Virus record (IMG/VR): IMGVR_UViG_3300011115_000879
Location: 95,568-159,567 of that record
Origin: a virus
Length of the DNA: 64,000 nucleotides
Strand: one strand, 5' to 3'
Part shown: one piece after another, positions 1 through 64,000 of the stretch
Layout of the letters: each line of letters begins with the position of its first letter
Position numbering within the stretch: the stretch's first letter is position 1
Program-made: the position numbers and the translations under genes
Notes under the pieces: model-generated
Seen by the model: the letters and a program-made list of their open reading frames with translations, nothing else
Told to the model about the DNA's origin: nothing
Database searches by the model: none

Positions 1-81
1 CCATCAAAAGACTATAGTAAAATTAATTCATTAATAACTGAAATAATTTGCACTCACACAGGTGTATGTGCATTATGTTAA
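1..81 (+). CDS. 3' end of a gene entering the window, probably the prohead protease (gp21-like)
   Basis: Frame 1 reads PSKDYSKINSLITEIICTHTGVCALC-stop (TAA 79-81). It lies upstream of scaffold and capsid genes, matching the T4 order 21-22-23. Identity is inferred from synteny. Confidence 0.45.
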   Translation, partial: PSKDYSKINSLITEIICTHTGVCALC

Positions 82-88
82 TATTTAT
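81..88 (+). promoter_or_regulatory. Putative late promoter motif ATATTTAT (representative copy)
   Basis: The same 8-mer starts at 1112, 5801, 6513, 13007, 16471, 20948, 21392, 22252, 24416, 24997, 26046, 28599, 39716, 40150, 42794, 46165, 51278 and 57033, mostly 14-26 nt before an ATG of a structural or mobile gene. Confidence 0.7.
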
Positions 89-104
89 ACAAAAATAACC
101 CCAA

Positions 105-1031
105 ATGAAACAACCAATTAACGAAATTAAAAGAATGCAGCAATTAGCTGGTCTTATTACTGAATCACAGTTAAATGAAGTAGAATCGTCTTTACAAACA
201 TATTTAACAAGTATAGAAAAAAATTTAAAAAGTAAACCTGAAGAATTAACAAAAAAGATTACAGATTATTTACATTCTGTTTTTGTTGTAGGAAACGGAA
301 TACCAGGAGTTATAAGTGTCCCTAATCATATATACTATGTTATCCCAAGTAAAAAAGGTGATAACTTTATAACAGTAATGGGATACACAGATAGAGATAA
401 AGGATTTATAGTTAATGATCAAATTTTAAAATGGTTGGTAAGCGCAGATCCATTTTTAAGTAATGAGGCCGCTGAAAAAGTAGTACAATCTTACATACAA
501 GATTCAAAATTAAATACTGGAGGAAAATGGGGAGGATTTGAAAAAATGGGGGATATGTTGAAAAATCAATTTGAAACTAATAAAAAACCAGCAACTGAAC
601 CACAACAAGAATCACAACTAAATGAATACGACGAATATGATGACATCGACACACCAGAATTTGATGACGATCACGACATAGATGCTCAAAAGAAATTCGA
701 TGATATGATAGTAGACGTACCAAGACTACATCAATTGATAAGTAGCTCTCATCACAGAGGAAAAGAAGTAACAATAAATGGTGTTAAAGTTACAGATGTA
801 ACTGGAATAGGAAACATTTTTCTAGAAAATGGTGAAAAATTAAATAGTAAAGAATTTGCTAATGGTGTTCCTGATATCAAAATCAATAACGAACCAATTA
901 ACATTCCATTCACATCATCAAAACCACCAGCACCATTAAATTATAAATCAAGTGATGTATACCCTGCTGGAAGTTATATGGATGAAGTGGTTAATAAAGC
1001 TTTAAAAGAACACCGCAGACAACAAAAATAA
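105..1031 (+). CDS. Putative internal head (cargo) protein with N-terminal tag MKQPINEIKRMQQLAGLITE
   Basis: 308-aa ORF with its own ATATTTAT motif (81-88) and a downstream hairpin (1059-1085). N-terminus is shared with 40193..40702 and resembles the scaffold C-terminus. ESQLNE occurs twice. Confidence 0.55.
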   Translation: MKQPINEIKRMQQLAGLITESQLNEVESSLQTYLTSIEKNLKSKPEELTKKITDYLHSVFVVGNGIPGVISVPNHIYYVIPSKKGDNFITVMGYTDRDKGFIVNDQILKWLVSADPFLSNEAAEKVVQSYIQDSKLNTGGKWGGFEKMGDMLKNQFETNKKPATEPQQESQLNEYDEYDDIDTPEFDDDHDIDAQKKFDDMIVDVPRLHQLISSSHHRGKEVTINGVKVTDVTGIGNIFLENGEKLNSKEFANGVPDIKINNEPINIPFTSSKPPAPLNYKSSDVYPAGSYMDEVVNKALKEHRRQQK

Positions 1032-1058
1032 CCCCTTTATATATAGAATATATAAACC

Positions 1059-1085
1059 GACGCCTCCCCTAAAAAGGAGGCGTTT
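1059..1085 (+). terminator. Intrinsic terminator-like hairpin
   Basis: GACGCCTCC-cctaaaaa-GGAGGCGTT followed by T-rich sequence. Confidence 0.65.
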
Positions 1086-1241
1086 CGCTTTGCGGTTTTC
1101 CATACTTACACATATTTATTACTAGCCTATAATAGCTACCCACATCACAACTCCCCATGGTAGCTCGGCATTTTATAAACCCCACTATTAAGATTCATAA
1201 TAATCTTATTTCCGTAAAATAAATTTAAGGAGAAAATCACA

Positions 1242-2306
1242 ATGAGTACAAACAAAAATTTGTTCAAAGAAGCAATCGCTGACGCTAAAGCCGTTCGTGA
1301 AGCTGCGTTAGCAAACGCAAAAGTTGCCCTTGAAGAAGCTTTGACTCCGAAACTTCAATCTATGTTATCTGCAAAGTTACAAGAAATGGAGTCATACGAA
1401 GAAGGTGCAATGGGTGGCTACACAGATGAAAATCTGGATGAAGAAGATTACATGCAACCTTTAAACACAGCTGACGAAATGGGTCAGTCTGGTTTCGGAG
1501 CTAGAGAGCAAGGTAAACCTGGTTTTGGAGATTTAGGTTTTGAAGAAGAAGATTTGGAAGAAGATTTCGATTTATCTGAAATTTTAGCTGAACTTAACGA
1601 AGCTGATGAAGAAGAAGCTGAGGAAGAAGGCGAAGAAGAAGAGGATGAAGAGGAAGAAGAAGAAGAATCTGAAGAAGGCGAAAACGTTGCTGACATGTCT
1701 GTTGAAGACTTAAAAGATCTTATCAAATCAATCGTTGATCAAGAATTGGAAGCTGAAGAAGCAGAAACACCTGCTGAAGAAGAAGCTGAATATGCTGATG
1801 GCGAAGAAGCTGGTGAAGAAGCAGGCAACGAAGACGAAATCGATTTAGAAGAATTACTTGCTGAATTAGATTCTTTAGGTGAAAATGATGACGAAGACGA
1901 TATCATGGAAGCTAAAAAGAAAGCTAAAGACACTAAGAAAGAAAAAGAAGCTAAAGAAGAAATGAAAGAAGCAGTAGCTACTATCAATGCTCTTCGTAAA
2001 GAAATGAACGAAGTTAATTTATTAAACGCTAAATTACTTTACGTAAACAAAATCTTCAAAGCTAAGAATTTAACTGAATCACAAAAAGTAAAAGTAATTG
2101 CTTCATTTGATAAAGCAACTAACGTTAAAGAAGCTAAAGTAGTATTCGAATCATTAAATAGTGCTTTACGTGCACCTGCTAAAAAAGCAATTAAAGAATC
2201 CTTTGGATTTGCTTCAAAAGCATCAGGTGTTGCTCAAAACAGAACAATAGTTGAATCAAACGATGCTATTAAACGTATGCAAAAACTTGCAAACATCATT
2301 AAATAA
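1242..2306 (+). CDS. Prohead core/scaffold protein (T4 gp22-like)
   Basis: Very acidic, coiled-coil-like 354-aa protein directly upstream of the major capsid gene, with many (L/I/M)xE sites (LNEA, IMEA, LTES, IKES, IVES) and C-terminal IKRMQKLANIIK. Confidence 0.8.
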   Translation: MSTNKNLFKEAIADAKAVREAALANAKVALEEALTPKLQSMLSAKLQEMESYEEGAMGGYTDENLDEEDYMQPLNTADEMGQSGFGAREQGKPGFGDLGFEEEDLEEDFDLSEILAELNEADEEEAEEEGEEEEDEEEEEEESEEGENVADMSVEDLKDLIKSIVDQELEAEEAETPAEEEAEYADGEEAGEEAGNEDEIDLEELLAELDSLGENDDEDDIMEAKKKAKDTKKEKEAKEEMKEAVATINALRKEMNEVNLLNAKLLYVNKIFKAKNLTESQKVKVIASFDKATNVKEAKVVFESLNSALRAPAKKAIKESFGFASKASGVAQNRTIVESNDAIKRMQKLANIIK

Positions 2307-2334
2307 TTTAATTAACAAACAAAACTCGTTTAAA

Positions 2335-3960
2335 ATGAACGTACAACAATTATTAGAATCATCAAACCAATACAAAACGGTTTCTGATGATGCAAAAAAA
2401 CTTAGTTCCAAGTGGACTAGATCGGGCCTCTTAGAAGGTATTAAAGGCGAAAACGATCGCAATACTATGGCCATGTTGCTTGAAAATCAAGCAAAACAAT
2501 TAGTAACTGAAGCCTCTTCAACTGGTACTGCCTCTCCAGGTAGTGGTGGTTATAATGGTGAATCTTGGAATGGCGTTGCCTTACCATTAGTTCGTCGTGT
2601 ATTCGGTGAAATCGCTGCTAAAGAATTCGTTAGTGTACAACCAATGAACTTACCTTCAGGTCTTGTATTTTATCTTGACTTTAAGTACGGTACTGGTGTT
2701 AAACCATTTGCTCAAAATAGTTCTTTGTATGGCGCTAACGCAACTACAAACGTAACTGATATCGCTTCTGCTTCATTATATGGTGCTGGTAGATTTGGTT
2801 ACTCACTTAACCCATATACAGCTTCTGTAGCTTCTATTTCTTCATCTCTTACTTGGACTGATTTTAATTTTGATGCTGATTATTCAGCTTCTGCCGCTGC
2901 TGGTACTTACAGAAAAATTCAAGTTCCTTTACCGGCTGGATACGATACAAATGGTGTTCGTGCTTTTACAGTTACTTCAGGTTCAACTGATTTACAAGTT
3001 TTAAGTGCATTTACAACTGTAGCTAGTAATACTGGTTCTTTCATTGTAACTGGTTCTTTACTTGCTGGTGTTGTTGGTACTGGTGTAGGTAACTTAATTT
3101 TATCTTATACATTTGCTCCTCAAGATTCTGGTAGTGGTCAATTCCGTGGTGATTTTGAAGACGGCGTTACTAAGAATCCAGGTACTGCTGCTCCATCTAC
3201 AATTGCAATCCCAGAAATTAACGTACAGTTAAAATCTGAACCAATCGTTGCTAAAACTCGTAAGTTGAAAGCACAATGGACACCAGAATTTGCTCAAGAT
3301 TTGAACGCTTACCATAGTGTTGATGCTGAAGCTGAATTAACTGGTATCTTATCTCAATACATTTCAATGGAAATTGATTTGGAATTGATGGATATGTTGA
3401 TTCAAAATGCATTCACTGTTGATTACTGGAGCGCTCAAAACAATACTACTGTTACTGCTGCTGGTGGTGTAGTTGCAAATGCTGCTGCTCAATCCTTCTA
3501 TAACACACAAGGTGGATGGTTCCAAACTTTAGGTACTAAATTACAAAAAGTTAGTAACAAAATTCATCAATTGACATTACGCGGTGGCGCTAATTTCATG
3601 GTAGTTTCTCCAACAGTATCTACTATTTTGGAATCAATTCCAGGATTTGCTGCTGATGGTGATGGTGATAAAATGGAATACAACTTTGGTATTCAAAAGA
3701 TTGGTAGCTTGAACAGTCGTTACAAGGTTTACAAAAACCCATACATGACTGAAAATGTTATCTTGTTAGGATATAAAGGTGCTCAGTTCTTGGAATGTGG
3801 TGCTGTATTTGCTCCATACGTTCCATTGATCATGACTCCATTATTGTATGATCCAACTACATTTACTCCACGTAAAGGTCTTATGACTCGTTACGCGAAG
3901 AAAATGATCCGTCCTGATTACTACGGTAAGATCTATGTTAGTGGTTTGAACACTATCTAA
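2335..3960 (+). CDS. Major capsid protein, copy 1 (T4 gp23-like)
   Basis: gp23 motifs LLENQ, LPLVRR, VSVQPM..PSGLVF, AKTRKLKA.WT.E.AQDL.AYH..DAE.EL, APYVPL, F.PRKGLMTRYA. Start set at ATG 2335 (MNVQQLLES) by alignment with copy 2. Confidence 0.95.
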   Translation: MNVQQLLESSNQYKTVSDDAKKLSSKWTRSGLLEGIKGENDRNTMAMLLENQAKQLVTEASSTGTASPGSGGYNGESWNGVALPLVRRVFGEIAAKEFVSVQPMNLPSGLVFYLDFKYGTGVKPFAQNSSLYGANATTNVTDIASASLYGAGRFGYSLNPYTASVASISSSLTWTDFNFDADYSASAAAGTYRKIQVPLPAGYDTNGVRAFTVTSGSTDLQVLSAFTTVASNTGSFIVTGSLLAGVVGTGVGNLILSYTFAPQDSGSGQFRGDFEDGVTKNPGTAAPSTIAIPEINVQLKSEPIVAKTRKLKAQWTPEFAQDLNAYHSVDAEAELTGILSQYISMEIDLELMDMLIQNAFTVDYWSAQNNTTVTAAGGVVANAAAQSFYNTQGGWFQTLGTKLQKVSNKIHQLTLRGGANFMVVSPTVSTILESIPGFAADGDGDKMEYNFGIQKIGSLNSRYKVYKNPYMTENVILLGYKGAQFLECGAVFAPYVPLIMTPLLYDPTTFTPRKGLMTRYAKKMIRPDYYGKIYVSGLNTI

Positions 3961-3973
3961 TATAATAACATAA

Positions 3974-4005
3974 AAAACGGCTGGGTGTAACAACCTGGCC
4001 GTTTT
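3974..4005 (+). terminator. Terminator hairpin between the two capsid genes
   Basis: AAAACGGCTGGGT-gtaaca-ACCTGGCCGTTTT with a following T-rich tract. Confidence 0.7.
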
Positions 4006-4033
4006 ATTTAATAACACATTCAATTCATTTAAA

Positions 4034-5737
4034 ATGAATATTCAATCTCTATTAGAATCATCAAACCAATATAAAACGGTTTCTGATGATGCAAAAAAAC
4101 TTAGCACCAAATGGGCTAAGTCTGGCCTTTTAGAAGGCATTAAAAGTGAGAATGATCGTAATACGTTATCTATGTTGCTTGAAAACCAAGCAAAACAACT
4201 TGTAACTGAAGCTTCATCTACAGGTACAGCAGCCGCGGGTGCTGGATCTTATAGTGGTGAAAGTTGGAACGGAGTTGCATTGCCTCTCGTACGTAGAGTA
4301 TTTGGTGAAATTGCAGCAAAAGAATTCGTTTCAGTTCAACCAATGAACTTACCTTCAGGTCTTGTATTTTATCTTGATTTTAAATATGGCACAAATGATG
4401 TTCACTTCAATAACGGTGATTCATTATATGGTGCCAATGCAACTAATAACGTAACTAACATCGCAGGTGAATCACTTTACGGTGCTGGTCAATTCGGCTA
4501 CTCAATCAATAACTTCTCAGCTTCTGTTACTTCTGTAACCGGTGCTTTAGCTACTTGGGTAGATTTTAACTTTAACGATGACTTCTCAGCTTCAGCTGCT
4601 AGTAGCCAGTATAAAAAGATTTTAGTTCCATTACCAACAACAGCCGATACAAATGCTGTTCGTTCATTTTTCATTAGTGGTAGTATTATATCTGGATCAG
4701 TAACAAGTTTTGGTGGGTACGGTGTAACTAATACATCTACTAATTTACTACAAGATTTTACTACTGTAACAAATAATACAGCTTCATTCTTATTAACAGC
4801 ATCTTTATTTACTAATAGTGTTGCTAGTGGTTCTAATCCTACACAAACAACACTTTTATACTTTACTGTAGCTCCAACAACTACAACTCGTGGTGATTTT
4901 GAAGATACTACTTCAGGTGGTGGTTCTGGTACAGCTGGTGGTAATGGTGGTTACCCATCTTTCCAATCCAATAGTACAATCGTTATCCCAGAAATTAACG
5001 TACAGTTAAAATCTGAACCAATTGTTGCTAAGACAAGAAAATTAAAAGCACAATGGACACCGGAATTTGCTCAAGATTTAAATGCATATCATAGTGTTGA
5101 TGCTGAATCAGAATTGACAGGAATTTTATCTCAATATATCTCTATGGAGATTGATTTAGAATTAATGGACATGCTAATTCAAAATGCATTTACAGTAGAT
5201 TATTGGTCAGCACAAAATAACACAACTGTTACTGCTGCTGGTGGTGTAGTTGCAAATGCTGCTGCTCAATCGTTTTATAACACTCAAGGAGGATGGTTCC
5301 AAACACTTGGTACTAAACTTCAGAAAGTATCTAATAAAATTCATCAATTAACACTGAGAGGCGGTGCTAATTTCATGGTAGTTTCTCCAACAGTATCTAC
5401 TGTTTTGGAATCAATTCCTGGATTTGCAGCTGATGGTACAGGTGAAAAACTAGAATATAACTTTGGTATCCAAAAAATAGGTTCATTAAATAGTCGCTAC
5501 AAGGTTTACAAAAATCCTTACATGACTGAGAATGTAATTTTATTAGGATACAAAGGTGCACAATTCCTAGAGTGTGGTGCTGTATTTGCTCCATACGTTC
5601 CATTAATTATGACTCCACTTCTTTACGATCCAAGTACATTCACACCTAGAAAAGGTTTGATGACTAGATACGCTAAAAAGATGATTCGTCCTGATTACTA
5701 CGGTAAAATCTACGTTAGTGGTTTAAATACTATTTAA
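4034..5737 (+). CDS. Major capsid protein, copy 2 (gp23-like paralog with a different insertion domain)
   Basis: Same gp23 motifs. Near-identical to copy 1 except in the central Ser/Thr-rich region. Confidence 0.95.
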   Translation: MNIQSLLESSNQYKTVSDDAKKLSTKWAKSGLLEGIKSENDRNTLSMLLENQAKQLVTEASSTGTAAAGAGSYSGESWNGVALPLVRRVFGEIAAKEFVSVQPMNLPSGLVFYLDFKYGTNDVHFNNGDSLYGANATNNVTNIAGESLYGAGQFGYSINNFSASVTSVTGALATWVDFNFNDDFSASAASSQYKKILVPLPTTADTNAVRSFFISGSIISGSVTSFGGYGVTNTSTNLLQDFTTVTNNTASFLLTASLFTNSVASGSNPTQTTLLYFTVAPTTTTRGDFEDTTSGGGSGTAGGNGGYPSFQSNSTIVIPEINVQLKSEPIVAKTRKLKAQWTPEFAQDLNAYHSVDAESELTGILSQYISMEIDLELMDMLIQNAFTVDYWSAQNNTTVTAAGGVVANAAAQSFYNTQGGWFQTLGTKLQKVSNKIHQLTLRGGANFMVVSPTVSTVLESIPGFAADGTGEKLEYNFGIQKIGSLNSRYKVYKNPYMTENVILLGYKGAQFLECGAVFAPYVPLIMTPLLYDPSTFTPRKGLMTRYAKKMIRPDYYGKIYVSGLNTI

Positions 5738-5764
5738 CATAACTTAACCCCGTAAGGTTAAAAT

Positions 5765-5798
5765 AAGAACCCAAGTCGCAAGGCTTGGGTTTCTTTTT
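5765..5798 (+). terminator. Intrinsic terminator
   Basis: AAGAACCCAAGTC-GCAA-GGCTTGGGTTTCTTTTT (GNRA loop, U-tail). Confidence 0.85.
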
Positions 5799-5827
5799 GC
5801 ATATTTATATAAAACAAATCATATAAT

Positions 5828-6499
5828 ATGTCTACGCAACAAGATGAAAAGTTTAAACAAAAGAAAGTTTTGAAAAACGAAATCAAGTATCAAATCCAAC
5901 TAAACGAAGAACAAAAAGAGGCAAAACGATTAATAAGAGAAAATCAAATCGTAGTGATAACAGGTAGAGCAGGCTGTGGTAAATCCTTAGTATCAGCTCA
6001 AACCGCATTAGACTTTCTATTTAAGAAAGAATGCGATTCTATACATGTTACACGTGCTGCTGTAGAAGTAGGCCACTCATTAGGATTCCTACCAGGTAGC
6101 TTAAATGAAAAATTTGATCCATACTTGGAAGCGTTTCAAGAAAATCTAATTAAATGCTATGACAAGGTTAAAATTAACCAACTTATCAACGACCAGAAAG
6201 TTATCGCTCTTCCTGTCCAGTTTATACGCGGAAAAACAGTGGATGATGTACTTGTGGTGGAAGAAGCACAAAATCTTACTAAAGCAGAAATGCTTGCTAT
6301 TCTTACACGACTTGGTAAGAATGGCCGGATTATAATCAATGGAGATAATGAACAAAAAGACATTAGAGATGAATTTAACGGTTTATCTTATGTTATAGAG
6401 TTATCAAAAAAGATAGAAGAAATCAAATGGATTAAACTCAAACACAACCATAGATCTGATATAGTAGGTAAGATACTAGATTATGAATACAGCAAATAA
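5828..6499 (+). CDS. phoH: PhoH-family ATPase
   Basis: Walker A GRAGCGKS, LGFLPGSLNEKFDPY, FIRGKT, EEAQN, LTRLG, GD..Q.D, RSDIV. Confidence 0.9.
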   Translation: MSTQQDEKFKQKKVLKNEIKYQIQLNEEQKEAKRLIRENQIVVITGRAGCGKSLVSAQTALDFLFKKECDSIHVTRAAVEVGHSLGFLPGSLNEKFDPYLEAFQENLIKCYDKVKINQLINDQKVIALPVQFIRGKTVDDVLVVEEAQNLTKAEMLAILTRLGKNGRIIINGDNEQKDIRDEFNGLSYVIELSKKIEEIKWIKLKHNHRSDIVGKILDYEYSK

Positions 6500-6543
6500 T
6501 AATAGTTTTATTATATTTATACGTGTTAAATACTAGTTAGACA

Positions 6544-8565
6544 ATGGCAATAAACCTAAAAGATCTTTACGACCAATATGGTGGTAATCCGAATAAACTT
6601 TCTCCTATAAAGGGTAACTGTCCTTTAGGATATTATGATAATGACCCTGAATTCAGCAATGATGCATTGGGAGCTGCTAGATTTGTAGCTCAACGTTTAG
6701 GTGTTACAGGTCCTCAATATAATTTTACAACTAAAACATATAAGGCAAGCCCCGCTACGCTTAACATTACTGATTTAACAGTATATGCAGCATTTGAAGA
6801 AGCAGTTACTACATATGGTAATATGGTTTATCAATTTAAAATTAGAGATAATTATATTAATTTAGAAGGATCAGATACATTACCATTCTTTCATAATCTC
6901 ATTACGTATGTTAGAAGTACAGAAGTAGGTTCACCGGTAACATGGTCCGCTCCTAGACGATCAACATTTGCCGAAGTTGATTCTGATTCTGCTTATCTTC
7001 AATCAATAAATGATGGAGAAATATACACTATATCATCATCAGTAGCAGATTATATTGCACCTAATTTAGATTTAATTAAGTCATTTAACTTAGCAGATAC
7101 TTATTACAGTTCCGGTTCTAATAGAACATATAACTTAAGTTCATTTATATATAACCAATTTAACTCAGTAGGAGGAGCAACAATATTTACTCCATTTTAT
7201 AATCCAAACAGTGGATCATATGATTTCTCTAGTTACACAAGTAATGATAGTATATTTTCAATAACAGGAAGTAATACAGTAGCAGTACAATTTAAAATTA
7301 CTTCATCTGTACCAACAGATACACCAACTACATTTTATGTAGCTAGCGGTAGCACAGCTGCTCTTACGGCATTTAATATTGCTAATAAAATTACTAGCAT
7401 ATCTTATGGTACATTTGGTACAACAGTAGCAGTAAATACAGGATCAACAGCTACTACACTTAATTTTACATCATCTACCTCAGCATATGATATTAGTAAT
7501 TTTAAAGTAAATAGTACAGCTATATTTTCTAATGTAACATCCGGATCTACAGCAACAATCCCAGAAGGAAATACACACATATATTTCCGTACTATGCGAA
7601 ATGATATATTTAGTGGATCTCCATTCTTTATATCGGCTTCTATAACACAATCTATACCAACAGTATACATTCAATCAAATATTAATCCTGCATTAAATAA
7701 TAGATTAGTAAGTAATAACTTAACAACTATTACAACACGTATTGCTGAAGATTATGCTGCTGAAGCTGGTGTAGGAGGTAAATATGACATAAAGAAGGGA
7801 ATAATAAACATGAAAGGTGGTATTCAAGACTATGACCTAAATGCATGGGCAGCAGCATCCGCTTCATTAGTAAATGGAGATAGTATTGAAGTTAGAAGAG
7901 TATTTTATGAAGGACCACCAGCAATAGCTCGTTATTTTGATCCATATGCTGGTACAGGTACAGGTATACAATCACTACTTGAATCATTTGGATTTGGTCA
8001 AATGTCTCCTGGTATTAATTTTATGTTAATGCCTATATCGTTTGATGTATTAAAACTTCAAGCAATTGAGTTAAATGATCAGATAAGAAAAGCAGCATAT
8101 TCATTTGATTTACAAAATAACCAATTAAAGATATTTCCTGTCCCTACAGTTGACATGCCTTTAATGTTTGAATACGTTAAAATAAGTCAAAAAAGTCAAG
8201 CAGTAAGGGATAACAGAACAAACGTTGTAACAGATATAATGAATGTTCCATATAGAAATCCTATATACTCTAATATCAATGCTGTAGGTAGATTATGGAT
8301 TCTTAAATATACATTAGGATTATGTAGAGAAATCGAAGCACATATTCGTATCCAATCAGCTAATTTAAGCATTGCTGGTATTGGTCCACTACAAGGTAAT
8401 GAATTAATTGCGGATGCTAGAACAGAAAAACAAAGTTTAATTGATGAACTAAAAGAGATGCTAAATGAAGTATCACGTAAATCGCAATTAGAACGTAAAC
8501 AAATGGAAGCTGGCTTTACACGTGATACTTTAACAAATGTTCCCATGACAATTTATATACTTTAA
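6544..8565 (+). CDS. Neck/head-tail adaptor protein (gp13-like) with a large Ser/Thr-rich insertion
   Basis: Follows the head genes. N-terminal AAFEEAVTTY and C-terminal LKIFPVP, WILKYTL, G.ELI..AR.EK..LI.ELKE are typical of gp13-like neck proteins. Confidence 0.6.
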   Translation: MAINLKDLYDQYGGNPNKLSPIKGNCPLGYYDNDPEFSNDALGAARFVAQRLGVTGPQYNFTTKTYKASPATLNITDLTVYAAFEEAVTTYGNMVYQFKIRDNYINLEGSDTLPFFHNLITYVRSTEVGSPVTWSAPRRSTFAEVDSDSAYLQSINDGEIYTISSSVADYIAPNLDLIKSFNLADTYYSSGSNRTYNLSSFIYNQFNSVGGATIFTPFYNPNSGSYDFSSYTSNDSIFSITGSNTVAVQFKITSSVPTDTPTTFYVASGSTAALTAFNIANKITSISYGTFGTTVAVNTGSTATTLNFTSSTSAYDISNFKVNSTAIFSNVTSGSTATIPEGNTHIYFRTMRNDIFSGSPFFISASITQSIPTVYIQSNINPALNNRLVSNNLTTITTRIAEDYAAEAGVGGKYDIKKGIINMKGGIQDYDLNAWAAASASLVNGDSIEVRRVFYEGPPAIARYFDPYAGTGTGIQSLLESFGFGQMSPGINFMLMPISFDVLKLQAIELNDQIRKAAYSFDLQNNQLKIFPVPTVDMPLMFEYVKISQKSQAVRDNRTNVVTDIMNVPYRNPIYSNINAVGRLWILKYTLGLCREIEAHIRIQSANLSIAGIGPLQGNELIADARTEKQSLIDELKEMLNEVSRKSQLERKQMEAGFTRDTLTNVPMTIYIL

Positions 8566-8566
8566 T

Positions 8567-9187
8567 ATGGCTTATTCAATACGAAAAACATATTGGGCAC
8601 CAGGAGGTGAAGGATTAGGAGGTGGTGGAGGAATAGATGGCCCTTCATCAACAGCAACACCAGATGATGGAACACCCGCAACACCTCCTATAGACCAAGG
8701 TGGAGGAACAGAAACACCATCTGGAGGAGGAGCAGGACCAGCAGATACAGCACTTCAAACAGCAGTAGATTATAGTAATATGAGTGTAATGTATTACAAG
8801 ATCAATCTTGAAAGTACAAAAACTAATATGTATGGTGAGGCGCTAGAAAAATGGTATTACCCACCACTACAAACAAAATGTTTAATTACAAGGGATGCTA
8901 TAACAAATAGCGACGATGAATTTGGTGTAACTGTAGCTAATACTATAACAGTATCTATCCCTAGGATTACATTAGATGGATATCAATTCCTACCAGAAGT
9001 AGGAGATATATTAATGGATAGAGAGAAAATGTATGAAGTAAATAGTATAGACCAAAACTTTATAACATTACCTGGAGGATCAGGACAAGCTCAATCAAAT
9101 GGTACAGCAGGTGTTACTGTTATATTTGTATTAAGCTGTTACTTAACTAGACTTACAAAACTTAATTTAATAGAATATTACCAATGA
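8567..9187 (+). CDS. Neck/head-closure protein (gp14-like)
   Basis: YYKI...T..NMYGEA..K and PEVGDIL....MYEV.S motifs; adjacent to the neck gene. Confidence 0.55.
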   Translation: MAYSIRKTYWAPGGEGLGGGGGIDGPSSTATPDDGTPATPPIDQGGGTETPSGGGAGPADTALQTAVDYSNMSVMYYKINLESTKTNMYGEALEKWYYPPLQTKCLITRDAITNSDDEFGVTVANTITVSIPRITLDGYQFLPEVGDILMDREKMYEVNSIDQNFITLPGGSGQAQSNGTAGVTVIFVLSCYLTRLTKLNLIEYYQ

Positions 9188-9522
9188 TAAAATTAACAGA
9201 TTTACTATTAGAATCAACCAATCTGTTTAGAATGGATGCCCTAATTAAAACAACTACTGGTATAAACAAAGTAGAAATATATAATCAAATCAGAGCAATT
9301 ACTGGTGTGGTAGTAATGACTATAGAACAAAGCGAATATTTGGATAGCCAAGCAACAGATAAATTTGAATATTCTTTATTACATATTAAATATTTAGTAA
9401 CATCCGACCCTAAAACAGATATAGAGAAAATTAAAAAAGACGCTCTAATCACAAATAGAATACCAGGGCTATTACAATTTATACCAAGATTAAATACAGC
9501 TAAACAACTAGGAAAATATTAA
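9184..9522 (+). CDS. Hypothetical protein with MIKLTDLLLE N-terminal tag (putative head protein)
   Basis: 112-aa ORF; tag shared with 9527, 49171 and 49820. Confidence 0.55.
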   Translation: MIKLTDLLLESTNLFRMDALIKTTTGINKVEIYNQIRAITGVVVMTIEQSEYLDSQATDKFEYSLLHIKYLVTSDPKTDIEKIKKDALITNRIPGLLQFIPRLNTAKQLGKY

Positions 9523-9526
9523 TATA

Positions 9527-9874
9527 ATGATAAAACTAACAGATCTAATACAAGAATTAGACGTACCACAAAACATATATAAACCAGGAGTAAAACCAGA
9601 ATCTGATGATGAATTCATGAAAAAAGGATTCAAAATGAGTCAAACTACTGTTGATCCTGAAACCGGAGCTTCTACATCAAATGTAGAATATTTACCATCA
9701 TTTGAACAAATTCGTAAAGATATCATAATGACACGTAGAGAATTTCAACCATTTAAATTTTCATCTAATCCTGATATAGCTAAATTGGCTAAAGATATTA
9801 ATATGCACTTAACTAAAGCTTCTAACATGATTTTCGCTTTAGATAAAATGGTTGAATTACAAAGAAAAGGATAA
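9527..9874 (+). CDS. Hypothetical protein with MIKLTDLIQE N-terminal tag (putative head protein)
   Basis: 115-aa ORF; same tag family. Confidence 0.55.
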   Translation: MIKLTDLIQELDVPQNIYKPGVKPESDDEFMKKGFKMSQTTVDPETGASTSNVEYLPSFEQIRKDIIMTRREFQPFKFSSNPDIAKLAKDINMHLTKASNMIFALDKMVELQRKG

Positions 9875-9876
9875 CA

Positions 9877-11145
9877 ATGCCAAGACAAGATAAACCAATA
9901 CCAAGAACCGCACTTGAAATAACGCAAGAGCAAATCACACCATACCTAGCTAATCTAGGTACTCCGGTTAGTGAACAACATGCTTTTGCTCATAATCGCG
10001 GTACAGATTATTCTGCAAAGAATGAATTTGTAAAGGATATTAGTATTGGTTTAGAGGATATAGACAACGCAATGTTATACTATTTTGATAACTTTATTAA
10101 ACCTACTGTAATTCAAGATGGTAATAGAATGGCAGTAAGAACAATATATGGTTCACCAGAACGTTGGAAATCAGTTCAGGCAGATGGCTTTCATAGAGAT
10201 GGAAACGGACAAATTATAGTCCCTATTATAATGTTTAAACGCGATACAGTTGAAAAAACTAGAGGTTTAGGCAATAAAATAGATGGTAATACAGTAGCAT
10301 TATATCAAACAGTAGGTACATCATATAATAGAAATAATGTATATGATAAATTTGATATAATAAATAATAGAATACCATCAAAACGCTACTACCTAACTAC
10401 AGTACCAGATTATGTTACATTAACGTATAGCTGTATTATATTTACCAACTTTGTAGAGCAAAACAATAAAATAGTAGAAGCAATTGAATTTGCTTCCGAT
10501 TCATATTGGGGAGACCCAGCACGTTTTAAATTTAGAACAAGCATTGATACATTCAGTACAACAGTACTAATGGAATCAGGTACAGATAGAGTAGCAAAAT
10601 CAACATTTACATTTAAAGTAAATGGCTATATAATACCAAACACTATTAATAAAGACTTATCAACAATACGCAATAAATTCTATACTAAATCACAAGTAGT
10701 ATTTGATTTAGAAGTAATAGACGCGGCCGGTGTAACAACTAATGTAGACGCATTAACATTTGCAAACAAACCAGCAGCACAAAATTCAGCTGGTTCTACG
10801 TCATTCGTTGGAGGCGGCATTAATGTAACTAATAACATAGGAGCTAGTAATGCCGATTTATCATATATAAATGCAAATAAACAATTAACAGCTAATACTT
10901 TAACAACAAATACAGCCATATTTACAGGAGCAGTATTATTAAATCCACCAGATGGTTCCACACTTCCTGCAACATCAGCTGCTAATTTTGCAGTTTATAT
11001 TAATAGTGTATATGTTTCACCATCATATATAACTAATATTACATCAACAGCAGGTAATGTAATATTTACTTTTGACACAACAAGCTTAGGATACACATTA
11101 GATAACACAACAGATACAGTAGTAGCAATCGGTAAATTTCAATAA
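9877..11145 (+). CDS. Tail completion/terminator protein (gp15-like) with C-terminal extension
   Basis: DID.A...YF, IYGSPERWKS, VPDYV.L.Y...I.T...EQ.NKIVEAI; sits in the neck cluster. Confidence 0.55.
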   Translation: MPRQDKPIPRTALEITQEQITPYLANLGTPVSEQHAFAHNRGTDYSAKNEFVKDISIGLEDIDNAMLYYFDNFIKPTVIQDGNRMAVRTIYGSPERWKSVQADGFHRDGNGQIIVPIIMFKRDTVEKTRGLGNKIDGNTVALYQTVGTSYNRNNVYDKFDIINNRIPSKRYYLTTVPDYVTLTYSCIIFTNFVEQNNKIVEAIEFASDSYWGDPARFKFRTSIDTFSTTVLMESGTDRVAKSTFTFKVNGYIIPNTINKDLSTIRNKFYTKSQVVFDLEVIDAAGVTTNVDALTFANKPAAQNSAGSTSFVGGGINVTNNIGASNADLSYINANKQLTANTLTTNTAIFTGAVLLNPPDGSTLPATSAANFAVYINSVYVSPSYITNITSTAGNVIFTFDTTSLGYTLDNTTDTVVAIGKFQ

Positions 11146-13007
11146 TGAGCAACAAAATACTTAATAAACAAATACAATTTCCATTATCAGGATCATTTAC
11201 TGGATCTTTATTTGGTACTGCATCTTATGCCACAACAGCCTCTTATGTAATAGGAGGTGGTGGAAGTGGAACAGGATTTCCATTTAGTGGCAGTGCTGTT
11301 ATTACAGGAAGTTTACTTGTAAGCGGTAGCGGATTAACTATAACAGGATCTTTAAATGTAACTAACGGAATAACAGGATCATTATTAGGTACTGCATCAT
11401 TTGCAACAACAGCATCCAACATAACACCAGCCTTTACAGGCATTATCGCCAATACAAATAACAACGTACTAACATCAAACGGTGATGGTACAGTAACGGG
11501 TGAATCCAATTTGTATTTTGATGGAACTAATTTAGGTATTGGTAAAACAAATCCATCAGTTCCGTTAGATGTATTAGGTAATACTAACTTATCAGGTTCA
11601 TTAAATATATCAGGATCCACAACAACAAATGGAAATTTTACATTTACAGCTGTAAATAGGAGTATTGTCGGTAGTAATTCAACTACTACTGTCGCATTTG
11701 GAGGTTCTCTTGAATTAGGTGGATTTAGCAATATACTATTAAAAGTTAACGGTGCCATAAGAGGAACTATTTACGATAAAGGAAATTTCACCATTGCTAA
11801 CAATGCTAACGATGTAACTGATAGAGGATATAGAATAGCAGCAATATCGTCAGGATCTGCTACTGCTCAAGTATCAGGATCACTATACACAGAGGGATTT
11901 GTGTATCATTCAGGTATAATATCTGGGTCAGCTGTAGCAAATAATCCATCATCATCTATAATGCAAATAGGTGGCACAATTACGCCTACAGGTTCATTAA
12001 CAGGAGCAAGTGCAATATTCATCAACCCAATAATGTCAGCAAGTGCTAATAATCAGACATTAAACGGGTTAGATATTGCTCTTACAGTTAATACGGGAAG
12101 TTCTACTGGAACTATTTCAAATGCAATTAGGGTCGGAGGTAACATTACACCATCCAGTAATAATATCTACAGTATAGGAGCAACAAATTTTAGATTTTCA
12201 AATATCTTTACCGGAGGTTCAATATATACACCAGCAATTAGGGCAACCACATTAGTATTTGGTAATGAGGGTGGAACTGAGTATGGAAGATTTACATCGA
12301 ATGGTAACTTCCTAGTAGGTACAACAGCAGACACGGGCTACAAAGTGAATATAGGAGCGACAGGTACATCAGGCTCACTATTCGTATCAGGCTCATCTAC
12401 ATTTGCTGGTAATATTATAGTAACAGGATCATTAACAGTCAGTGCCTCAACAGCACAATTCCTAGCACAAAATGGAACAGTTACTAATCCGGCATATTCA
12501 TTTAGTAATGATACTAATACTGGGTTTAGGGGTGTAGGTAGTGGAGGCACTCAATATGTAGCAAGTGGATTAGGTTATATTAATTTTTATGGTGATAGTA
12601 TTAGAGTAAACACAACAAATATCACAATTCGTGATACTGCAGCAAACCACTTATTAGGATTTAGAAGTGTTAACCTAAATTCAAATGGAAAAAACAACTA
12701 TATTAGATTAGCAAATGCTGATACAGGTAGTGCTACTAATCCAAGAATAGAAGTAACTACTAGTGGTACTGATACGAATATATCATTAGATATAGTTCCA
12801 TTAGGTACGGGAAGCATTAACTTAATAGGAATAACTAGAATAACAGGATCAGCTATAGTAACAGGATCACTTATAATGGATCCATCTGGTTCATTTACAT
12901 TACCACTTACATCATCAACGTTACCATCCACAGGTAGTATGTATTGGAGTGGATCATTATTGTTTGTATATAATGGTACTAGATATATGAGTGCTAGCTT
13001 TGTATAA
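11145..13007 (+). CDS. Ser/Thr/Gly-rich fibre or appendage protein
   Basis: Repeated ITGS, SGS and GTASYA motifs, GIGKTNPS..LDV.G fibre repeats, PAYSFSNDTNTG motif. Confidence 0.65.
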   Translation: MSNKILNKQIQFPLSGSFTGSLFGTASYATTASYVIGGGGSGTGFPFSGSAVITGSLLVSGSGLTITGSLNVTNGITGSLLGTASFATTASNITPAFTGIIANTNNNVLTSNGDGTVTGESNLYFDGTNLGIGKTNPSVPLDVLGNTNLSGSLNISGSTTTNGNFTFTAVNRSIVGSNSTTTVAFGGSLELGGFSNILLKVNGAIRGTIYDKGNFTIANNANDVTDRGYRIAAISSGSATAQVSGSLYTEGFVYHSGIISGSAVANNPSSSIMQIGGTITPTGSLTGASAIFINPIMSASANNQTLNGLDIALTVNTGSSTGTISNAIRVGGNITPSSNNIYSIGATNFRFSNIFTGGSIYTPAIRATTLVFGNEGGTEYGRFTSNGNFLVGTTADTGYKVNIGATGTSGSLFVSGSSTFAGNIIVTGSLTVSASTAQFLAQNGTVTNPAYSFSNDTNTGFRGVGSGGTQYVASGLGYINFYGDSIRVNTTNITIRDTAANHLLGFRSVNLNSNGKNNYIRLANADTGSATNPRIEVTTSGTDTNISLDIVPLGTGSINLIGITRITGSAIVTGSLIMDPSGSFTLPLTSSTLPSTGSMYWSGSLLFVYNGTRYMSASFV

Positions 13008-13073
13008 TATTTATAGACAGCTTACATAAGCCGTAATATCAAGATATATATCTAACAAACTGATTCCATACAT

Positions 13074-16000
13074 ATGGCTAGCAATATAGAAATAAAACGG
13101 AGTGCCGTCCCTGGCAAAGTCCCAACAACATCATCCCTACAACTAGGACAGATAGCCCTTAACACATACGAAGGTAAAGCATATCTTAAAAAAGATAACG
13201 GTGTTCAATCTATTATAGAAATAGGTAGCGCAACATTCCCGTATATAGGAAATGCCGTTATTACAGGCAGTTTAACTGTAAGTGGTAGTGGAATAACTGT
13301 AATAGGCAATCAAACAATAACTGGATCACTCAAAGTAACTGGTTCTTATACACTAACCGGAACTACATCATTAACAGGTAGTGTTAGTATTAGTGGATCT
13401 ACGACTATAATAGGTACAACTAATTTTAGTAATTCATCAACTACGATAACAGGTTCATTATTAGTAAGTGGCTCTACAACTCAAATAGGCAACAACACTC
13501 TAACAGGTAATACTAGTTTAAGTGGTAGTATTAATATTAGTGGTTCAAGTACAATACGAGGAACCACTTCAATGACTGGTTCATTATTAGTAAGTGGTTC
13601 TACAACACAAATTGGTAATAATACTCTAACAGGAAATACCCTATTAAGTGGTAGTATTACAATATCAGGATCGTTTCCTATAGGTAGTTATTCATCATCT
13701 GTAAACATATACGGAGATACATCAATGACGGGTTACTTAAAATTTAACCCTCAATCTACAAATATAAACACATCCATATCATCATCGTATATCTATGTAT
13801 CAGGTTCAACAAATGATTTATATTTTAGCCAAAACAGTAATGGATTTAGTAATATAACTCGTTTACGTTGGTTAGAAGGTAATCTATACACAGGTTTATT
13901 AAATGGGGGAATAATCACAACACAATCATCCACAGTATATCAAGTACAAAGCGGTAGTGGTATTATTGTTACAATGAATGCTTCACTAGGCAGTGACCCA
14001 TACCCTACAGTACAATACATTAACTGGCCAACTTTATCATCCAGTATAGCATCATTAAGTGCATCATATGACCAGCAATTTGTTGCTATAAATACATCAG
14101 CACAAATATTTGCTCAAGGAATACCATATTATGACGGTGATTATAATACTAAAATACCACTTGGTATTGTAATACATCAAAATCACTCAACAATAAATGC
14201 CGTACAAACATTTCCAAGTGTAGGATATGGCTGGAAACAAAGATCATATGATTTTATTAAAGCATTTGGCCCATTAAAAACATCAGGTTATACTTTACAA
14301 GCAAGTAGCTCACTTGGATTATTATTAGGAGGAGGTACTGCATGGGTTGATGGTAGAAATTATACAGTAGACCCAAATAATCCAAGTTACATTACAGAAG
14401 CAACAGGTATAACAACATCAAAGATATACTACTACTATCAAACAGGATCCGATTTTAAATATGATACAAATGGTGGAAACGGATATACAAACGTAACAGC
14501 ATCGTTGTATTCAAATAATGGTGTATTAACTGCCTTATCAACCAATAATAAGTGGTCAATACAAAGAGTATATTATTTCCCTAATAGTGCTACAAAAGCA
14601 TTTTACATTTATTATGGTAATGTTCAATATGATACCTATGCAGAGGCTTTAGCAGGTATATCTACAGAAGCATTTACCGAAGCACCAAACACAGCAGCAA
14701 ACGCCATCTTTGTGGGATATATGCTGTTACAAAAAACAGCAAATTTTACTACAACTCCTGGACCAACAGGAACATGGGAATTTAGAGCAGGTAGCTTATT
14801 CAGAGCAGGAGGTAGTGGAGGAGCTAGTGGTGGTGGCGGCGGTGGTGCAACATCATTAACTGGTTTAACTGATGTATCTATAACTTCACCAACTAATGGA
14901 CAACCATTAACATATAATGCTACTACAACAAAATGGAGTAATAGCAGCGCTATAACAGCTAGTGTATTAGGTAATTTAACTGGTACAGCAGCAACAGCAT
15001 CCTATGTAACAGCATCTGCTGTAGTAGGAACTGTAGCAAGTAGTTCATATGCTTTAACAGCATCATATGCAATGAATGGTGGTGGCGTTACATCGATAAT
15101 AGCAGGTAGTGGTATAAGTGTAAATCAATCAACAGGAAATGTAACTATTACAAACACAGGTGGTGGTGGTTCAACATTTCCCTATATAGGAAATGCTGTC
15201 ATTACAGGTAGTTTGACTGTAAGTGGTAGTGGAATAACAGGATCATTATACGGTGTAGCAGAATCTGCTTTAGTTAAATATGAATTAGCAACATATAACT
15301 TTGGAGGTAGTAACTATAAAATTAGTGATTTTCAAAATTCTATTATGGGTGTTTATTCAAATTTTAATCCCAATATATCAAATGCTGGTGATAGTATACC
15401 TACTTTATTACCATATCTATATGTAGATATATTAGACTATACTAATCAAACAGCATATTATAAACAAACATTCAGTACTTTATCTAGTTTAAGTAGTTCA
15501 TTATCTTCAAGAGGAGTCGTTACAGGTAAATTAATCTTCTATTCATATCAAAATGATACTAAAAATATGAAAGTAGGAGGTATTAATATATTATATTCAT
15601 CAATAGGCAATAATAAAATCCAATCAAGAAAATCAATTAACCCTGATACAGGATCAGCAGCATATACTGCACTTAATAATTTCATATCAAGTTCATTAGT
15701 TACATATGGTTCATCTAATATACCTAATTTTACTACTAATTATATTAATCAAAATCAAGTTAATACAATACATACAGGTAAAGTTATAGGAATGGTACCT
15801 ATTAACAAATATGAAAAAAGACATATAAAAAATTTCTATTATTACAATCCTAAACCTAATAGCTCAGTTAATTCAAGTAATAGCTTAGTAACACCTGCAA
15901 CAACACGTAGTAAATTATTAGCCCATATACTCTGTTCAGTCGTTATAACTAAAACAACAGTACCCGTTTTTAATTTTAGTTTTGTAGCACTTAATACAAC

Positions 16001-16463
16001 ATATAGATATTCTTGGGATAATAGTGGAGTATTTAAAGCTAATGGCAACCAAGGATATTTCCATATTTATATATTCGAAACAGATCCAGGACTGCGAAGC
16101 ATAGCAGTTGAAGCCTTAACAATAGATCAATTAAACTTACCCTTTTCATCGCGGTCAGGAGATGCTACTGGTGCTCATTCTAGCTATATGTATTTACTCA
16201 AGAAAAATAATACTATAGCTGTAAGTACATCTCATACAAGAACCGATACTCAATTAGACATAGACGGAGTAAGTTTAATAGATAATACATTTAATATAAA
16301 TGGTAATTTTTTCTATAATGATAAAAATAATAACGATATAACAGCTATTAGATTTTATTCAAATAAAACATGTGATGTATTTAATAGATGTTGTAGATTA
16401 GAATATAATAAGTATAATGGAACTAAACTAAATTATTTTAAATTAAATTATAATAGTCCTTAA
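13074..16463 (+). CDS. Long fibre protein with N-terminal attachment module
   Basis: N-terminal IKRSAVPGKVP...L.LG.IALNT..GK.Y typical of phage fibre N-termini, LTGLTDV.ITSP.NGQ.L.YN...KW.N repeat, internal TGS repeats. Confidence 0.7.
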   Translation: MASNIEIKRSAVPGKVPTTSSLQLGQIALNTYEGKAYLKKDNGVQSIIEIGSATFPYIGNAVITGSLTVSGSGITVIGNQTITGSLKVTGSYTLTGTTSLTGSVSISGSTTIIGTTNFSNSSTTITGSLLVSGSTTQIGNNTLTGNTSLSGSINISGSSTIRGTTSMTGSLLVSGSTTQIGNNTLTGNTLLSGSITISGSFPIGSYSSSVNIYGDTSMTGYLKFNPQSTNINTSISSSYIYVSGSTNDLYFSQNSNGFSNITRLRWLEGNLYTGLLNGGIITTQSSTVYQVQSGSGIIVTMNASLGSDPYPTVQYINWPTLSSSIASLSASYDQQFVAINTSAQIFAQGIPYYDGDYNTKIPLGIVIHQNHSTINAVQTFPSVGYGWKQRSYDFIKAFGPLKTSGYTLQASSSLGLLLGGGTAWVDGRNYTVDPNNPSYITEATGITTSKIYYYYQTGSDFKYDTNGGNGYTNVTASLYSNNGVLTALSTNNKWSIQRVYYFPNSATKAFYIYYGNVQYDTYAEALAGISTEAFTEAPNTAANAIFVGYMLLQKTANFTTTPGPTGTWEFRAGSLFRAGGSGGASGGGGGGATSLTGLTDVSITSPTNGQPLTYNATTTKWSNSSAITASVLGNLTGTAATASYVTASAVVGTVASSSYALTASYAMNGGGVTSIIAGSGISVNQSTGNVTITNTGGGGSTFPYIGNAVITGSLTVSGSGITGSLYGVAESALVKYELATYNFGGSNYKISDFQNSIMGVYSNFNPNISNAGDSIPTLLPYLYVDILDYTNQTAYYKQTFSTLSSLSSSLSSRGVVTGKLIFYSYQNDTKNMKVGGINILYSSIGNNKIQSRKSINPDTGSAAYTALNNFISSSLVTYGSSNIPNFTTNYINQNQVNTIHTGKVIGMVPINKYEKRHIKNFYYYNPKPNSSVNSSNSLVTPATTRSKLLAHILCSVVITKTTVPVFNFSFVALNTTYRYSWDNSGVFKANGNQGYFHIYIFETDPGLRSIAVEALTIDQLNLPFSSRSGDATGAHSSYMYLLKKNNTIAVSTSHTRTDTQLDIDGVSLIDNTFNINGNFFYNDKNNNDITAIRFYSNKTCDVFNRCCRLEYNKYNGTKLNYFKLNYNSP
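13450..13670 (+). repeat. Tandem 126-bp (42-aa) period repeat inside the fibre gene
   Basis: TGSLLVSGSTTQIGNNTLTGNT(S/L)LSGSI occurs twice; DNA ggttcattattagtaagtgg(c/t)tctacaac at about 13452 and 13578. Confidence 0.8.
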
Positions 16464-16477
16464 TATTATAATATTTA

Positions 16478-16581
16478 TAAATAGAAGCTACTGACTAAAA
16501 TGTGAGTTTCTATTTTGGATACGCTGTTTAAAATACAATATCCTATTAAGTCCCTGCTGTCCAAAATGCAAGGGACTTTTT
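16478..16581 (+). ncRNA. Candidate structured leader/attenuator or small RNA
   Basis: Promoter motif at 16471-16478, then an 11-bp stem AAATAGAAGCT/AGTTTCTATTT, a GGATA/TATCC stem, and a terminator AAGTCCCTGC...GCAAGGGACTTTTT. Confidence 0.4.
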
Positions 16582-16601
16582 CTATCTAATTAATATCGAA
16601 T

Positions 16602-17669
16602 ATGCAAAATAGTATTTCATTTAAAAAACCAAACGACCTAAATGCTTACCAACTCATCAAAAGTGGTAGCACACTACAACTAAACTACTACTCAGCTAGT
16701 ATTGTACCGGTATCTGGAGGAATTTTAAATATAAGCTCAAGTATAAATGTGACCGGAGGTATAACAGGATCATTATTTGGAACTGCAACTACAGCATCAT
16801 ATATTTTAAATGCAGTAAATGCTGGTAATGGATTTCCATTTAGTGGAAGTGCCATTATTACAGGTAGTTTAGTTGTAAGTGGTAGTAGTGGTTTAACAGT
16901 ATTAGGACCATCAGTTTTTAAAGCAACTGGATCAGGTGTAAAAGTATTTTCCCTACAATCATCTGATTATATTGCTGGTTCAGCAGGAACTTCTCTAGAA
17001 ATAGATGCACCTTCTGGGAGTCCTTCTACTTCTACTATAACAGTTAAACAAGCAGGTGGGAATGTTGCTGCAAACTTAACTTTATCAACAAGTACTAATT
17101 TAATATTACCAAATAGTTCATTAGCTATAGGTAAAACATCACCATCTACTACATTAGATGTATTAGGTACTACCAACCTTTCAGGTTCATTATCTGTAAA
17201 AGGAACCGCAGCTATAACAGGCTCATTATCAGTAAGCGGCTCAACAACTATTAGAGGGTTAGGTAGTAATGATTTTACAATATTAGCACCTGACTTTGTT
17301 GGAAGTTCTACCGGAACAGAAATATTAATTACTGCCCCTGCCTCAAACGCCTCTGCTACATTAAGTGTTAGAACCGGTGGAGGGCCAGGCGGTGGAAATT
17401 TAACAATATCATCAGGAACTACTATAATAGGATCATTTAGCGGATCTTTAGTAGGTACTGCATCAACAGCGTCATTTGTAACAGGATCTGTATTTAACAG
17501 TGCTAATCTAGCATTAAGTGCATCGTATGCTTTAACAGCATCCTACATACTACAGGCAGTAAGTGCTTCATTCGCAACAACAGCTTCATTCGCTTTAAAT
17601 GCAGGAACAGCAGGTATTTCACAAGGTAAAGTAGTAGCAATAGCAACAGGATATTCAAATTTATTTTAA
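16602..17669 (+). CDS. Ser/Thr/Gly-rich fibre protein
   Basis: GFPFSGSAIITGSL and AIGKTSPSTTLDVLG modules shared with 11145..13007; ASYA/ASFA repeats. Confidence 0.6.
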   Translation: MQNSISFKKPNDLNAYQLIKSGSTLQLNYYSASIVPVSGGILNISSSINVTGGITGSLFGTATTASYILNAVNAGNGFPFSGSAIITGSLVVSGSSGLTVLGPSVFKATGSGVKVFSLQSSDYIAGSAGTSLEIDAPSGSPSTSTITVKQAGGNVAANLTLSTSTNLILPNSSLAIGKTSPSTTLDVLGTTNLSGSLSVKGTAAITGSLSVSGSTTIRGLGSNDFTILAPDFVGSSTGTEILITAPASNASATLSVRTGGGPGGGNLTISSGTTIIGSFSGSLVGTASTASFVTGSVFNSANLALSASYALTASYILQAVSASFATTASFALNAGTAGISQGKVVAIATGYSNLF

Positions 17670-17681
17670 AATATATAAACA

Positions 17682-18113
17682 ATGGCCGTAAACACAAACC
17701 CAATTTATTCCGGTACTGGACAAATAGGATTTACCACAGTTTTAACAGCAGCAAACGCATCTTATGATGCAACTGCAGCAAATGCAGTAACATTAATTAA
17801 TGCTAGTGTATCAGGTAGTTTCATACAAAGAATCAGATTTAAAGCATCAGGCTCAGCAACAGCAACAGTAGCACGTGTATTTCTTAATAATGCTGGTGGT
17901 GTAACAAGTAGCGCAGCAAGTAGTGTATTATTTGATGAAATTACATTAGCAGCAACTACAGCAACACAAACAGCAGCAACCGCAGTATATGAACTACCAA
18001 TGAATATAGCTTTACCATCAGGAAGTGCTATTGTAGTAGCAATTGCTACTGCCCAAGCTGGAGGTGGTGGATGGTATGCATCTGCTATAGGTGGTTCTTA
18101 TGTTCCTCAATAA
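17682..18113 (+). CDS. Small virion/fibre-associated protein
   Basis: 143-aa Ala/Thr-rich, beta-sandwich-like ORF within the fibre cluster. Confidence 0.5.
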   Translation: MAVNTNPIYSGTGQIGFTTVLTAANASYDATAANAVTLINASVSGSFIQRIRFKASGSATATVARVFLNNAGGVTSSAASSVLFDEITLAATTATQTAATAVYELPMNIALPSGSAIVVAIATAQAGGGGWYASAIGGSYVPQ

Positions 18114-18128
18114 TAAAATTATAATAAT

Positions 18129-18305
18129 ATGAGATATATGCTAATACAGGATGATGCAAATCCTGAAGTACAAATGTATTACGTAATGGAAGATGGTATA
18201 AATCAACTAATAAAAGTAGTTGATATGAATTGCAATGAATGCGGAGCCCCCGCAGCGCATTCTGTTATAGATAATAATCCACCATTACCCCCTTGCGCTG
18301 AATAA
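18129..18305 (+). CDS. Small hypothetical protein (not in ORF track)
   Basis: MRYMLIQDDANPEVQMYYVMEDGINQLIKVVDMNCNECGAPAAHSVIDNNPPLPPCAE (58 aa) fills the gap between neighbouring genes. Confidence 0.55.
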   Translation: MRYMLIQDDANPEVQMYYVMEDGINQLIKVVDMNCNECGAPAAHSVIDNNPPLPPCAE

Positions 18306-18317
18306 TAATTCTAAGTT

Positions 18318-19238
18318 ATGTTAGATCTCTTTAATATACCGTCTAATACAGATAGTACTAAAATATTTTATGTTCAAGGAGCAACAACTTGGCAAACATG
18401 GGTAAAACCACGTAATGCCAAGTTTATACAAATTGTTTGTATAGGTGGTGGTGGTGGAGGAGGCGGTGGAAGAGGAGCAAATGGAACCGCTACAGTTAGA
18501 GGTGGTGGTGGTGGGGGTGCTAGTGGTGGTATTACACAAGGTCTATACCCAGCATTCCTACTACCAGACACTTTATATGTACAACCAGGAATAGGAGGAG
18601 CAGGTGGACCCGGAGGTAATCTAGTAGGAGGAACAGCGGGTACAGCAGGAAGTACTAGTATAGTAACCTTACTTCCAACATCATCTGCTATAAGTAACAT
18701 ATGCATTGCTGCTGGAGGTAATGGAGGTGGTGCTGGTGCTACAGGAAATGCTGCAGGGGGAACTTCAACAGCCGCACAAACAGTAACAAATGCTCTTTTT
18801 TTAACACATGCTATCTTTACATCTTATGCTACAGTAGCAGGTAGTCAAGGAGCAGGTGTAGCCGGCGGCGCACCAGGAGCAGGCCAAACAGCATTAAATA
18901 CAGCAATAATAACTGGAGGAGGAGGAGGAGGAACAGCAACCGCTGGACCTGGAGGATCAATACTACCAGCTTCGGTAATACTATTATCTGTTGTTAGTGG
19001 CTCACCAGCACAAACTTCACCTAGTGTTAGTATACCTGCAGATAGTGGATACGGCTCTTTAACACCATTCTGCGGAACTGGAGGAGGTGGAGGTGGAGGA
19101 AACAATGCATTTACCGGAAGTGCAGGTGGAAGTGGATATTACGGGTGTGGTGGAGGTGGAGCCGGAGGAGGACAAAACGTTGGTGGAAGAGGCGGAAAAG
19201 GCGGAGACGGTTTAGTAATAATAACAACAATAACATAA
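18318..19238 (+). CDS. Glycine-rich virion protein, paralog 1
   Basis: MLD..., W.TW.KPR.AKF..I.CIG.GGGG, LP.TLYVQPG.GG, C-terminal GG.GG.GLV.I.T. Confidence 0.7.
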   Translation: MLDLFNIPSNTDSTKIFYVQGATTWQTWVKPRNAKFIQIVCIGGGGGGGGGRGANGTATVRGGGGGGASGGITQGLYPAFLLPDTLYVQPGIGGAGGPGGNLVGGTAGTAGSTSIVTLLPTSSAISNICIAAGGNGGGAGATGNAAGGTSTAAQTVTNALFLTHAIFTSYATVAGSQGAGVAGGAPGAGQTALNTAIITGGGGGGTATAGPGGSILPASVILLSVVSGSPAQTSPSVSIPADSGYGSLTPFCGTGGGGGGGNNAFTGSAGGSGYYGCGGGGAGGGQNVGGRGGKGGDGLVIITTIT

Positions 19239-20101
19239 TGTTAGATTTAGGATATTTTCAAAATAGCGGAAATGTAAATACACAAACATTTACAAACGCA
19301 GGCTCTTGGGTAACATGGCTTAAACCAAGAGGTGCTAAGTTTGTAAATATATTTTGTATTGGTGCCGGATCCGGTGGTGGTGGAGGATTTTTAACAGGAT
19401 CTGGAGCTAAATCAGGTGGTCAAGGTGGTTCAACTGGTGGTTATGTAAGATTACAATTACAAGCATCGATCCTACCAGATCTACTATACGTACAAACTGG
19501 AGTAGGTGGAACAGGAGGAACAGGAGGAAACCCATCAACTGCCGGAGGTAACGCAACAAAATCATATGTTTGTTTAATACCAGACACATCAAGTGCTTCT
19601 AATATAGTTTGCACATCAGGTAACGTAGTCGCAACAGGAGGAGTAGGAGGATCAACTATAACAGCAACGGGGGGTGTAGCAGAATCAATAGCTACAACAG
19701 CTAATATGGTATTTGCGAATTTAGGAACTTTCTTAGCAAGCCCGGGTGCTGGTGGACAAGCAGGAGGATTGACAACCGGTGGTAATGTTGGTACGAGTAC
19801 CTTCCTAATAGCAGGTTCGGGAGGAGGAGGAACAACTACGGGTGGTACGATGGTAGCGAATGGCCCCTTTCCTGGACTTCTAACTACAGCTGCTAATGCA
19901 AGTGGAGCAAATGGAATAACATTATATAAACCAATTTTATTATTCTCAGGAGGCATGGGCGCTGGAGGCGGTACAAATGGAGGTAAAGGCGGTGATGGAG
20001 CGCAATGTTGCGGTGGTGGAGGTGGAGGAGCAGGCACCGCATCAGCAGGTAACGGAGGTAAAGGTGGAGATGGATTAATAATAATAACAACAAGTTTTTA
20101 A
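19238..20101 (+). CDS. Glycine-rich virion protein, paralog 2
   Basis: True start is likely ATG 19238 (MLDLGYFQ, TAATG overlap with the previous stop); same motifs as paralogs 1 and 3. Confidence 0.7.
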   Translation: MLDLGYFQNSGNVNTQTFTNAGSWVTWLKPRGAKFVNIFCIGAGSGGGGGFLTGSGAKSGGQGGSTGGYVRLQLQASILPDLLYVQTGVGGTGGTGGNPSTAGGNATKSYVCLIPDTSSASNIVCTSGNVVATGGVGGSTITATGGVAESIATTANMVFANLGTFLASPGAGGQAGGLTTGGNVGTSTFLIAGSGGGGTTTGGTMVANGPFPGLLTTAANASGANGITLYKPILLFSGGMGAGGGTNGGKGGDGAQCCGGGGGGAGTASAGNGGKGGDGLIIITTSF

Positions 20102-20105
20102 AAAT

Positions 20106-20948
20106 ATGTTAGATGTATTTAATATACCGGGACAGCAAGATAACGTAAAGATATTTTATGTTCAAAGAAGTTCCAATTCATGGCAAACATGGCAAAAACC
20201 AAGAAACTGTAAGTTTATTTGGATGATGTGTATTGGTGGTGGAGCTGGAGGTAATGGAGGAGCTAGCAATGCGGTTGCTGGTGGATCTAATGGTGGAGGC
20301 TCAGGAGGAGTAGTAAGAGCACTATTCCCAGCAAATATACTACCAGATACCTTATATATACAACCTGGATTAGGAGGAGTAGGAGGTAGTGCTGGGTCAG
20401 GTACTGGTGGTGATGGAGCAAAAAGTTATGTAACAATAACCTCAAGTACAGCATCAATAATGAATATAGTTTGTACATCGGGGGCGGTAGCAGCTACCGG
20501 CCTTACTGGTGAAACAATAGCTACAACAGCAAATGCCGGATTATTAAGTTTAGGAAATTTTATAGCAATAGCTGGGCAATCATATGCTTTTGCACCTGTG
20601 ACTCCACTAACATTAACCTTTGTTAGTGCGGGATCAAATGGAGGTAATTCAACCTCCTCTCCTCCTAATGATGGAGGATCAATACTTGCTACAAACATAT
20701 CACCCGTAATACTCGGAGGTGCTTCAAATACTATGGTAGGAGGTAGCGGAATTGTATCTTGGAAACCATTTTATTGTCTTGGAGGAGCCGGAGGGTGGGG
20801 TAGTAACTCTGTTGACGCCGGGATTGGTACTAATGGAGGTAATGGGGCTTTTGGTTGCGGTGGGGGTGGTGGAGGTTCATCTACTTCTAGTACGGGTGGT
20901 GTTGGTGGAAATGGAGGTAATGGTTTAGTATTTATAGCAACTTTCTAA
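20106..20948 (+). CDS. Glycine-rich virion protein, paralog 3
   Basis: MLDVFNIP, WQTWQKPRNCKFIWMMCIGGGAGG; same architecture. Confidence 0.7.
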   Translation: MLDVFNIPGQQDNVKIFYVQRSSNSWQTWQKPRNCKFIWMMCIGGGAGGNGGASNAVAGGSNGGGSGGVVRALFPANILPDTLYIQPGLGGVGGSAGSGTGGDGAKSYVTITSSTASIMNIVCTSGAVAATGLTGETIATTANAGLLSLGNFIAIAGQSYAFAPVTPLTLTFVSAGSNGGNSTSSPPNDGGSILATNISPVILGGASNTMVGGSGIVSWKPFYCLGGAGGWGSNSVDAGIGTNGGNGAFGCGGGGGGSSTSSTGGVGGNGGNGLVFIATF

Positions 20949-20969
20949 TATTTATATAAAACAACAATA

Positions 20970-21362
20970 ATGAACATCAACGACGTAACTTACGATTGGA
21001 ACTTTAACCCATTTGAAGCATACCCACAATATGCAGAACAAACAGATGTTGTATTTACAATACATTGGCAATTATATGCATCAACTGGATCTTATAGCTC
21101 AAAAGCAATTGGTACAATAGGTGTACAATATAATGAAGGACAACCATTTACTCCTTTCAATGAATTAACTAAAGAAACAGTACAAGCTTGGGTAGAAGGA
21201 GCTATGAACAAACAAAGTGAAGGATCAGTAGATACTCTTAAAGCTAATCTTGCTCAACAAATCCAAGATCAGATAACTCCATCAATAGTTGTACTGACAG
21301 CACCTTGGAATGTCGCTCCAGTAGTAGAAGAAACACCAGTAGAAGAAGACTATAGTATATAA
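20970..21362 (+). CDS. Probable tail-fibre assembly/accessory protein
   Basis: DVVFTIHW, FTPFNELTKETVQAWVE, I..QITP....APW pattern; follows the fibre genes; own promoter motif. Confidence 0.5.
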   Translation: MNINDVTYDWNFNPFEAYPQYAEQTDVVFTIHWQLYASTGSYSSKAIGTIGVQYNEGQPFTPFNELTKETVQAWVEGAMNKQSEGSVDTLKANLAQQIQDQITPSIVVLTAPWNVAPVVEETPVEEDYSI

Positions 21363-21423
21363 AAAATTTGGTTGGCTTTATTTTCTTGTATATATTTATA
21401 TCAAACAAATAAAACAATCATTT

Positions 21424-21681
21424 ATGTTAATTATTATTTTAGTCGCTGTTCTAGTAATAGGCGCAATTGCTGGTAACATTTACACTATTAAAAAAGATCG
21501 TAAAGATAAGGTAGATCCAATTACACAACATGTAAAGGAACTAGCACCAGAATCAACACCAGCTCCATCTGCGGTTGAAGCTATTAAAACTAAAACAACA
21601 CCAAAGTCAAAAGCACCAAAAAACGCTCCAAAACAAAAGCCATTGGCTAAGATGGAAGCAAAACCAAAAGCTAAAAAATAA
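21424..21681 (+). CDS. Membrane-anchored protein with Lys/Ala/Pro-rich tail
   Basis: Hydrophobic N-terminus MLIIILVAVLVIGAIAG; basic low-complexity C-terminus. Confidence 0.6.
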   Translation: MLIIILVAVLVIGAIAGNIYTIKKDRKDKVDPITQHVKELAPESTPAPSAVEAIKTKTTPKSKAPKNAPKQKPLAKMEAKPKAKK

Positions 21682-21914
21682 TGCTTAAGATAGTAGAAAT
21701 AGCTAAGGCGTGGATCGCATCAGAAAATCCAACACCAGAGCAAAAAGCTATAGCAGAATATAGAGCCGCTACATGCGACGAATGCCCTCATAAATCATAC
21801 TCAAAAGCATTTGATGTTTATACTTGTGGTTTATGTGGATGTCCATTAGCACGTAAAATATTTAGCCCTAAACCAGGACAAGAAGCATGTCCAGATCATA
21901 GATGGAAACAATAA
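21681..21914 (+). CDS. Small Cys-rich (zinc-binding) protein
   Basis: R...C..CP, C..CGCPL..K, CP..RW. Confidence 0.6.
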   Translation: MLKIVEIAKAWIASENPTPEQKAIAEYRAATCDECPHKSYSKAFDVYTCGLCGCPLARKIFSPKPGQEACPDHRWKQ

Positions 21915-21933
21915 AAACAATAAAATAAAGACT

Positions 21934-22209
21934 ATGTCAGAATCAGTAAAAAAACTTACAGAAGAAGAATTACAAAGCATTAAAGAACTACAAACACAAT
22001 ACAATAAATTTGTATTTGAATTAGGTAGTATCGAAGCACAATTGCAGGGTTTACTAGCTCAAAAAACACTAATCGAAGAAGAGAAAGCAAACATCATTCT
22101 TGATCTTAAAAAATTAGGTGATAGAGAGAAAGAAGTAGTAACAACACTACAAGAAAAATATGGTGTAGGAAATATTAATCCTGAAACAGGCGAAATAACA
22201 GCATTCTAA
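21934..22209 (+). CDS. Coiled-coil protein (possible assembly chaperone)
   Basis: 91-aa heptad-rich ORF ending LQEKYGVGNINPETGEI. Confidence 0.55.
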   Translation: MSESVKKLTEEELQSIKELQTQYNKFVFELGSIEAQLQGLLAQKTLIEEEKANIILDLKKLGDREKEVVTTLQEKYGVGNINPETGEITAF

Positions 22210-22251
22210 ACAAACAAACAGATAACTTCTGCGTTTTGTATATCTTTGTAA

Positions 22252-22259
22252 ATATTTAT
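22252..22259 (+). promoter_or_regulatory. Putative late promoter motif before the sheath gene
   Basis: ATATTTAT in intergenic DNA. Confidence 0.65.
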
Positions 22260-22305
22260 TGCTAGGTCAATCCTAAATAATAAATCTAAAAAACAATTAT
22301 ACAAA

Positions 22306-24399
22306 ATGGCAGAAATTATCATGTCCCCTGGTGTATTCCAGATTGAATCGGACCAAAGCCTGTATACAACAGCACCAGCTGCTCTTGGAGCGGCTATTGT
22401 TGGTCCTACAGTAAAAGGTCGTCCATATGTCCCAACATATGTTAATACGTACAGTCAGTACTTATCACTATTCGGTGATATTTTTAAGAGTGGTAGCTAC
22501 TACTACGAATATTTCACATCACAGGCTGCAAAAGAATATTTTGCAAATGGTGGTCAATCATTATTAGTAACTAGAATTATTAGTGGTTCAGCTAATGTTA
22601 GTACTTATGCTCAATCTATTGTAGCACAAACTGGTACCAACGCAACAGGTAGTATAAATATTGCTACTGGTATTACAGACGGGACATCATTTTCAATAAG
22701 TGGTTCTGCTGATGGAACTAGTGTAAGTTCCTATTTATTATTAGTAACATCAAGTACAGCTATATTCTCATCACCAACATATTCTATTTCTTCTGGGTCT
22801 ACATTAGCTACTACTGTTACAAATATAGTATCTACAATTAATTCATTATATTCTACATTCCATATTAATGCTGCCGTATCCGCTTCAACAGGTATAGCAC
22901 TTACAGCTAGTTTAAGTCAATTTGGATGGGAAGATCAAGGAAATTCATTTAAATTTGTATCTGGTAGTACCACAATTAATTTAGCAGGTGGGCTTACAGG
23001 TAGTCCATCATTTACACTTGAAGCATTAGCTTGGGGTGATCAAATGAATAACGCTTCTACATCATCTGTAAACGGTGCTTTGACAAGTGGTTCTCAATAT
23101 AATGTTCGTTGGGAAGTAGTAAATTCAAATACCGGCTCAAATGGTGGTACATTTACAATTATAGTACGTCGTGGTGATGATAATGATTCTCAAAAGAATA
23201 TATTAGAAACATGGGCTAACGTAAGTTTAGATCCACAACTACCTAACTATATATCTCGCGTTATTGGTGATTTAAAACCAGTATATGTAGCAGCAACAGC
23301 AACAGATTCAGCTTATATTAATTATACAGGAACTTATCCAAATGCATCACAATATGTTCGTGTAGCATCTGTAGGTACTCCAAACGTAGATTCAATTGAT
23401 AATAACGGTAATTTCAAAACTGGTTCTTACGCTAGCACAATACCATTCCCGGGTGATGGTAGAAACAATGGTGGATTTGATAGTGGTAAAGTAGATACAT
23501 TATCTCAAAAATTAATGAATGAGAATACTACAATAACAAACATTCAAGGATTTGCACCAGCTGATTACAATACAGCATTTACCTTATTATCGAATAGAGA
23601 CGAATATCAATTTAATGTATTAATGGCACCAGGAGTTGGATTAGATTGTTCTGCAGCTACAAATATGATTGCTTGTGTTGAAGGTAGAGGTGATGCAATT
23701 GCACTCACAAGTGCTGGTAAATATGGTACATCAATTACAGCAGCTACCACAGCAGCAGCTGGTCAATCAAGTAACTACGCCGCAACTTATTATCCATGGA
23801 TCCAATTATATTCAGCTGGATTAGGTAAAGTTGTATGGTGTCCTCCAACTACAGTAATGGGTGGTGTATTAGCCTTCAACGACCAAGTAGGAGCTGAATG
23901 GTTTGCACCAGCTGGTCTTAACAGAGGTGGTGTTCCATCAGTAGTAAGAGCAGAACGCAGATTACAACAAACAGATAGAGATACATTATATAGCGGAAAC
24001 GTAAACCCATTAGCAACATTCCCAGGAACTGGAGTTTGTGTTTGGGGTCAGAAAACACTACAACGTAAACCAACATCATTAGATCGCGTAAATGTTCGTC
24101 GTTTATTGATTGCCTTAAAAGGATATATTGGTGGTGTTTCACGTAATTTGGTATTTGAACAAAATACAACAGTAACAAGAAATTCATTCTTAGCTAGAGT
24201 TAATCCATACTTAGAATCAGTAGTACAACGTCAAGGTTTGTATGCTTATAAAGTAGTAATGGATGAAACAAACAACACAGCTGATGTTGTAGATCGTAAC
24301 CAATTAGTAGGTCAGATCTATATTCAACCAACTAAAACTGCCGAATTTATTATCTTGAACTTTAACATCCTTCCAACTGGCGCTACATTCCCTGCATAG
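22306..24399 (+). CDS. Tail sheath protein (gp18-like)
   Basis: SPGVF..E.D, AAIVGPT.KG, WFAPAGLNRG, WGQKTL....SLDRVNVRRLL, IQPTKTAEFI.LNF. Confidence 0.95.
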   Translation: MAEIIMSPGVFQIESDQSLYTTAPAALGAAIVGPTVKGRPYVPTYVNTYSQYLSLFGDIFKSGSYYYEYFTSQAAKEYFANGGQSLLVTRIISGSANVSTYAQSIVAQTGTNATGSINIATGITDGTSFSISGSADGTSVSSYLLLVTSSTAIFSSPTYSISSGSTLATTVTNIVSTINSLYSTFHINAAVSASTGIALTASLSQFGWEDQGNSFKFVSGSTTINLAGGLTGSPSFTLEALAWGDQMNNASTSSVNGALTSGSQYNVRWEVVNSNTGSNGGTFTIIVRRGDDNDSQKNILETWANVSLDPQLPNYISRVIGDLKPVYVAATATDSAYINYTGTYPNASQYVRVASVGTPNVDSIDNNGNFKTGSYASTIPFPGDGRNNGGFDSGKVDTLSQKLMNENTTITNIQGFAPADYNTAFTLLSNRDEYQFNVLMAPGVGLDCSAATNMIACVEGRGDAIALTSAGKYGTSITAATTAAAGQSSNYAATYYPWIQLYSAGLGKVVWCPPTTVMGGVLAFNDQVGAEWFAPAGLNRGGVPSVVRAERRLQQTDRDTLYSGNVNPLATFPGTGVCVWGQKTLQRKPTSLDRVNVRRLLIALKGYIGGVSRNLVFEQNTTVTRNSFLARVNPYLESVVQRQGLYAYKVVMDETNNTADVVDRNQLVGQIYIQPTKTAEFIILNFNILPTGATFPA

Positions 24400-24448
24400 G
24401 GGATGTAGTTGCTTAATATTTATTAACAGCAATAAAATATAACATAAA

Positions 24449-24934
24449 ATGGCAGTAATTAATCCTAATGAAATAATGTTTACAGCTTTTGAACCACAAG
24501 TTCAAAATAGGTTCATTATGTATATAGATGGTATCCCAGCTTACCTAATCAAGAAAGCCAGTGCCCCTGGATTTGATGCTGGTGAAGTAATATTAGATCA
24601 CATTAACGTTTACCGTAAAGTAAAGGGTAAAGTTAAATGGAATGATATGACTTTAGAATTATATAACCCTGTAACCCCAAGTGGTGCACAATCCGTAATG
24701 GAATGGGCTCGTTTGGCTCACGAATCTGTAACAGGACGTGATGGTTACTCTGATTTTTACAAGAAAGACGTTACATTGAACGTTTTAGGACCAGTAGGTG
24801 ATATCGTTGGAGAATGGATCGTTAAAGGCGCTTACGTTAAGTCAGCTACTTTTGGTGATTTTGATTGGAGTTCAGAAGCTGCTGCTACAATTAGTGTAAC
24901 ATTAGCTATGGACTATTGTGTATTAAACTTCTAA
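24449..24934 (+). CDS. Tail tube protein (gp19-like)
   Basis: FEP...NRF.M.IDGIP, GK..W..MT..LY.P, W...GA.......DW, I..TLAMDY; follows the sheath gene. Confidence 0.9.
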   Translation: MAVINPNEIMFTAFEPQVQNRFIMYIDGIPAYLIKKASAPGFDAGEVILDHINVYRKVKGKVKWNDMTLELYNPVTPSGAQSVMEWARLAHESVTGRDGYSDFYKKDVTLNVLGPVGDIVGEWIVKGAYVKSATFGDFDWSSEAAATISVTLAMDYCVLNF

Positions 24935-24952
24935 GGAAAAACCATCAACATA

Positions 24953-24991
24953 AAAGAAGAGCATTTGCCTATTTGGTAAGTGCTCTCTTTC
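24953..24991 (+). terminator. Intrinsic terminator
   Basis: AGAGCATTTGCC-tattt-GGTAAGTGCTCT followed by CTTT. Confidence 0.7.
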
Positions 24992-25028
24992 TGCATATAT
25001 TTATATACGAACAAAATAAAAACGTTAC

Positions 25029-25787
25029 ATGGCAGAATTAAAATTACCAACAGAAATCGTTACATTACCATCAAAAGGTTTATTGTATCCTAAAGAATCC
25101 CCACTTTCCAAAGGCGAAATTGAAATGAAGTACATGACAGCAAAAGAAGAAGATATTCTTACTAACGCTAACTTCATCCGCCAAGGCACAGTAATAGATA
25201 AACTATTACAAGCGTTAATCGTTACTAAAATCAACTATGATGAATTATTAATAGGCGATAAAAACGCAATATTAATAGCAGCTCGCGTACTTGGATATGG
25301 TGCTGATTATTCGTTTAAATATACCGATGAACGCGGACAAGAGGTAGAAGCAAGTGTTGATCTATCATCATTAGAAGAAAAAAAAATAGACGAATCACTA
25401 TTTAAAGCAGGTATAAATGAATTTACATTCAACTTACCTAAATCAGGAAATGTAGTTACATTTCGATTACTAACTCATGGTGAGGAAAAAAAGATTGAGC
25501 AAGAAATTAAAGGATTGAAAAAAGTAAATCCAAATAGCTCATCAGATATTACAACACGTATGAAATATGTAATTACTTCTATTAATGGTGATCGTGAAAT
25601 TAAATCTATACGTGAATTTGTAGATAATTTTTTACTAGCACCTGATGCCAGAGCATTACGTGAATATTATGCAGAGGTACAACCTGATATTAATCTTAAA
25701 TTTATGCCTGAGGATGAAAATTATACAGGGGGGGGTATAGCGATTCCAATTTCGCTTAACTTTTTTTGGCCTGACGCCAGCCTATAG
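25029..25787 (+). CDS. Tail/baseplate-hub assembly chaperone (gp26-like)
   Basis: LPSKG..YP, KYMTAKEEDIL, LL.GD.NAILIAAR..GYG, C-terminal FFWP; lies between tube and tape measure genes. Confidence 0.75.
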   Translation: MAELKLPTEIVTLPSKGLLYPKESPLSKGEIEMKYMTAKEEDILTNANFIRQGTVIDKLLQALIVTKINYDELLIGDKNAILIAARVLGYGADYSFKYTDERGQEVEASVDLSSLEEKKIDESLFKAGINEFTFNLPKSGNVVTFRLLTHGEEKKIEQEIKGLKKVNPNSSSDITTRMKYVITSINGDREIKSIREFVDNFLLAPDARALREYYAEVQPDINLKFMPEDENYTGGGIAIPISLNFFWPDASL

Positions 25788-26037
25788 ACCACATTTATTT
25801 AAACAAATTCATGAAATAGTATTTCATGGTGGTGGAGGATATGATTGGGATACTGTTTATAATATGCCTTTATGGTTAAGAAGAACTACATTTAATTTAT
25901 TAAATGAACATTTTACTAAGCAAAATGAAGAAGCTGAAAAGCAACAAAATATGCTTAAAAACAAATCTAGTAAAGAAATATCACGTCCAAACATAGCACC
26001 ATCTCCAACATATACATCAAAGGCCCCACGAAAGTGA
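25762..26037 (+). CDS. Frameshift-accessed extension of the chaperone (gp51-like / G-T type)
   Basis: +1 frame after T7 (25761-25767) reads FFGLTPAYRPHLFKQIHEIVFHGGGGYDWDTVYNMPLWLRR...KAPRK-stop. The frame is closed upstream by TAG 25738-25740 and has no ATG before the conserved-looking segment. Confidence 0.65.
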   Translation, partial: FFGLTPAYRPHLFKQIHEIVFHGGGGYDWDTVYNMPLWLRRTTFNLLNEHFTKQNEEAEKQQNMLKNKSSKEISRPNIAPSPTYTSKAPRK

Positions 26038-26044
26038 GGCCTTT
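26020..26044 (+). terminator. Terminator-like hairpin
   Basis: AAGGCCCCAC-GAAA-GTGAGGCCTTT. Confidence 0.6.
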
Positions 26045-26071
26045 AATATTTATACTATATACTAATATAAT

Positions 26072-28591
26072 ATGGCTACACCATCAACACCCACACCACA
26101 AGAACTTCAAAAACTAGTTGATCTATTTAAAAGCGTAGAAGGCTATACAGATAGAACAGCTAAGGATATGGCTGATATAGTAGTTAGTGCAGGGAATTGG
26201 CAGAAAAAAACAGCAGCTCTTGAAAGAGATTTTTATTCAATGGGAGATTCATTTTCTAGTATGGCTAGATCATTGAAAGATTCTATTCAAGAATTTCAAA
26301 AAATGGATACACATGCTGCTTCTACTAAAAAATCATTTGGAGCTTTACAAAGTATATCTTCTAAATTAGCTAGTGACCAATCTGGATTTTCACGATTGTC
26401 TGAAAAAGAACTTAAAACTTTAAAACAAAAAGTTGCATTAGAATCTACAAGTATAGCAAATAATATAAAATCATTAAGCGGTGGTCAAAAACAAGAAGCA
26501 ATAGAAGTACTTAGTCAAACAAAAAAATTAACAGAATTAGTAGAAGAAAGACTAGATAGAGAAAAAGAAGTAACAAAAGCTGTAGGTCTTACCGGAAACG
26601 CTCTTACATTACTAAATAAACTACCAGGTATTGCTGGTGCTCTCAAAACAGAAGAAGCACTAGAGGAAATGAAGGATCTTGCCGATAAAATGAAAGATGA
26701 AGGCAAAAATATAAATAGTTTTGGAAATAAATTAAAAATAGCAGGAGTTGGTTTTAAAAAAGCATTTTCAGGATTAAAAGAATCTTTAACGGATCCTGTA
26801 GCTATTTTAACATTTATAGTTACACAAGCATTAAAAGCAAATACCCAGGTAGTTGAGATGGGTAAATCTTTAGGCAAAGATTCATCAACATATAGAGAAA
26901 ATATAGCGAGTATTGCTAGAAATTCTACTAATATTAATATGACTACCGCTAATTTAGTTGAGTCATATAGTGAATTGGTAAAAGCAACAGGATTAGCATA
27001 TGAGTATAATGAAGATCAACTTACAACTCAGACTAAATTAACTAAACAAGTAGGATTAACAGCTGAAGAAGCAAGTAATATAGCACGTTTAGGAATATTA
27101 AATAATAAAACATCCGAATCAACATATAATAGTTTTGTTAAGGGGTTAGTAGCATCTAGAAATCAACTTAAAGTTGGTATTGATTTTAAAGCAACTTTAG
27201 CTGAAGCAGCAAATGTATCAGGTCAATTAGCTGCTAATTTAGGATACAACCCAGAACGTATAGCTAAAGCAGTGGTAACTGCTAAAGCATTCGGTATGAC
27301 TTTAGAACAAGTAGCTAAAGCCGGAGATTCATTATTAAATTTTGAATCATCACTTGAAAATGAATTAAAAGCTGAATTATTAACAGGTAAACAATTAAAT
27401 CTTGAACGAGCTAGAGCAGCAGCTCTATCTGGTGACCAAGTAACACTAGCTGAAGAATTAGCAAAAAATGTAGGTACATCTGCTGAATTCTCTAAAATGA
27501 ATGTATTACAACAACGTTCATTAGCTGAGGCTGTTGGTATGACAGCAGATGAATTGGGGAATACATTAAAGAAAAGAGAAGAAGCATTAAAGAGTGGCAA
27601 ATCATTAGCTCAGGTAAATGAAGAAGAAGCTAAAAAAGCACTTGAACGCCAAAGTATACAAGATAAATTTAATGCATCTATACTTAAATTACAAGATTTC
27701 TTTGGTAATCTAATGGCAGGACCTGTTGGCCAATTGTTGGATGTTATAACTACAATAGTTGGATTAATATCAGATGTACTACAACCCATACTTAATGTTG
27801 TATTTACTCCTATTAGATGGGCTGCTCAACTATTAGAAAAAATGGGAGGGAGTCTAAAATATCTTGTGGGGTTAGCTATTATATATAAAGGAGTTCAATT
27901 AGGAATTAATATAGCTAAACAAACCCAATTTGGTCTTGATGTCGCTAGCATGATGAAAGAAGAGGGTAGTTTAGGTTTTAAAACAGCATCGGCATTAGTA
28001 GAAAAAGAATCATTAGCTACAAAAATAGCAACATATGCCGTAACAGGAGGTATGTTAGTTTATGAAAAAGCTAAACAAGCTGTATTATTTGTACAAGAAG
28101 GTATTGAAGGTGCAATATTAGCAATTAAAGAAAGTTCATTATTATTAACTATTAGAGAAGCATGGAAAAGCATAGCAGGAGCTGCAGCATCAGCATACGA
28201 ATCTGCTGCTAAAATCCCATATGTTGGTTGGCTTTTAGGAGGAGTAGCAGCCGCCGGTGCAATAGCATTAGGAGCTTCATTAATGAGTAAAGGAGATGAC
28301 GTTATGTCATCACCAGGATACGGTAATAGAGTTTTATCAACTGGTGAAGGATCAATAGCATTAAATAATAAAGATACAGTTGTAGCTGGTACAGATTTAT
28401 TTGGAGGAGGCGGAAATAAAGCAGGTGGTGAATCAATACAAGGTCCATCAATAGACCTAACACCAATGATAATAGCAATAAATGCTGTTAAAGCATCAGT
28501 AGACCGTTTATATCATAAAGATCAATCAGTTCACATGGATGGTAAAAAAGTAGGTACTACCTTATCACAAGGCTCACATAAGGTAGCATAA
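26072..28591 (+). CDS. Tape measure protein
   Basis: 839 aa, Ala/Leu/Lys-rich and helical, LLNFESSLENELKAELLTGK.LNLERARAAAL.GD, hydrophobic C-terminal segments; canonical position. Confidence 0.85.
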   Translation: MATPSTPTPQELQKLVDLFKSVEGYTDRTAKDMADIVVSAGNWQKKTAALERDFYSMGDSFSSMARSLKDSIQEFQKMDTHAASTKKSFGALQSISSKLASDQSGFSRLSEKELKTLKQKVALESTSIANNIKSLSGGQKQEAIEVLSQTKKLTELVEERLDREKEVTKAVGLTGNALTLLNKLPGIAGALKTEEALEEMKDLADKMKDEGKNINSFGNKLKIAGVGFKKAFSGLKESLTDPVAILTFIVTQALKANTQVVEMGKSLGKDSSTYRENIASIARNSTNINMTTANLVESYSELVKATGLAYEYNEDQLTTQTKLTKQVGLTAEEASNIARLGILNNKTSESTYNSFVKGLVASRNQLKVGIDFKATLAEAANVSGQLAANLGYNPERIAKAVVTAKAFGMTLEQVAKAGDSLLNFESSLENELKAELLTGKQLNLERARAAALSGDQVTLAEELAKNVGTSAEFSKMNVLQQRSLAEAVGMTADELGNTLKKREEALKSGKSLAQVNEEEAKKALERQSIQDKFNASILKLQDFFGNLMAGPVGQLLDVITTIVGLISDVLQPILNVVFTPIRWAAQLLEKMGGSLKYLVGLAIIYKGVQLGINIAKQTQFGLDVASMMKEEGSLGFKTASALVEKESLATKIATYAVTGGMLVYEKAKQAVLFVQEGIEGAILAIKESSLLLTIREAWKSIAGAAASAYESAAKIPYVGWLLGGVAAAGAIALGASLMSKGDDVMSSPGYGNRVLSTGEGSIALNNKDTVVAGTDLFGGGGNKAGGESIQGPSIDLTPMIIAINAVKASVDRLYHKDQSVHMDGKKVGTTLSQGSHKVA

Positions 28592-28622
28592 TATTTTAAT
28601 ATTTATATCAAATAACAATACA

Positions 28623-28964
28623 ATGGCAATAATAGATCAATTATCAGAAAGCAACTTAAGCTTAGCAGGCAACGGTTTCAACCCACAACCTCATTCACCA
28701 GCCTGGGGATATGTAGATAATACTGGTAATCTCGACCCAGCAGCAAGTAGTCTACAAGACACATACTCAGTAAATGGTATCCCTAATGTTAAATTAGTAG
28801 ATTTTAACAAAAATGGTGTATCTAATGTAAACGCTGAGAGTAGATTAGATGAATTAGATTCTCGCGCTCCAAAATTAACACCACGCGGAGTAGTATCACA
28901 AGCATATAAATCAAGAACAGGCAATAGATACAAAGACTTAGGACCAGCAGGAGGACGCTACTAA
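28623..28964 (+). CDS. Hypothetical virion protein
   Basis: 113-aa ORF with own promoter motif in the baseplate cluster. Confidence 0.55.
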   Translation: MAIIDQLSESNLSLAGNGFNPQPHSPAWGYVDNTGNLDPAASSLQDTYSVNGIPNVKLVDFNKNGVSNVNAESRLDELDSRAPKLTPRGVVSQAYKSRTGNRYKDLGPAGGRY

Positions 28965-28974
28965 TACTACATAA

Positions 28975-31431
28975 ATGGGTTTAATAGACTTAAAAACAGA
29001 CCTTAAATCACTTAGGTACGGACAAGATCGTCCTGGAGGGGGAGATAGTGGTCAACCTTACATTAAAACTAATATTAATACTGTTAGTAATGGTAAATTA
29101 ATCAAAATTGATGATGGTTTAGTTAGAGGTGGATTTCTTGGTTCACAAGCAAAATCCGCTACTGATACATTGCGTATTAGTAAATTTTTAATAGACGCTC
29201 CTAGAGGCCCATTATTTATAGTTAAACAAATAGGATTACAATTATCAGGTCCTCGTTTAGAATCAAAAGAATTAAAAGTAGATAAAGCTACTAAGGGAGG
29301 TGGTTTCTTTAAGAATGCTACTAACCTTATATCTAATGTAGTAAATAAAATAGAAAACGCAGTAGGACCTACTCGTATATATAATTTAGGAATAAATACA
29401 TTAGCACAAGTACAAGTAAATGCATTAGGAGGTCATATAGTAAGACATGGTTTTCTACCCATAGAAGATCCAAGTAAATATTATGAATCTGTAGTAAAAA
29501 ATAATGCTGGATTAATAGATGATAATGTTAATCATGCTATAAGCTCAAATAGACTATTAAAACTATCAACCAGATTTTCTCTAGGACGATTTGGAGCTGA
29601 AGAAAATTTAAAAATAAATACAATAATATCTAAGAATAGAAGCATATTCCAAGTAGCTGGTATGTTTCTTCTTAATACAAATCCCCTAATACCGTTAACA
29701 TCATCTGATAAACAATCATTAGCCGCTAAATACGCCACTAGTAAATTCCCAGCATTTAATGGAGATGATGGAATATTAAATCAATATATAGGGGGACCAG
29801 GATCTGTTTATGGCATTGGAAGTACTGTTATTAAAAGAGCAACAGGAGGTGAAACTGGTCAAACAATATCAAAAGCAAATGCTAAAAAGAGAAGTAATGC
29901 AGGTACTATATCAGGAACAAAAATTACAGATACATTTGATTGGGGTATATCTACAATTACAGGATCAAAATATAAGGCCAATGGTAGGTTAACATTTGAT
30001 TTATTACAAGATCCAAAAAATCAACTAAATGGTTCTTTTATAGATAATGTATCTAGTGATAGTGATAGACGTGTTGACTATATCCATAAAACAAACGCAA
30101 TCTATAATGCTAATGCTGAACTTAGATATAATACTAAATTTTACTTTGGCGTTTCAAATTACGCTTCCTCATCTTTAACAAACACAACATTTGATACAAA
30201 TAGATCAAGTAGTATATCTGATAAATCAAATAATAGTCCCATAACATTAAATGATAGGACAGCTATTTCTGATCTATCTGGAGATAAATCGGGGTTATAT
30301 AAAATCCCTACTACTGTAAATTATTATGGTACATTAGGACTATCAAATCAGTATTTTAGTAGTAGTGAAGCGGCGGATGTGGGAGTTAATCCCCAAACTA
30401 AACGTAAAACTGTTGATAATGCTTTTACTAATACATTAAAAGAAATAAATAAGTTAACTACATCTATTACTATACCTAATAATCTTACCACCGCTACTGT
30501 ATCAGCAGGTATATTTAATCCTCAATATCGAACCTATAGAAAAATAATTGATAATAGGCAGTTTAGAGAAAATATAGATGACGGAATAAACGAATTTGGA
30601 ATATACGGTGAAAATGCAACAAACGCTAAAACTTTAAGTTTCTATAAAAACGGTATACTTCCAACCTCTACTAATTATCCAAAATATAAAAATGCATATG
30701 GTGATATAGTAACCCAAAAAATACAATGGAATGAGGCCTCACGCGAAATTAGAATTGGGAGCGGCAGAACTGATAGTGTAAATTTAACACCAATATTGGA
30801 TGGTGTTGAAAGTTATGATGGACAGGATGTAAGGGGAGGTCATGATTATAGAGATTTAGTTAAATTTAAAATACAAGCAATAAATACAGATACTCCTGAT
30901 ACAACATCATTAATGGTATTTAGAGCATATTTAACAGGATTATCAGATAGTGTAGATGCATCATGGCAAGATATAAAATATGCTGGTAGAGGAGATAAGT
31001 TCTACATATATGATGGATTTACTAGAAAAATGAGTGTATCATTTAAAGTAGCAGCATTATCTGTAAAAGAAATGCAACCAATGTATCGAAAATTAAATTT
31101 TTTAATGGGTAATTTAATGCCTGATTATAAAGATAATTTAATGAGAGGTCCACTTGTTAGAATGACTATAGGTAACTATATTGATGCCCAATTATGTAAA
31201 CTAGACTCAGTATCATACACAATACCAAACGATTCACCATGGGAAATAGCAATGGATGAACCAGAAGGTGGAGCTAGAACATTAATATTACCTCATATTA
31301 TAGAAGTACAATTAAGCTTTACTCCTATTGGATCTGAATCTAATGGAAGTAATAAAATACAAAGTAAATCTCAAACTACATCTCATATTGCTCAAAATAA
31401 CACTGGTACTCTGTATCAATATATACAATAA
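28975..31431 (+). CDS. Baseplate/tail-tube initiator protein (gp48/gp54-like C-terminal domain)
   Basis: C-terminal FRAYLT.LSD...A.W....Y.GRG..FY.Y.GF.R..S.SF, P..RMTIG, PWEI tube-fold signature. Confidence 0.6.
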   Translation: MGLIDLKTDLKSLRYGQDRPGGGDSGQPYIKTNINTVSNGKLIKIDDGLVRGGFLGSQAKSATDTLRISKFLIDAPRGPLFIVKQIGLQLSGPRLESKELKVDKATKGGGFFKNATNLISNVVNKIENAVGPTRIYNLGINTLAQVQVNALGGHIVRHGFLPIEDPSKYYESVVKNNAGLIDDNVNHAISSNRLLKLSTRFSLGRFGAEENLKINTIISKNRSIFQVAGMFLLNTNPLIPLTSSDKQSLAAKYATSKFPAFNGDDGILNQYIGGPGSVYGIGSTVIKRATGGETGQTISKANAKKRSNAGTISGTKITDTFDWGISTITGSKYKANGRLTFDLLQDPKNQLNGSFIDNVSSDSDRRVDYIHKTNAIYNANAELRYNTKFYFGVSNYASSSLTNTTFDTNRSSSISDKSNNSPITLNDRTAISDLSGDKSGLYKIPTTVNYYGTLGLSNQYFSSSEAADVGVNPQTKRKTVDNAFTNTLKEINKLTTSITIPNNLTTATVSAGIFNPQYRTYRKIIDNRQFRENIDDGINEFGIYGENATNAKTLSFYKNGILPTSTNYPKYKNAYGDIVTQKIQWNEASREIRIGSGRTDSVNLTPILDGVESYDGQDVRGGHDYRDLVKFKIQAINTDTPDTTSLMVFRAYLTGLSDSVDASWQDIKYAGRGDKFYIYDGFTRKMSVSFKVAALSVKEMQPMYRKLNFLMGNLMPDYKDNLMRGPLVRMTIGNYIDAQLCKLDSVSYTIPNDSPWEIAMDEPEGGARTLILPHIIEVQLSFTPIGSESNGSNKIQSKSQTTSHIAQNNTGTLYQYIQ

Positions 31432-31730
31432 TGGCACGATATTCAAACTCAACAATATTAAAAACATCAACAGGTACACCATATTATAGAGGTAAACTTT
31501 ACCCTATTATGCCATTATCTGAAGATGATAATTATGTTATCACAACAGTTGGAGATAGACTTGATAATTTAGCATATCAATATTATCGTGACTCCGAATT
31601 ATATTGGATTATATCAATTGCTAACAACAATATAACAAAAGGATCAATATTCCCCATACCTGGTACACAATTAAGAATACCAGGAAATATAAACCCATTT
31701 TTAAATCTATTCAGTCAGACCAATAGATAA
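31431..31730 (+). CDS. LysM-like baseplate wedge protein (gp53-like)
   Basis: GDRLDNLAYQYY.D..LYWII..AN......PG.QLRIP. Confidence 0.8.
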   Translation: MARYSNSTILKTSTGTPYYRGKLYPIMPLSEDDNYVITTVGDRLDNLAYQYYRDSELYWIISIANNNITKGSIFPIPGTQLRIPGNINPFLNLFSQTNR

Positions 31731-31735
31731 ATGTT

Positions 31736-34669
31736 ATGTCAATATTTAAAGATACATTTAAAAAAGGAATTAGTGACCAACTAAAGATACGCCAGGATGC
31801 TATAAATACTCGTAGTTTCCAAAATCTAACATACTTAAATTCGCGTAATGCGTGGATTAAAATGACATCTTCCGTTAATGTAGGAGGTACAGCAGATTTA
31901 GCTGTTAAATACATTCTACAGGGAGGAATTTTATCTGGGGGTAAATTAAGATCAGGATTAGGAGCAAATGGAGCTTATAATAATATTAGTCCAAATGGAC
32001 AAAATTATGGCCAAATGGACAATTCACGATCCTTAACAGCAGGAACCTCTGGTATAAGACCAATGCCTGGTATTACTGATATTAATGTTAAATCAAAAGG
32101 AGCCTATGGTTCATTAAGAGAAGTAACAGTAAATTTCCAATGTTGGGATATCCATCAATTAGAAGATCTAGAGCTACTATACATGAGACCAGGATATTCA
32201 GCTTTAGTAGAATGGGGTTGGTCTCCATATCTAGATAATAGCGGTAAACTTATATCTACAGTAGATACTACCCAAGTTAATATATTAAGCAACAGTGGAG
32301 GTAAGAAAACCAAAGAAGATGTATGGAAATCCATATTTGATAAATCATCAACAGATGGAAACTATGATGCTGTATATGGTATTATAAAAAACTTTGGTTG
32401 GTCAGCACGTCCTGATGGGGGGTATGACTGTCATTCTACGCTCATTACTATGGGTGAAATACTCGAGTCTCTAAAAATAAACCACGGTGATTTTACCTCA
32501 AAAATAAGTACAGAAGGGATATTCGGTAAATTAACTACCCCATTTGATGCTGACAGTAGTATTGCTAAATCCTACTCTCAAAACGCATTAGCAGGAGCAA
32601 TCAATGAATTATATTTGATAATGAAAGATAATGAAGCAATAGATAACCTTACAGGAAAATCATTTACCTTCAATTCAGAAACATATAACTTTTTTAGATT
32701 TGACGTTACTGTCGATAATGCTAAAAATACAGATAGCGATTTTGATGATGCTATCCAAATATATATTACTTTAAAAGATTTTATAAAACTACTCAATAAC
32801 CATATTACCCTACATGATAAAGTTAATGGTAAACCAATGGTTGAAGTATCTGTTACTGAAGGTATGCATATGGGTACACCGGGGGCTGATCTCTTATGCT
32901 TAGGACACCCGCTTCAGCTATCAACAGACCCTACAGTGTGTATGATAAAAAACCTAGCATGGACAAACCCAGAAGCTTTAGGATTTGCAGCAGGAACATT
33001 TGATGATTTTTCAACGATAAAAAATATTATGAATGGAATACCAGATGAATATAACTACTGGTATAATAAAGACTATACTACTACTCAATTTGGTATTATA
33101 GGAAACATATATGTTAATTTAGGATACATCTACTCACTAGTAACAAGTGATGACTTAGCATCACAAGATCCTAAAGAAAAAAAAGATATAGCACTGTTTG
33201 ATTTTCTAAAAAACATGATGAGCGGCATAAGTACTGCCATAGGAAATGTAGCTACATTTGAAATATTTGTAGATCCTCAGGATTCAATAGCTAGAATAAT
33301 AGATGTAAATTATGTCGATAGTACAAAAAGAAATGATGCTTACGATAACGCTACTATTATCGAAATGCAAAATACTAAATCAACAGTTAGATCATATAAG
33401 CTAGAATCACAAATATTCCCAGATCAAACAACAACGATAGCTATTGGTGCACAGGTAAAGGGTGGAGCACTAGGTTCAAACACAAACACATTAGTAGATT
33501 TTAATCAAAATTTAATAGATAGAATAATCCCTGTAAAAGAATTACCATCCGTCCAAACAACATCTAATGTAGATGCTGATCTTAAAGAACAAGTAAAGAA
33601 CTTAAAAGATAATGTTGCCCTTATAGTTAGCTTTCTCAACCAGATAGATGCAGATTGGTATGAATATTTTACTCAGGGTGATTTTGACACCAGTAATGCC
33701 TCTAAATATGCTAATGCTTTAAAAGATATTATTAACTTTTATACTTCTCTTGTAAAAAACGATAATAAAAATAGAAGTATTATCCCAACAAAATTATCCA
33801 TTGAGATGGATGGTATCGGGGGATTGGTAATAGGTAATCTATTTAGAATACCAGATGATTTATTACCAAGAGGATACAAGGGGGGAGGTGCAGGCCCCTC
33901 TAAAATAGGATATGTGCTCACAGGAATAGGTCATTCCATTCAAAACAATGATTGGAAAACTAATATGGATGCTCAATTTATCATATTAGATGAACCAAAA
34001 GGAGGATTATCGTTAGCAGATTTAGTTGCTATACAAACTATAACTAGAGCAGTAACTCAGAAAGAAGAAGAGGAAGCTGTTGTAGTAGTTAAAGAGGTAA
34101 AAAAAATAATAGAAGAAAAAAGTAAAACTCCTGTTGTTAAAGGAAGTAAAGGAGGAGGAGGTAATACTGGGGGAGCAACTAAAATTATTAATGGAAAAGT
34201 AAGAAAAAATGGAGATATAAATGACCTACTAGTACCTATCAGATCAGATCTATACAGCAGACATTGGAGCTCAGTATGTCAAAGTGATGGTAAACGTATA
34301 AGATTACAACCCGCTGCTATGCAAAATTTAGAAAAATTATTAACAGATGCATATGCCGAAAAAGTACTCATTAAGGTAAACTCAGCATATAGAACAAGAG
34401 GCGATCAAGATAGAGTATGGGCAGATCACTGTTCAAATGCACCCGGTACAGGAAAATGTAAAAAAACTGGAGAATCAGCAGCAGCAGTTCCCGGAACCTC
34501 AAATCATGGTTTTGGTTTAGCAGTCGATTTGGCCAATTCTGGTGGAGCTAGGATTAATCCAAATAAGACACCTAAAGAATGGAAATGGATACAGGCAAAT
34601 AAACATAAATATAGCTTTCAAAATATTGATAATTCTGGTGAATCACACCATTATAACTTTTTAGGATAA
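31736..34669 (+). CDS. Baseplate hub/spike protein, copy 1, with C-terminal M15-family (VanY-like) Zn peptidase
   Basis: RPMPGIT, V.F.CW...QLE.LELLYMRPGY...EWGW hub N-terminus; C-terminal NSAYRT, AAVPGTSNHGFGLAVDL, ESHH. Confidence 0.75.
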   Translation: MSIFKDTFKKGISDQLKIRQDAINTRSFQNLTYLNSRNAWIKMTSSVNVGGTADLAVKYILQGGILSGGKLRSGLGANGAYNNISPNGQNYGQMDNSRSLTAGTSGIRPMPGITDINVKSKGAYGSLREVTVNFQCWDIHQLEDLELLYMRPGYSALVEWGWSPYLDNSGKLISTVDTTQVNILSNSGGKKTKEDVWKSIFDKSSTDGNYDAVYGIIKNFGWSARPDGGYDCHSTLITMGEILESLKINHGDFTSKISTEGIFGKLTTPFDADSSIAKSYSQNALAGAINELYLIMKDNEAIDNLTGKSFTFNSETYNFFRFDVTVDNAKNTDSDFDDAIQIYITLKDFIKLLNNHITLHDKVNGKPMVEVSVTEGMHMGTPGADLLCLGHPLQLSTDPTVCMIKNLAWTNPEALGFAAGTFDDFSTIKNIMNGIPDEYNYWYNKDYTTTQFGIIGNIYVNLGYIYSLVTSDDLASQDPKEKKDIALFDFLKNMMSGISTAIGNVATFEIFVDPQDSIARIIDVNYVDSTKRNDAYDNATIIEMQNTKSTVRSYKLESQIFPDQTTTIAIGAQVKGGALGSNTNTLVDFNQNLIDRIIPVKELPSVQTTSNVDADLKEQVKNLKDNVALIVSFLNQIDADWYEYFTQGDFDTSNASKYANALKDIINFYTSLVKNDNKNRSIIPTKLSIEMDGIGGLVIGNLFRIPDDLLPRGYKGGGAGPSKIGYVLTGIGHSIQNNDWKTNMDAQFIILDEPKGGLSLADLVAIQTITRAVTQKEEEEAVVVVKEVKKIIEEKSKTPVVKGSKGGGGNTGGATKIINGKVRKNGDINDLLVPIRSDLYSRHWSSVCQSDGKRIRLQPAAMQNLEKLLTDAYAEKVLIKVNSAYRTRGDQDRVWADHCSNAPGTGKCKKTGESAAAVPGTSNHGFGLAVDLANSGGARINPNKTPKEWKWIQANKHKYSFQNIDNSGESHHYNFLG

Positions 34670-34671
34670 TC

Positions 34672-35193
34672 ATGAGGATAAGAATACCACAAAATCAAAT
34701 AATAACAGGTAAATATACTATAGGAAAGGAGTATGTGATATTATCTTCACATACTCCTTATCAAGGGTATTATTATGAATTAAATAATAAAACATTCGCT
34801 GGAAAAGAATTTAGTACTAAAGCTCCTGAAATAATAAAAATATTTTCTAATAAATTTAATTCTTTACTAAGCAATTCAAATACTTCTGTTTATGCTAAAA
34901 TATCTAAAATAAAATTAGATAACCAAACACCATCTTCTATTATATATCAAAATGATTTAAATGTTAGATATTTTTCATATCAAGTTATAAATAAGTTAAT
35001 TAAAGAAATAAATAAAGAAACTTTTGATAGATTTAAAAATAACCCATTATATATTATATTAGAATTATCATACACATCAGGATTTAATGAAATCGAACTA
35101 GATCAAGCCGAGCTTAAAGCACCCGGAATAAAATTATTTGCTCAATCTTCTTATACATCTCCTCTAACAGAAGATGATGGAACTATAGGTTAA
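34672..35193 (+). CDS. Hypothetical baseplate-region protein
   Basis: 173-aa ORF (YT.GKEY....Y.GYYY) between the two hub copies. Confidence 0.55.
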   Translation: MRIRIPQNQIITGKYTIGKEYVILSSHTPYQGYYYELNNKTFAGKEFSTKAPEIIKIFSNKFNSLLSNSNTSVYAKISKIKLDNQTPSSIIYQNDLNVRYFSYQVINKLIKEINKETFDRFKNNPLYIILELSYTSGFNEIELDQAELKAPGIKLFAQSSYTSPLTEDDGTIG

Positions 35194-35248
35194 ACAAAAT
35201 TATTAAATTAAATTCATTCCTAAACATATTAAACAATATATAGATGTT

Positions 35249-38200
35249 ATGTCAATATTTAAAGATTCATTTAAACAAGGAATTAAGGATCAGTTAAAAG
35301 TACGCCAGGATGCTATAAATACTCGCAGTCCCCAAAACTTAACATATATGAATTCACGCAATGCGTGGATTAAAATGACATCATCAGTTAACGTAGGCGG
35401 AACTGCTGATTTAGCTGTTAAATATATTCTACAAGGAGGAATTTTATTTAATAATAATTTAAGATCGGGATTAGGAGCAAATGGAGCCTATAATAATGTT
35501 AGTCCAAATGGACAAAACTACGGGCAAATGGGTAATTCAAGATCATCTACTGCTGGAGCTGGTGGTATAAGACCAATGCCCGGTATTACTGACATTAGCG
35601 TTAAATCAAAAGGAGCATACGGTTCCTTACGAGAAGTAACAGTAAATTTTCAATGTTGGGATATCCACCAGTTAGAAGATTTAGAATTACTATACATGAG
35701 GCCTGGATATTCTGCATTAGTAGAATGGGGTTGGTCTCCATACTTAGACAATAATAATAGTCTTATATATAATGTAGATACATCTCAAGTCAATATATTA
35801 GGTAATAATGGTGGTAAAAAAACTAAAGAAGAAGTATGGAAAGCTATATTTACTAAATCATCAGAAAACGGAAATTATGATTCCGTATACGGTATTATAA
35901 AAAATTATGGATGGTCAGCACGTCCTGATGGAGGATATGATTGTCATACCACCCTTATCACCATGGGTGAAATACTTGAATCTTTAAAGATTAATCATGG
36001 TGATTTTACCTCAAAAATAAGTACAGAAGGGATATTCGGTAAATTAACTACTCCTTTTGCCTCTGACAGTAACATTGCTAAATCCTACTCTCAAAACGCA
36101 TTAGCAGGAGCAGTTAATGAATTATATTTGATAATGAAAGATAATGAAGCAATAGATAACCTTACAGGAAAATCATTTACCTTCAATTCAGAAACATATA
36201 ACTTTTTTAGATTTGACGTTACTGTCGATAATGCTAAAAGTGAGGATAGTGATTTTGATCATGATGCTCAAATATACATTACCTTAAAAGATCTTATAAA
36301 ATTACTTAATAACCACATCATTTTACATGATGGTGGTACACCAATAGTAGAAGTATCTGTTACTGAAGGTATGCATATGGGTACACCGGGGGCTGATCTC
36401 TTATGTTTAGGACATCCTTTACAATTATCAACAGATCCAACTGTATGTCTAATAAAAAATCTAGCATGGAAAGATCCAGGATCTTTAGGATTTGCAGCTG
36501 GATTTACAGATGATTTTTCAACAATAAAAGGTATTATGGAGGGAATACCACCGGAATATGATTATTGGTATAATAAGGATTATACTAAAACTCAGTTAGG
36601 TGTTATAGGAAACATATATGTTAATTTAGGATACATCTACTCACTAGTAACAAGTGATAATCTAGCATCAAAGGATTCTAAGGAAAAAAACGACATTGCC
36701 TTATTTGATTTCTTAAAAAACATGATGAGCGGCATAAGTACTGCCATAGGAAATGTAGCTACATTTGAAATATTCGTAGACCCTCAAGATTCAATAGCTA
36801 GAATAATAGACGTAAATTACGCTGACAGCACAAAAAGGAGTGATGCTTATACCAATGCAGCCATCATCGAAATGCAAAATACTAAATCAACTGTCAGATC
36901 GTACAAATTAGAATCACAAATATTTCCAGATCAAACAACAACAATAGCTATTGGTGCACAGGTAAAGGGAGGTGCCTTGGGGTCAAATACAAATACACTG
37001 GTGGACTTCAACCAAAATCTAATAGATAGAATAATTCCTGTAAAAGAATTACCATCCGTCCAATCTACATCAAATCCAGATGCTGATCTTAAAGAACAAG
37101 TAAAGAACTTAAAAGATAACGTTGCCCTTATAGTTAGCTTTCTCAATCAAATAGATGCAGATTGGTATGAATATTTTAGAGGTGCAGGGGATTTTGATAC
37201 TGATAATGCTTCTAAATACGCTAACGCTTTAAAAGACATTATTAATTTTTTCACTTCACTTACAAAAAACGATAATAAAAATAGAGGTATTATTCCTACA
37301 AAACTATCTATAGAAATGGATGGCATTGGAGGACTAGTAATAGGTAACCTATTTAGAATACCGGATGATTTATTGCCAAGAGGATACAAGGGAGGGGGTG
37401 CAGGCCCATCCAAAATAGGGTACATAATTACTGGTATAGGTCATTCTATTCAAAACAATGATTGGAAAACTAATATAGACGCCCAGTTTATTATACTAGA
37501 TGAACCAATAGGAGGATTATCTTTATCAGATTTAGTTACTATACAAGCTTTAATTAGAACTGTATCTGCAAGAGTAGAAAAAGTATTAGAGGAAGTCATT
37601 ACAGATATTAAAACAATATTATCAATAAAAGGTAAAACTTCTACTAAAAGAAATGGAGGATCCACTACCGTTTGTAATGGAGCTTCAACAGCTACTGTAG
37701 ATCAAGTATATCCTAGATCTGTTAGTTTTTATGGAAACGCACCAGTAATAATACAATTTAAGGCAAATGGTATTCCTAACGTAACAGTAAAATTATCTCA
37801 ACAACCTGAAGTAAAATATTCAAAAACTATCGTAACTCCTCAAGACTATATATTAGCAGCTGAGAAAGTAATAACTAAAATAATACCAGGTGCTAGTAAA
37901 GAAAATAAAAAACAAGTTTTAATATCAGCATTTGCTATAAGCAGAAGTGAACAAGGATATGGAAAAGGTTTTAAAGGATTTAATAATAATCTATCAGGAG
38001 TAGAATCAAGTGGGTTTAGTGTTTTTAGTACATCCGATGTTGTAGGTAAAGTTAAACTTACTGAGGGGGGGACAGGTAAAGTTAAATATTACTATGCCTT
38101 TTCTAACCTTTCAGCAGGATTAACTCCATTAATATCAAGTATTGTAAAAAGAAATATGTTTGCTACAAAAGGCAACCCAGGAGAATGGACATGGCGTTAT

Positions 38201-38332
38201 TATAGAGATTGGAATGGGTATGGTGCTCGAACTAAAACTACATTCAAATCTGACTGTGATGTAGTAGAATCTCTATTATCTATTTATAAAGCCGCTGAAA
38301 CTCAGGTGAATAAATATAGTGTATATAGATGA
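35249..38332 (+). CDS. Baseplate hub/spike protein, copy 2, with C-terminal lysozyme-fold (GH73-like) domain
   Basis: First ~765 aa nearly identical to copy 1. Distinct tip AISRSEQG...FNNNLSGVE...YYAFSNL resembles the GH73 pattern A..ESG.G...NN.FG...F..Y.S. Confidence 0.7.
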   Translation: MSIFKDSFKQGIKDQLKVRQDAINTRSPQNLTYMNSRNAWIKMTSSVNVGGTADLAVKYILQGGILFNNNLRSGLGANGAYNNVSPNGQNYGQMGNSRSSTAGAGGIRPMPGITDISVKSKGAYGSLREVTVNFQCWDIHQLEDLELLYMRPGYSALVEWGWSPYLDNNNSLIYNVDTSQVNILGNNGGKKTKEEVWKAIFTKSSENGNYDSVYGIIKNYGWSARPDGGYDCHTTLITMGEILESLKINHGDFTSKISTEGIFGKLTTPFASDSNIAKSYSQNALAGAVNELYLIMKDNEAIDNLTGKSFTFNSETYNFFRFDVTVDNAKSEDSDFDHDAQIYITLKDLIKLLNNHIILHDGGTPIVEVSVTEGMHMGTPGADLLCLGHPLQLSTDPTVCLIKNLAWKDPGSLGFAAGFTDDFSTIKGIMEGIPPEYDYWYNKDYTKTQLGVIGNIYVNLGYIYSLVTSDNLASKDSKEKNDIALFDFLKNMMSGISTAIGNVATFEIFVDPQDSIARIIDVNYADSTKRSDAYTNAAIIEMQNTKSTVRSYKLESQIFPDQTTTIAIGAQVKGGALGSNTNTLVDFNQNLIDRIIPVKELPSVQSTSNPDADLKEQVKNLKDNVALIVSFLNQIDADWYEYFRGAGDFDTDNASKYANALKDIINFFTSLTKNDNKNRGIIPTKLSIEMDGIGGLVIGNLFRIPDDLLPRGYKGGGAGPSKIGYIITGIGHSIQNNDWKTNIDAQFIILDEPIGGLSLSDLVTIQALIRTVSARVEKVLEEVITDIKTILSIKGKTSTKRNGGSTTVCNGASTATVDQVYPRSVSFYGNAPVIIQFKANGIPNVTVKLSQQPEVKYSKTIVTPQDYILAAEKVITKIIPGASKENKKQVLISAFAISRSEQGYGKGFKGFNNNLSGVESSGFSVFSTSDVVGKVKLTEGGTGKVKYYYAFSNLSAGLTPLISSIVKRNMFATKGNPGEWTWRYYRDWNGYGARTKTTFKSDCDVVESLLSIYKAAETQVNKYSVYR

Positions 38333-38387
38333 TAAACAAATGGCTAAACTCTTATCGTATATTCAATCAAACAAAAGGTTATGAAAT

Positions 38388-39680
38388 ATGTTCTATATCA
38401 TCGAGCGCAAAGACCAATTAGACCAACTTGGACCATTCAACGATTGTCTCGTTAAATTCATCCAATACAACGACAATTATCACCCCAAATTAAGCAAATT
38501 AAGTTTAATCTATATTAGAGATATATCCGAACATAAAGGATATATTCTATGTCTAGATCACAACGAATCATTTGCTTTAAATACAAAAGAAACACTCAAT
38601 TGGTTATTAGGAAATACAGATAGATTATTTGTATTGAATAAGAAAGAAGCACTATATCACTTCCCCTACCCAGATAAACTATATGATGTCAATTTCATTG
38701 AAAATGTAGATTTATCCGCTGTAAATAATAACTGTGTCAATTATTATTATCGCAAACACAACAATTTACCAAACGTCAATACGCTAATTCCAATTAGTAA
38801 ACATTACGAAAACTGCGAGAATATATTCACTGCAATACTACCTACAATACGCAAATATCGCGTTGAAAACGTCGTTTATGCGTTTAATAACGGTCCTTTA
38901 ACGCGTGTATTTCACACAATAGAATCACAAGGTATTACTGTAGACAAACAATGCTTCATCGATTGCTATGGTGCTGATTTAAAAAATCCTGAATTTAACC
39001 TCAGCAAAGGAAAAATATATAGCCAATACAATCTATACACAACTACCGGAAGACCATCAAACACATATAATAGTATCAACTTTGCCGCATTAAATAAAAC
39101 AAATGGTGAACGCTTATGCTACAGACCAGCAAATGATATGTTTATTGAATTCGATATGCAGGGATATCATCCACGCCTAGTAGCTGAAATGATTGATTTT
39201 GAATTTACAGATAAAAACACATATGAAACGCTAGGTGAATTATTAGATGTAACAACACAAGAAGCTAAGGAATTAACATTTAAACAACTATATGGTGGGG
39301 TTTGGGATGAATATAGTAACAAACCATTCTTTAAGGATATTGTAACATTAACAGAAGGGATATGGGATGATTATCAATACTCCGGACAATATCCAACTAA
39401 AAATAAAATATTTATACGTAATGATGAAATGACACAATCTAAACTACTGAATTACATTATTCAGAGTAATGAAACGTCAACTAACGTTACCATATTAGAA
39501 CAAATATTAGACTATCTTAAAGATAAACAAACAAAATTAGTATTGTATACCTATGATGCATTTCTATTTGACTATAGTAAAGTAGATGGAAAACAATTAC
39601 TAATAGATATAACAAATCTAATCAAATACCCAGTAAACGTTAAACAGGGTATATCTTATCACGAACTAAATAAAATATAA
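38388..39680 (+). CDS. Family A DNA polymerase-like protein (short, divergent motifs)
   Basis: TTTGRPS, motif A EFDMQGYHPRL, motif B AKELTFKQLYG, NYIIQS.E, motif C LYTYDAFLFD. Confidence 0.75.
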   Translation: MFYIIERKDQLDQLGPFNDCLVKFIQYNDNYHPKLSKLSLIYIRDISEHKGYILCLDHNESFALNTKETLNWLLGNTDRLFVLNKKEALYHFPYPDKLYDVNFIENVDLSAVNNNCVNYYYRKHNNLPNVNTLIPISKHYENCENIFTAILPTIRKYRVENVVYAFNNGPLTRVFHTIESQGITVDKQCFIDCYGADLKNPEFNLSKGKIYSQYNLYTTTGRPSNTYNSINFAALNKTNGERLCYRPANDMFIEFDMQGYHPRLVAEMIDFEFTDKNTYETLGELLDVTTQEAKELTFKQLYGGVWDEYSNKPFFKDIVTLTEGIWDDYQYSGQYPTKNKIFIRNDEMTQSKLLNYIIQSNETSTNVTILEQILDYLKDKQTKLVLYTYDAFLFDYSKVDGKQLLIDITNLIKYPVNVKQGISYHELNKI

Positions 39681-40150
39681 TGAGTAACAAAATATCATTA
39701 GTGAACAATCCTAACATATTTATGGGTAATGAATGGCAACCCAACACAGATTTAATGAACAAACTATTTTGTACTTTTACCTTACTAATTGACTTAGAGG
39801 AGACAGTAACCGCGATTAACAGGAAATATTCAATATTATTTGGTAAAATATTTATCCTTGAATCACCACAGAGCGACGAATTGATATGCACATACAATAT
39901 CGATACTAACAACATGGCGACAACGCCAATGGATAATACAATCCTATTACATCGTAAAAAGGAATCCAATACATTATACACCATTAATGCCTTAAACACA
40001 TTGATTAAATCATTGAATGAAGGGTATTTAGATAAAAATTACATGGTGAATTGGGCTGACTATAAAAACAGTATATTATTAACTAATGGTCCTGAATTAA
40101 GGAAATTAGATACATCAATCCATAAAATAGTAGATTTTAGTAGAAATTAA
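39680..40150 (+). CDS. Hypothetical protein
   Basis: KLFCTF, ILLHRKKESNTLYTINALN. The true start may be downstream of the promoter motif at 39716-39723. Confidence 0.6.
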   Translation: MSNKISLVNNPNIFMGNEWQPNTDLMNKLFCTFTLLIDLEETVTAINRKYSILFGKIFILESPQSDELICTYNIDTNNMATTPMDNTILLHRKKESNTLYTINALNTLIKSLNEGYLDKNYMVNWADYKNSILLTNGPELRKLDTSIHKIVDFSRN

Positions 40151-40192
40151 TATTTATAGGCACAACCCATTACTTATATTTAATAAAAAAAA

Positions 40193-40702
40193 ATGAAACA
40201 ACCGATCAACGAAATCCGCAGAATGCAGCAATTAGCTGGGTTAATTGTGGAGGCATTTAATTCTTTTTTAGATACAGATATGGGAGGGTGGATAAGAGAA
40301 TATATTGATGATGTTGTTGAAGATAATATGGGCGAACCAGAATCATTAAATTTAGAATATCGTTCTGATTTTGATATAGCTTTTAATTTAGCTCTTTCTA
40401 AGCTTTCCCAAGAACAATTTCCATTATATATATCAGATGATTCTAAATTAGCTCCTGGATTTATTGAACCTAAAGGAATTGGATTTGTAATGAATAATAA
40501 TAAAGAAACAATAACACCAGAAATGGTTCAAATATTTAATAATAATTATGGTATAATTGATATTAACTATATTAGAGATTTCTTTACAAACGCAAATAAT
40601 TGGAAGATGATTACTGATGAAAATGATATATCTAATTATAAAAAATTATATTTAATTGATACTAAAAGTAATCAAATAGGTAATAAAGAAAGTTTCTTTT
40701 AA
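40193..40702 (+). CDS. Putative internal head (cargo) protein with tag MKQPINEIRRMQQLAGLIVE
   Basis: N-terminal 20 aa nearly identical to ORF 105; own ATATTTAT motif (40150-40157) although embedded in the replication module. Confidence 0.55.
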   Translation: MKQPINEIRRMQQLAGLIVEAFNSFLDTDMGGWIREYIDDVVEDNMGEPESLNLEYRSDFDIAFNLALSKLSQEQFPLYISDDSKLAPGFIEPKGIGFVMNNNKETITPEMVQIFNNNYGIIDINYIRDFFTNANNWKMITDENDISNYKKLYLIDTKSNQIGNKESFF

Positions 40703-40713
40703 TAGAAATAAGT

Positions 40714-40744
40714 TTTGAAAGTCAAAATAAGAATCATAGATTCA
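40714..40744 (+). promoter_or_regulatory. Candidate Bacteroidota-type (-33/-7) early promoter
   Basis: TTTG-N19-TAGATTCA upstream of the SSB gene. Confidence 0.4.
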
Positions 40745-40791
40745 CTTTAATATCGTGTTCATAGAACACTTCACACTTAAAACAACATAAC

Positions 40792-41622
40792 ATGGACTTA
40801 AGTCTCATCAAACAGAAGCTCGCCTCTTCTCAAAATAAAGGCCAAAAAAGAGAAAAAGTAGATTACTCCAAAATCTTCTGGAAACCTAAAGCAGGTAAAC
40901 ATCAAGTACGAATTCTCCCCTCTAAATTCGACAAAACAAACCCATTCCGCGAAGTGTATTTTCACTATGGTTTCTCTAAAGGACCAATCCTCGCATTAAC
41001 TAACTGGAATGAAAAAGACCCAATTGTAGAATTTGCAAAATCTCTCCGTAAATCATCTGATAAAGACGATTGGCAATTAGCTAAAAAAGTAGAACCAAAA
41101 TTACGTTACTTTGCACCTGTACTTATTCGTGGTGAAGAAGCACAAGGCGCTCGCTTATGGGAATTTGGTAAATTAATTTATGAACAATTACTAGGCATTG
41201 CTTCAGATGAAGATTACGGTGATTACACAGACATTACTGACGGTCGCGACTTTACAGTTGAAGCTGTTGAAGAAGTAATTATGGGTAGAAAAGGTATTAA
41301 ATGTAATTTGCGTGTTAAACCTAAAACAACTCCAATCTCCGAAGATGCTACAGTAGTAGGTAACTCACTAAATGAACAACCCGATATCTTCAGTATCAAT
41401 AAACGTTACACGTTTGATGAATTGAAAGATCTACTAGACAAATGGTTGAATCCGGACGATGAAGAAACTACAGAAACTCCAATCGCTTCTAAAACAGAAG
41501 ATGAAGAGGAAGAAGATGATTTCCTAAAAGAAATGAATGCACCTGTAGAAAAGACGTACATTCTAGATACAAGCGCCGCTAAAGTTAGTAACGCAGACAA
41601 GTTCGACGATTTATTCAACTAA
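40792..41622 (+). CDS. Single-stranded DNA-binding protein (gp32-like)
   Basis: FWKPK.GK..VRILP, FHY, DPI.E, LWEFGK..Y, D.TD...GRDF, acidic tail ending DKFDDLFN. Confidence 0.85.
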   Translation: MDLSLIKQKLASSQNKGQKREKVDYSKIFWKPKAGKHQVRILPSKFDKTNPFREVYFHYGFSKGPILALTNWNEKDPIVEFAKSLRKSSDKDDWQLAKKVEPKLRYFAPVLIRGEEAQGARLWEFGKLIYEQLLGIASDEDYGDYTDITDGRDFTVEAVEEVIMGRKGIKCNLRVKPKTTPISEDATVVGNSLNEQPDIFSINKRYTFDELKDLLDKWLNPDDEETTETPIASKTEDEEEEDDFLKEMNAPVEKTYILDTSAAKVSNADKFDDLFN

Positions 41623-41636
41623 TATAAAATTAAGTT

Positions 41637-42743
41637 ATGGCTAAAGCAACTAAGCCTGGAGACACACTTTCAAGTGTGATCTCCAAGGCTATAAACTCCA
41701 AAGAGGGTTTCAGTTTAGATAATTTCAAAAAATCTAAATTTTTAAATCAATCTGTAAAGTTTAAACAACAAAAATGGATTCCATTTTCAACTGCACTACA
41801 AGAAGCATTAGGAATTCCAGGAATACCAACAGGTGGTATTACACTATTACGTGGCCATTCAAATACAGGTAAATCAACAACGCTATCTGAAATTGCAGCT
41901 AACGCTCAGAAAATGGGTATTCTACCCGTTTATATTATTACTGAGATGAAACACGATTGGGACTTCCCAAGAAAGTTAGGGTTTCAAATGGAAGAAGTAG
42001 TGGACGAAGCAACAGGCGAAGTAATCGATTATAAAGGTTTCTTCATGTATGTTGATAGAGGTTCACTGAATAGTATTGAAGATATGGCTGGATTTATTGC
42101 TGATCTATTAAACGAACAAGCACAAGGTAAACTACCATACGATTTATTATTCTTGATTGATAGTATTGGTTCAATTCCATGTAAAATGAGTATTGAAGCA
42201 AACAGCAATAACCCACAATGGAACGCTGGAGCATACAGTCAGCAATTTGGTAACTTTATCAATCAAAGAATCACATTATCTCGCAAGGAAAATCAACCAT
42301 ACACTAACTCATTAGTATGCGTTAATAAAGTATGGGTTTCACCCGCTGAAACGCGATTCTCTCAACCTAAAATGCGAAATAAAGGTGGAGATACAATGTT
42401 CTATGATGCTTCATTAGTACTAACATTTGGTAATATTACAAATTCAGGTGTAAGTAAGATTAAAGCAACTAAGAATAAGAAAGAAGTTGAATTTGCAGCT
42501 AGAACTAAAGTAAGTTGCGATAAAAATCACGTAACTGGTATTACTACTAAGTCTACAATTATAATGACACCACATGGTTTCATTGAAGATGAAGCTAAAG
42601 CTATCGACAAATATAAGAAGGAACACAGTAACGAGTGGGTACCTATATTAGGAGCAGCAGGCGAAATTGAAATTGTAGAGGACAACTCAGAATGGGACGA
42701 AGATAATAAAAACATTCCCGTAATAGGAGTAGAGGAAAACTAG
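41637..42743 (+). CDS. uvsX: RecA/UvsX-like recombinase
   Basis: GIP.G.IT.L.GHSNTGKST (Walker A), LIDSIGS (Walker B), KGG....Y.AS. Confidence 0.85.
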   Translation: MAKATKPGDTLSSVISKAINSKEGFSLDNFKKSKFLNQSVKFKQQKWIPFSTALQEALGIPGIPTGGITLLRGHSNTGKSTTLSEIAANAQKMGILPVYIITEMKHDWDFPRKLGFQMEEVVDEATGEVIDYKGFFMYVDRGSLNSIEDMAGFIADLLNEQAQGKLPYDLLFLIDSIGSIPCKMSIEANSNNPQWNAGAYSQQFGNFINQRITLSRKENQPYTNSLVCVNKVWVSPAETRFSQPKMRNKGGDTMFYDASLVLTFGNITNSGVSKIKATKNKKEVEFAARTKVSCDKNHVTGITTKSTIIMTPHGFIEDEAKAIDKYKKEHSNEWVPILGAAGEIEIVEDNSEWDEDNKNIPVIGVEEN

Positions 42744-42759
42744 TATGAAAAATAAGTAA

Positions 42760-42782
42760 GGAGGACACATAGTGTGTCCTCC
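42760..42782 (+). promoter_or_regulatory. GC-rich hairpin (terminator or processing stem) before the HNH gene
   Basis: GGAGGACACA-tag-TGTGTCCTCC; no clear U-tail. Confidence 0.5.
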
Positions 42783-42816
42783 ATATACTTATAATATTTA
42801 TAGGAAATAATAAAAT

Positions 42817-43212
42817 ATGTACGATCCGCAAAAAAGCAAAGAATACTATGCTAAAGTAAGAGAACAAAAAATAAAAAAAACTATAGCATATACTAAGAAA
42901 AAAATTCAAGAAGATCCTGAATATAAACTTAAACATTATTTAGGAATTAAAATGTGTACTTTTATTCGTTCTATTAAAGGAGCAAATGAATTTATAGGGT
43001 GTGATATTATTCAATTTATTAAACATATTGAATTTCAGTTTACTAAAGAAATGAATTGGGATAACCATGGTATAATATGGGAATTAGATCATAAAAAACC
43101 AATGAGTTCTTTTAATCTATCTAATCTTGAAGAACAAAAATTATGCTTTCATTACACTAATCTTCAACCTTTACTTAAAAATGATAATAGAACTAAATCA
43201 AATAAATTATGA
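42817..43212 (+). CDS. Free-standing HNH homing endonuclease
   Basis: WELDHKKP...F.....CFHYTNLQPL...N..KS; own promoter motif at 42794-42801. Confidence 0.8.
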   Translation: MYDPQKSKEYYAKVREQKIKKTIAYTKKKIQEDPEYKLKHYLGIKMCTFIRSIKGANEFIGCDIIQFIKHIEFQFTKEMNWDNHGIIWELDHKKPMSSFNLSNLEEQKLCFHYTNLQPLLKNDNRTKSNKL

Positions 43213-43463
43213 GTAAAGAAATAACCGAAGATGAACTACATCAACTAACATACAAAGCCATAGATGAACTATACGAAGTATATGAAATAAACCACTCATT
43301 CACAATGTGCCTCTATTTGAGATTTAATGGCGATGCTGAACACCCAGGCGAATTGCTAACCAAAGAAGAATTTAAAAAATTATGTACTGATGGTGGTCAA
43401 TGGACTACAGCATATGACGCACTTTTTCAATACATTGTAAAAGAATATAGATTAAAAAAATAA
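43209..43463 (+). CDS. Hypothetical protein
   Basis: 84-aa ORF in operon. Confidence 0.5.
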   Translation: MSKEITEDELHQLTYKAIDELYEVYEINHSFTMCLYLRFNGDAEHPGELLTKEEFKKLCTDGGQWTTAYDALFQYIVKEYRLKK

Positions 43464-43469
43464 AAAATT

Positions 43470-44486
43470 ATGAAAAATAAATATGCCGATATATTATCCA
43501 AAGTAAATAATGATCAGCGTAATATTTCTGATTCTATATTAATAGTGGATGGTTTAAATACATTTCTTCGATCATTTACCATGATTAACCATATTAATCC
43601 GGAAGGTCATCATATTGGAGGATTAACAGGTTTCTTAAAATCATTAGGTTATGCTATCAAGACAATAGACCCAACAAAAGTAATTATAGTATTTGATGGT
43701 ATAGGAGGATCTAATAGTAAAAAGAATCTTTATCCTGACTATAAGGCAAATAGAGGCGGTAGTCGCATGACGAATTACGCTATATTCTCTAATAAAGAGG
43801 ATGAAAAAGAAGCTATCAATAACCAAATGTCAAGATTAATTGAGTATCTTCAATATCTACCAGTATCAATGATATGCATAGACGGAATTGAGGCAGATGA
43901 TGTAATAGGTTATTTAGTTGGTAAATTTGAAAAATTCAAATCAACTAGAGAAATAACAATAATGTCCTCCGATCAAGATTTCATTCAATTAGTAAGTAAT
44001 AAAACAAAAGTATATTCACCTACTAAGAAAAAAATATATACACCTGCAGAAGTATTAGATGAGTATAAAGTTTATCCTCACAACTACGGTCTGTATAAAG
44101 TGTTTATGGGAGATAAAGGTGATAACATTCCTAAAGTAAAGGGATTCGGTGAGGAAAAACTATTTAAGATATTACCTAGTATAAGAGAAGAAACACCACT
44201 AACACTATCAGAAAGTCTAGAATTAATAGATCCGAACGATAAATGGGGGATGCAAGTATTAAATTACAAACATCAATTAGAAATTAATAGTCAGCTCATA
44301 GATTTAAAGACAATACCAATATCACAAGGTAACGAAGAACATATTAAACATAGTTTTAATACACAGTATGAACTGAATACACGCATATTTATGCAAATGT
44401 ACATCTCAGATCAATTAGGAGAATCACTTCCTAATACTGCAAGCTGGTTAAACCAAGTATTTGGTTCTCTAAGCTCTTTTAAGTAA
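43470..44486 (+). CDS. 5'-3' exonuclease / T4 RNase H-like flap endonuclease
   Basis: LIVDG.N, VFDG.G, YKANR, IEADDVIG, SSDQDF.QL, GD..DNIP.V.G.G.K. Confidence 0.9.
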   Translation: MKNKYADILSKVNNDQRNISDSILIVDGLNTFLRSFTMINHINPEGHHIGGLTGFLKSLGYAIKTIDPTKVIIVFDGIGGSNSKKNLYPDYKANRGGSRMTNYAIFSNKEDEKEAINNQMSRLIEYLQYLPVSMICIDGIEADDVIGYLVGKFEKFKSTREITIMSSDQDFIQLVSNKTKVYSPTKKKIYTPAEVLDEYKVYPHNYGLYKVFMGDKGDNIPKVKGFGEEKLFKILPSIREETPLTLSESLELIDPNDKWGMQVLNYKHQLEINSQLIDLKTIPISQGNEEHIKHSFNTQYELNTRIFMQMYISDQLGESLPNTASWLNQVFGSLSSFK

Positions 44487-44491
44487 TTTTA
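44460..44491 (+). promoter_or_regulatory. Candidate Bacteroidota-type promoter
   Basis: TTTG-N20-TAATTTTA upstream of 44507 and the helicase gene. Confidence 0.35.
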
Positions 44492-44506
44492 TAAAAACAA
44501 TAGGTT

Positions 44507-44764
44507 ATGGAAGTAAAAGAAACATATAACCCATACTGTCCAGTTTGTGATGGATGTGGAGAAGATGGATGTTGCAGTGCAATGCATTGTGAACAAAGCC
44601 CAGAAGGTTCATATTGTGAAACATATTTAAGAGATTTGAAATTTGGATATTTCATGCATAACTTAATTATTGAAAAGATTTATAATGAAAAAGAGAAGTA
44701 TAAAGAGCTAATTGAGTTCTTTAAAGAAGCAGTTGATACTAATTACAATAAAATTTACAAATAA
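44507..44764 (+). CDS. Small Cys-rich hypothetical protein
   Basis: CPVCDGCGEDGCCSAMHC...C. Confidence 0.55.
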   Translation: MEVKETYNPYCPVCDGCGEDGCCSAMHCEQSPEGSYCETYLRDLKFGYFMHNLIIEKIYNEKEKYKELIEFFKEAVDTNYNKIYK

Positions 44765-44773
44765 ATAGGTTAT

Positions 44774-46156
44774 ATGGCTACATTAAATAAACTTAATCAG
44801 TACGGAAACGCTTTCCAGATTAAAGTATTAGGCGCACTACTAACACAACGAGATTTCCTGTTAAATATAGCAGATTCACTTGACAGTGAATATTTCGAAT
44901 CACAAGCACATAAGTGGGTTATAGAATACATTATTAAATACTTCACTCAATACCATACGTATCCGACTGTAGAAACACTATCAATCGAAATTAAAAAGAT
45001 TGATAACGAAGTACTAAGAATATCGCTTACAGATTCATTGCGTGAAGCCTATAAAATGTCTGATGTAAGTGATCTAGAATGGGTTGAGAAAGAGTTTAGT
45101 GACTTCTGTAAGAATCAACAAATGAAGAAAGCCATTATGACATCAGTAGATTTACTGAGTCTAGGCGATTACGATGGTATCAGAGGTTTGATCAACGATG
45201 CAATGAAAGCAGGCGAAGACAAAAATGTTGGTTTAGATTACACAGTAGATATTGAAACTAGATATCGTGAAGATGATAGAAGAGTAATACCATTCCCATG
45301 GAAAACATTTAACGACTTAACACAAGGTGGTTATGGTAAAGGTGATCTAGTATTACTATTCGGTAACCCAGGTGGAGGTAAATCATGGGGTGTAATGGCA
45401 ATGGGCGCTTATGCAGCAGCATTAGGATTTAATGTAGTACATTACACACTAGAATTATCTGAAGGTTATGTAGGTAAACGCTACGATGCTATATTCTCAG
45501 GTATCGATGTTGATAAATTAAAAGACCATCGTGCTGAAGTAGAAGCAGCAATCAGTAAAGTGAAAGGTAAGATTATGGTTAAAGAGTATGCACCTAAACG
45601 AGCATCACTAGATACAATCGAAGCACACATTCAACAACTAGAACATCAAAACGAATTCAAACCAGATCTAATCATTATTGACTATCTAGATTTACTACGC
45701 ACTAAAGGTAGAAAAGAACGTAAAGATGAGATTGATGACGTTTACACAGATGCTAAAGGATTAGCTAAAGAATTAGGAATACCAGTAGTATCACCATCAC
45801 AAGCAAATAGAACAGGTGCTGAAGAAGGTATTTTACAAGCGAAAAATGCGGCTGGCTCTTACGACAAAATAATGATCGGAGATATTATTATCTCATTAGC
45901 TCGCGGCCGTAAAGACAAAGTTAACGGTACTGGTAATTGGCACATCATCAAAAACAGATATGGTGCTGACGGATTAACATTTGGATCTAAAATCAACACA
46001 GCAAACGGCTACATAGACATTAATGATCATCCAATGGATGATGATGAAATAGATTCAAAAGCTAACAATAAACCAACAAACAACTTCTCAGAAATAGGTG
46101 TAGAAGATCGTTACGTTCTTCGCAGCAAGTTCATGAAACTAGAAAAGGAACAATAA
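44774..46156 (+). CDS. Replicative DnaB-like helicase (gp41-like)
   Basis: GNPGGGKS, YTLELSE, IIIDYLDLL, SQANR, KNRYG.DG. Confidence 0.9.
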   Translation: MATLNKLNQYGNAFQIKVLGALLTQRDFLLNIADSLDSEYFESQAHKWVIEYIIKYFTQYHTYPTVETLSIEIKKIDNEVLRISLTDSLREAYKMSDVSDLEWVEKEFSDFCKNQQMKKAIMTSVDLLSLGDYDGIRGLINDAMKAGEDKNVGLDYTVDIETRYREDDRRVIPFPWKTFNDLTQGGYGKGDLVLLFGNPGGGKSWGVMAMGAYAAALGFNVVHYTLELSEGYVGKRYDAIFSGIDVDKLKDHRAEVEAAISKVKGKIMVKEYAPKRASLDTIEAHIQQLEHQNEFKPDLIIIDYLDLLRTKGRKERKDEIDDVYTDAKGLAKELGIPVVSPSQANRTGAEEGILQAKNAAGSYDKIMIGDIIISLARGRKDKVNGTGNWHIIKNRYGADGLTFGSKINTANGYIDINDHPMDDDEIDSKANNKPTNNFSEIGVEDRYVLRSKFMKLEKEQ

Positions 46157-46195
46157 TATTTAATATATTTATAACTACAACAATAAATAAAGATT

Positions 46196-46453
46196 ATGAT
46201 AACAGTAAAAAGATTTACAGCAGCTTGGTGTGGTCCATGCAAACAACTAGCCCCAGTCATTGAACAACTACAAAGAGAAATGTCTAGTGTTAATTTTGAA
46301 ACCATAGATGTAGACGCTAGCCCAGACATAGCAATGAAATATGATGTAAGGTCAGTACCTACTTTAATATTTGAGAAGGGGGGGCAAGAAGTAAAGCGTA
46401 CCTTAGGAGCACAGACAAAAGCATCTCTTATTTCAACTATAAATTCACTTTAA
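46196..46453 (+). CDS. trxA: Thioredoxin
   Basis: WCGPCK, VRSVPT. Confidence 0.95.
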   Translation: MITVKRFTAAWCGPCKQLAPVIEQLQREMSSVNFETIDVDASPDIAMKYDVRSVPTLIFEKGGQEVKRTLGAQTKASLISTINSL

Positions 46454-47403
46454 TGATCACAGATCCACGTTTATTTTACAAACCATTTGAATACCAAGAG
46501 GCATTCGGCTTCTATAAAGACCAACATAGGGCACATTGGTTAGCTGATGAAGTTCCATTAGCATCTGATCTAAACGATTGGAAACAAAAATTAACCGAAT
46601 CTGAAAAGAATCTAATCGGTAATATCTTAAAGTCATTCGCTCAAACTGAAGTACACGTAAATGATTACTGGTCAACTAAAGTATCGTTATGGTTTCCAAA
46701 ACCAGAGATACAAGCAATGGCTCGTGTGTTTGCTGACTTTGAAAGTATCCATGCTGAAGCATATGCTCGCTTAAATGAAGAATTAGGATTAGATGATTTT
46801 GAAGCGTTTATGGAAGATGAAACATCTAAAGCTAAAATTGATCGCTTAATTGAAGTACCAGGTACTAACATTGAAGAAAAAGCACTATCATTAGCTATAT
46901 TCTCCGCGTTTACTGAAGGTGTAAATTTATTCTCATCATTCGCTATCTTAATGTCATTTCAATTAAGAAACTTAATGAAAGGTACAGGACAGATTGTTGA
47001 GTGGAGTGTAAGAGACGAATCATTACATTCAAGAGCAGGATGTTGGTTATTTAATAAATTACTAGAAGAACAACCTGAACTTAACACCCCAGAAATGAGG
47101 AATAACGTCATTGAAGCATGTAATTTATCAGTACAATTAGAATACGATTTCATTGATAAAGCATTTGAAATGGGTGATATTGAAGGTTTAAATAAAGAAC
47201 AATTAAAAGCTTTCATCAAAGCTAGAGCAAACGAAAAGATGATTGAATTAGGTTATAATGCAATCTACAACGACATCGATCCCAATTTATTGAAACAAAT
47301 GGAATGGTTCGGACATTTAACAAGTGGTAAAACACACCAAGACTTCTTCGCAGGTCGCGTAACAAATTATTCCAAATCAGTAGCAGATTGGTCAGATCTT
47401 TAA
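46453..47403 (+). CDS. nrdB: Ribonucleotide reductase class I beta subunit
   Basis: HW...EV, ESIH..AY, EGV.LFSSF, RDESLH, DFF. Confidence 0.95.
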   Translation: MITDPRLFYKPFEYQEAFGFYKDQHRAHWLADEVPLASDLNDWKQKLTESEKNLIGNILKSFAQTEVHVNDYWSTKVSLWFPKPEIQAMARVFADFESIHAEAYARLNEELGLDDFEAFMEDETSKAKIDRLIEVPGTNIEEKALSLAIFSAFTEGVNLFSSFAILMSFQLRNLMKGTGQIVEWSVRDESLHSRAGCWLFNKLLEEQPELNTPEMRNNVIEACNLSVQLEYDFIDKAFEMGDIEGLNKEQLKAFIKARANEKMIELGYNAIYNDIDPNLLKQMEWFGHLTSGKTHQDFFAGRVTNYSKSVADWSDL

Positions 47404-47417
47404 AATAAAAATATAAA

Positions 47418-49142
47418 ATGAGCATACAAGTAGACACAGATAACTGGATTAAAGGAAAGAACTATCCAGTTTGGATGGATGAAATAGCGGTAAGTATGAT
47501 ATCAAAAGGATATCTATTACCAGATGAAGATGTATTTGATGCTTATAAAAGAGTAAGTAAAGCAGCAGCACGTAGATTAAGACGTAAAGACTTACAACCG
47601 TTCTTCAACGAAGCAATTGTAAAAAACTGGTTATGTTTAGCATCACCTGTATTATCAAATTTAGGTACTGAACGTGGAATGCCTATTTCATGTTTCGGAA
47701 TTGATGTAGGTGATGCTATTGAAGGTATTGCTGATGCAAATTCAGAATTAATGCGCTTATCATCTCAAGGTGGTGGTGTTGGTATTAGTGTATCTCGTAT
47801 TAGAGGTAGAGGTAAAACTATTAGAGACAATGGTACATCTGAAGGTGTAGTTCCATGGTGTAAAATTTATGATTCAACTATCCTAGCAACAAATCAAGGA
47901 TCAGTTAGAAGAGGAGCAGCATCAGTTAATTTATCTATTAACCACCCAGACGTTGAAGAATTTTTAGGAATCCGTAGACCAAAAGGTGATGTAAATCGTC
48001 AATGTTTAAATCTACACCAATGTGTAGTAATTGATGATTCATTCATGGAAAAATTAGAAAACAAAGACGAACGCTCAATGCGTTTATGGGGTGAAATTTT
48101 AAAAACACGTCTTGAAACAGGTGAACCTTATATCATGTTTGAAGATAATGTTAATAAAGCTAATCCTGAAGGATATAAGAAACTGAATCTACACGTTTCA
48201 ATGACAAACATCTGTAGTGAAATTTCATTATACACAGATGAATTACATTCATTCATTTGCTGCTTATCATCATTGAATTTAGCACGTTGGGATGAATGGA
48301 AAGAATATAAGTTTGAGAATGGAATGTCATTACCTGAATTGACATGTTGGTTTCTAGAAGGTGTACTACAAGAATTCATTGATAGAGCTAAGAACATTAA
48401 ATTCATGGAAAATACAGTTCGCTCCGCATCTAAAGGTAGAGCAATTGGAATTGGCGTTTTAGGATGGCATACATTACTACAATCAAAGAATTTACCATTT
48501 GTAGGAATACAAGCATCAGCATTAACAAGAATCATCTCAGCATTCATTGAAACTGAAGCATTAAAAGCATCACGCGATCAAGCAGTACAATACGGAGAAC
48601 CAGAATGGTGTAAAGGTACTGGATTGAGACACTCACATCATTTAGCGATTGCACCAACAGTATCAAACGCTCATATTTCAGGTGGTGTATCTCCATCAAT
48701 TGAACCTATTCCAGCTAATGTATACAATCTTAAAACGGCGAAAGGAGTATTTATCAAACGAAATAAAATACTAGAAGCGTTATTAGAGAGTAAGGGTTAT
48801 AACATTGATAGCGTTTGGGATCAGATTTTAAAAGATCAAGGATCAGTAATTAATATTCCTAGCTACATCTTAACAGATGAAGAAAAAGCAGTATTCTTAA
48901 CATTTAAGGAAATTAATCAATTAGAAATAGTAAAACAAAACGCTATTAGACAAAAATACGTTGATCAAGCTATTTCATTGAATTTATGTTTCGATCCAAA
49001 CGATACTCCAAAATTCATATCTCAAGTACATAAAGAAGCACATAAATTAGGAATTAAAACATTATACTACCTACGTACTGAATCAGTATTGAGAGGAGAT
49101 AATTTACAAAGGTTATCATCTTGCGTATCTTGTGAAGGATAG
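47418..49142 (+). CDS. nrdA: Ribonucleotide reductase class I alpha subunit (no obvious ATP cone)
   Basis: PISCF, GGGVG, TNICSEI, AIAPT, KTLYY, C-terminal C..CEG. Confidence 0.95.
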   Translation: MSIQVDTDNWIKGKNYPVWMDEIAVSMISKGYLLPDEDVFDAYKRVSKAAARRLRRKDLQPFFNEAIVKNWLCLASPVLSNLGTERGMPISCFGIDVGDAIEGIADANSELMRLSSQGGGVGISVSRIRGRGKTIRDNGTSEGVVPWCKIYDSTILATNQGSVRRGAASVNLSINHPDVEEFLGIRRPKGDVNRQCLNLHQCVVIDDSFMEKLENKDERSMRLWGEILKTRLETGEPYIMFEDNVNKANPEGYKKLNLHVSMTNICSEISLYTDELHSFICCLSSLNLARWDEWKEYKFENGMSLPELTCWFLEGVLQEFIDRAKNIKFMENTVRSASKGRAIGIGVLGWHTLLQSKNLPFVGIQASALTRIISAFIETEALKASRDQAVQYGEPEWCKGTGLRHSHHLAIAPTVSNAHISGGVSPSIEPIPANVYNLKTAKGVFIKRNKILEALLESKGYNIDSVWDQILKDQGSVINIPSYILTDEEKAVFLTFKEINQLEIVKQNAIRQKYVDQAISLNLCFDPNDTPKFISQVHKEAHKLGIKTLYYLRTESVLRGDNLQRLSSCVSCEG

Positions 49143-49157
49143 GCAAAACAAAAACAT

Positions 49158-49201
49158 TAAATTCACAACAATGATAAAATTAATTGATTTACTAAACGAA
49201 G
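49158..49201 (+). repeat. 44-bp exact direct repeat, copy 1
   Basis: TAAATTCACAACAATGATAAAATTAATTGATTTACTAAACGAAG, identical to 49807-49850. Confidence 0.95.
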
Positions 49202-49809
49202 ATATTAATGGGGGTATTGTTTATACCTATAGAAGTCAAAAAAGCCTACCAGATATAGAAGCTAATGGTATAAAAATGTCAGATAAAAATAAACAAAATT
49301 CTGAAGATTATAACATTCCTGATTATGGGTATACTTATTATACTTCTACTAGTAAAGATCCTAATTGGATTGATAAAAACCCATATGGAGATGCTAATGC
49401 TCCGTATACTGTAAGAATATCTATAGATTTAAATAAAATAAAAAACGATAAAAACTATAGTTTTAAAGATTTAGATGATGTAGAAGAATGGAACTACCCA
49501 GAATATCAAGAAGTAAGAATATACTCTAATACAAAAAATAGAATACCTTTAGAATATATTAGTTCTATTGATATTCTTAGAAGAAGATCAGGAGATGAGT
49601 ATGGATGGGACTTTACTGGTCAACTTAATTTAGAACCAGAAGTAAAAACATATATTGATAATACTTTTAAAGATAATCCAGACTTAGATGAAGATTCTTT
49701 TCCATATGATGAAATGTATGATTACTTTACAGAATTTTGGAATCATGAAGATGAATCTTATGATAGTGCTTCTCAAGAAGTTAAGGACTATATAAAATCT
49801 AAAAAATAA
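49171..49809 (+). CDS. Tagged (MIKLIDLLNE) putative ADP-ribosyltransferase-fold protein
   Basis: Start set at ATG 49171 by the repeat. IVYTYR / YTSTSK / EYQEVRI match the R-STS-E ART layout. Confidence 0.5.
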   Translation: MIKLIDLLNEDINGGIVYTYRSQKSLPDIEANGIKMSDKNKQNSEDYNIPDYGYTYYTSTSKDPNWIDKNPYGDANAPYTVRISIDLNKIKNDKNYSFKDLDDVEEWNYPEYQEVRIYSNTKNRIPLEYISSIDILRRRSGDEYGWDFTGQLNLEPEVKTYIDNTFKDNPDLDEDSFPYDEMYDYFTEFWNHEDESYDSASQEVKDYIKSKK

Positions 49810-49850
49810 ATTCACAACAATGATAAAATTAATTGATTTACTAAACGAAG
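49807..49850 (+). repeat. 44-bp exact direct repeat, copy 2
   Basis: Identical to 49158-49201; spans stop codon, spacer, ATG and tag codons. Confidence 0.95.
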
Positions 49851-50206
49851 CCGCACAAGGAAATGTTTTATATCACTATACGGAAGAATGGCAATTGAAA
49901 AAAATTATAGAAAGTAATATTTTAAAAGGACCTGTTAGCCTAACTAGAAGTAAAGACTCAATTGTAAAAAACTGGATGGGGAATGTACCAATAATAGTTT
50001 TAGATAAAGATAAATTACGTACTAATTATAAAATAAAACCATATCAAAGTTATGATGATGAAGGCAATTTTGAAGATGAAATGGAAGAAGTAATAGATAA
50101 AAGTATTACTAATTTAGACAAATATATAGTTAATATTATTTTACCTAAAGCTAACCCAGAAATTGAGTCTTTATTAAAAGAAAAAAATATTAAATTCACG
50201 TTATGA
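49820..50206 (+). CDS. Tagged (MIKLIDLLNE) putative ADP-ribosyltransferase-fold protein
   Basis: LYHYT...II....L / VSLTR / EDEMEEVI / KYI; distant paralog of 49171..49809. Confidence 0.5.
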   Translation: MIKLIDLLNEAAQGNVLYHYTEEWQLKKIIESNILKGPVSLTRSKDSIVKNWMGNVPIIVLDKDKLRTNYKIKPYQSYDDEGNFEDEMEEVIDKSITNLDKYIVNIILPKANPEIESLLKEKNIKFTL

Positions 50207-50376
50207 AATTAGAAGAACTAGATAAACAAGTTAAAGATCTACAACAAGTAGACTTTAGCCAGTATACACCAGAACAACTAAATGAACTGGTAGATAAGTT
50301 ATTATCATTTGTGGATGAAGGAGAAACATTATTAGAAAATATAAAAATAGAAGACAATGAATCAGACACTATATAA
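50203..50376 (+). CDS. Small acidic hypothetical protein (not in ORF track)
   Basis: MKLEELDKQVKDLQQVDFSQYTPEQLNELVDKLLSFVDEGETLLENIKIEDNESDTI; ATGA overlap with the previous stop. Confidence 0.55.
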   Translation: MKLEELDKQVKDLQQVDFSQYTPEQLNELVDKLLSFVDEGETLLENIKIEDNESDTI

Positions 50377-50566
50377 TATTGCTTACATTGTAGGTTTAGT
50401 AGCACTATCCATAGTAGTTTTAGGATTTCCATTAATGGTAGTATGGAACTGGCTAATGCCTACTATATTTAATCTACCAGAAATTACATTCTGGCAAGCA
50501 ATAGGACTTAACTTCCTATCAATACTACTATTCAAACCAACAATCAAAACAAACAATAAAGATTAA
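50357..50566 (+). CDS. Small membrane protein
   Basis: Two hydrophobic segments, WNWLMP.IF.LP.ITFWQA.GL. Confidence 0.65.
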   Translation: MNQTLYNIAYIVGLVALSIVVLGFPLMVVWNWLMPTIFNLPEITFWQAIGLNFLSILLFKPTIKTNNKD

Positions 50567-50567
50567 T

Positions 50568-51026
50568 ATGTTTCAATCAACAAAATTATTTGACGGATTT
50601 AGCTGTGTATTCCGTCAATGGAAAGCAGAAAGTACACACTGCCGATTTCTCCACGGTTATGGAGTATCATTCAGAGTATGGTTTGAAGGCGAATTAGATG
50701 AGAAAAATTGGATTTGGGATTTTGGAGGTATGAAACGCGCTAAAGGTACTATCGATGGTATGAATCCTAAAGCATGGATGGATTATATGTTCGATCACAC
50801 TACAATTGTAGCAGAAGATGACCCAGGATTAGTAGGCTTTAAAACAATGGATCAACTAGGAATCGCTCAAGTTAGAGTAATACCAGCAGTTGGAGCAGAA
50901 AAATTTGCAGAGTATATCTTTAACAAACTAAATCCATTCATCCAAGAAGAAACTGAAGGGAGAGTTAAGGTGAAACGAGTAGAATTTATGGAGCATGCTA
51001 AAAACACAGCTATATATGAAGGTTAG
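50568..51026 (+). CDS. queD: 6-carboxy-5,6,7,8-tetrahydropterin synthase
   Basis: HCRFLHGY, WDFGG.K, FDHT, E.FA.Y, E...N.A.Y. Confidence 0.85.
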   Translation: MFQSTKLFDGFSCVFRQWKAESTHCRFLHGYGVSFRVWFEGELDEKNWIWDFGGMKRAKGTIDGMNPKAWMDYMFDHTTIVAEDDPGLVGFKTMDQLGIAQVRVIPAVGAEKFAEYIFNKLNPFIQEETEGRVKVKRVEFMEHAKNTAIYEG

Positions 51027-51038
51027 AATTAAATAGTT

Positions 51039-51278
51039 ATGACACCAAAAGAAAAAGCAGAGGAACTGATAGAAACGTTTTATTACCCTACTTTAAAATG
51101 GGCATTAATTCATGCTAAAGAGTGTGCCTTAAAAGCAACAGATGAGGTATTAAAAGAATTATCACCATTAGAGCAACATCCTTTAGGAACTTATACTAAT
51201 CCAAAAATAGAGTATTGGCAAGAAGTAAAACAAGAAATAGAAAATTATAATAAAAATGAGGGAGACAGTAAAATATAA
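51039..51278 (+). CDS. Small hypothetical phage protein
   Basis: MTPKEKAEEL...AKECAL.A.DE...YWQEVKQEIE. Confidence 0.6.
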   Translation: MTPKEKAEELIETFYYPTLKWALIHAKECALKATDEVLKELSPLEQHPLGTYTNPKIEYWQEVKQEIENYNKNEGDSKI

Positions 51279-51298
51279 TATTTATTATAAATAATATT

Positions 51299-51913
51299 AT
51301 GATAGGTATCTATAAAATTACAAATCCTGAAAATAAAGTCTATATTGGTTATACTACAAACTTATATAAACGTGAAAATTATTATAAGGTAAATAAAGGT
51401 ATAAGACAAACTAAATTATATAATTCTATTATTCAACATGGTTGGGAACAACATAAAGTTGAATTAATTGAAGAATGTATTAAAGATGAATTAAGAGATA
51501 AAGAACAATATTGGATTAAATGTTATGACAGTTGGAATAACGGCTTAAACTCAAATCCAGGAGGTGGTGGAATAATAACACATACTGAAAAAACAAAACA
51601 ACTTATAAGTAAAAAAGGACGAGCTCATAAAGGAAAACGAATTGAATCTCATTGGAAAGGTAAAAGTAGAGGTGAAGAATTTGCTTACAATATGTCATTA
51701 GCTAGAACAGGTAAATCTAACCCTAAAAATGCTAAACAAGTATTACAATACGATATAGAAGGAAATTTCATTAAAGAATGGTTTTCTATCAGAGAAGCCA
51801 ACTTATATTTAGGTAAGAATAAAGATAGCGGGCATATAAACGCATGCTGTAAAGGACAAATTAAATCAGCTTATAAATTTAAATGGACATATAAATATGA
51901 AGAGATTTCATGA
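51299..51913 (+). CDS. GIY-YIG homing endonuclease with NUMOD-type C-terminal DNA-binding domain
   Basis: MIGIYKITNP..KVYIG, E..WI, V.QYD..GNFIKEW.SIREA...I.ACCKG; own promoter motif; overlaps the next gene by 17 nt. Confidence 0.9.
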   Translation: MIGIYKITNPENKVYIGYTTNLYKRENYYKVNKGIRQTKLYNSIIQHGWEQHKVELIEECIKDELRDKEQYWIKCYDSWNNGLNSNPGGGGIITHTEKTKQLISKKGRAHKGKRIESHWKGKSRGEEFAYNMSLARTGKSNPKNAKQVLQYDIEGNFIKEWFSIREANLYLGKNKDSGHINACCKGQIKSAYKFKWTYKYEEIS

Positions 51914-52682
51914 GATGCCTTTATCATTAATGCATCATAGTAAAGAATGGACAGATGGAGAATATTGCTTACCACATCTAGTAGATAAATACGAGCAATA
52001 TAGAATTCATTTCCAAGTAGCACGTTTAAATAAACGTTTTATTATGATGGATAATGGTTTATTTGAAGGAGTAACACATACAACTAAAGATTTACTATCT
52101 AAAATTAATCTAATCAGACCAAATATATTCATTGTACCTGATGCTTGGAATGATTCAACAACTACCTTAGTAAATGCTAAAAACTGGATATTAAATCATA
52201 AACCTAAACTACCAGAAGGAACACATTTAATGGCTGTACTACAAGGTAAAACATTAACTGAATTAATAACTAGCTATCAAACGCTAGTAGATATGGGATA
52301 TAAACATATTGCTTTTAACCATTCTAGTATTGCTTATCAGGATATGTATCTTGGATCAGGTGTTTTAAAAGCTCAAATGCTTGGTAGGATAGAATTAATC
52401 AGGAAATTAGTAGAAACAGATACAATTGTTAAATCAGCCTATCATCATCTACTAGGATGTTCATTACCTCAGGAATTTATGACCTATAAAGATTGGGACT
52501 TTATTAAATCAGTAGATACATCAAACCCAATTCTAGTAGGAGCTGAAGGTAAACGCTATGAAGATAAAGGTATAGATTGGAAACCAGCTGAAAAACTAGA
52601 ATATTATTTTGAGAAAGATTTAAGTGGGCAAAAAGAAGATATTATGTTTAATGTAAACAAATTTAAACAATTTATAAAATAA
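51897..52682 (+). CDS. dpdA: DpdA-like (TGT-fold) DNA 7-deazaguanine transglycosylase
   Basis: MDNG.F, VPD, MAVLQG, HHLLG, SVDTS TGT-like motifs; located within the queD/queC/queE/folE cluster. Confidence 0.65.
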   Translation: MKRFHEMPLSLMHHSKEWTDGEYCLPHLVDKYEQYRIHFQVARLNKRFIMMDNGLFEGVTHTTKDLLSKINLIRPNIFIVPDAWNDSTTTLVNAKNWILNHKPKLPEGTHLMAVLQGKTLTELITSYQTLVDMGYKHIAFNHSSIAYQDMYLGSGVLKAQMLGRIELIRKLVETDTIVKSAYHHLLGCSLPQEFMTYKDWDFIKSVDTSNPILVGAEGKRYEDKGIDWKPAEKLEYYFEKDLSGQKEDIMFNVNKFKQFIK

Positions 52683-52688
52683 AAAGTT

Positions 52689-52967
52689 ATGGTATCATTA
52701 TTTGATTATTTAGGCAGCGCAGCTGGAAACGAATTAGGAAAAAAAGTAGCAGAATACGCTAAAATCAGAAAAGCTAAATATGGTATTAAAAATGTAGAAA
52801 ATAAAGCTTATAAAGGTATTGTTCTGATGTACGAACATGACTTTATTAAAGAATTCTTTGAAGTACAAAATTTATTTAAAGGAAAACAAGAAGATTATAC
52901 CGAAATTAATACAATGTTGACGGAAGAAAGCTTCAAACAACACTCAGACGAAGGATTAGTATATTAA
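52689..52967 (+). CDS. Hypothetical protein
   Basis: SLFDYLG.AAG.ELGK.V...A, Y.G.V.MY...F..EFF. Confidence 0.55.
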   Translation: MVSLFDYLGSAAGNELGKKVAEYAKIRKAKYGIKNVENKAYKGIVLMYEHDFIKEFFEVQNLFKGKQEDYTEINTMLTEESFKQHSDEGLVY

Positions 52968-52970
52968 TAA

Positions 52971-53004
52971 AGGTTCGTAACTCCATAACCTACAATACCG
53001 GAGT
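52971..53004 (+). promoter_or_regulatory. H-type pseudoknot upstream of queC (preQ1-I riboswitch-like candidate)
   Basis: S1 AGGTT(52971-75)/AACCT(52987-91); S2 ACTCC(52980-84)/GGAGT(53000-04); begins GGTTCGTAAC. Confidence 0.35.
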
Positions 53005-53025
53005 ATATATTTTAATTATTTAGAA

Positions 53026-53883
53026 ATGAGAAAACAAGCAGTATTAAGTCTGTCAGGTGGGATGGACTCCTCAACACTATTACTTCATTTACTAGCAAAT
53101 GGTTACGAAGTAACAGCATTAGGATTTGATTATGGTCAAAAACATAAAGTCGAATTAGAACGAGCAGAATCATTAGTAGAGTATATTAATGATATTATGT
53201 TTAGAACTAAACAAGACAACTATGTAAAACACCAAATTATCAAATTGGATGGACTATCTAAATTATTAAATTCAGCATTAGTTGAAGGTGGTAAAGATGT
53301 TCCTGAAGGTCATTACGAGCAAGACAACATGAAAGAAACAGTTGTCCCTAATCGTAATAAAATCTTTAGTTCATTAATTCAAGCAGTTGCATTATCTCTT
53401 GCAACTAGAGATTTAGGAGATGGACAACTAGAAAAAAGAGATGTAGCTATTGCATTAGGAATCCATGCAGGTGATCATGCTATCTATCCAGATTGTAGAC
53501 AAGAGTTTAGAGATGCAGATATGGAAGCATTTAGAATTGGAAATTGGGATAGTGAATTAGTATCGTTTTACACTCCATACTTAGACACTGATAAATTCGG
53601 TATTTTAAAAGATGGAGAAGAATGTTGCAAGCAACTAGGATTAGATTTTAATGAAGTATATGCTCGCACAAACACATCTTACAAACCAATTAAATTAACA
53701 GACGGTATTTGGCTATCTGATTTTAAATCAGCAGCATCTGTAGAACGTGTAGAGGCCTTTATTAAATTAGGTCGTCCTGATCCTGTATTATACGGTGAAG
53801 TATTAGAAGACGGTATAAGAACAGTTAAATGGGAAGAAGTAAAAGCATCAGTACAAGCAGTATTAGATTCTCACACAAAATAA
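53026..53883 (+). CDS. queC: 7-cyano-7-deazaguanine (preQ0) synthase
   Basis: SLSGGMDSST, FDYGQKH..E, VVPNRN, GIHAGDH.IYPDCR.EF. Confidence 0.93.
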   Translation: MRKQAVLSLSGGMDSSTLLLHLLANGYEVTALGFDYGQKHKVELERAESLVEYINDIMFRTKQDNYVKHQIIKLDGLSKLLNSALVEGGKDVPEGHYEQDNMKETVVPNRNKIFSSLIQAVALSLATRDLGDGQLEKRDVAIALGIHAGDHAIYPDCRQEFRDADMEAFRIGNWDSELVSFYTPYLDTDKFGILKDGEECCKQLGLDFNEVYARTNTSYKPIKLTDGIWLSDFKSAASVERVEAFIKLGRPDPVLYGEVLEDGIRTVKWEEVKASVQAVLDSHTK

Positions 53884-53884
53884 G

Positions 53885-53916
53885 TTTGGAGAATACAAAG
53901 TAGTAAATTATCTTTA
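53885..53916 (+). promoter_or_regulatory. Candidate Bacteroidota-type promoter
   Basis: TTTG-N20-TATCTTTA. Confidence 0.5.
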
Positions 53917-53937
53917 ATTATAAACAAAAACACAGTT

Positions 53938-54174
53938 ATGAGTTATCAAACAAAAGTTCGTGCAAATTACATGAACAGAACAGCAAAATTAGCTTTCTTT
54001 AAAGCCCGCAGACGTACAGGTGATGTTACTAAAGTAGCAGAAACAACCGGCTACTCAGTTAGTCATGTATCTAATACAATTAGTGGCGCTAGAAAAATTA
54101 ACAATACAATTGCAGATTCAATGTATTCGTTGACACGTCGTCGCATTAAAAACAGTGAATTAACAAACGCTTAA
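53938..54174 (+). CDS. Small basic HTH-like DNA-binding protein
   Basis: VTKVAETTGYSVSHVSNTISG.R helix-turn-helix pattern; has its own promoter and terminator. Confidence 0.6.
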   Translation: MSYQTKVRANYMNRTAKLAFFKARRRTGDVTKVAETTGYSVSHVSNTISGARKINNTIADSMYSLTRRRIKNSELTNA

Positions 54175-54185
54175 TTCCAATATCC

Positions 54186-54225
54186 AAGATCCCGGTTACC
54201 CCGTAAGGTAATTGGGATCTTTATT
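54186..54225 (+). terminator. Intrinsic terminator
   Basis: AAGATCCCGGTTACC-ccgtaa-GGTAATTGGGATCTTT. Confidence 0.8.
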
Positions 54226-54240
54226 TATTTAAACTAAAAC

Positions 54241-54420
54241 ATGGAGGATAAACCAATGAAGTGCATTAAGAATTTAAAAACAGGAAACATTATCAGAGTA
54301 ACTGATCAACAAGCAGACCAAACAGTAGGTAGAGAATGGAAATTCGTTCCTAAATCAGAGTGGAAAAACAAAGACACTGCTGAAGTAAGTCATCAAGTAG
54401 AAACTAAAAAAGCTAAGTAA
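54241..54420 (+). CDS. Small hypothetical protein (not in ORF track)
   Basis: MEDKPMKCIKNLKTGNIIRVTDQQADQTVGREWKFVPKSEWK...KKAK (59 aa). Confidence 0.55.
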   Translation: MEDKPMKCIKNLKTGNIIRVTDQQADQTVGREWKFVPKSEWKNKDTAEVSHQVETKKAK

Positions 54421-54542
54421 TGGAAGCAATCCTTCACACACTAGGTTTATGTGGAGAGAAGCACATAAATCTTATAGCACTATTATCTGAATGGCCAAGT
54501 CTATTTCATACATTCAGCTACATTAAAAATATATTTAAATGA
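54420..54542 (+). CDS. Small hypothetical protein (not in ORF track)
   Basis: MEAILHTLGLCGEKHINLIALL...IFK (40 aa); TAATG and ATGA overlaps on either side. Confidence 0.45.
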   Translation: MEAILHTLGLCGEKHINLIALLSEWPSLFHTFSYIKNIFK

Positions 54543-55402
54543 GTAAAATTGATTCAAATAAACTACTAATCAGTAGCGACTTCTATTCAGTACAAGGTGA
54601 AGGTATATCAACAGGTATTCCAGCATACTTCGTCCGTCTAGGTAATTGTAATCTAACATGTGGAATGTCTAGGTTATTTACTAATAGCTTACTGAAGGAA
54701 GCAGCATTAGCTGATGGTGAAATCTTTAAAGGAGATTTAGAATTAGAAGGTAAAGCATCGTGGACTTGCGATAGTACCTCACAATGGTTATGGCGTGGTG
54801 AGAATAAAGACTTTCAATATCTAATCGATCAATGGAAAGAGCAAGGTATCTATGATGATATTAAGAACGGTACTATCCATATTATTTGGACTGGTGGTGA
54901 ACCTACAATTAAAGGTCATCAAGAGGCTATTGTTAATTTCTTCCAATACTGGAGATTATTAGTAGATCCAGAAATCGAATTTGCATATAGTGGCTACCAA
55001 TCAGCTATTCCATTTAATGAAATAGAAACTAACGGTACAGTACCTATAGACGGACCTTTGTTTAGATTGATTGATCAAATCAACTGCTCTCCTAAGCTAT
55101 CTAATTCAGGTATGACAGCTAAGCAACGTATCAATCCAGAAGCAATCGAGCGTATTAAACAACATTCCAATTATCAGTTTAAATTTGTAATTAGCAATGA
55201 AGAAGACATTAAAGAACTATTCCGTGACTTTGTCGTACCATTTAGTATACCTCTTTCCAACGTTGTTTGCATGCCAGGACTAGATAGTCAGACTGATTTT
55301 CATGAGCGTACTCAATTTGTACTAGAGATGGCTAAGAAATATAAATTTAGAGGAATGACAAGATTACACATTTCAGCTTGGGATAAAACACTAAACGTAT
55401 AA
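54539..55402 (+). CDS. queE: 7-carboxy-7-deazaguanine synthase (radical SAM)
   Basis: FYSVQGEG...G.PA.FVRL..CNL.C ... CDS, TGGEP, EIETNG, SPKL, RLH. Confidence 0.9.
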   Translation: MSKIDSNKLLISSDFYSVQGEGISTGIPAYFVRLGNCNLTCGMSRLFTNSLLKEAALADGEIFKGDLELEGKASWTCDSTSQWLWRGENKDFQYLIDQWKEQGIYDDIKNGTIHIIWTGGEPTIKGHQEAIVNFFQYWRLLVDPEIEFAYSGYQSAIPFNEIETNGTVPIDGPLFRLIDQINCSPKLSNSGMTAKQRINPEAIERIKQHSNYQFKFVISNEEDIKELFRDFVVPFSIPLSNVVCMPGLDSQTDFHERTQFVLEMAKKYKFRGMTRLHISAWDKTLNV

Positions 55403-55403
55403 T

Positions 55404-55799
55404 ATGAAAAGAATACCTACCCTGATTAATAAGTGGATTGCTAGTAAACTTGGATATAAAGTAGCAATGGTAAAAGAAAGAAATCCAACTACTACTATTG
55501 CAGGAGATAAAGAATTACTTGGGTATGTAGATATACAGGGATACTTATTCAGAAATGAACTCCTATCGCGTATTCAGCCAAGTAAGGCTCCTACAACTGC
55601 TAAAGAAATGTTTTTAACTGATCCTAAAACATACAACATGATAGAAACTTGGGATGAAATCTACGACCAATATTACATGGATGAATATCCTACATTTGGA
55701 GGACCGTTCACCGATGCAAAAACATTTAGGGAGTGGTTAGAAATATACTACACACCTCCAGTAAGAAAAGATAGAGGTGAAGAAGCAGAAACAAATTAG
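55404..55799 (+). CDS. Hypothetical protein
   Basis: 131-aa ORF in the dpd cluster. Confidence 0.45.
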   Translation: MKRIPTLINKWIASKLGYKVAMVKERNPTTTIAGDKELLGYVDIQGYLFRNELLSRIQPSKAPTTAKEMFLTDPKTYNMIETWDEIYDQYYMDEYPTFGGPFTDAKTFREWLEIYYTPPVRKDRGEEAETN

Positions 55800-55819
55800 T
55801 ATATTTAAAATAAAAAATA

Positions 55820-56452
55820 ATGGAATTACTTAAAAAATCAAACGGCAACTTAGCTCGAACGCCAGAAGAAATTGAGCAAATGATTGATAAAGCAGCTACA
55901 GCATACTCTAGTTTCTTAGAAGCAGTAGGATTCGATCATACAGCAGATAGACAAACAGAAGATACACCACGTCGTGTTGCTAAAGCATGGCTTAAGGATC
56001 TAATCGTAGGTTCAGTAACAAACGAACCAAATATCACCACATTCCCTAACGATGAAGGATATGATGGATTAGTAATTCAATCAGGTATTCCTATCACTAG
56101 TATGTGTGCACATCATAATCTAGCATTTACTGGGTATGCTACAGTAGCGTATGTACCAGGCGAAACTGTAATTGGATTAAGCAAATTAAATCGTATTGTT
56201 GAATGGTTCAGCCGCAGACCACAAATGCAAGAATCATTAACACAACAAATTCATAGTTACATTTCTGATAAGATGGATTGCCCATCAGTAGCAGTAAGTA
56301 TCGCTTGTAAACACACATGCTGTTCACATAGAGGTATTAAACATGCATCTGTAATGTCTACAAATAAATTTTCAGGCGTATTTATGGAACCTGATAATCT
56401 AATCAGAGAAGAATTACTATCAGCAATTGAATTAAACGGAACTAAATTTTAA
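55820..56452 (+). CDS. folE: GTP cyclohydrolase I
   Basis: TPRRVAK, SMCAHH, IGLSKLNRIV..F.RRPQMQE.LT.QI, H.C...RG. Confidence 0.95.
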   Translation: MELLKKSNGNLARTPEEIEQMIDKAATAYSSFLEAVGFDHTADRQTEDTPRRVAKAWLKDLIVGSVTNEPNITTFPNDEGYDGLVIQSGIPITSMCAHHNLAFTGYATVAYVPGETVIGLSKLNRIVEWFSRRPQMQESLTQQIHSYISDKMDCPSVAVSIACKHTCCSHRGIKHASVMSTNKFSGVFMEPDNLIREELLSAIELNGTKF

Positions 56453-56456
56453 TTAT

Positions 56457-56972
56457 ATGTTAAACGCAGCACAAATTATAGACGAAGGTCTATTGAAATT
56501 AAAACATACACAAGGTAAAGTAGCACAAGTAGGATACGATCTAACACTTAAGCAAGTAAATGAAGTTGGTGGACGACAAGGTCTAACAAGTGAACGCATT
56601 GGTAGAGTATTAAAGGAACAAACCCACCTAACAAATTACACACCATACCCACTAATGAATTTAGATGGTACTAATGGTTGGTTACTATATCCCGGAACAT
56701 ATGACATCACATTCAACGAAGGATGTAAATTACCAGATAATAGAGTAGCATTCATTAAACAACGTTCATCACTATATCGTAATGGTGCAGTTATTAATAG
56801 CCCAGTATTTGATCCCGGTTTTGAAACAGAATTCATGGGTACTATTATGTACGTACATGAAACAATATTCATTGAAGAAAATGCAAGAGTAGCACAAATC
56901 TACTTCCACGAATGCCAACCAGCTGAAAAATATGATGGTCAATGGCAAGGTGATAAACAACGTACCGCTTAA
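56457..56972 (+). CDS. Trimeric dUTPase / dCTP deaminase family protein
   Basis: GYDLT, RSSL.R.G, FDPGF, RVAQI.F, YDGQWQG. Confidence 0.8.
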   Translation: MLNAAQIIDEGLLKLKHTQGKVAQVGYDLTLKQVNEVGGRQGLTSERIGRVLKEQTHLTNYTPYPLMNLDGTNGWLLYPGTYDITFNEGCKLPDNRVAFIKQRSSLYRNGAVINSPVFDPGFETEFMGTIMYVHETIFIEENARVAQIYFHECQPAEKYDGQWQGDKQRTA

Positions 56973-56998
56973 AATCCCAATGTAAACTGCAATAAAGT

Positions 56999-57025
56999 AT
57001 AGCTCCTCATAATGAGGGGCTATTT
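56999..57025 (+). terminator. Intrinsic terminator
   Basis: ATAGCTCCTCAT-a-ATGAGGGGCTATTT. Confidence 0.75.
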
Positions 57026-57032
57026 ACTTTGC

Positions 57033-57040
57033 ATATTTAT
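57033..57040 (+). promoter_or_regulatory. Putative late promoter motif before the isolated fibre gene
   Basis: ATATTTAT right after a terminator and 19 nt before the ATG. Confidence 0.65.
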
Positions 57041-57058
57041 ATGTAAATACAATACACA

Positions 57059-59134
57059 ATGGGTTTAATATTAAGACAAACAACAACTGCAAATAGTGGT
57101 AATACGTTATCAATAAAAGGAATAGCATTATCTTACACTGAAGGTGATGGTAATTTCATGTATTTATTAACTAATATGTCTGGTAGTAGTAATAGTATTA
57201 CTGGATCTACTAGTATATTAGGTGGGTTGAATGTAACTGGAGGAATAACAGGATCATTTAGTGGATCATTATTAGGAACAGCATCGTACGCTTCAAACGC
57301 TTCTGTGCAAACAATAGGAAGCTCATTATACTCAATCAACCCATCTACATCAGGATTTAGTACTTCTAATGGTATATTTTTAGGAAGTTCTGCGGGGTAT
57401 GGGGCTACTAATGCTTCTAATACTATTATGATGGGCGAAAGCGCCGGGTATACATCAACAGATGCTTCCGTTTCAGTTTTTATAGGATCACTAGCTGGTT
57501 ATACTGCTCCCTCAGCATCACGTTCTGTTTTTATAGGACGAGAAGCCGGATATTCAGCAACAAATGCTAGTCGATCAGTATTTTTAGGAAATTTAGCAGG
57601 AGAATATGCACCTAATGCAGCAAATGCCGTTTTTATAGGAGGTAATGCCGGATTAAGTTCAACAAGTGCTAGTGGATCTGTTTTTATAGGTTTTAATGCA
57701 GGAACATCCCAAGCCAATGCTAGTTATAGTACATTTATTGGATATCAAGCAGGAACTTGGCCATCAACTCTAGGATCTAATAATATAATAATTGGTACTA
57801 ATATAACTCTCCCAGCCGGCACAAAAGATTCAATCAATATAGGTGGTATTATATTTGCTACAGGATCATATGCAACTACAACAGGCAATCCATCTTCTTC
57901 AGCAATGCCTAATACTAGAGTAGGTATAGGAATATCCACACCATCCGCATCACTCCATGTATCAGGAACAGTAATGTTCCCTAACCTAACAGCAACATCA
58001 TCTTTATCTAATGTAATATTAATTGATACTACAACAGGACAACTATACTATACTTCATCAACAGCAGGAGGTATAAGCCCATTTGTTGTAGTAAACGGAA
58101 GTCAAATATCTAATGGAACTACAGCAACTGGATTCTATAGTGGTATATATACCGCAGTAACAGGAAGTTTTGGAGCACAAACTACTGATTGGAGTCCTAC
58201 CGGACTTGCAGGTTCATATATACAAATGTCACTAAGTGGATCTACAGGTAATATCCCGGGTAAAATAGATGTAATTAATAAAGGTACATCTAGTGGATCA
58301 TTACTTCTTAATACTAATGGTGGAAGTGTAGGAATAGGAGCAACAACATTTGATAGTACAAATCCAGAAAAATTATTAGTATCCGGATCTACTATTAATA
58401 CAATAGTAGGTAAAGCAAATATTAATAGTTACACTCAATTAAATATAAGCAATAAAAATGCAGGATCATCAGCATCATCCGATGTAGTAGCTACTAACGA
58501 TATAGGAACTGAAAGTGGTAATTTCATTAACATGGGTATTAATAGCTCTACATTTAATGGGGCTATCGGAACAGCAAGTGATGCTTATCTATACAATACA
58601 GGATCCACATTGTGGATAGGAAATGCAACACCAGGAGTAAGTGGTAGTATTAAATTCTTCGCTGGTAATAACACTACTTTAGTAGCTATGTTTATTTCAT
58701 CAAGTGGTAATATAGGCATAGGAACTACAACCCCATCATCATCACTAGATATAGATGGTGATCTTACAGTAAAACATATTAAAGGTAGAACAGTAGCACC
58801 AACAATAGTATCCGGATCCGGAGCAGGAACAGGAGCGACAGTCTCAATTACAGGTAGTAACTTAGCAGGAACAATAACATTAACAACAGCTGGAACACCA
58901 GCAGCAAATGCTACTATAGCTACAATATCATATAATACAATATTAACATCAGTTGGTTATCCTTTAATAACACCCGCAAATCTTAATTCTGCTGCACTTG
59001 GAATTACAGGATCAACAAAACCAGTATATGCTGATGTTGCAACTGCCTCTAACCTATCATTTATATTAAAATCCGGTACAACAGGATTAACAACAGGATT
59101 AACATACAGATGGTTCTATCATATAATGCAATAA
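57059..59134 (+). CDS. Fibre/adhesin protein with YadA-like 17-aa repeats (isolated cassette)
   Basis: N-terminal K..ALSY.E.DGNF.YL, about eight (S/A)VFIG..AG repeats, VGIG.STPS..L.V.G repeats; own promoter motif and flanking terminators. Confidence 0.7.
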   Translation: MGLILRQTTTANSGNTLSIKGIALSYTEGDGNFMYLLTNMSGSSNSITGSTSILGGLNVTGGITGSFSGSLLGTASYASNASVQTIGSSLYSINPSTSGFSTSNGIFLGSSAGYGATNASNTIMMGESAGYTSTDASVSVFIGSLAGYTAPSASRSVFIGREAGYSATNASRSVFLGNLAGEYAPNAANAVFIGGNAGLSSTSASGSVFIGFNAGTSQANASYSTFIGYQAGTWPSTLGSNNIIIGTNITLPAGTKDSINIGGIIFATGSYATTTGNPSSSAMPNTRVGIGISTPSASLHVSGTVMFPNLTATSSLSNVILIDTTTGQLYYTSSTAGGISPFVVVNGSQISNGTTATGFYSGIYTAVTGSFGAQTTDWSPTGLAGSYIQMSLSGSTGNIPGKIDVINKGTSSGSLLLNTNGGSVGIGATTFDSTNPEKLLVSGSTINTIVGKANINSYTQLNISNKNAGSSASSDVVATNDIGTESGNFINMGINSSTFNGAIGTASDAYLYNTGSTLWIGNATPGVSGSIKFFAGNNTTLVAMFISSSGNIGIGTTTPSSSLDIDGDLTVKHIKGRTVAPTIVSGSGAGTGATVSITGSNLAGTITLTTAGTPAANATIATISYNTILTSVGYPLITPANLNSAALGITGSTKPVYADVATASNLSFILKSGTTGLTTGLTYRWFYHIMQ

Positions 59135-59159
59135 TATAAAACATATAAAATTTAAAGTT

Positions 59160-59182
59160 GGGAACTGCAAAGTTCCCTTCTT
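59160..59182 (+). terminator. Intrinsic terminator overlapping a candidate polB promoter
   Basis: GGGAACT-GCAA-AGTTCCC-TTCTT; lies within GTTG-N21-TATATTTA (59157-59189). Confidence 0.7.
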
Positions 59183-59193
59183 ATATTTAACGT

Positions 59194-61776
59194 ATGTATC
59201 AATCAATATATTATGATCGCCCAACGTATACTTATTATCTAAGAGATGATGAGAAAGGCTGGATGGATTTCAAATACACACCAGAGTTATATAAGATAAC
59301 TCCAAATGGACCTCTAGAAACACTAGACGGTAAACGCGCAACTCCAGTCGACAAATACGAATGGCGCGATACTTCCCTATATGAACAAGACGTTGATAAA
59401 TGCACCCGCGTATTAATCGACCTATACAAGGACAGCGATGATGCTCCTAAATTTCAAAACATAGTATATTTCGATATTGAGTGTGAAATTGGTGGAACAT
59501 TAACCTCAGAGTACATCAAAACAGCACCAATGAAGATGACTTCAGTTGCTATATACGATGCTACTACTAAAAAACACTACTGTCTAATACTAGATGAAAA
59601 ACAACAACTTACTTCTATTGAAGAAGAAAATAGACAAGTAAAACCATACACTACAGAAGCAAACATGCTTTCAGCGTTTCTAGATTTATGGGAACAACTA
59701 GACCCAACTATCATTACAGGATGGAATAGTGGATTCTTCGATGTACCTTACATGTACTATAGAATATGTAACGTATTAGGTAAAGAACAAGCAGCTCGCC
59801 TATCACCAATCCGCAAATTTAACTTTACTGAATGGAATCAATCACAACCTATTGAAATAGGAGGTATTAATCATTTAGATTATATGTTACTATTTAAGAA
59901 GTTCATTGTAAAACAAGAACCATCATATAAATTAAATGATATAGGTACTAAATACGTTAAATTAGGTAAAGTAGATTATGAGGGTTCATTAGATAAATTA
60001 TTCATAGATGATATAAATAAATTCATTGAGTATAACATTCGCGACGTTGAAATCATTATTGAATTAGAAAAGAAATTAAAATTCATTGACCTAACAATCG
60101 CTATTGGTCATCTATGTCATACACCTTACGAGAAAATATACCTATCAACATCATTAAATGATGGAGCTATATTAACATACCTCAAACGTCAAGGTATAGT
60201 ATCACCAAACAAACCTACAACAACAAACCCTGCACTTAAAGAAAGCACAGATGATGAATACGCAGGTGGATACCTAAAAGAACCAGTACCTGGTCTATAC
60301 GAATGGGTTATTGATCTAGATTTTACCTCGTTATATCCGTCCATTATACGCTCACTTAATATTGGAATTGAAACGTTAGTAGGCCGTATTGTAAATAATG
60401 GTAAATACGATAACCAATGGACATATGCTGAATTAAAGGAAATGAATGGTGATGATCTAATAGTAATAGAAAAACTAAACGAAAATTTCACAACAACTAA
60501 AGCACAAGTATCTGTAAATAAAGTTGTAAACATGATTGAATCAAATCAATGGATTACAGCAGCATCAGGAGCAATATTTAGAACAGATAAATCATCAGTA
60601 GTATGTGAAGTACTAACAGATTGGTTCAATAAGCGAGTTGAATATAAGAACCTAATGAAGAAAGCCTATAAAGCAGGCGATGCTGAGAAAGGTGAATTCT
60701 ATAATAGACGTCAACACGCCTATAAGATTAAACTGAATGACGTTTATGGCTGCTACGCCATCAACGGATGGCGCTATACAGATGGACATAAGATTATATC
60801 ATCCGCCATTACATTAACAGGACAACGAGTAACACAAGAATCCATTAAATTCGTAAATAAATGGATGAATAAAAAACTAAACACAGTAGATAAAGATTAC
60901 GTTGTAACATCAGATACAGATTCACTATTCGTACAGGTAAAAGATATATTACTATTAAAAGGTATAGACACAACTAATAAAGAGGAATGCGTTAAAGGAA
61001 CATTAGAAATCGCCACCGAAGTACAGAAAGTAGCAAACGAATATATTGCTGAATTCGCAATGGAAGCGTTTCATATTCCAACAAACAGACAACACTTCTT
61101 CGAACTTAAACAAGAAGTAGTAATTGAACGAGGATACTTTGCAGGTAAACGTCGCTATGCAATGGCAATTGTAAATAAAGAAGGTGTACCTGTAGATGAA
61201 ATGATAATGATGGGATTAGATATGATGAAATCAAATATGCCTCCATTATATAAGAAATTCGGACATAGCCTACTAACAGAAATAATGGCTGGTAAACCCA
61301 AATTAGATATTGACAAGTACATAGTAGATTTTAAAACATCATTAGATCAATTACATTGGGGTGATTTAGCAAGACCTACAGGCGTTAAACAAATTAACTC
61401 ATACATTGCTAAACGCCCATCACCTGGAGAGATATTCAGTGAATTTAAATTAAAAGCACCTATTAACACAAAGGCAGCAGTATATTATAATGATTTGCTA
61501 AAATTTAAAAAAGCAGATAAAAAATACACAAGATTCACAGAAGGCGATAAAATGAAATATGTATCGCTGAAACCCAATCCATTTAACATCAACGTAATAG
61601 GCTTTACAGGATATAATGATCCTGAATTCATCACTTCATTTATTGACAAATATGTCGATAGAGAAGATGCATTCAATTCAGTACTATTAAATAAACTAAC
61701 AGGAATATATAGTGATCTAGGATGGGACTTTCCAGTATTAAATGCTAAAGTATTAAAATTCTTTAAATTCACATAA
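59194..61776 (+). CDS. DNA polymerase family B (gp43-like) with 3'-5' exonuclease
   Basis: FDIE, GWN...FD.PY, YNI.DV, DLDFTSLYPSII, KI.LN..YG, SDTDS, KRRYA. Confidence 0.95.
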   Translation: MYQSIYYDRPTYTYYLRDDEKGWMDFKYTPELYKITPNGPLETLDGKRATPVDKYEWRDTSLYEQDVDKCTRVLIDLYKDSDDAPKFQNIVYFDIECEIGGTLTSEYIKTAPMKMTSVAIYDATTKKHYCLILDEKQQLTSIEEENRQVKPYTTEANMLSAFLDLWEQLDPTIITGWNSGFFDVPYMYYRICNVLGKEQAARLSPIRKFNFTEWNQSQPIEIGGINHLDYMLLFKKFIVKQEPSYKLNDIGTKYVKLGKVDYEGSLDKLFIDDINKFIEYNIRDVEIIIELEKKLKFIDLTIAIGHLCHTPYEKIYLSTSLNDGAILTYLKRQGIVSPNKPTTTNPALKESTDDEYAGGYLKEPVPGLYEWVIDLDFTSLYPSIIRSLNIGIETLVGRIVNNGKYDNQWTYAELKEMNGDDLIVIEKLNENFTTTKAQVSVNKVVNMIESNQWITAASGAIFRTDKSSVVCEVLTDWFNKRVEYKNLMKKAYKAGDAEKGEFYNRRQHAYKIKLNDVYGCYAINGWRYTDGHKIISSAITLTGQRVTQESIKFVNKWMNKKLNTVDKDYVVTSDTDSLFVQVKDILLLKGIDTTNKEECVKGTLEIATEVQKVANEYIAEFAMEAFHIPTNRQHFFELKQEVVIERGYFAGKRRYAMAIVNKEGVPVDEMIMMGLDMMKSNMPPLYKKFGHSLLTEIMAGKPKLDIDKYIVDFKTSLDQLHWGDLARPTGVKQINSYIAKRPSPGEIFSEFKLKAPINTKAAVYYNDLLKFKKADKKYTRFTEGDKMKYVSLKPNPFNINVIGFTGYNDPEFITSFIDKYVDREDAFNSVLLNKLTGIYSDLGWDFPVLNAKVLKFFKFT

Positions 61777-61777
61777 C

Positions 61778-62011
61778 ATGATCCGTTTAAACGAAAGTAC
61801 CAAACAAATAAGAGTAGATACAACAATCCAAATTATAGAAAAAGATGGTACTGAAGTAACAGTACCAGTAGTAATACTGGTGGGTATAAGTAAATTAAAA
61901 GAACAACAACATTACAACATATATAAAATAGCAAATATATTATTCAATAAAGAATTTATATTAAATCGACAACCACTTACACCTAAAAAATCATGGTGGA
62001 AATTGTGGTAA
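61778..62011 (+). CDS. Hypothetical protein
   Basis: 77-aa ORF ending KKSWWKLW. Confidence 0.5.
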   Translation: MIRLNESTKQIRVDTTIQIIEKDGTEVTVPVVILVGISKLKEQQHYNIYKIANILFNKEFILNRQPLTPKKSWWKLW

Positions 62012-62039
62012 GTCAAAATAAAAGTTATATATTTAAGTT

Positions 62040-62765
62040 ATGAAAAAGTTATATTTAGAAGACATCATTGAAAAATACTACCTAGGTGGACTAGTAGAAC
62101 GTGTTAAAATTACAATCAAAGACAAAACACTAATTACTAAGTTCATATCTACTAAGAAAAACCTAGTAGGCAGTATCGAAGCACCAAACGTTACACTCGA
62201 AGATTGTGAATTTGGAGTATACGATACTAGTCAATTACTAAAACTAATTGGTATTACTGACCATTTCCTAGTATTGAACGTTGAAAAACACGGTAAAATA
62301 GCAAATAAGCTATTAATTGCTGACAACGAATATAATCTAGAATACGCATTAGCCGACACAATGTTAACACCTTCAGTACCATCAATTGAAGAACCAGAAT
62401 ATAATATGGTAGCGGATGTAGATACCGAATTTGTAACACGTTTCCTTAAAGCAAAGAAGGCATTAGGAACAGAGGTATTTATCGTTGAACAATCAACAGA
62501 CGTTGATGATAAACAAGCAATTAAGTTTACATTAGGTGGAACAGAAGGTTATACGAATAAAATTAACTTCACATTACCAACAACAAAACATTCAAGACCA
62601 GGTAAGATTACTAAATTTACATTAGAAGAATTCGGCGAAATATTAGCCGCAAATAAAGAGTTTAAATCAAGTGAATTAAGTGTATCCGAAGATGGATTAT
62701 TAAAAATTGAATTTCAAAACGAAGAAGGAGTAAAAGCTTCATATATTCTCGTCGGTAAGGACTAA
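62040..62765 (+). CDS. Probable sliding clamp (gp45-like)
   Basis: 241 aa, FGVYD..QLL..I, two-repeat size and composition, C-terminal GLL.I.F......Y.LV; follows polB. Confidence 0.6.
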   Translation: MKKLYLEDIIEKYYLGGLVERVKITIKDKTLITKFISTKKNLVGSIEAPNVTLEDCEFGVYDTSQLLKLIGITDHFLVLNVEKHGKIANKLLIADNEYNLEYALADTMLTPSVPSIEEPEYNMVADVDTEFVTRFLKAKKALGTEVFIVEQSTDVDDKQAIKFTLGGTEGYTNKINFTLPTTKHSRPGKITKFTLEEFGEILAANKEFKSSELSVSEDGLLKIEFQNEEGVKASYILVGKD

Positions 62766-62821
62766 TCCTCATATACGTATATACGCAAACATTAAGTTAT
62801 AACAATAAATAAAAGTTACAA

Positions 62822-63112
62822 ATGACAATCAAACCGTTACACAACCACGTCGTGGTTAAGCAAGTAGATGAAACCGAAACAATGTATGGTAACATCATCG
62901 TACCAGATGCAGGTAAAGAAAAACCATTAATGGGTGAAGTTATCGCAACAGGTCCCGGCATCATTAACATGAATGGAGTTTTAATTCCAAACACACTAGA
63001 AGTAGGACAAAAAGTAGTATTTCCATCATTTGGGGGACAACGTGTCGCTATTGATGGTGAAGATTATTTAATCTATAAAGAACAAGACATTTTCGCAATT
63101 TTAGAAGACTAA
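62822..63112 (+). CDS. groES: Co-chaperonin GroES
   Basis: IKPL...V.V, G.I.VPD..KEKP..G.V.A.GPG, G..V.F..FGG, E.DI.AI. Confidence 0.95.
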   Translation: MTIKPLHNHVVVKQVDETETMYGNIIVPDAGKEKPLMGEVIATGPGIINMNGVLIPNTLEVGQKVVFPSFGGQRVAIDGEDYLIYKEQDIFAILED

Positions 63113-63124
63113 AACCAATAACAA

Positions 63125-64000
63125 ATGAGTAAAGTAATCAGTTTCGACCGTGAAGCAAAACAAAAACTTCAAGCAGGTATCGATAAAGTAAACAAAGCAG
63201 TATCCGTTACAATGGGTCCCTTCGGACGTAACGTATTAATTGAAAAAGAACACGGCCAAGTAGCATCCACAAAGGATGGTGTTACAGTAGCAAAAACCAT
63301 TACATTGGAAGATCCAATTGAGAATATGGCCGCTACAGTAATTAAACAAGCCGCAGAAAAAACAGTAAATGCAGCAGGTGATGGAACAACAACATCAACC
63401 GTATTAGCGCATTCAATCGCCTCACAAGCGCTAGATGCTACATCTTACCCATCAACAAACGCAACACAAGTAAAGCGTGGTATTGAACAAGCAGTTAAGG
63501 TAGTAGTAGAGGAATTAAAAAGAATGTCTCGTCCTATCGAAAGCGAAGATCAAATCAAACAAATCGCTACATTATCAGCTAATGGTGATACTGAAATTGG
63601 TGAATTGGTAGCAACAGCACTTGATAAAGTAGGAAGGGACGGAGTAGTAACAGTAGAAGAGTCGCGTACTGGGGAAACTAGTTTAGAAGTAGTAGAAGGT
63701 ATGCAATTTGATAGAGGCTACAAATCACACTACATGGTAACAGATAACAATACAATGTCTGCTAACCTAACAGATGCATTAGTATTGCTAGTAGATGGTA
63801 GGATTTCAGCAGTAAAAGACCTTTTACCACTATTAGAATCAGTATCATCAGATAATAAATCATTATTGATTATTGCTGAAGATATTGATGGTGAAGCATT
63901 AGCAACGTTGATTGTAAATAAGATGAGAGGTATTTTGAAGGTAGCTGCTGTTAAAGCACCTGACTTTGGAGAACGTCGCTTATTGATCTTGGAAGATATT
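63125..64000 (+). CDS. groEL: Chaperonin GroEL (partial, runs off the window)
   Basis: [10 protein letters not shown]...GIDK...[61 protein letters not shown]. Confidence 0.95.

Follow-up and report, generated by a model that had tools for sequence, protein, structure and literature searches.

In phage T4, the internal proteins IPII and IPIII, as well as IPI and Alt, carry a capsid-targeting sequence (CTS) that is removed by gp21 (Mullaney and Black, 1996; PMC9026906; PMC9958956), which cleaves according to the rule L/I-x-E (PMC9026906; PMC9958956). The receptor of the CTS is still described as unknown (PMC9958956). We analyzed a stretch of 64,000 nucleotides (the window; positions 95,568 to 159,567 of IMG/VR record IMGVR_UViG_3300011115_000879) from a T4-like virus whose host group is the Flavobacteria, and in which unrelated proteins begin with a common peptide, the RMQxLAG tag. 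As with the T4 CTS, this short N-terminal leader ends in a hydrophobic-x-Glu site of the S77-protease type, the head genes are of T4 type and the candidate cargo is variable. The underlying idea is the known T4 capsid-targeting principle (PMC9026906), and the novelty is confined to its connection with the scaffold tail. Unlike the CTS, the RMQxLAG leader copies the C-terminal tail of the putative scaffold, is also found at C-termini or between modules, and often has predicted cut sites on both sides. Moreover, its sequence is unrelated and is approximately 20 residues long instead of 10, and only the terminal hydrophobic-x-E is in common with the T4 ipII and ipIII leaders (CTS MKTYQEFIAE).

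In herpesviruses, a C-terminal tail common to the scaffold and the protease (UL26/UL26.5) binds an HK97-fold shell from within, and a cut beside this tail releases the scaffold; the tail is common to nested genes and is not a portable cassette. Encapsulin cargo-loading peptides are short terminal peptides on diverse cargo that bind the interior of an HK97-fold shell, but they are uncleaved and involve no scaffold. Both systems belong to lineages different from that of this phage, and an encapsulin-type cargo peptide was ruled out by the portal, terminase, sheath and tube genes present in the genome, together with the protease site after the tag. The system formed by the 80alpha scaffold and SaPI1 CpmB (PMC5644958) is similar to ours in that the C-terminal tail of a scaffold is common to a second protein; in our genome, the motif at the end of the scaffold is also found on non-scaffold proteins. 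However, CpmB is the size-redirecting scaffold of a satellite and not cargo, and there is no N-terminal, protease-removed label spread over many proteins (PMC5644958). In phage P1, the N-terminal 30 residues of the anti-restriction cargo DarB suffice to bring a reporter into the capsid, yet no motif common to many proteins has been described, the signal is unconnected to any scaffold tail, and no separate scaffold was identified (PMC9024508). Head and ejection proteins of phiKZ and SPN3US also lose N-terminal propeptides, thought to be prohead-targeting, to the prohead protease, but these propeptides mostly exceed 100 residues and differ between proteins, the cut motif is A-x-E and there is no confirmed scaffold counterpart (PMC5694885; PMC10052503).

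Head Gene Neighborhood and Scaffold Tail

The T4-like source genome is only 159,567 bp long (159.6 kb). An earlier interpretation of the window, made without database searches (hereafter the sequence-only reading), had attributed it to a jumbo phage; this label was wrong, while the testable sequence-level predictions of that reading all held. When its first 12 kb were compared with phage records by Megablast, no match was returned. The window opens with the 3' end of a prohead protease gene (positions 1..81, + strand; whole gene at genome positions 95019-95648, corresponding to L002:19020-19649), the product of which matched Pfam PF03420 Peptidase_S77 (E 4.6e-31, above the cut-off) and PHROG 207, head maturation protease (E 3e-57). 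The phage thus encodes its own S77 prohead protease of the T4 gp21 type. Two major capsid protein paralogues of the Gp23 family, 77% identical to each other, are found downstream at 2335..3960 (+ strand; PF07068, E 1.5e-75) and 4034..5737 (+ strand; PF07068, E 1.4e-76). Mapping of the first paralogue onto mature T4 gp23 chains predicted a maturation cut at QLVTE↓A. The form of this predicted site, LVTE↓A, is the same as that of the tag cut sites described below.

An ORF (1242..2306, + strand) located between the gene for the S77 protease and those for the Gp23 capsid proteins codes for a very acidic protein of 354 amino acids. Its position, its acidity and composition, and its conservation upstream of the capsid gene suggest a scaffold role. 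No Pfam or PHROG family was assigned to it, and BLASTP against T4 gp22 was not significant (best E 0.59). The sequence-only reading had proposed that the last residues of the scaffold match the tag core IKRMQQLAGLI. Indeed, the ORF ends in DAIKRMQKLANIIK (2262..2303, + strand), a tail that matches 8 of the 11 core residues. An I-V-E site (2247..2255, + strand), located 7 residues before the tail core, is where the tail is predicted to be cut off the body of the scaffold.

Homologues of the scaffold-position protein were found upstream of the capsid gene in Flavobacterium phage vB_FspM_immuto (immuto), Microcystis phage Mel-JY01, LR756508 (a 484-kb uncultured phage) and all eight IMG/VR contigs checked. 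The motif was also expected at the scaffold C-termini of relatives, and we recovered the tail in immuto, Mel-JY01, LR756508 and more than 70 IMG/VR contigs, with 72 scaffold-like C-termini bearing the motif at their extreme end among the IMG/VR matches listed. On 8/8 IMG/VR contigs, tail-bearing scaffolds adjoined Gp23 genes. A whole-genome scan of Mel-JY01 and LR756508 for M[QK]xLA revealed only scaffold tails and no N-terminal tags. The tail is also present on ct82 and ct335, two small conserved proteins other than the scaffold, neither of which had a Pfam or PHROG family. A natural fusion of scaffold and capsid was observed in contig G013.

The Tag Peptide and Its Promoter-Like Motif

Two ORFs of the window, 105..1031 (+ strand, 308 amino acids, tagA) and 40193..40702 (+ strand, 169 amino acids, tagB), share 18 of their first 20 residues, MKQPINEI(K/R)RMQQLAGLI(T/V)E. 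Both ORFs exist as the sequence-only reading described them, and their bodies, which it considered unrelated, had no BLAST similarity to each other. The tagA gene is located between the protease and scaffold genes, and its tag MKQPINEIKRMQQLAGLITE (105..164, + strand) ends at the predicted cut I-T-E↓S. The tagB gene lies between the family-A DNA polymerase and gp32-like genes, and its tag MKQPINEIRRMQQLAGLIVE (40193..40252, + strand) ends at the predicted cut I-V-E↓A. While the count of two tagged genes was right for the window, the genome contains more copies than first noticed: four N-terminal tags on unrelated bodies, of which two are outside the window (genome positions 88021 and 20505). 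In addition to the scaffold-position protein, two other proteins end in the RMQxLAG motif, with C-terminal tails near genome position 81657 and, in a divergent form, near 87250.

This repetition is well above chance. In a six-frame search of the whole genome, the pattern [KR][MWF][QK]xLA[GN][IL] had six sites, all at ORF termini, compared with 0.015 expected from composition, and no match was obtained in 20 codon-block shuffles. A profile built solely from N-terminal tags, mostly those of other contigs, recovered the four tags of this genome, followed in score by the tail of the scaffold and by another C-terminal tail. The leader of approximately 20 residues, with its final hydrophobic-x-Glu, fits the T4 gp21 cleavage rule, and cleavage is predicted to occur there. 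A Glu occupied the same position after the tag in all four tags of this genome and in both of those in immuto, which agrees with the earlier proposal that LITE/LIVE is a site of the prohead-protease type. The three tags beginning with MKQPINEI were almost identical in DNA over approximately 48 nt, synonymous sites included, which fits recent copying or gene conversion. The motif string had no match in a literature search, and tblastn with the bare 20-residue tag, probably too short a query, gave no match.

Each tagged gene of the window was also said to have its own promoter motif, and we found AATATTTAT at 80..88 (+ strand), 25 nt upstream of tagA, and at 40149..40157 (+ strand), 44 nt upstream of tagB and within the replication module. 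Genome-wide, this motif occurred 24 times on the + strand and twice on the - strand, mostly in intergenic positions 7-70 nt upstream of ORFs. Among these ORFs are those for the portal, tail sheath and tail tube, so the motif is probably a late promoter by association. The tagged gene tagD also carries it.

Distribution of the Tag in Other Viruses

To survey the tag, IMG/VR was scanned with RMQKLAG-h-I, a pattern that leaves the residues after the motif free. Among the matches listed, all 49 N-terminal copies were followed by x-Glu. There were 61 C-terminal copies among the matches listed, and in these the protein ends at the motif. An upstream [LIVM]xE was present in 82 of the 83 C-terminal tails listed, 60 of them at one fixed spacing, which is also that of the scaffold described here. 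When tags were collected without forcing the Glu, the hydrophobic-x-E was displaced by several residues in about half of them. At least 118 distinct tags were identified in IMG/VR loci, and the N-terminal copies were on many unrelated bodies, as the sequence-only reading had anticipated. The IMG/VR scans gave more than 119 contigs. A stricter pattern requiring the Glu matched twice in 596 Gb of cellular genomes, including once on a phage-like contig; the tag is virus-specific.

We also performed a profile search of the protein database with an alignment of 50-residue pieces. Of the 8,000 candidates scored, at least 3,828 clusters reached E ≤ 1. The tag marks thousands of dark proteins in environmental viruses. 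Each complete genome had only three to four N-terminal tags, suggesting that the RMQxLAG tag labels a small set of cargo per phage.

Proposed Mechanism and Alternatives

Building on the observed motif, its positions and conservation, the Glu after the tag, the gene context and the protease family, we infer coat binding, the identity of the receptor, cleavage, packaging, and ejection or injection as follows. The RMQxLAG peptide is likely to be a detachable procapsid anchor that works in the manner of the T4 CTS and derives from the scaffold tail. Its older context would be the extreme C-terminus of the scaffold-position protein in this T4-like branch, where the tail presumably holds the scaffold core to a partner in the prohead. 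This partner is most likely the Gp23-type capsid protein, at its inner face or its N-terminal propeptide; a different component of the core is also possible. In the lineage of Flavobacteria phages, the peptide would have been copied onto unrelated, fast-evolving proteins, mostly at the N-terminus and sometimes at the C-terminus or between modules of polyprotein-like cargo. A hydrophobic-x-Glu site, matching the specificity of the gp21-type S77 protease encoded just upstream, always stands between the anchor and the body. Tagged proteins would be made late, bind the scaffold-tail receptor during prohead assembly and then be cut free by the S77 protease, and their bodies would remain in the head, from which they may exit with the DNA. 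More tentatively, the cassette could be a position-independent, self-excising address for the prohead receptor of the scaffold tail itself, with cargo loading in competition with the scaffold. Tags and tails did not covary within genomes, where RWQ scaffolds were found alongside RMQ tags, and this gives no support for a shared receptor. The small number of tags per genome, the displaced hydrophobic-x-E in about half of the tags collected without forcing the Glu, and the absence of detectable homology between the scaffold-position protein and T4 gp22 also count against the anchor.

A clipped-off procapsid anchor could also have a receptor other than the coat, through scaffold-scaffold or core-core association or docking on the S77 protease or the portal, in which case the cargo would co-polymerize with the core; we consider this possible, if somewhat doubtful. 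The scaffold of P22 contacts the coat protein through its C-terminus. The same end of the 80alpha scaffold contacts coat protein in a solved structure (PMC5644958), and both cases argue against a non-coat receptor. On the other hand, gp22 co-purifies with the internal proteins of T4 (PMC9026906), so the core, and not the coat, may be the receptor. The scaffolding core has also been named as the target of the CTS (PMC9026906; PMC3012670). A resemblance between the T4 CTS MKTYQEFIAE and the gp22 N-terminus MLKEQLIAE points the same way, as does the presence of the tail on the small non-scaffold proteins ct82 and ct335. It is unlikely that the motif is instead an exosite, a longer element recognized by the S77 protease that marks substrates without recruiting them to the prohead by itself. 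The motif always adjoins hydrophobic-x-E sites, often on both sides, and the prohead protease is active only in proheads (PMC9958956), both of which count for an exosite. However, a substrate must still get into the prohead to meet the active protease, and the predicted cut site of the capsid protein and MIKL-type leaders are without the motif, indicating that it is dispensable for cutting. The position of the motif at the very C-terminus of every scaffold is also easier to reconcile with an anchor than with a signal for cutting.

A role outside the head appears quite improbable. In such a role, the tag would be a helix that docks on a chaperone, or on a complex of replication or nucleotide metabolism, and its likeness to the scaffold tail would come from use of the same chaperone. 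One tagged gene is inside the replication module and immuto encodes GroEL/GroES, which would agree with such a role. So would the NT5C nucleotidase domain that database matches revealed in some tagged proteins; not being an obvious head passenger, this domain counts against the anchor. Yet a non-head role leaves unexplained the Glu at a fixed distance (49/49 among the matches listed), the fixed hydrophobic-x-E upstream of C-terminal tails, the recurrent protease-to-scaffold placement and the late-type promoter motif. The near-identity in DNA of the three MKQPINEI tags, over the approximately 48 nt mentioned above, could also be taken for a nucleic-acid feature with no peptide function, such as a translation initiation signal, an mRNA structure or a recombination relic. 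This has a negligible probability in our view: across IMG/VR the peptide is kept while codons vary (fully degenerate pattern), the same peptide is found at C-termini, and RNA folding was no better than that of shuffles (z -0.7, -1.0 and +0.5), which contradicts the mRNA-structure version.

In this phage group, the proposed cargo label and the C-terminal tail of the scaffold are visibly one peptide, and finding what the tail binds becomes a concrete question, for which a cultured relative is available (immuto, on Flavobacterium sp. LMO8). A literature search found no virion proteome of immuto or its relatives. If the receptor is shared, then this receptor, along with the long-unknown basis of core localization in T4-like heads, would be directly identifiable, and the tagged dark virome proteins would form a catalogue of packaged, probably injected, effectors of Bacteroidota phages. 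Being easily recognized and virus-specific, the tag could flag thousands of unannotatable proteins as candidate head passengers, which in T4 include anti-restriction and host-takeover factors.

Diversity of the Tagged Proteins

No Pfam or PHROG family was assigned to the tagged bodies of this genome. The body of tagA had no Pfam, PHROG or usable ESM Atlas match either, and its BLAST matches in other contigs were almost all within residues 1-20/30, none reaching the body; the longest, in contig L132, covered residues 1-63. Tagged genes also occupy the protease-to-scaffold slot in contigs L160, L163 and L165. The sequence ESQLNE was observed twice in tagA, after the tag and in the middle of the protein.

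The tagB body had homologues in other contigs, all of which were tagged, with a different tag subtype. Two body modules were circularly permuted among them, and one, module X, always started right after a hydrophobic-x-E. The AF2 model of tagB had an overall pLDDT of 59.6, with the tag as a helix (residues 5-26) at pLDDT <50, such that its placement against the body is not confident, and Foldseek of the fold against the PDB gave no match at E ≤ 0.001. For tagD (AF2 pLDDT 66.4), the best Z of a wide VIA structure search, 6.3, was within the stated noise range of the tool. Three different N-terminal contexts were observed for the tagD body, which comes after hxE↓A in each of them. In these arrangements, the tagged bodies behave as modules bounded by hydrophobic-x-E, and the flanking cut sites and shuffled modules show how such cargo sets diversify. 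Several tags were also found within single polyproteins (for example, P0002, P0004, P0005 and P0007).

A Peptide Motif Shared by Protein N-Termini and a Scaffold C-Terminus

The ORFs at 105-1031 (tagA) and 40193-40702 (tagB) begin with a tag of about 20 residues built around RMQxLAG and, as the sequence-only reading had reported, are nearly the same there (18/20 positions identical). That reading had also compared the tag with the end of the putative scaffold, and ORF 1242-2306 indeed ends in ...AIKRMQKLANIIK. A six-frame search of the entire genome added two N-terminal tags, one on a 105-aa ORF just 5' of the terminase gene (genome position 88021) and one on a TTG-initiated ORF of 287 aa (genome position 20505; ..INEAKRFQKLANILTE). 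It also revealed two more C-terminal copies, one ending an 82-aa ORF (genome positions 81438-81686, L002:5439-5687; ..IAESKRMQKLANIN) and a divergent one ending an ORF of 335 aa (..IRKMQYYAGISK). Over the whole genome the core pattern occurred six times against 0.015 expected, the four tagged bodies were mutually unrelated, and a profile built from the N-terminal tags alone ranked the four tags first, followed by the tails of the scaffold and of the 82-aa protein. The likeness of tag and tail is therefore real and not a chance effect. The three tags beginning with MKQPINEI share near-identical DNA over about 48 nt with dissimilar flanks, a sign of gene conversion or of a recent copying event.

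The 82-aa protein belongs to a well-conserved family (at least 20 homologues among the loci) and may be a small core protein; in several contigs (L085, L086, L057, L084) its gene lies directly 5' of an N-terminally tagged gene.

Phage Identity and Head Genes

The genome is a single contig of 159,567 bp, for which the earlier term "jumbo phage" was wrong, with a G+C content of 32%; the window covers its bases 95,568-159,567. A gp32-like gene, PhoH, two Gp23-family capsid genes as well as tail sheath and tube genes are found in the window; just 5' of it are the genes for the portal and the large terminase. The phage is a T4-like myovirus of Flavobacteria, its closest named relative being Flavobacterium phage vB_FspM_immuto (immuto, 160 kb; capsid proteins 67% identical). 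Family-A DNA polymerase genes are located at 38388-39680 (immuto gp001 and gp199 are two separately annotated genes), whereas T4 has a family-B polymerase. Immuto also encodes 7-deazaguanine (queuosine-type) DNA modification genes.

An S77 prohead protease gene of the T4 gp21 family ends at base 81 (PF03420, E = 4.6e-31; PHROG 207). Two full-length capsid genes follow in tandem at 2335-3960 and 4034-5737. Their products are 77% identical, with near-identical N- and C-terminal thirds and differences mostly in residues about 120-300, and are thus much more alike than T4 gp23 and gp24. The pair may have arisen by recent duplication, with one copy acting as the vertex protein or as an alternative surface domain. 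Both proteins carry a conserved ..QLVTE|A (| marks a predicted cut position) where the alignment to the mature T4 gp23 chain starts. The very acidic product of ORF 1242-2306, encoded between the protease and capsid genes, was named scaffold from its position and acidity only; similarity to T4 gp22 was not detectable.

Whether relatives keep the motif at the scaffold C-terminus had been raised as a query, and they do: the homologues end in ..SRWQKLAGIIK (immuto), ..ERMKKLAGIVK (Microcystis phage Mel-JY01) and ..SRMQKLADIS (LR756508, a 484-kb uncultured phage), and the motif ends the gene 5' of the capsid gene in all eight IMG/VR contigs checked. In one IMG/VR locus (L165; contig G013:C1:29050-32300, reverse strand), scaffold and capsid are fused in a 947-aa open frame. 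The junction, ..NRWQVLAG-PYQDQLGV.., keeps the tail core and lacks the first ~20 capsid residues; this is either a natural fusion or an assembly artefact.

Distribution of the Tag

Immuto has two N-terminal tags (gp230 and gp083, MKKQILSEQF[KR]RMQ[FK]LAGIITES..), and neither body is homologous to those tagged here. N-terminal tags are absent from Mel-JY01 and LR756508, though both have the tail, which suggests that the tail is the older of the two and gave rise to the tags. A degenerate tag DNA pattern matched more than 119 IMG/VR contigs among the matches listed, often with two or three sites per contig. These contigs are pieces of phage genomes of about 160-180 kb. Nine of 22 larger fragments contained Gp23, as did the two complete records. 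Cellular genomes (596 Gb) gave two matches to a stricter, Glu-requiring pattern, one in a phage-like contig that had been placed in the bin of a Flavobacteriaceae MAG, the other a chance, protein-internal hit. The tag is a widespread, virus-specific cassette that cellular genomes almost entirely lack. In a collection of 5.8 billion proteins, 3,828 clusters scored at E ≤ 1 among 8,000 candidates scored, nearly all unnamed and without a Pfam domain. Our literature search found no paper containing the motif string and no virion proteome of immuto or its relatives.

Cut Sites and Modularity

A second IMG/VR scan left the residues 3' of RMQKLAG-h-I free (h, hydrophobic). Among the matches listed, it gave 113 distinct sites: 49 N-terminal copies, every one followed by x-Glu, 61 C-terminal copies where the protein stops (..RMQKLAGII(K)) and three internal copies. 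Upstream of the C-terminal tails, hydrophobic-x-Glu (hxE) was found in 82 of 83, and in 60 it lay exactly seven residues ahead of the core. With the spacing left free, the rate for other parts of these Glu-rich proteins was 66%. A protease-type site so lies between anchor and body at either end. In about half of the N-terminal tags, hxE also occurs one to four residues ahead of the core (..ILSE|EFKRMQKLAGIITE|S), and the cassette therefore often sits between two candidate cut sites. T4 gp21 cuts after L/I-x-Glu and is blocked by Asp (PMC9026906); judged by their residues, the flanking sites have the form of this rule.

The tagD body (another N-terminally tagged ORF of this genome; A[VI]E[VI]PTWL.GKLEDVH..) begins directly after hxE|A in each of three settings: in this genome after the short tag, in L106 after another tag subtype and an 85-aa domain, and in L074 after an untagged 290-aa domain. 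Homologues of the tagB body always keep a tag, of differing subtypes, and their two body modules are circularly permuted, module X always starting after hxE. Multi-tag proteins were the best database matches, and a module that is N-tagged and stands alone in one phage can, in a different phage, follow an internal tag as the second module (P0044 versus P0002; tagB versus P0004). The tagged bodies had no Pfam, PHROG, Atlas or fold match, except that some multi-module relatives contain an NT5C nucleotidase domain.

In tagA, ESQLNE occurs twice, directly after the tag and mid-protein ahead of an acidic stretch, which would fit a single tag serving two cargo modules, in the manner of the multi-tag proteins P0002, P0004 and P0005. 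A recurrent tagged body, ..GKFIIDGHHRW.. (P0002, P0004, P0018), had no Pfam match and is reminiscent of ParB/sulfiredoxin-like motifs.

Proposed Function and Alternatives

We consider it probable that the tag acts as an anchor that is later clipped. The anchor would be an amphipathic helix with its home at the scaffold C-terminus, borrowed by cargo proteins; AlphaFold2 predicted the tags of tagB and tagD as helical, with low confidence (pLDDT below 50). During prohead assembly, tagged proteins would be taken in by way of the receptor of the scaffold tail. Cutting of the flanking sites by the S77 protease would then detach scaffold and cargo from the shell, with the mature cargo bodies staying in the head. 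The T4 capsid-targeting sequence (CTS) is understood in such terms, as prohead targeting followed by protease removal with the body kept in the head (PMC9026906). The coat protein, the receptor proposed in the sequence-only reading, is a plausible candidate on the precedent of 80alpha, whose scaffolding protein competes with CpmB for a single site on the capsid (PMC5644958). A serious, if rather unlikely, variant of the same reading places the receptor in the core, as T4 internal proteins co-purify with gp22 (PMC9026906).

Other explanations appear less likely. The shared 5' ends might be explained at the nucleic acid level, but tag codons vary across contigs and no RNA structure was detectable at the tag, so that the constraint is on the peptide. 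At the peptide level, the motif could be an exosite only, or act outside the head. Both are less likely than the anchor that is clipped.

By analogy, the RMQxLAG cassette would act like the T4 CTS, with no sequence kinship to it. What appears new is the identity with the scaffold C-terminal tail, the placement at either end of a protein or between modules, and the scale. The T4 CTS (MKTYQEFIAE|A; ipII, ipIII) itself resembles the N-terminus of the T4 scaffold gp22 (MLKEQLIAE|A; NC_000866; L244:5118-5927, L245), in a short match of which half is cleavage consensus. Copying of a scaffold terminus may thus be a general route to such tags.

Expression Context and a Second Leader Family

The coding strand has 24 copies of the motif AATATTTAT and the opposite one has two, mostly in intergenic regions 7-70 nt 5' of start codons. 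Copies stand ahead of the portal, tail sheath, tail tube and endonuclease VII-like genes and of tagA, tagB and tagD, and by this association the motif is a probable late promoter. Its presence ahead of tagB bears out the earlier remark that the tagged gene within the replication module has its own promoter-like motif. In other contigs, tagged genes are repeatedly found between the protease and scaffold genes.

Eight further ORFs begin with MIKL followed by hxE within about 10 residues (MIKLTDLLLE, MIKLTDLIQE, MIKLIDLLNE), a leader of T4 CTS length. Four are in the window (9184-9522, 9527-9874, 49171-49809 and 49820-50206) and four upstream in the genome. To judge from these ORFs, the phage seems to have two or more kinds of clip-off leader.

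What the first reader, a model, noticed from the sequence alone, without database searches (positions are those of the whole stretch)
2335..5737. Tandem near-identical major capsid genes with identical DNA tracts bracketing a variable domain
Seen: two full gp23-like genes have almost identical N- and C-terminal protein regions but different central Ser/Thr-rich domains (about 2679-3207 vs 4378-4984). Much of the conserved part is synonymously diverged, yet exact tracts of 41 bp (2638-2678 = 4337-4377) and 38 bp (3208-3245 = 4985-5022) sit at the two edges of the variable domain, with another 47-bp tract at 3448-3494 = 5225-5271. A terminator separates the genes and copy 2 has no ATATTTAT motif. 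Established: T4 gp23 and gp24 are paralogs but highly divergent, unlike this pair. Inference: either a mosaic capsid with a minority subunit set by terminator read-through, an early-stage vertex protein, or a reservoir for swapping the capsid surface domain by recombination.
Basis: partly seen in the sequence, partly recalled or inferred. Interest (0 to 1): 0.75.

Follow-up and report, generated by a model that had tools for sequence, protein, structure and literature searches.

The report
Paired capsid genes with matched cores
This lake phage and its relatives carry a second, less-expressed copy of their main head-shell gene; its core stays matched to the first copy while its surface domain follows its own history, which may show an early stage of how phages evolve a separate corner (vertex) protein.

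Summary
Two intact Gp23-family genes lie in tandem: c1 at 2335-3960 and c2 at 4034-5737. Their N and C parts are about 95% identical in protein, their centres differ, and all three exact DNA tracts are as reported.

The pair is not an assembly artefact. The same order (copy 1, hairpin terminator, copy 2) recurs in 12 further contig records (about 11 independent), one a complete genome with terminal repeats.

- **Copy 1** is the counterpart of the single capsid gene of related phages.
- **Copy 2** always lies downstream, with no promoter motif of its own and weaker codon optimisation in 13 of 13 pairs.
- **Copy 2's central part** is longer and maps to the T4 insertion (I) domain plus linkers. 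It forms one clade across phages (support 100) and evolves 2-4 times more slowly than copy 1's.
- **The flanking HK97 core** instead clusters with the copy 1 of the same genome. AU tests reject the alternative (p about 1e-4).

This fits an old duplication whose core is kept matched by rare, short gene-conversion patches. The history switches inside the conserved blocks holding the 41-bp and 38-bp tracts, although the 41-bp tract is conserved clade-wide. The swap-reservoir idea is not supported.

Most likely copy 2 is a minor shell subunit, possibly a newly evolved gp24-like vertex protein. That role is inferred, not shown.

The parts
1242..2306 (+). Acidic scaffold (gp22-like) gene directly upstream. 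The nearest ATATTTAT motif is at 1112-1119, so this gene probably heads the same transcription unit as the two capsid genes.
   Evidence: ORF list; acidic repeats; no Pfam or PHROG hit; same position as the acidic protein before the capsid gene in phage immuto; motif positions.
2335..3960 (+). Capsid gene copy 1 (c1, 541 aa): counterpart of the single gp23-type major capsid gene of related phages.
   Evidence: PF07068 at 255 bits; 59% identical to the phage immuto capsid protein; both its centre and its flanks cluster with single-copy genes.
2695..3201 (+). Central variable region of copy 1 (residues 121-289), equivalent to the T4 insertion (I) domain plus linkers. It evolves fast: dN/dS is 0.34-0.81 between orthologues.
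   Evidence: Alignment boundaries; mapping to T4 gp23; rates.
3974..4005 (+). Hairpin terminator T1 between the copies (13-bp stem followed by UUUUAUUU). A hairpin is present in every other pair examined, with different stem sequences.
   Evidence: Fold -20 kcal/mol, z = -5.9; hairpins of -19 to -21 kcal/mol in L005, L006, L026, L030 and L052; similar sequence in L242.
4034..5737 (+). Capsid gene copy 2 (c2, 567 aa): a conserved second shell-protein gene that keeps the long gp23-type N-terminal region and the LVTE|A motif.
   Evidence: PF07068 at 259 bits; predicted structure pLDDT 81.9, best match T4 gp23* at Z 20.4; orthologues under purifying selection.
4394..4978 (+). Copy-2-type central domain (residues 121-315). 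It is longer, with a Gly-rich second linker, forms one clade across phages, and has dN/dS of 0.16-0.29.
   Evidence: Clade of 11 copy-2 centres with support 100; AU test rejects c1+c2 as a clade here, p = 5e-5; at least 75 protein clusters at 58-80% identity in the large protein database.
2638..2678 (+). 41-bp exact tract (= 4337-4377) inside the invariant block QPMNLPSGLVFYLD. This is the left switch zone between core history and centre history. The DNA is conserved clade-wide.
3208..3245 (+). 38-bp exact tract (= 4985-5022) in the block IPEINVQLKSEP. This is the right switch zone. It holds three sites where c1 = c2 but both differ from the two L242 copies.
3448..3494 (+). 47-bp exact tract (= 5225-5271) in a hypervariable A-domain loop. 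There the two copies share genome-specific residues and indels.
3589..3624 (+). 36-bp exact tract (= 5366-5401) holding three genome-pattern sites relative to L242. Candidate short conversion patch.
2518..2565 (+). N-arm linker just after the putative protease site (= 4217-4264 in c2). It contains a run of 10 consecutive genome-pattern sites relative to L242, and L242 shares an indel between its two copies. This is the best candidate conversion tract, at most about 100 bp.
   Evidence: 0 of 20000 shuffles reach the run length.
5765..5795 (+). Terminator T2 after copy 2, followed by an ATATTTAT motif at 5801-5808 before phoH. The same terminator directly follows the single capsid gene in L025.

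Best explanation
The window comes from a roughly 160-kb T4-type phage related to Flavobacterium phage immuto. It carries a conserved two-gene shell module.

- **Copy 1** is the ordinary, highly expressed major capsid protein.
- **Copy 2** is a functional paralogue. It arose by tandem duplication within this clade, independently of T4 gene 24.

Copy 2's HK97-fold core comprises the propeptide, N-arm, P domain and A domain. Over long periods it is kept almost identical to the resident copy 1 by rare, short gene-conversion patches. These are frequent relative to amino-acid change but not relative to synonymous change. That balance would explain a dN of about 0.05 alongside a dS of about 1.

The insertion (I) domain and its linkers are too diverged to be converted. 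They are kept as a distinct, slowly evolving copy-2 type. The two histories meet in the invariant blocks that hold the 41-bp and 38-bp tracts.

Copy 2 has no promoter motif and sits behind a hairpin terminator. It is probably made by read-through in smaller amounts and co-assembles with copy 1 into the same shell.

Its most likely role is to form the pentameric vertices, as a young functional analogue of gp24 in a lineage that otherwise builds vertices from gp23.

- **Shown:** gene structure, conservation, mosaic phylogeny, purifying selection, codon-bias asymmetry.
- **Inferred:** gene conversion as the mechanism (about 0.75), sub-stoichiometric expression (about 0.7), vertex role (about 0.45).
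For: **Real and conserved**
- The order copy 1, hairpin, copy 2 recurs in 12 further contig records: L005, L006, L026, L030, L166, L168, L242, L244, L245, L247, L248 and L249. L026 and L030 are near-duplicates, so about 11 are independent. L052 carries a separate, independent duplication.
- L006 lies in a 168,946-bp genome with terminal repeats, rated 100% complete.
- At least 75 protein clusters carry the copy-2-type centre.

**Both copies functional**
- Between orthologues, flank dN/dS is 0.02-0.19. Centre dN/dS is 0.16-0.29 for copy 2 and 0.34-0.81 for copy 1.

**Mosaic history**
- On the N+C parts, the two copies group by genome or local lineage (support 83-98). Holding the copy-2 genes together costs 150 lnL (AU p = 8e-5).
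- On the centre, 11 copy-2 genes form one clade (support 100). Forcing c1+c2 together is rejected (p = 5e-5).
- Amino-acid quartet patterns (genome: orthologue: cross) in the flanks are 30:0:0, 29:6:0 and 29:1:0. In the centre they are 3:17:1, 4:19:3 and 2:12:1. The switch falls inside the invariant blocks.

**DNA-level exchange**
- The two copies share genome-specific indels and hypervariable loop sequences.
- Against the nearest pair (L242) there is a run of 10 genome-pattern sites (0 of 20000 shuffles reach it). Smaller runs lie inside the 38-, 47- and 36-bp tracts.
- Most sites are nonetheless orthologue-type (57:12:5 in the C part). None changed between L005 and L030. Conversion is therefore rare and patchy.

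**Lower expression of copy 2**
- There is no ATATTTAT motif in the spacer, even with one mismatch.
- The terminator is strong.
- C-ending two-fold codons are more frequent in copy 1 in 13 of 13 pairs, 224 against 88 discordant sites. In this window, late structural genes have the highest values.

**Vertex idea**
- Copy 2 sits where T4 has gene 24.
- There is no other Gp23/gp24-family hit in this genome, in immuto, or in a complete single-copy relative.
- Phages without gp24 use gp23 at the vertices (PMC4621102, PMC2984593).
- gp24 itself derives from a gp23 duplication (PMC9958956).
- The mature proteins differ almost only in the I domain and linkers. In T4 these clamp neighbouring subunits within a capsomer and tie capsomers together (PMC9546572; mapping).
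Against: - No expression, proteomic or structural data exist for any phage carrying the pair. The stoichiometry and location of copy 2 are unknown.
- The cores of c1 and c2 are nearly identical, so nothing visible would stop copy 2 from entering hexamers.
- T4 mutations that bypass gp24 lie in the A domain (PMC9958956). Here the A domains hardly differ.
- Copy 2 keeps the long gp23-type N-terminal region, unlike T4 gp24.
- Synonymous sites between the copies are close to saturation: codon identity is 0.62 against 0.53 expected from bias alone. They therefore cannot date the homogenisation.
- A third-codon-position tree does not group the copies by genome, though it is confounded by composition.
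- Outside the N-arm linker, the excess of genome-pattern over cross-pattern sites against L242 is weak (26 against 20).
- A single origin with losses cannot be separated from spread of copy 2 between phages followed by conversion.
Confidence: 0.55

Rival explanations
1. Copy 2 is a minority subunit that mixes into hexamers, giving a mosaic shell. It places a conserved special surface domain at scattered positions, for example as a docking site for a decoration or fibre protein, or for adhesion. It would not be a dedicated vertex protein.
For: The cores are about 95% identical, so co-assembly into hexamers looks possible. Expression appears lower. Copy 2's I domain is conserved and carries extra loops with low model confidence at 222-234 and 295-311. 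In T4 the I domain forms the surface protrusions (PMC9546572).
Against: No partner protein was identified. Random incorporation gives no clear reason for keeping the whole core matched beyond basic compatibility. The gene's position and the clade's lack of gp24 fit a vertex role slightly better.
Confidence: 0.3
2. This rival concerns origin. The pairs arose separately in each lineage: copy 1 duplicated locally, or a foreign copy 2 was acquired. Only the copy-2-type I-domain cassette spread between phages, by recombination at the conserved bracketing blocks. There was no single old duplication followed by conversion.
For: The flanks track the resident lineage while the centre is one clade. The 41-bp block is conserved at the DNA level across the clade and would serve as a crossover site. 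Exchange between phages within this gene is visible: L244 and L245 are 100% identical from mid-copy 1 onward but diverged upstream. L052 shows that independent duplication does occur.
Against: Win and L242 share orthologous copies at the DNA level (57:12:5), and so do L005 and L030, so pairs are inherited vertically over moderate times. A few copy-2-specific flank residues are shared by win and L006 (6 orthologue-type sites). Synonymous distance between the copies is larger than to the nearest single-copy relatives, which a recent local duplication would not give.
Confidence: 0.25
3. The matched cores reflect co-evolution at the protein level only, with no DNA exchange. Parallel substitutions would be forced on both copies by shared lattice contacts, scaffold and protease.
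For: Amino-acid patterns are almost purely genome-type, while synonymous sites are near saturation and do not group the copies. Some shared loop sequences differ at synonymous sites, for example the L242 linker.
Against: The two copies share genome-specific indels and hypervariable loop sequences, including conservative changes, which selection alone is unlikely to reproduce. Genome-pattern sites are clustered. A balance of mutation and conversion explains the dN and dS values without invoking it.
Confidence: 0.1
4. Copy 2 is a silent reservoir whose central cassette is swapped into copy 1 to change the capsid surface.
For: Conserved blocks bracket the variable domain. Copy 1's centre evolves very fast and is exchanged between phages.
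Against: The copy-2-type centre is never found in an upstream or single-copy gene: 32 single-copy loci with at least 2 kb on both sides and 12 upstream copies. In the centre, genome-pattern sites equal the noise (11 against 11). Copy 2 is a complete gene with a start context like copy 1's, and it is under purifying selection along its whole length.
Confidence: 0.04
5. The tandem pair is an assembly artefact: two co-occurring strains collapsed into one contig.
For: The source is a metagenome-derived record. One related contig (L242) ends inside a sequence that repeats the stretch found after its copy 1.
Against: The same order, with a hairpin between the copies, recurs in 12 further contig records (about 11 independent) from different samples, including a complete genome with terminal repeats. 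The two copies have consistently different centres and codon usage.
Confidence: 0.01

Closest known systems
Phage T4 gp23 / gp24 (major capsid protein and vertex protein, adjacent paralogous genes)
   Same: Two adjacent Gp23-family genes, with the downstream one being the derived copy. Both have the HK97 fold with an insertion domain. gp24 is accepted to derive from a gp23 duplication (PMC9958956, PMC10580926). The predicted copy-2 structure matches gp23* at Z 20.4 and gp24 at Z 16.9.
   Different: T4 gp23 and gp24 are only about 21% identical (PMC10580926). Here the cores are about 95% identical and only the I domain differs. Copy 2 is not an orthologue of gp24, because it branches inside the local gp23 clade. 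It keeps the long gp23-type N-terminal region rather than gp24's 10-residue propeptide. Concerted evolution of the core is not described for the T4 pair in the papers I read. A vertex location is unproven here.
T4-superfamily phages that lack gp24 (cyanomyoviruses; Sinorhizobium phage PhiM9; Flavobacterium phage immuto)
   Same: The closest cultured relative, immuto (59% identity), and a complete single-copy relative each have one Gp23-family gene and no gp24. This matches PhiM9, where gp23 is thought to form the pentamers (PMC4621102), and the cyanomyoviruses (PMC2984593).
   Different: The window's subclade has added a second gp23-type gene. Most of its relatives have not.
Concerted evolution of tandem paralogues by gene conversion, with a protected divergent segment
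   Same: The copies group by genome in the converted parts and by copy in the protected part. Switch points lie in conserved blocks. Shared tracts are patchy.
   Different: Here the synonymous sites of the converted parts are nearly saturated, so conversion must be slow and short-patched. The case concerns two subunits that presumably share one capsid lattice. I found no description of this in six full-text literature searches.

Membership tests
Gp23 family (PF07068), T4-type major capsid protein | Sequence match above the curated Pfam cut-off | tested here: met
   c1 scores 255.4 bits and c2 258.8 bits against a cut-off of 24.4. Both match PHROG 138, major head protein, at E about 1e-71.
Gp23 family (PF07068), T4-type major capsid protein | HK97 fold with an insertion domain placed in the E-loop position | tested here: met
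   The AlphaFold2 model of c2 has pLDDT 81.9 and pTM 0.80. Its best structural match is T4 gp23*: Z 20.4, rmsd 2.8 A over 261 residues, 33% identity. By sequence, the centre (c2 126-319) falls between T4 gp23 residues 138 and 249, where the I domain and linkers lie (PMC9546572).
Gp23 family (PF07068), T4-type major capsid protein | N-terminal propeptide removed by the prohead protease | not testable with these tools
   Both copies carry QLVTE|AS at residues 55-61 before a Gly/Ala/Ser linker. Cleavage is inferred by analogy with T4 gp23.
T4 gp24 vertex protein | Gp23 paralogue encoded directly downstream of the major capsid gene | tested here: met
   c2 starts 73 bases after the c1 stop codon. 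The order is the same in all 12 further contig records with the copy-2-type centre.
T4 gp24 vertex protein | Orthology to gp24 (closer to gp24 than to gp23) | tested here: not met
   By sequence, c2 finds only gp23 chains in the PDB. Structurally, gp23* scores Z 20.4 at 33% identity and gp24 scores Z 16.9 at 16%. c2 branches within the local gp23 clade.
T4 gp24 vertex protein | Forms the pentamers at 11 vertices | not testable with these tools
   No virion data exist and no multimer prediction was available.
Concerted evolution by gene conversion between tandem paralogues | Copies group by genome in one region and by copy in another, with statistical support | tested here: met
   AU tests give p = 8e-5 (flanks) and p = 5e-5 and 0.015 (centre).
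Concerted evolution by gene conversion between tandem paralogues | Nucleotide-level conversion tracts | tested here: inconclusive
   Support: a run of 10 genome-pattern sites (0 of 20000 shuffles), indels shared between the copies, and clustering of identical runs at P about 0.005. Against: outside the N-arm linker the excess is weak (26 against 20), and synonymous sites are near saturation.
Cassette or reservoir system for swapping a variable domain | Donor-type variable segment found in the expressed recipient gene | tested here: not met
   No upstream or single-copy gene carries the copy-2-type centre. The centre shows no excess of genome-pattern sites (11 against 11).

The most novel reading that the evidence does not exclude
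This may be an independent and still young re-invention of a dedicated vertex (or otherwise specialised) shell subunit by duplication of gp23. The new subunit would differ from the major one only in the insertion domain. Gene conversion would actively keep its lattice-forming core in step with its partner. If so, it is a living intermediate of the gp23-to-gp24 transition, and the first case of concerted evolution between two co-assembling capsid subunits.
Probability: 0.4. Interest if true: 0.8.

Novelty: new variant of a known kind. Interest (0 to 1): 0.62.

Why it matters
How icosahedral viruses come to have a separate vertex protein is known only from old, highly diverged pairs such as T4 gp23 and gp24. 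Here the two subunits are still about 95% identical in the core and differ in a single domain. This points to the insertion domain and its linkers as the first part to specialise, and it makes that idea testable.

The case also suggests that gene conversion can keep two co-assembling proteins compatible while one module stays distinct.

In practical terms, capsid-gene (g23) surveys of freshwater phages will count two different sequences per genome in this subclade.

Tried and rejected
- **First structure prediction failed.** With 51 close relatives as the alignment, the c2 model was too poor to use (pLDDT 49). A second run with diverse representatives worked.
- **Two searches for more copy-2 centres gave little.** A single-sequence pattern scan of viral contigs found only distant centres. 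Scans with the four-sequence alignment added only a few pairs.
The genomic context of most of the roughly 75 copy-2-type protein clusters could therefore not be checked.
- **Third-codon-position tree and synonymous quartets are not usable as history**. Both genome-type and copy-type signals appear, but each is confounded by composition. A copy-type excess even shows up for L052, the independent duplication.
- **Selection for synonymous divergence is not supported.** I considered whether synonymous differences were selected to protect the tandem repeat from deletion. The most divergent windows are not more extreme than shuffles (P = 0.88).
- **The immuto gene at the copy-2 position is unrelated.** The protein between the capsid gene and phoH in phage immuto (immuto26A_207) has no similarity to capsid proteins.
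- **No remnants of copy 2** were found next to single-copy genes.
- **Six literature searches** found no report of such a pair. The library lacks many subscription papers, including Comeau and Krisch 2008.

Full report
**What is there**

The window is the last 64 kb of a 159.6-kb viral record rated 94% complete. Two intact Gp23-family genes lie head to tail: c1 at 2335-3960 (541 aa) and c2 at 4034-5737 (567 aa).
- Upstream is an acidic scaffold-like gene (1242-2306). Downstream is phoH (5828-6499).
- A strong hairpin followed by a U-tract separates the copies (3974-4005, -20 kcal/mol, z = -5.9). A second terminator follows c2 (5765-5795).
- The putative late motif ATATTTAT occurs at 1112, 5801 and 6513. 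It does not occur before c1 or in the c1-c2 spacer, even allowing one mismatch.
- The closest cultured relative is Flavobacterium phage immuto (59% identity). It has a single Gp23-family gene and no gp24.

**The observation**

- The N and C parts of the two proteins are 94.6% identical. The centre is diverged and has indels (c1 residues 121-289, c2 residues 121-315).
- The three exact tracts are correct, and three more of 32-36 bp exist.
- Synonymous divergence is high. dS is about 1.1 in both flanks with dN of 0.04-0.09. Of 335 degenerate same-residue codons, 130 differ, including 21 switches between codon families.
- The exact tracts are somewhat longer than expected. P is about 0.005 for the three longest together when synonymous states are shuffled within amino-acid classes. 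Only 2.6% of comparably diverged capsid-gene pairs do as well.
- They are not all alike.
  - The 41-bp tract and the 32-bp tract at 3796 are conserved at the DNA level across the clade (median 3 mismatches in 58 other genes).
  - The 47-bp tract lies in a loop that varies between phages but is identical between the two copies.

**Not an artefact, and not unique**

- Scans of viral and metagenome contigs found the same order (copy 1, hairpin, copy 2) in 12 further contig records: L005, L006, L026, L030, L166, L168, L242, L244, L245, L247, L248 and L249. L026 and L030 are near-duplicates.
- L052 carries an independent duplication.
- L006 lies in a complete 168,946-bp genome with terminal repeats and exactly two such genes. 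A complete 182,846-bp relative has one.
- The hairpin between the copies is always present where examined, with different stem sequences.
- The large protein database holds at least 75 clusters with a copy-2-type centre at 58-80% identity, all 560-590 aa long.
- Most relatives are single-copy. Thirty-two loci with at least 2 kb on both sides have neither a second gene nor a remnant.

**Two histories in one gene**

- On the N+C parts, each copy 2 groups with the copy 1 of its own genome or local lineage (support 83-98). Forcing the copy-2 genes together is rejected (150 lnL, AU p = 8e-5).
- On the centre, 11 copy-2 genes form one clade (support 100). The copy-1 centres scatter among single-copy genes. 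Forcing c1 with c2 is rejected (p = 5e-5).
- Amino-acid quartets say the same. In the flanks, genome: orthologue: cross patterns are 30:0:0, 29:6:0 and 29:1:0. In the centre they are 3:17:1, 4:19:3 and 2:12:1.
- The switch falls inside the invariant blocks that contain the 41-bp and 38-bp tracts. The blocks are conserved for protein reasons, and the left one is conserved clade-wide.

**How the core stays matched**

- The two copies share genome-specific indels and hypervariable sequences in the N-arm linker and in an A-domain loop. This is hard to explain without DNA exchange.
- Against the nearest pair-bearing relative (L242), most informative sites follow orthology: 57:12:5 in the C part and 51:11:11 in the centre. 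The duplication therefore predates that split.
- Genome-pattern sites are nevertheless clustered. A run of 10 lies in the N-arm linker (2518-2565; 0 of 20000 shuffles reach it). Small runs lie inside the 38-, 47- and 36-bp tracts.
- Between the very close L005 and L030, nothing was exchanged.
- Conversion is therefore rare and short-patched. If its per-site rate is comparable to the synonymous rate, and so well above the amino-acid substitution rate, the observed dN of about 0.05 with dS of about 1 is the expected balance. This last step is my inference.
- Third-position and synonymous-codon patterns could not settle the matter because of saturation and composition effects.
- A single origin with losses cannot be separated from spread of copy 2 between phages. 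L025 is nested among pair-bearers and lacks exactly the stretch "hairpin plus copy 2".

**What copy 2 is likely to do**

- Both copies are under purifying selection.
- Copy 2's centre evolves 2-4 times more slowly than copy 1's (dN/dS 0.16-0.29 against 0.34-0.81).
- Copy 2 uses fewer optimal C-ending codons in 13 of 13 pairs (224 against 88 discordant sites). Structural genes score highest in this window. Its Arg codons are closer to the genome average.
- Together with the terminator and the missing promoter motif, this points to a lower-abundance protein.
- A good model of c2 (pLDDT 81.9) matches T4 gp23* best (Z 20.4) and gp24 less well (Z 16.9).
- By alignment to T4 gp23, the centre corresponds to the insertion domain and its linkers. 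In T4 these sit on the neighbouring subunit of the same capsomer and help tie capsomers together (PMC9546572).
- The clade has no gp24. Relatives without gp24 are thought to use gp23 at the vertices (PMC4621102, PMC2984593). gp24 itself came from a gp23 duplication (PMC9958956).
- I therefore favour a young, independent vertex-type specialisation (about 0.45). A minority hexamer subunit with a special surface domain comes next (about 0.3). Nothing computed here can tell these apart.

**What is not supported**

The reservoir idea fails. The copy-2 centre never appears in an upstream or single-copy gene, and the centre shows no exchange between the copies. Copy 1's centre does change quickly, but through exchange with other phages.

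**Verdict**

This is a new variant of a known kind: capsid-gene duplication, here recent and with concerted evolution of the core. It is interesting mainly as a testable intermediate in the origin of vertex proteins.

Noticed in passing
L244:1-3817 compared with L245:846-4668: These two metagenome contigs are 100% identical from about L244 position 1517 (inside the C part of copy 1) through all of copy 2 and beyond. Upstream of that point they are only 52-89% identical. This indicates a sharp recombination breakpoint between phages inside the capsid gene, or else a chimeric assembly.
   Followed up: partly
L052:4255-7614: A separate, independent tandem duplication of the capsid gene. Both the flanks and the centre of its two copies group together next to single-copy L050, and a hairpin lies between them. 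Capsid-gene duplication has therefore happened at least twice in this clade.
   Followed up: partly
L025:7666-7800 compared with window 5738-5864: Single-copy L025 is nested among pair-bearing relatives and is 96-98% identical in the flanks to L242 copy 1. Its capsid gene is followed directly by the terminator and promoter motif that follow copy 2 in the window. It lacks exactly the stretch 'hairpin plus copy 2'.
   Followed up: partly
L242:4589-4610: The 22 bases after copy 2 at the end of this contig are identical to the 22 bases after its copy 1. Either the repeat unit includes the 3' flank, or the assembly broke inside a repeat.
   Followed up: no
window 2695-3201, and copy-1 centres in the related loci: The insertion domain of the abundant copy 1 evolves very fast, with dN/dS up to 0.81 between close relatives. 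In some pairs its synonymous distance is higher than that of its own flanks. This suggests diversifying selection or frequent exchange of this surface domain between phages.
   Followed up: partly
L001:7904-9544 (phage immuto, immuto26A_207): In phage immuto, the slot between the capsid gene and phoH holds a 546-aa repetitive protein instead. It has recurring 'G(T/S)FNYSIP' units and no similarity to capsid proteins.
   Followed up: no
window 6544-8565 and 105-1031: Large ORFs of 673 aa and 308 aa flank the head module and have no Pfam or PHROG match.
   Followed up: no
window 2335-3960 compared with 4034-5737: All five Arg codon-family switches between the copies go from CGT/CGC in copy 1 to AGA in copy 2. 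Ten of eleven Leu switches go from TTR to CTN. AGA is the commonest Arg codon in the window overall. The same Arg asymmetry is seen in L242, but not in all pairs.
   Followed up: partly
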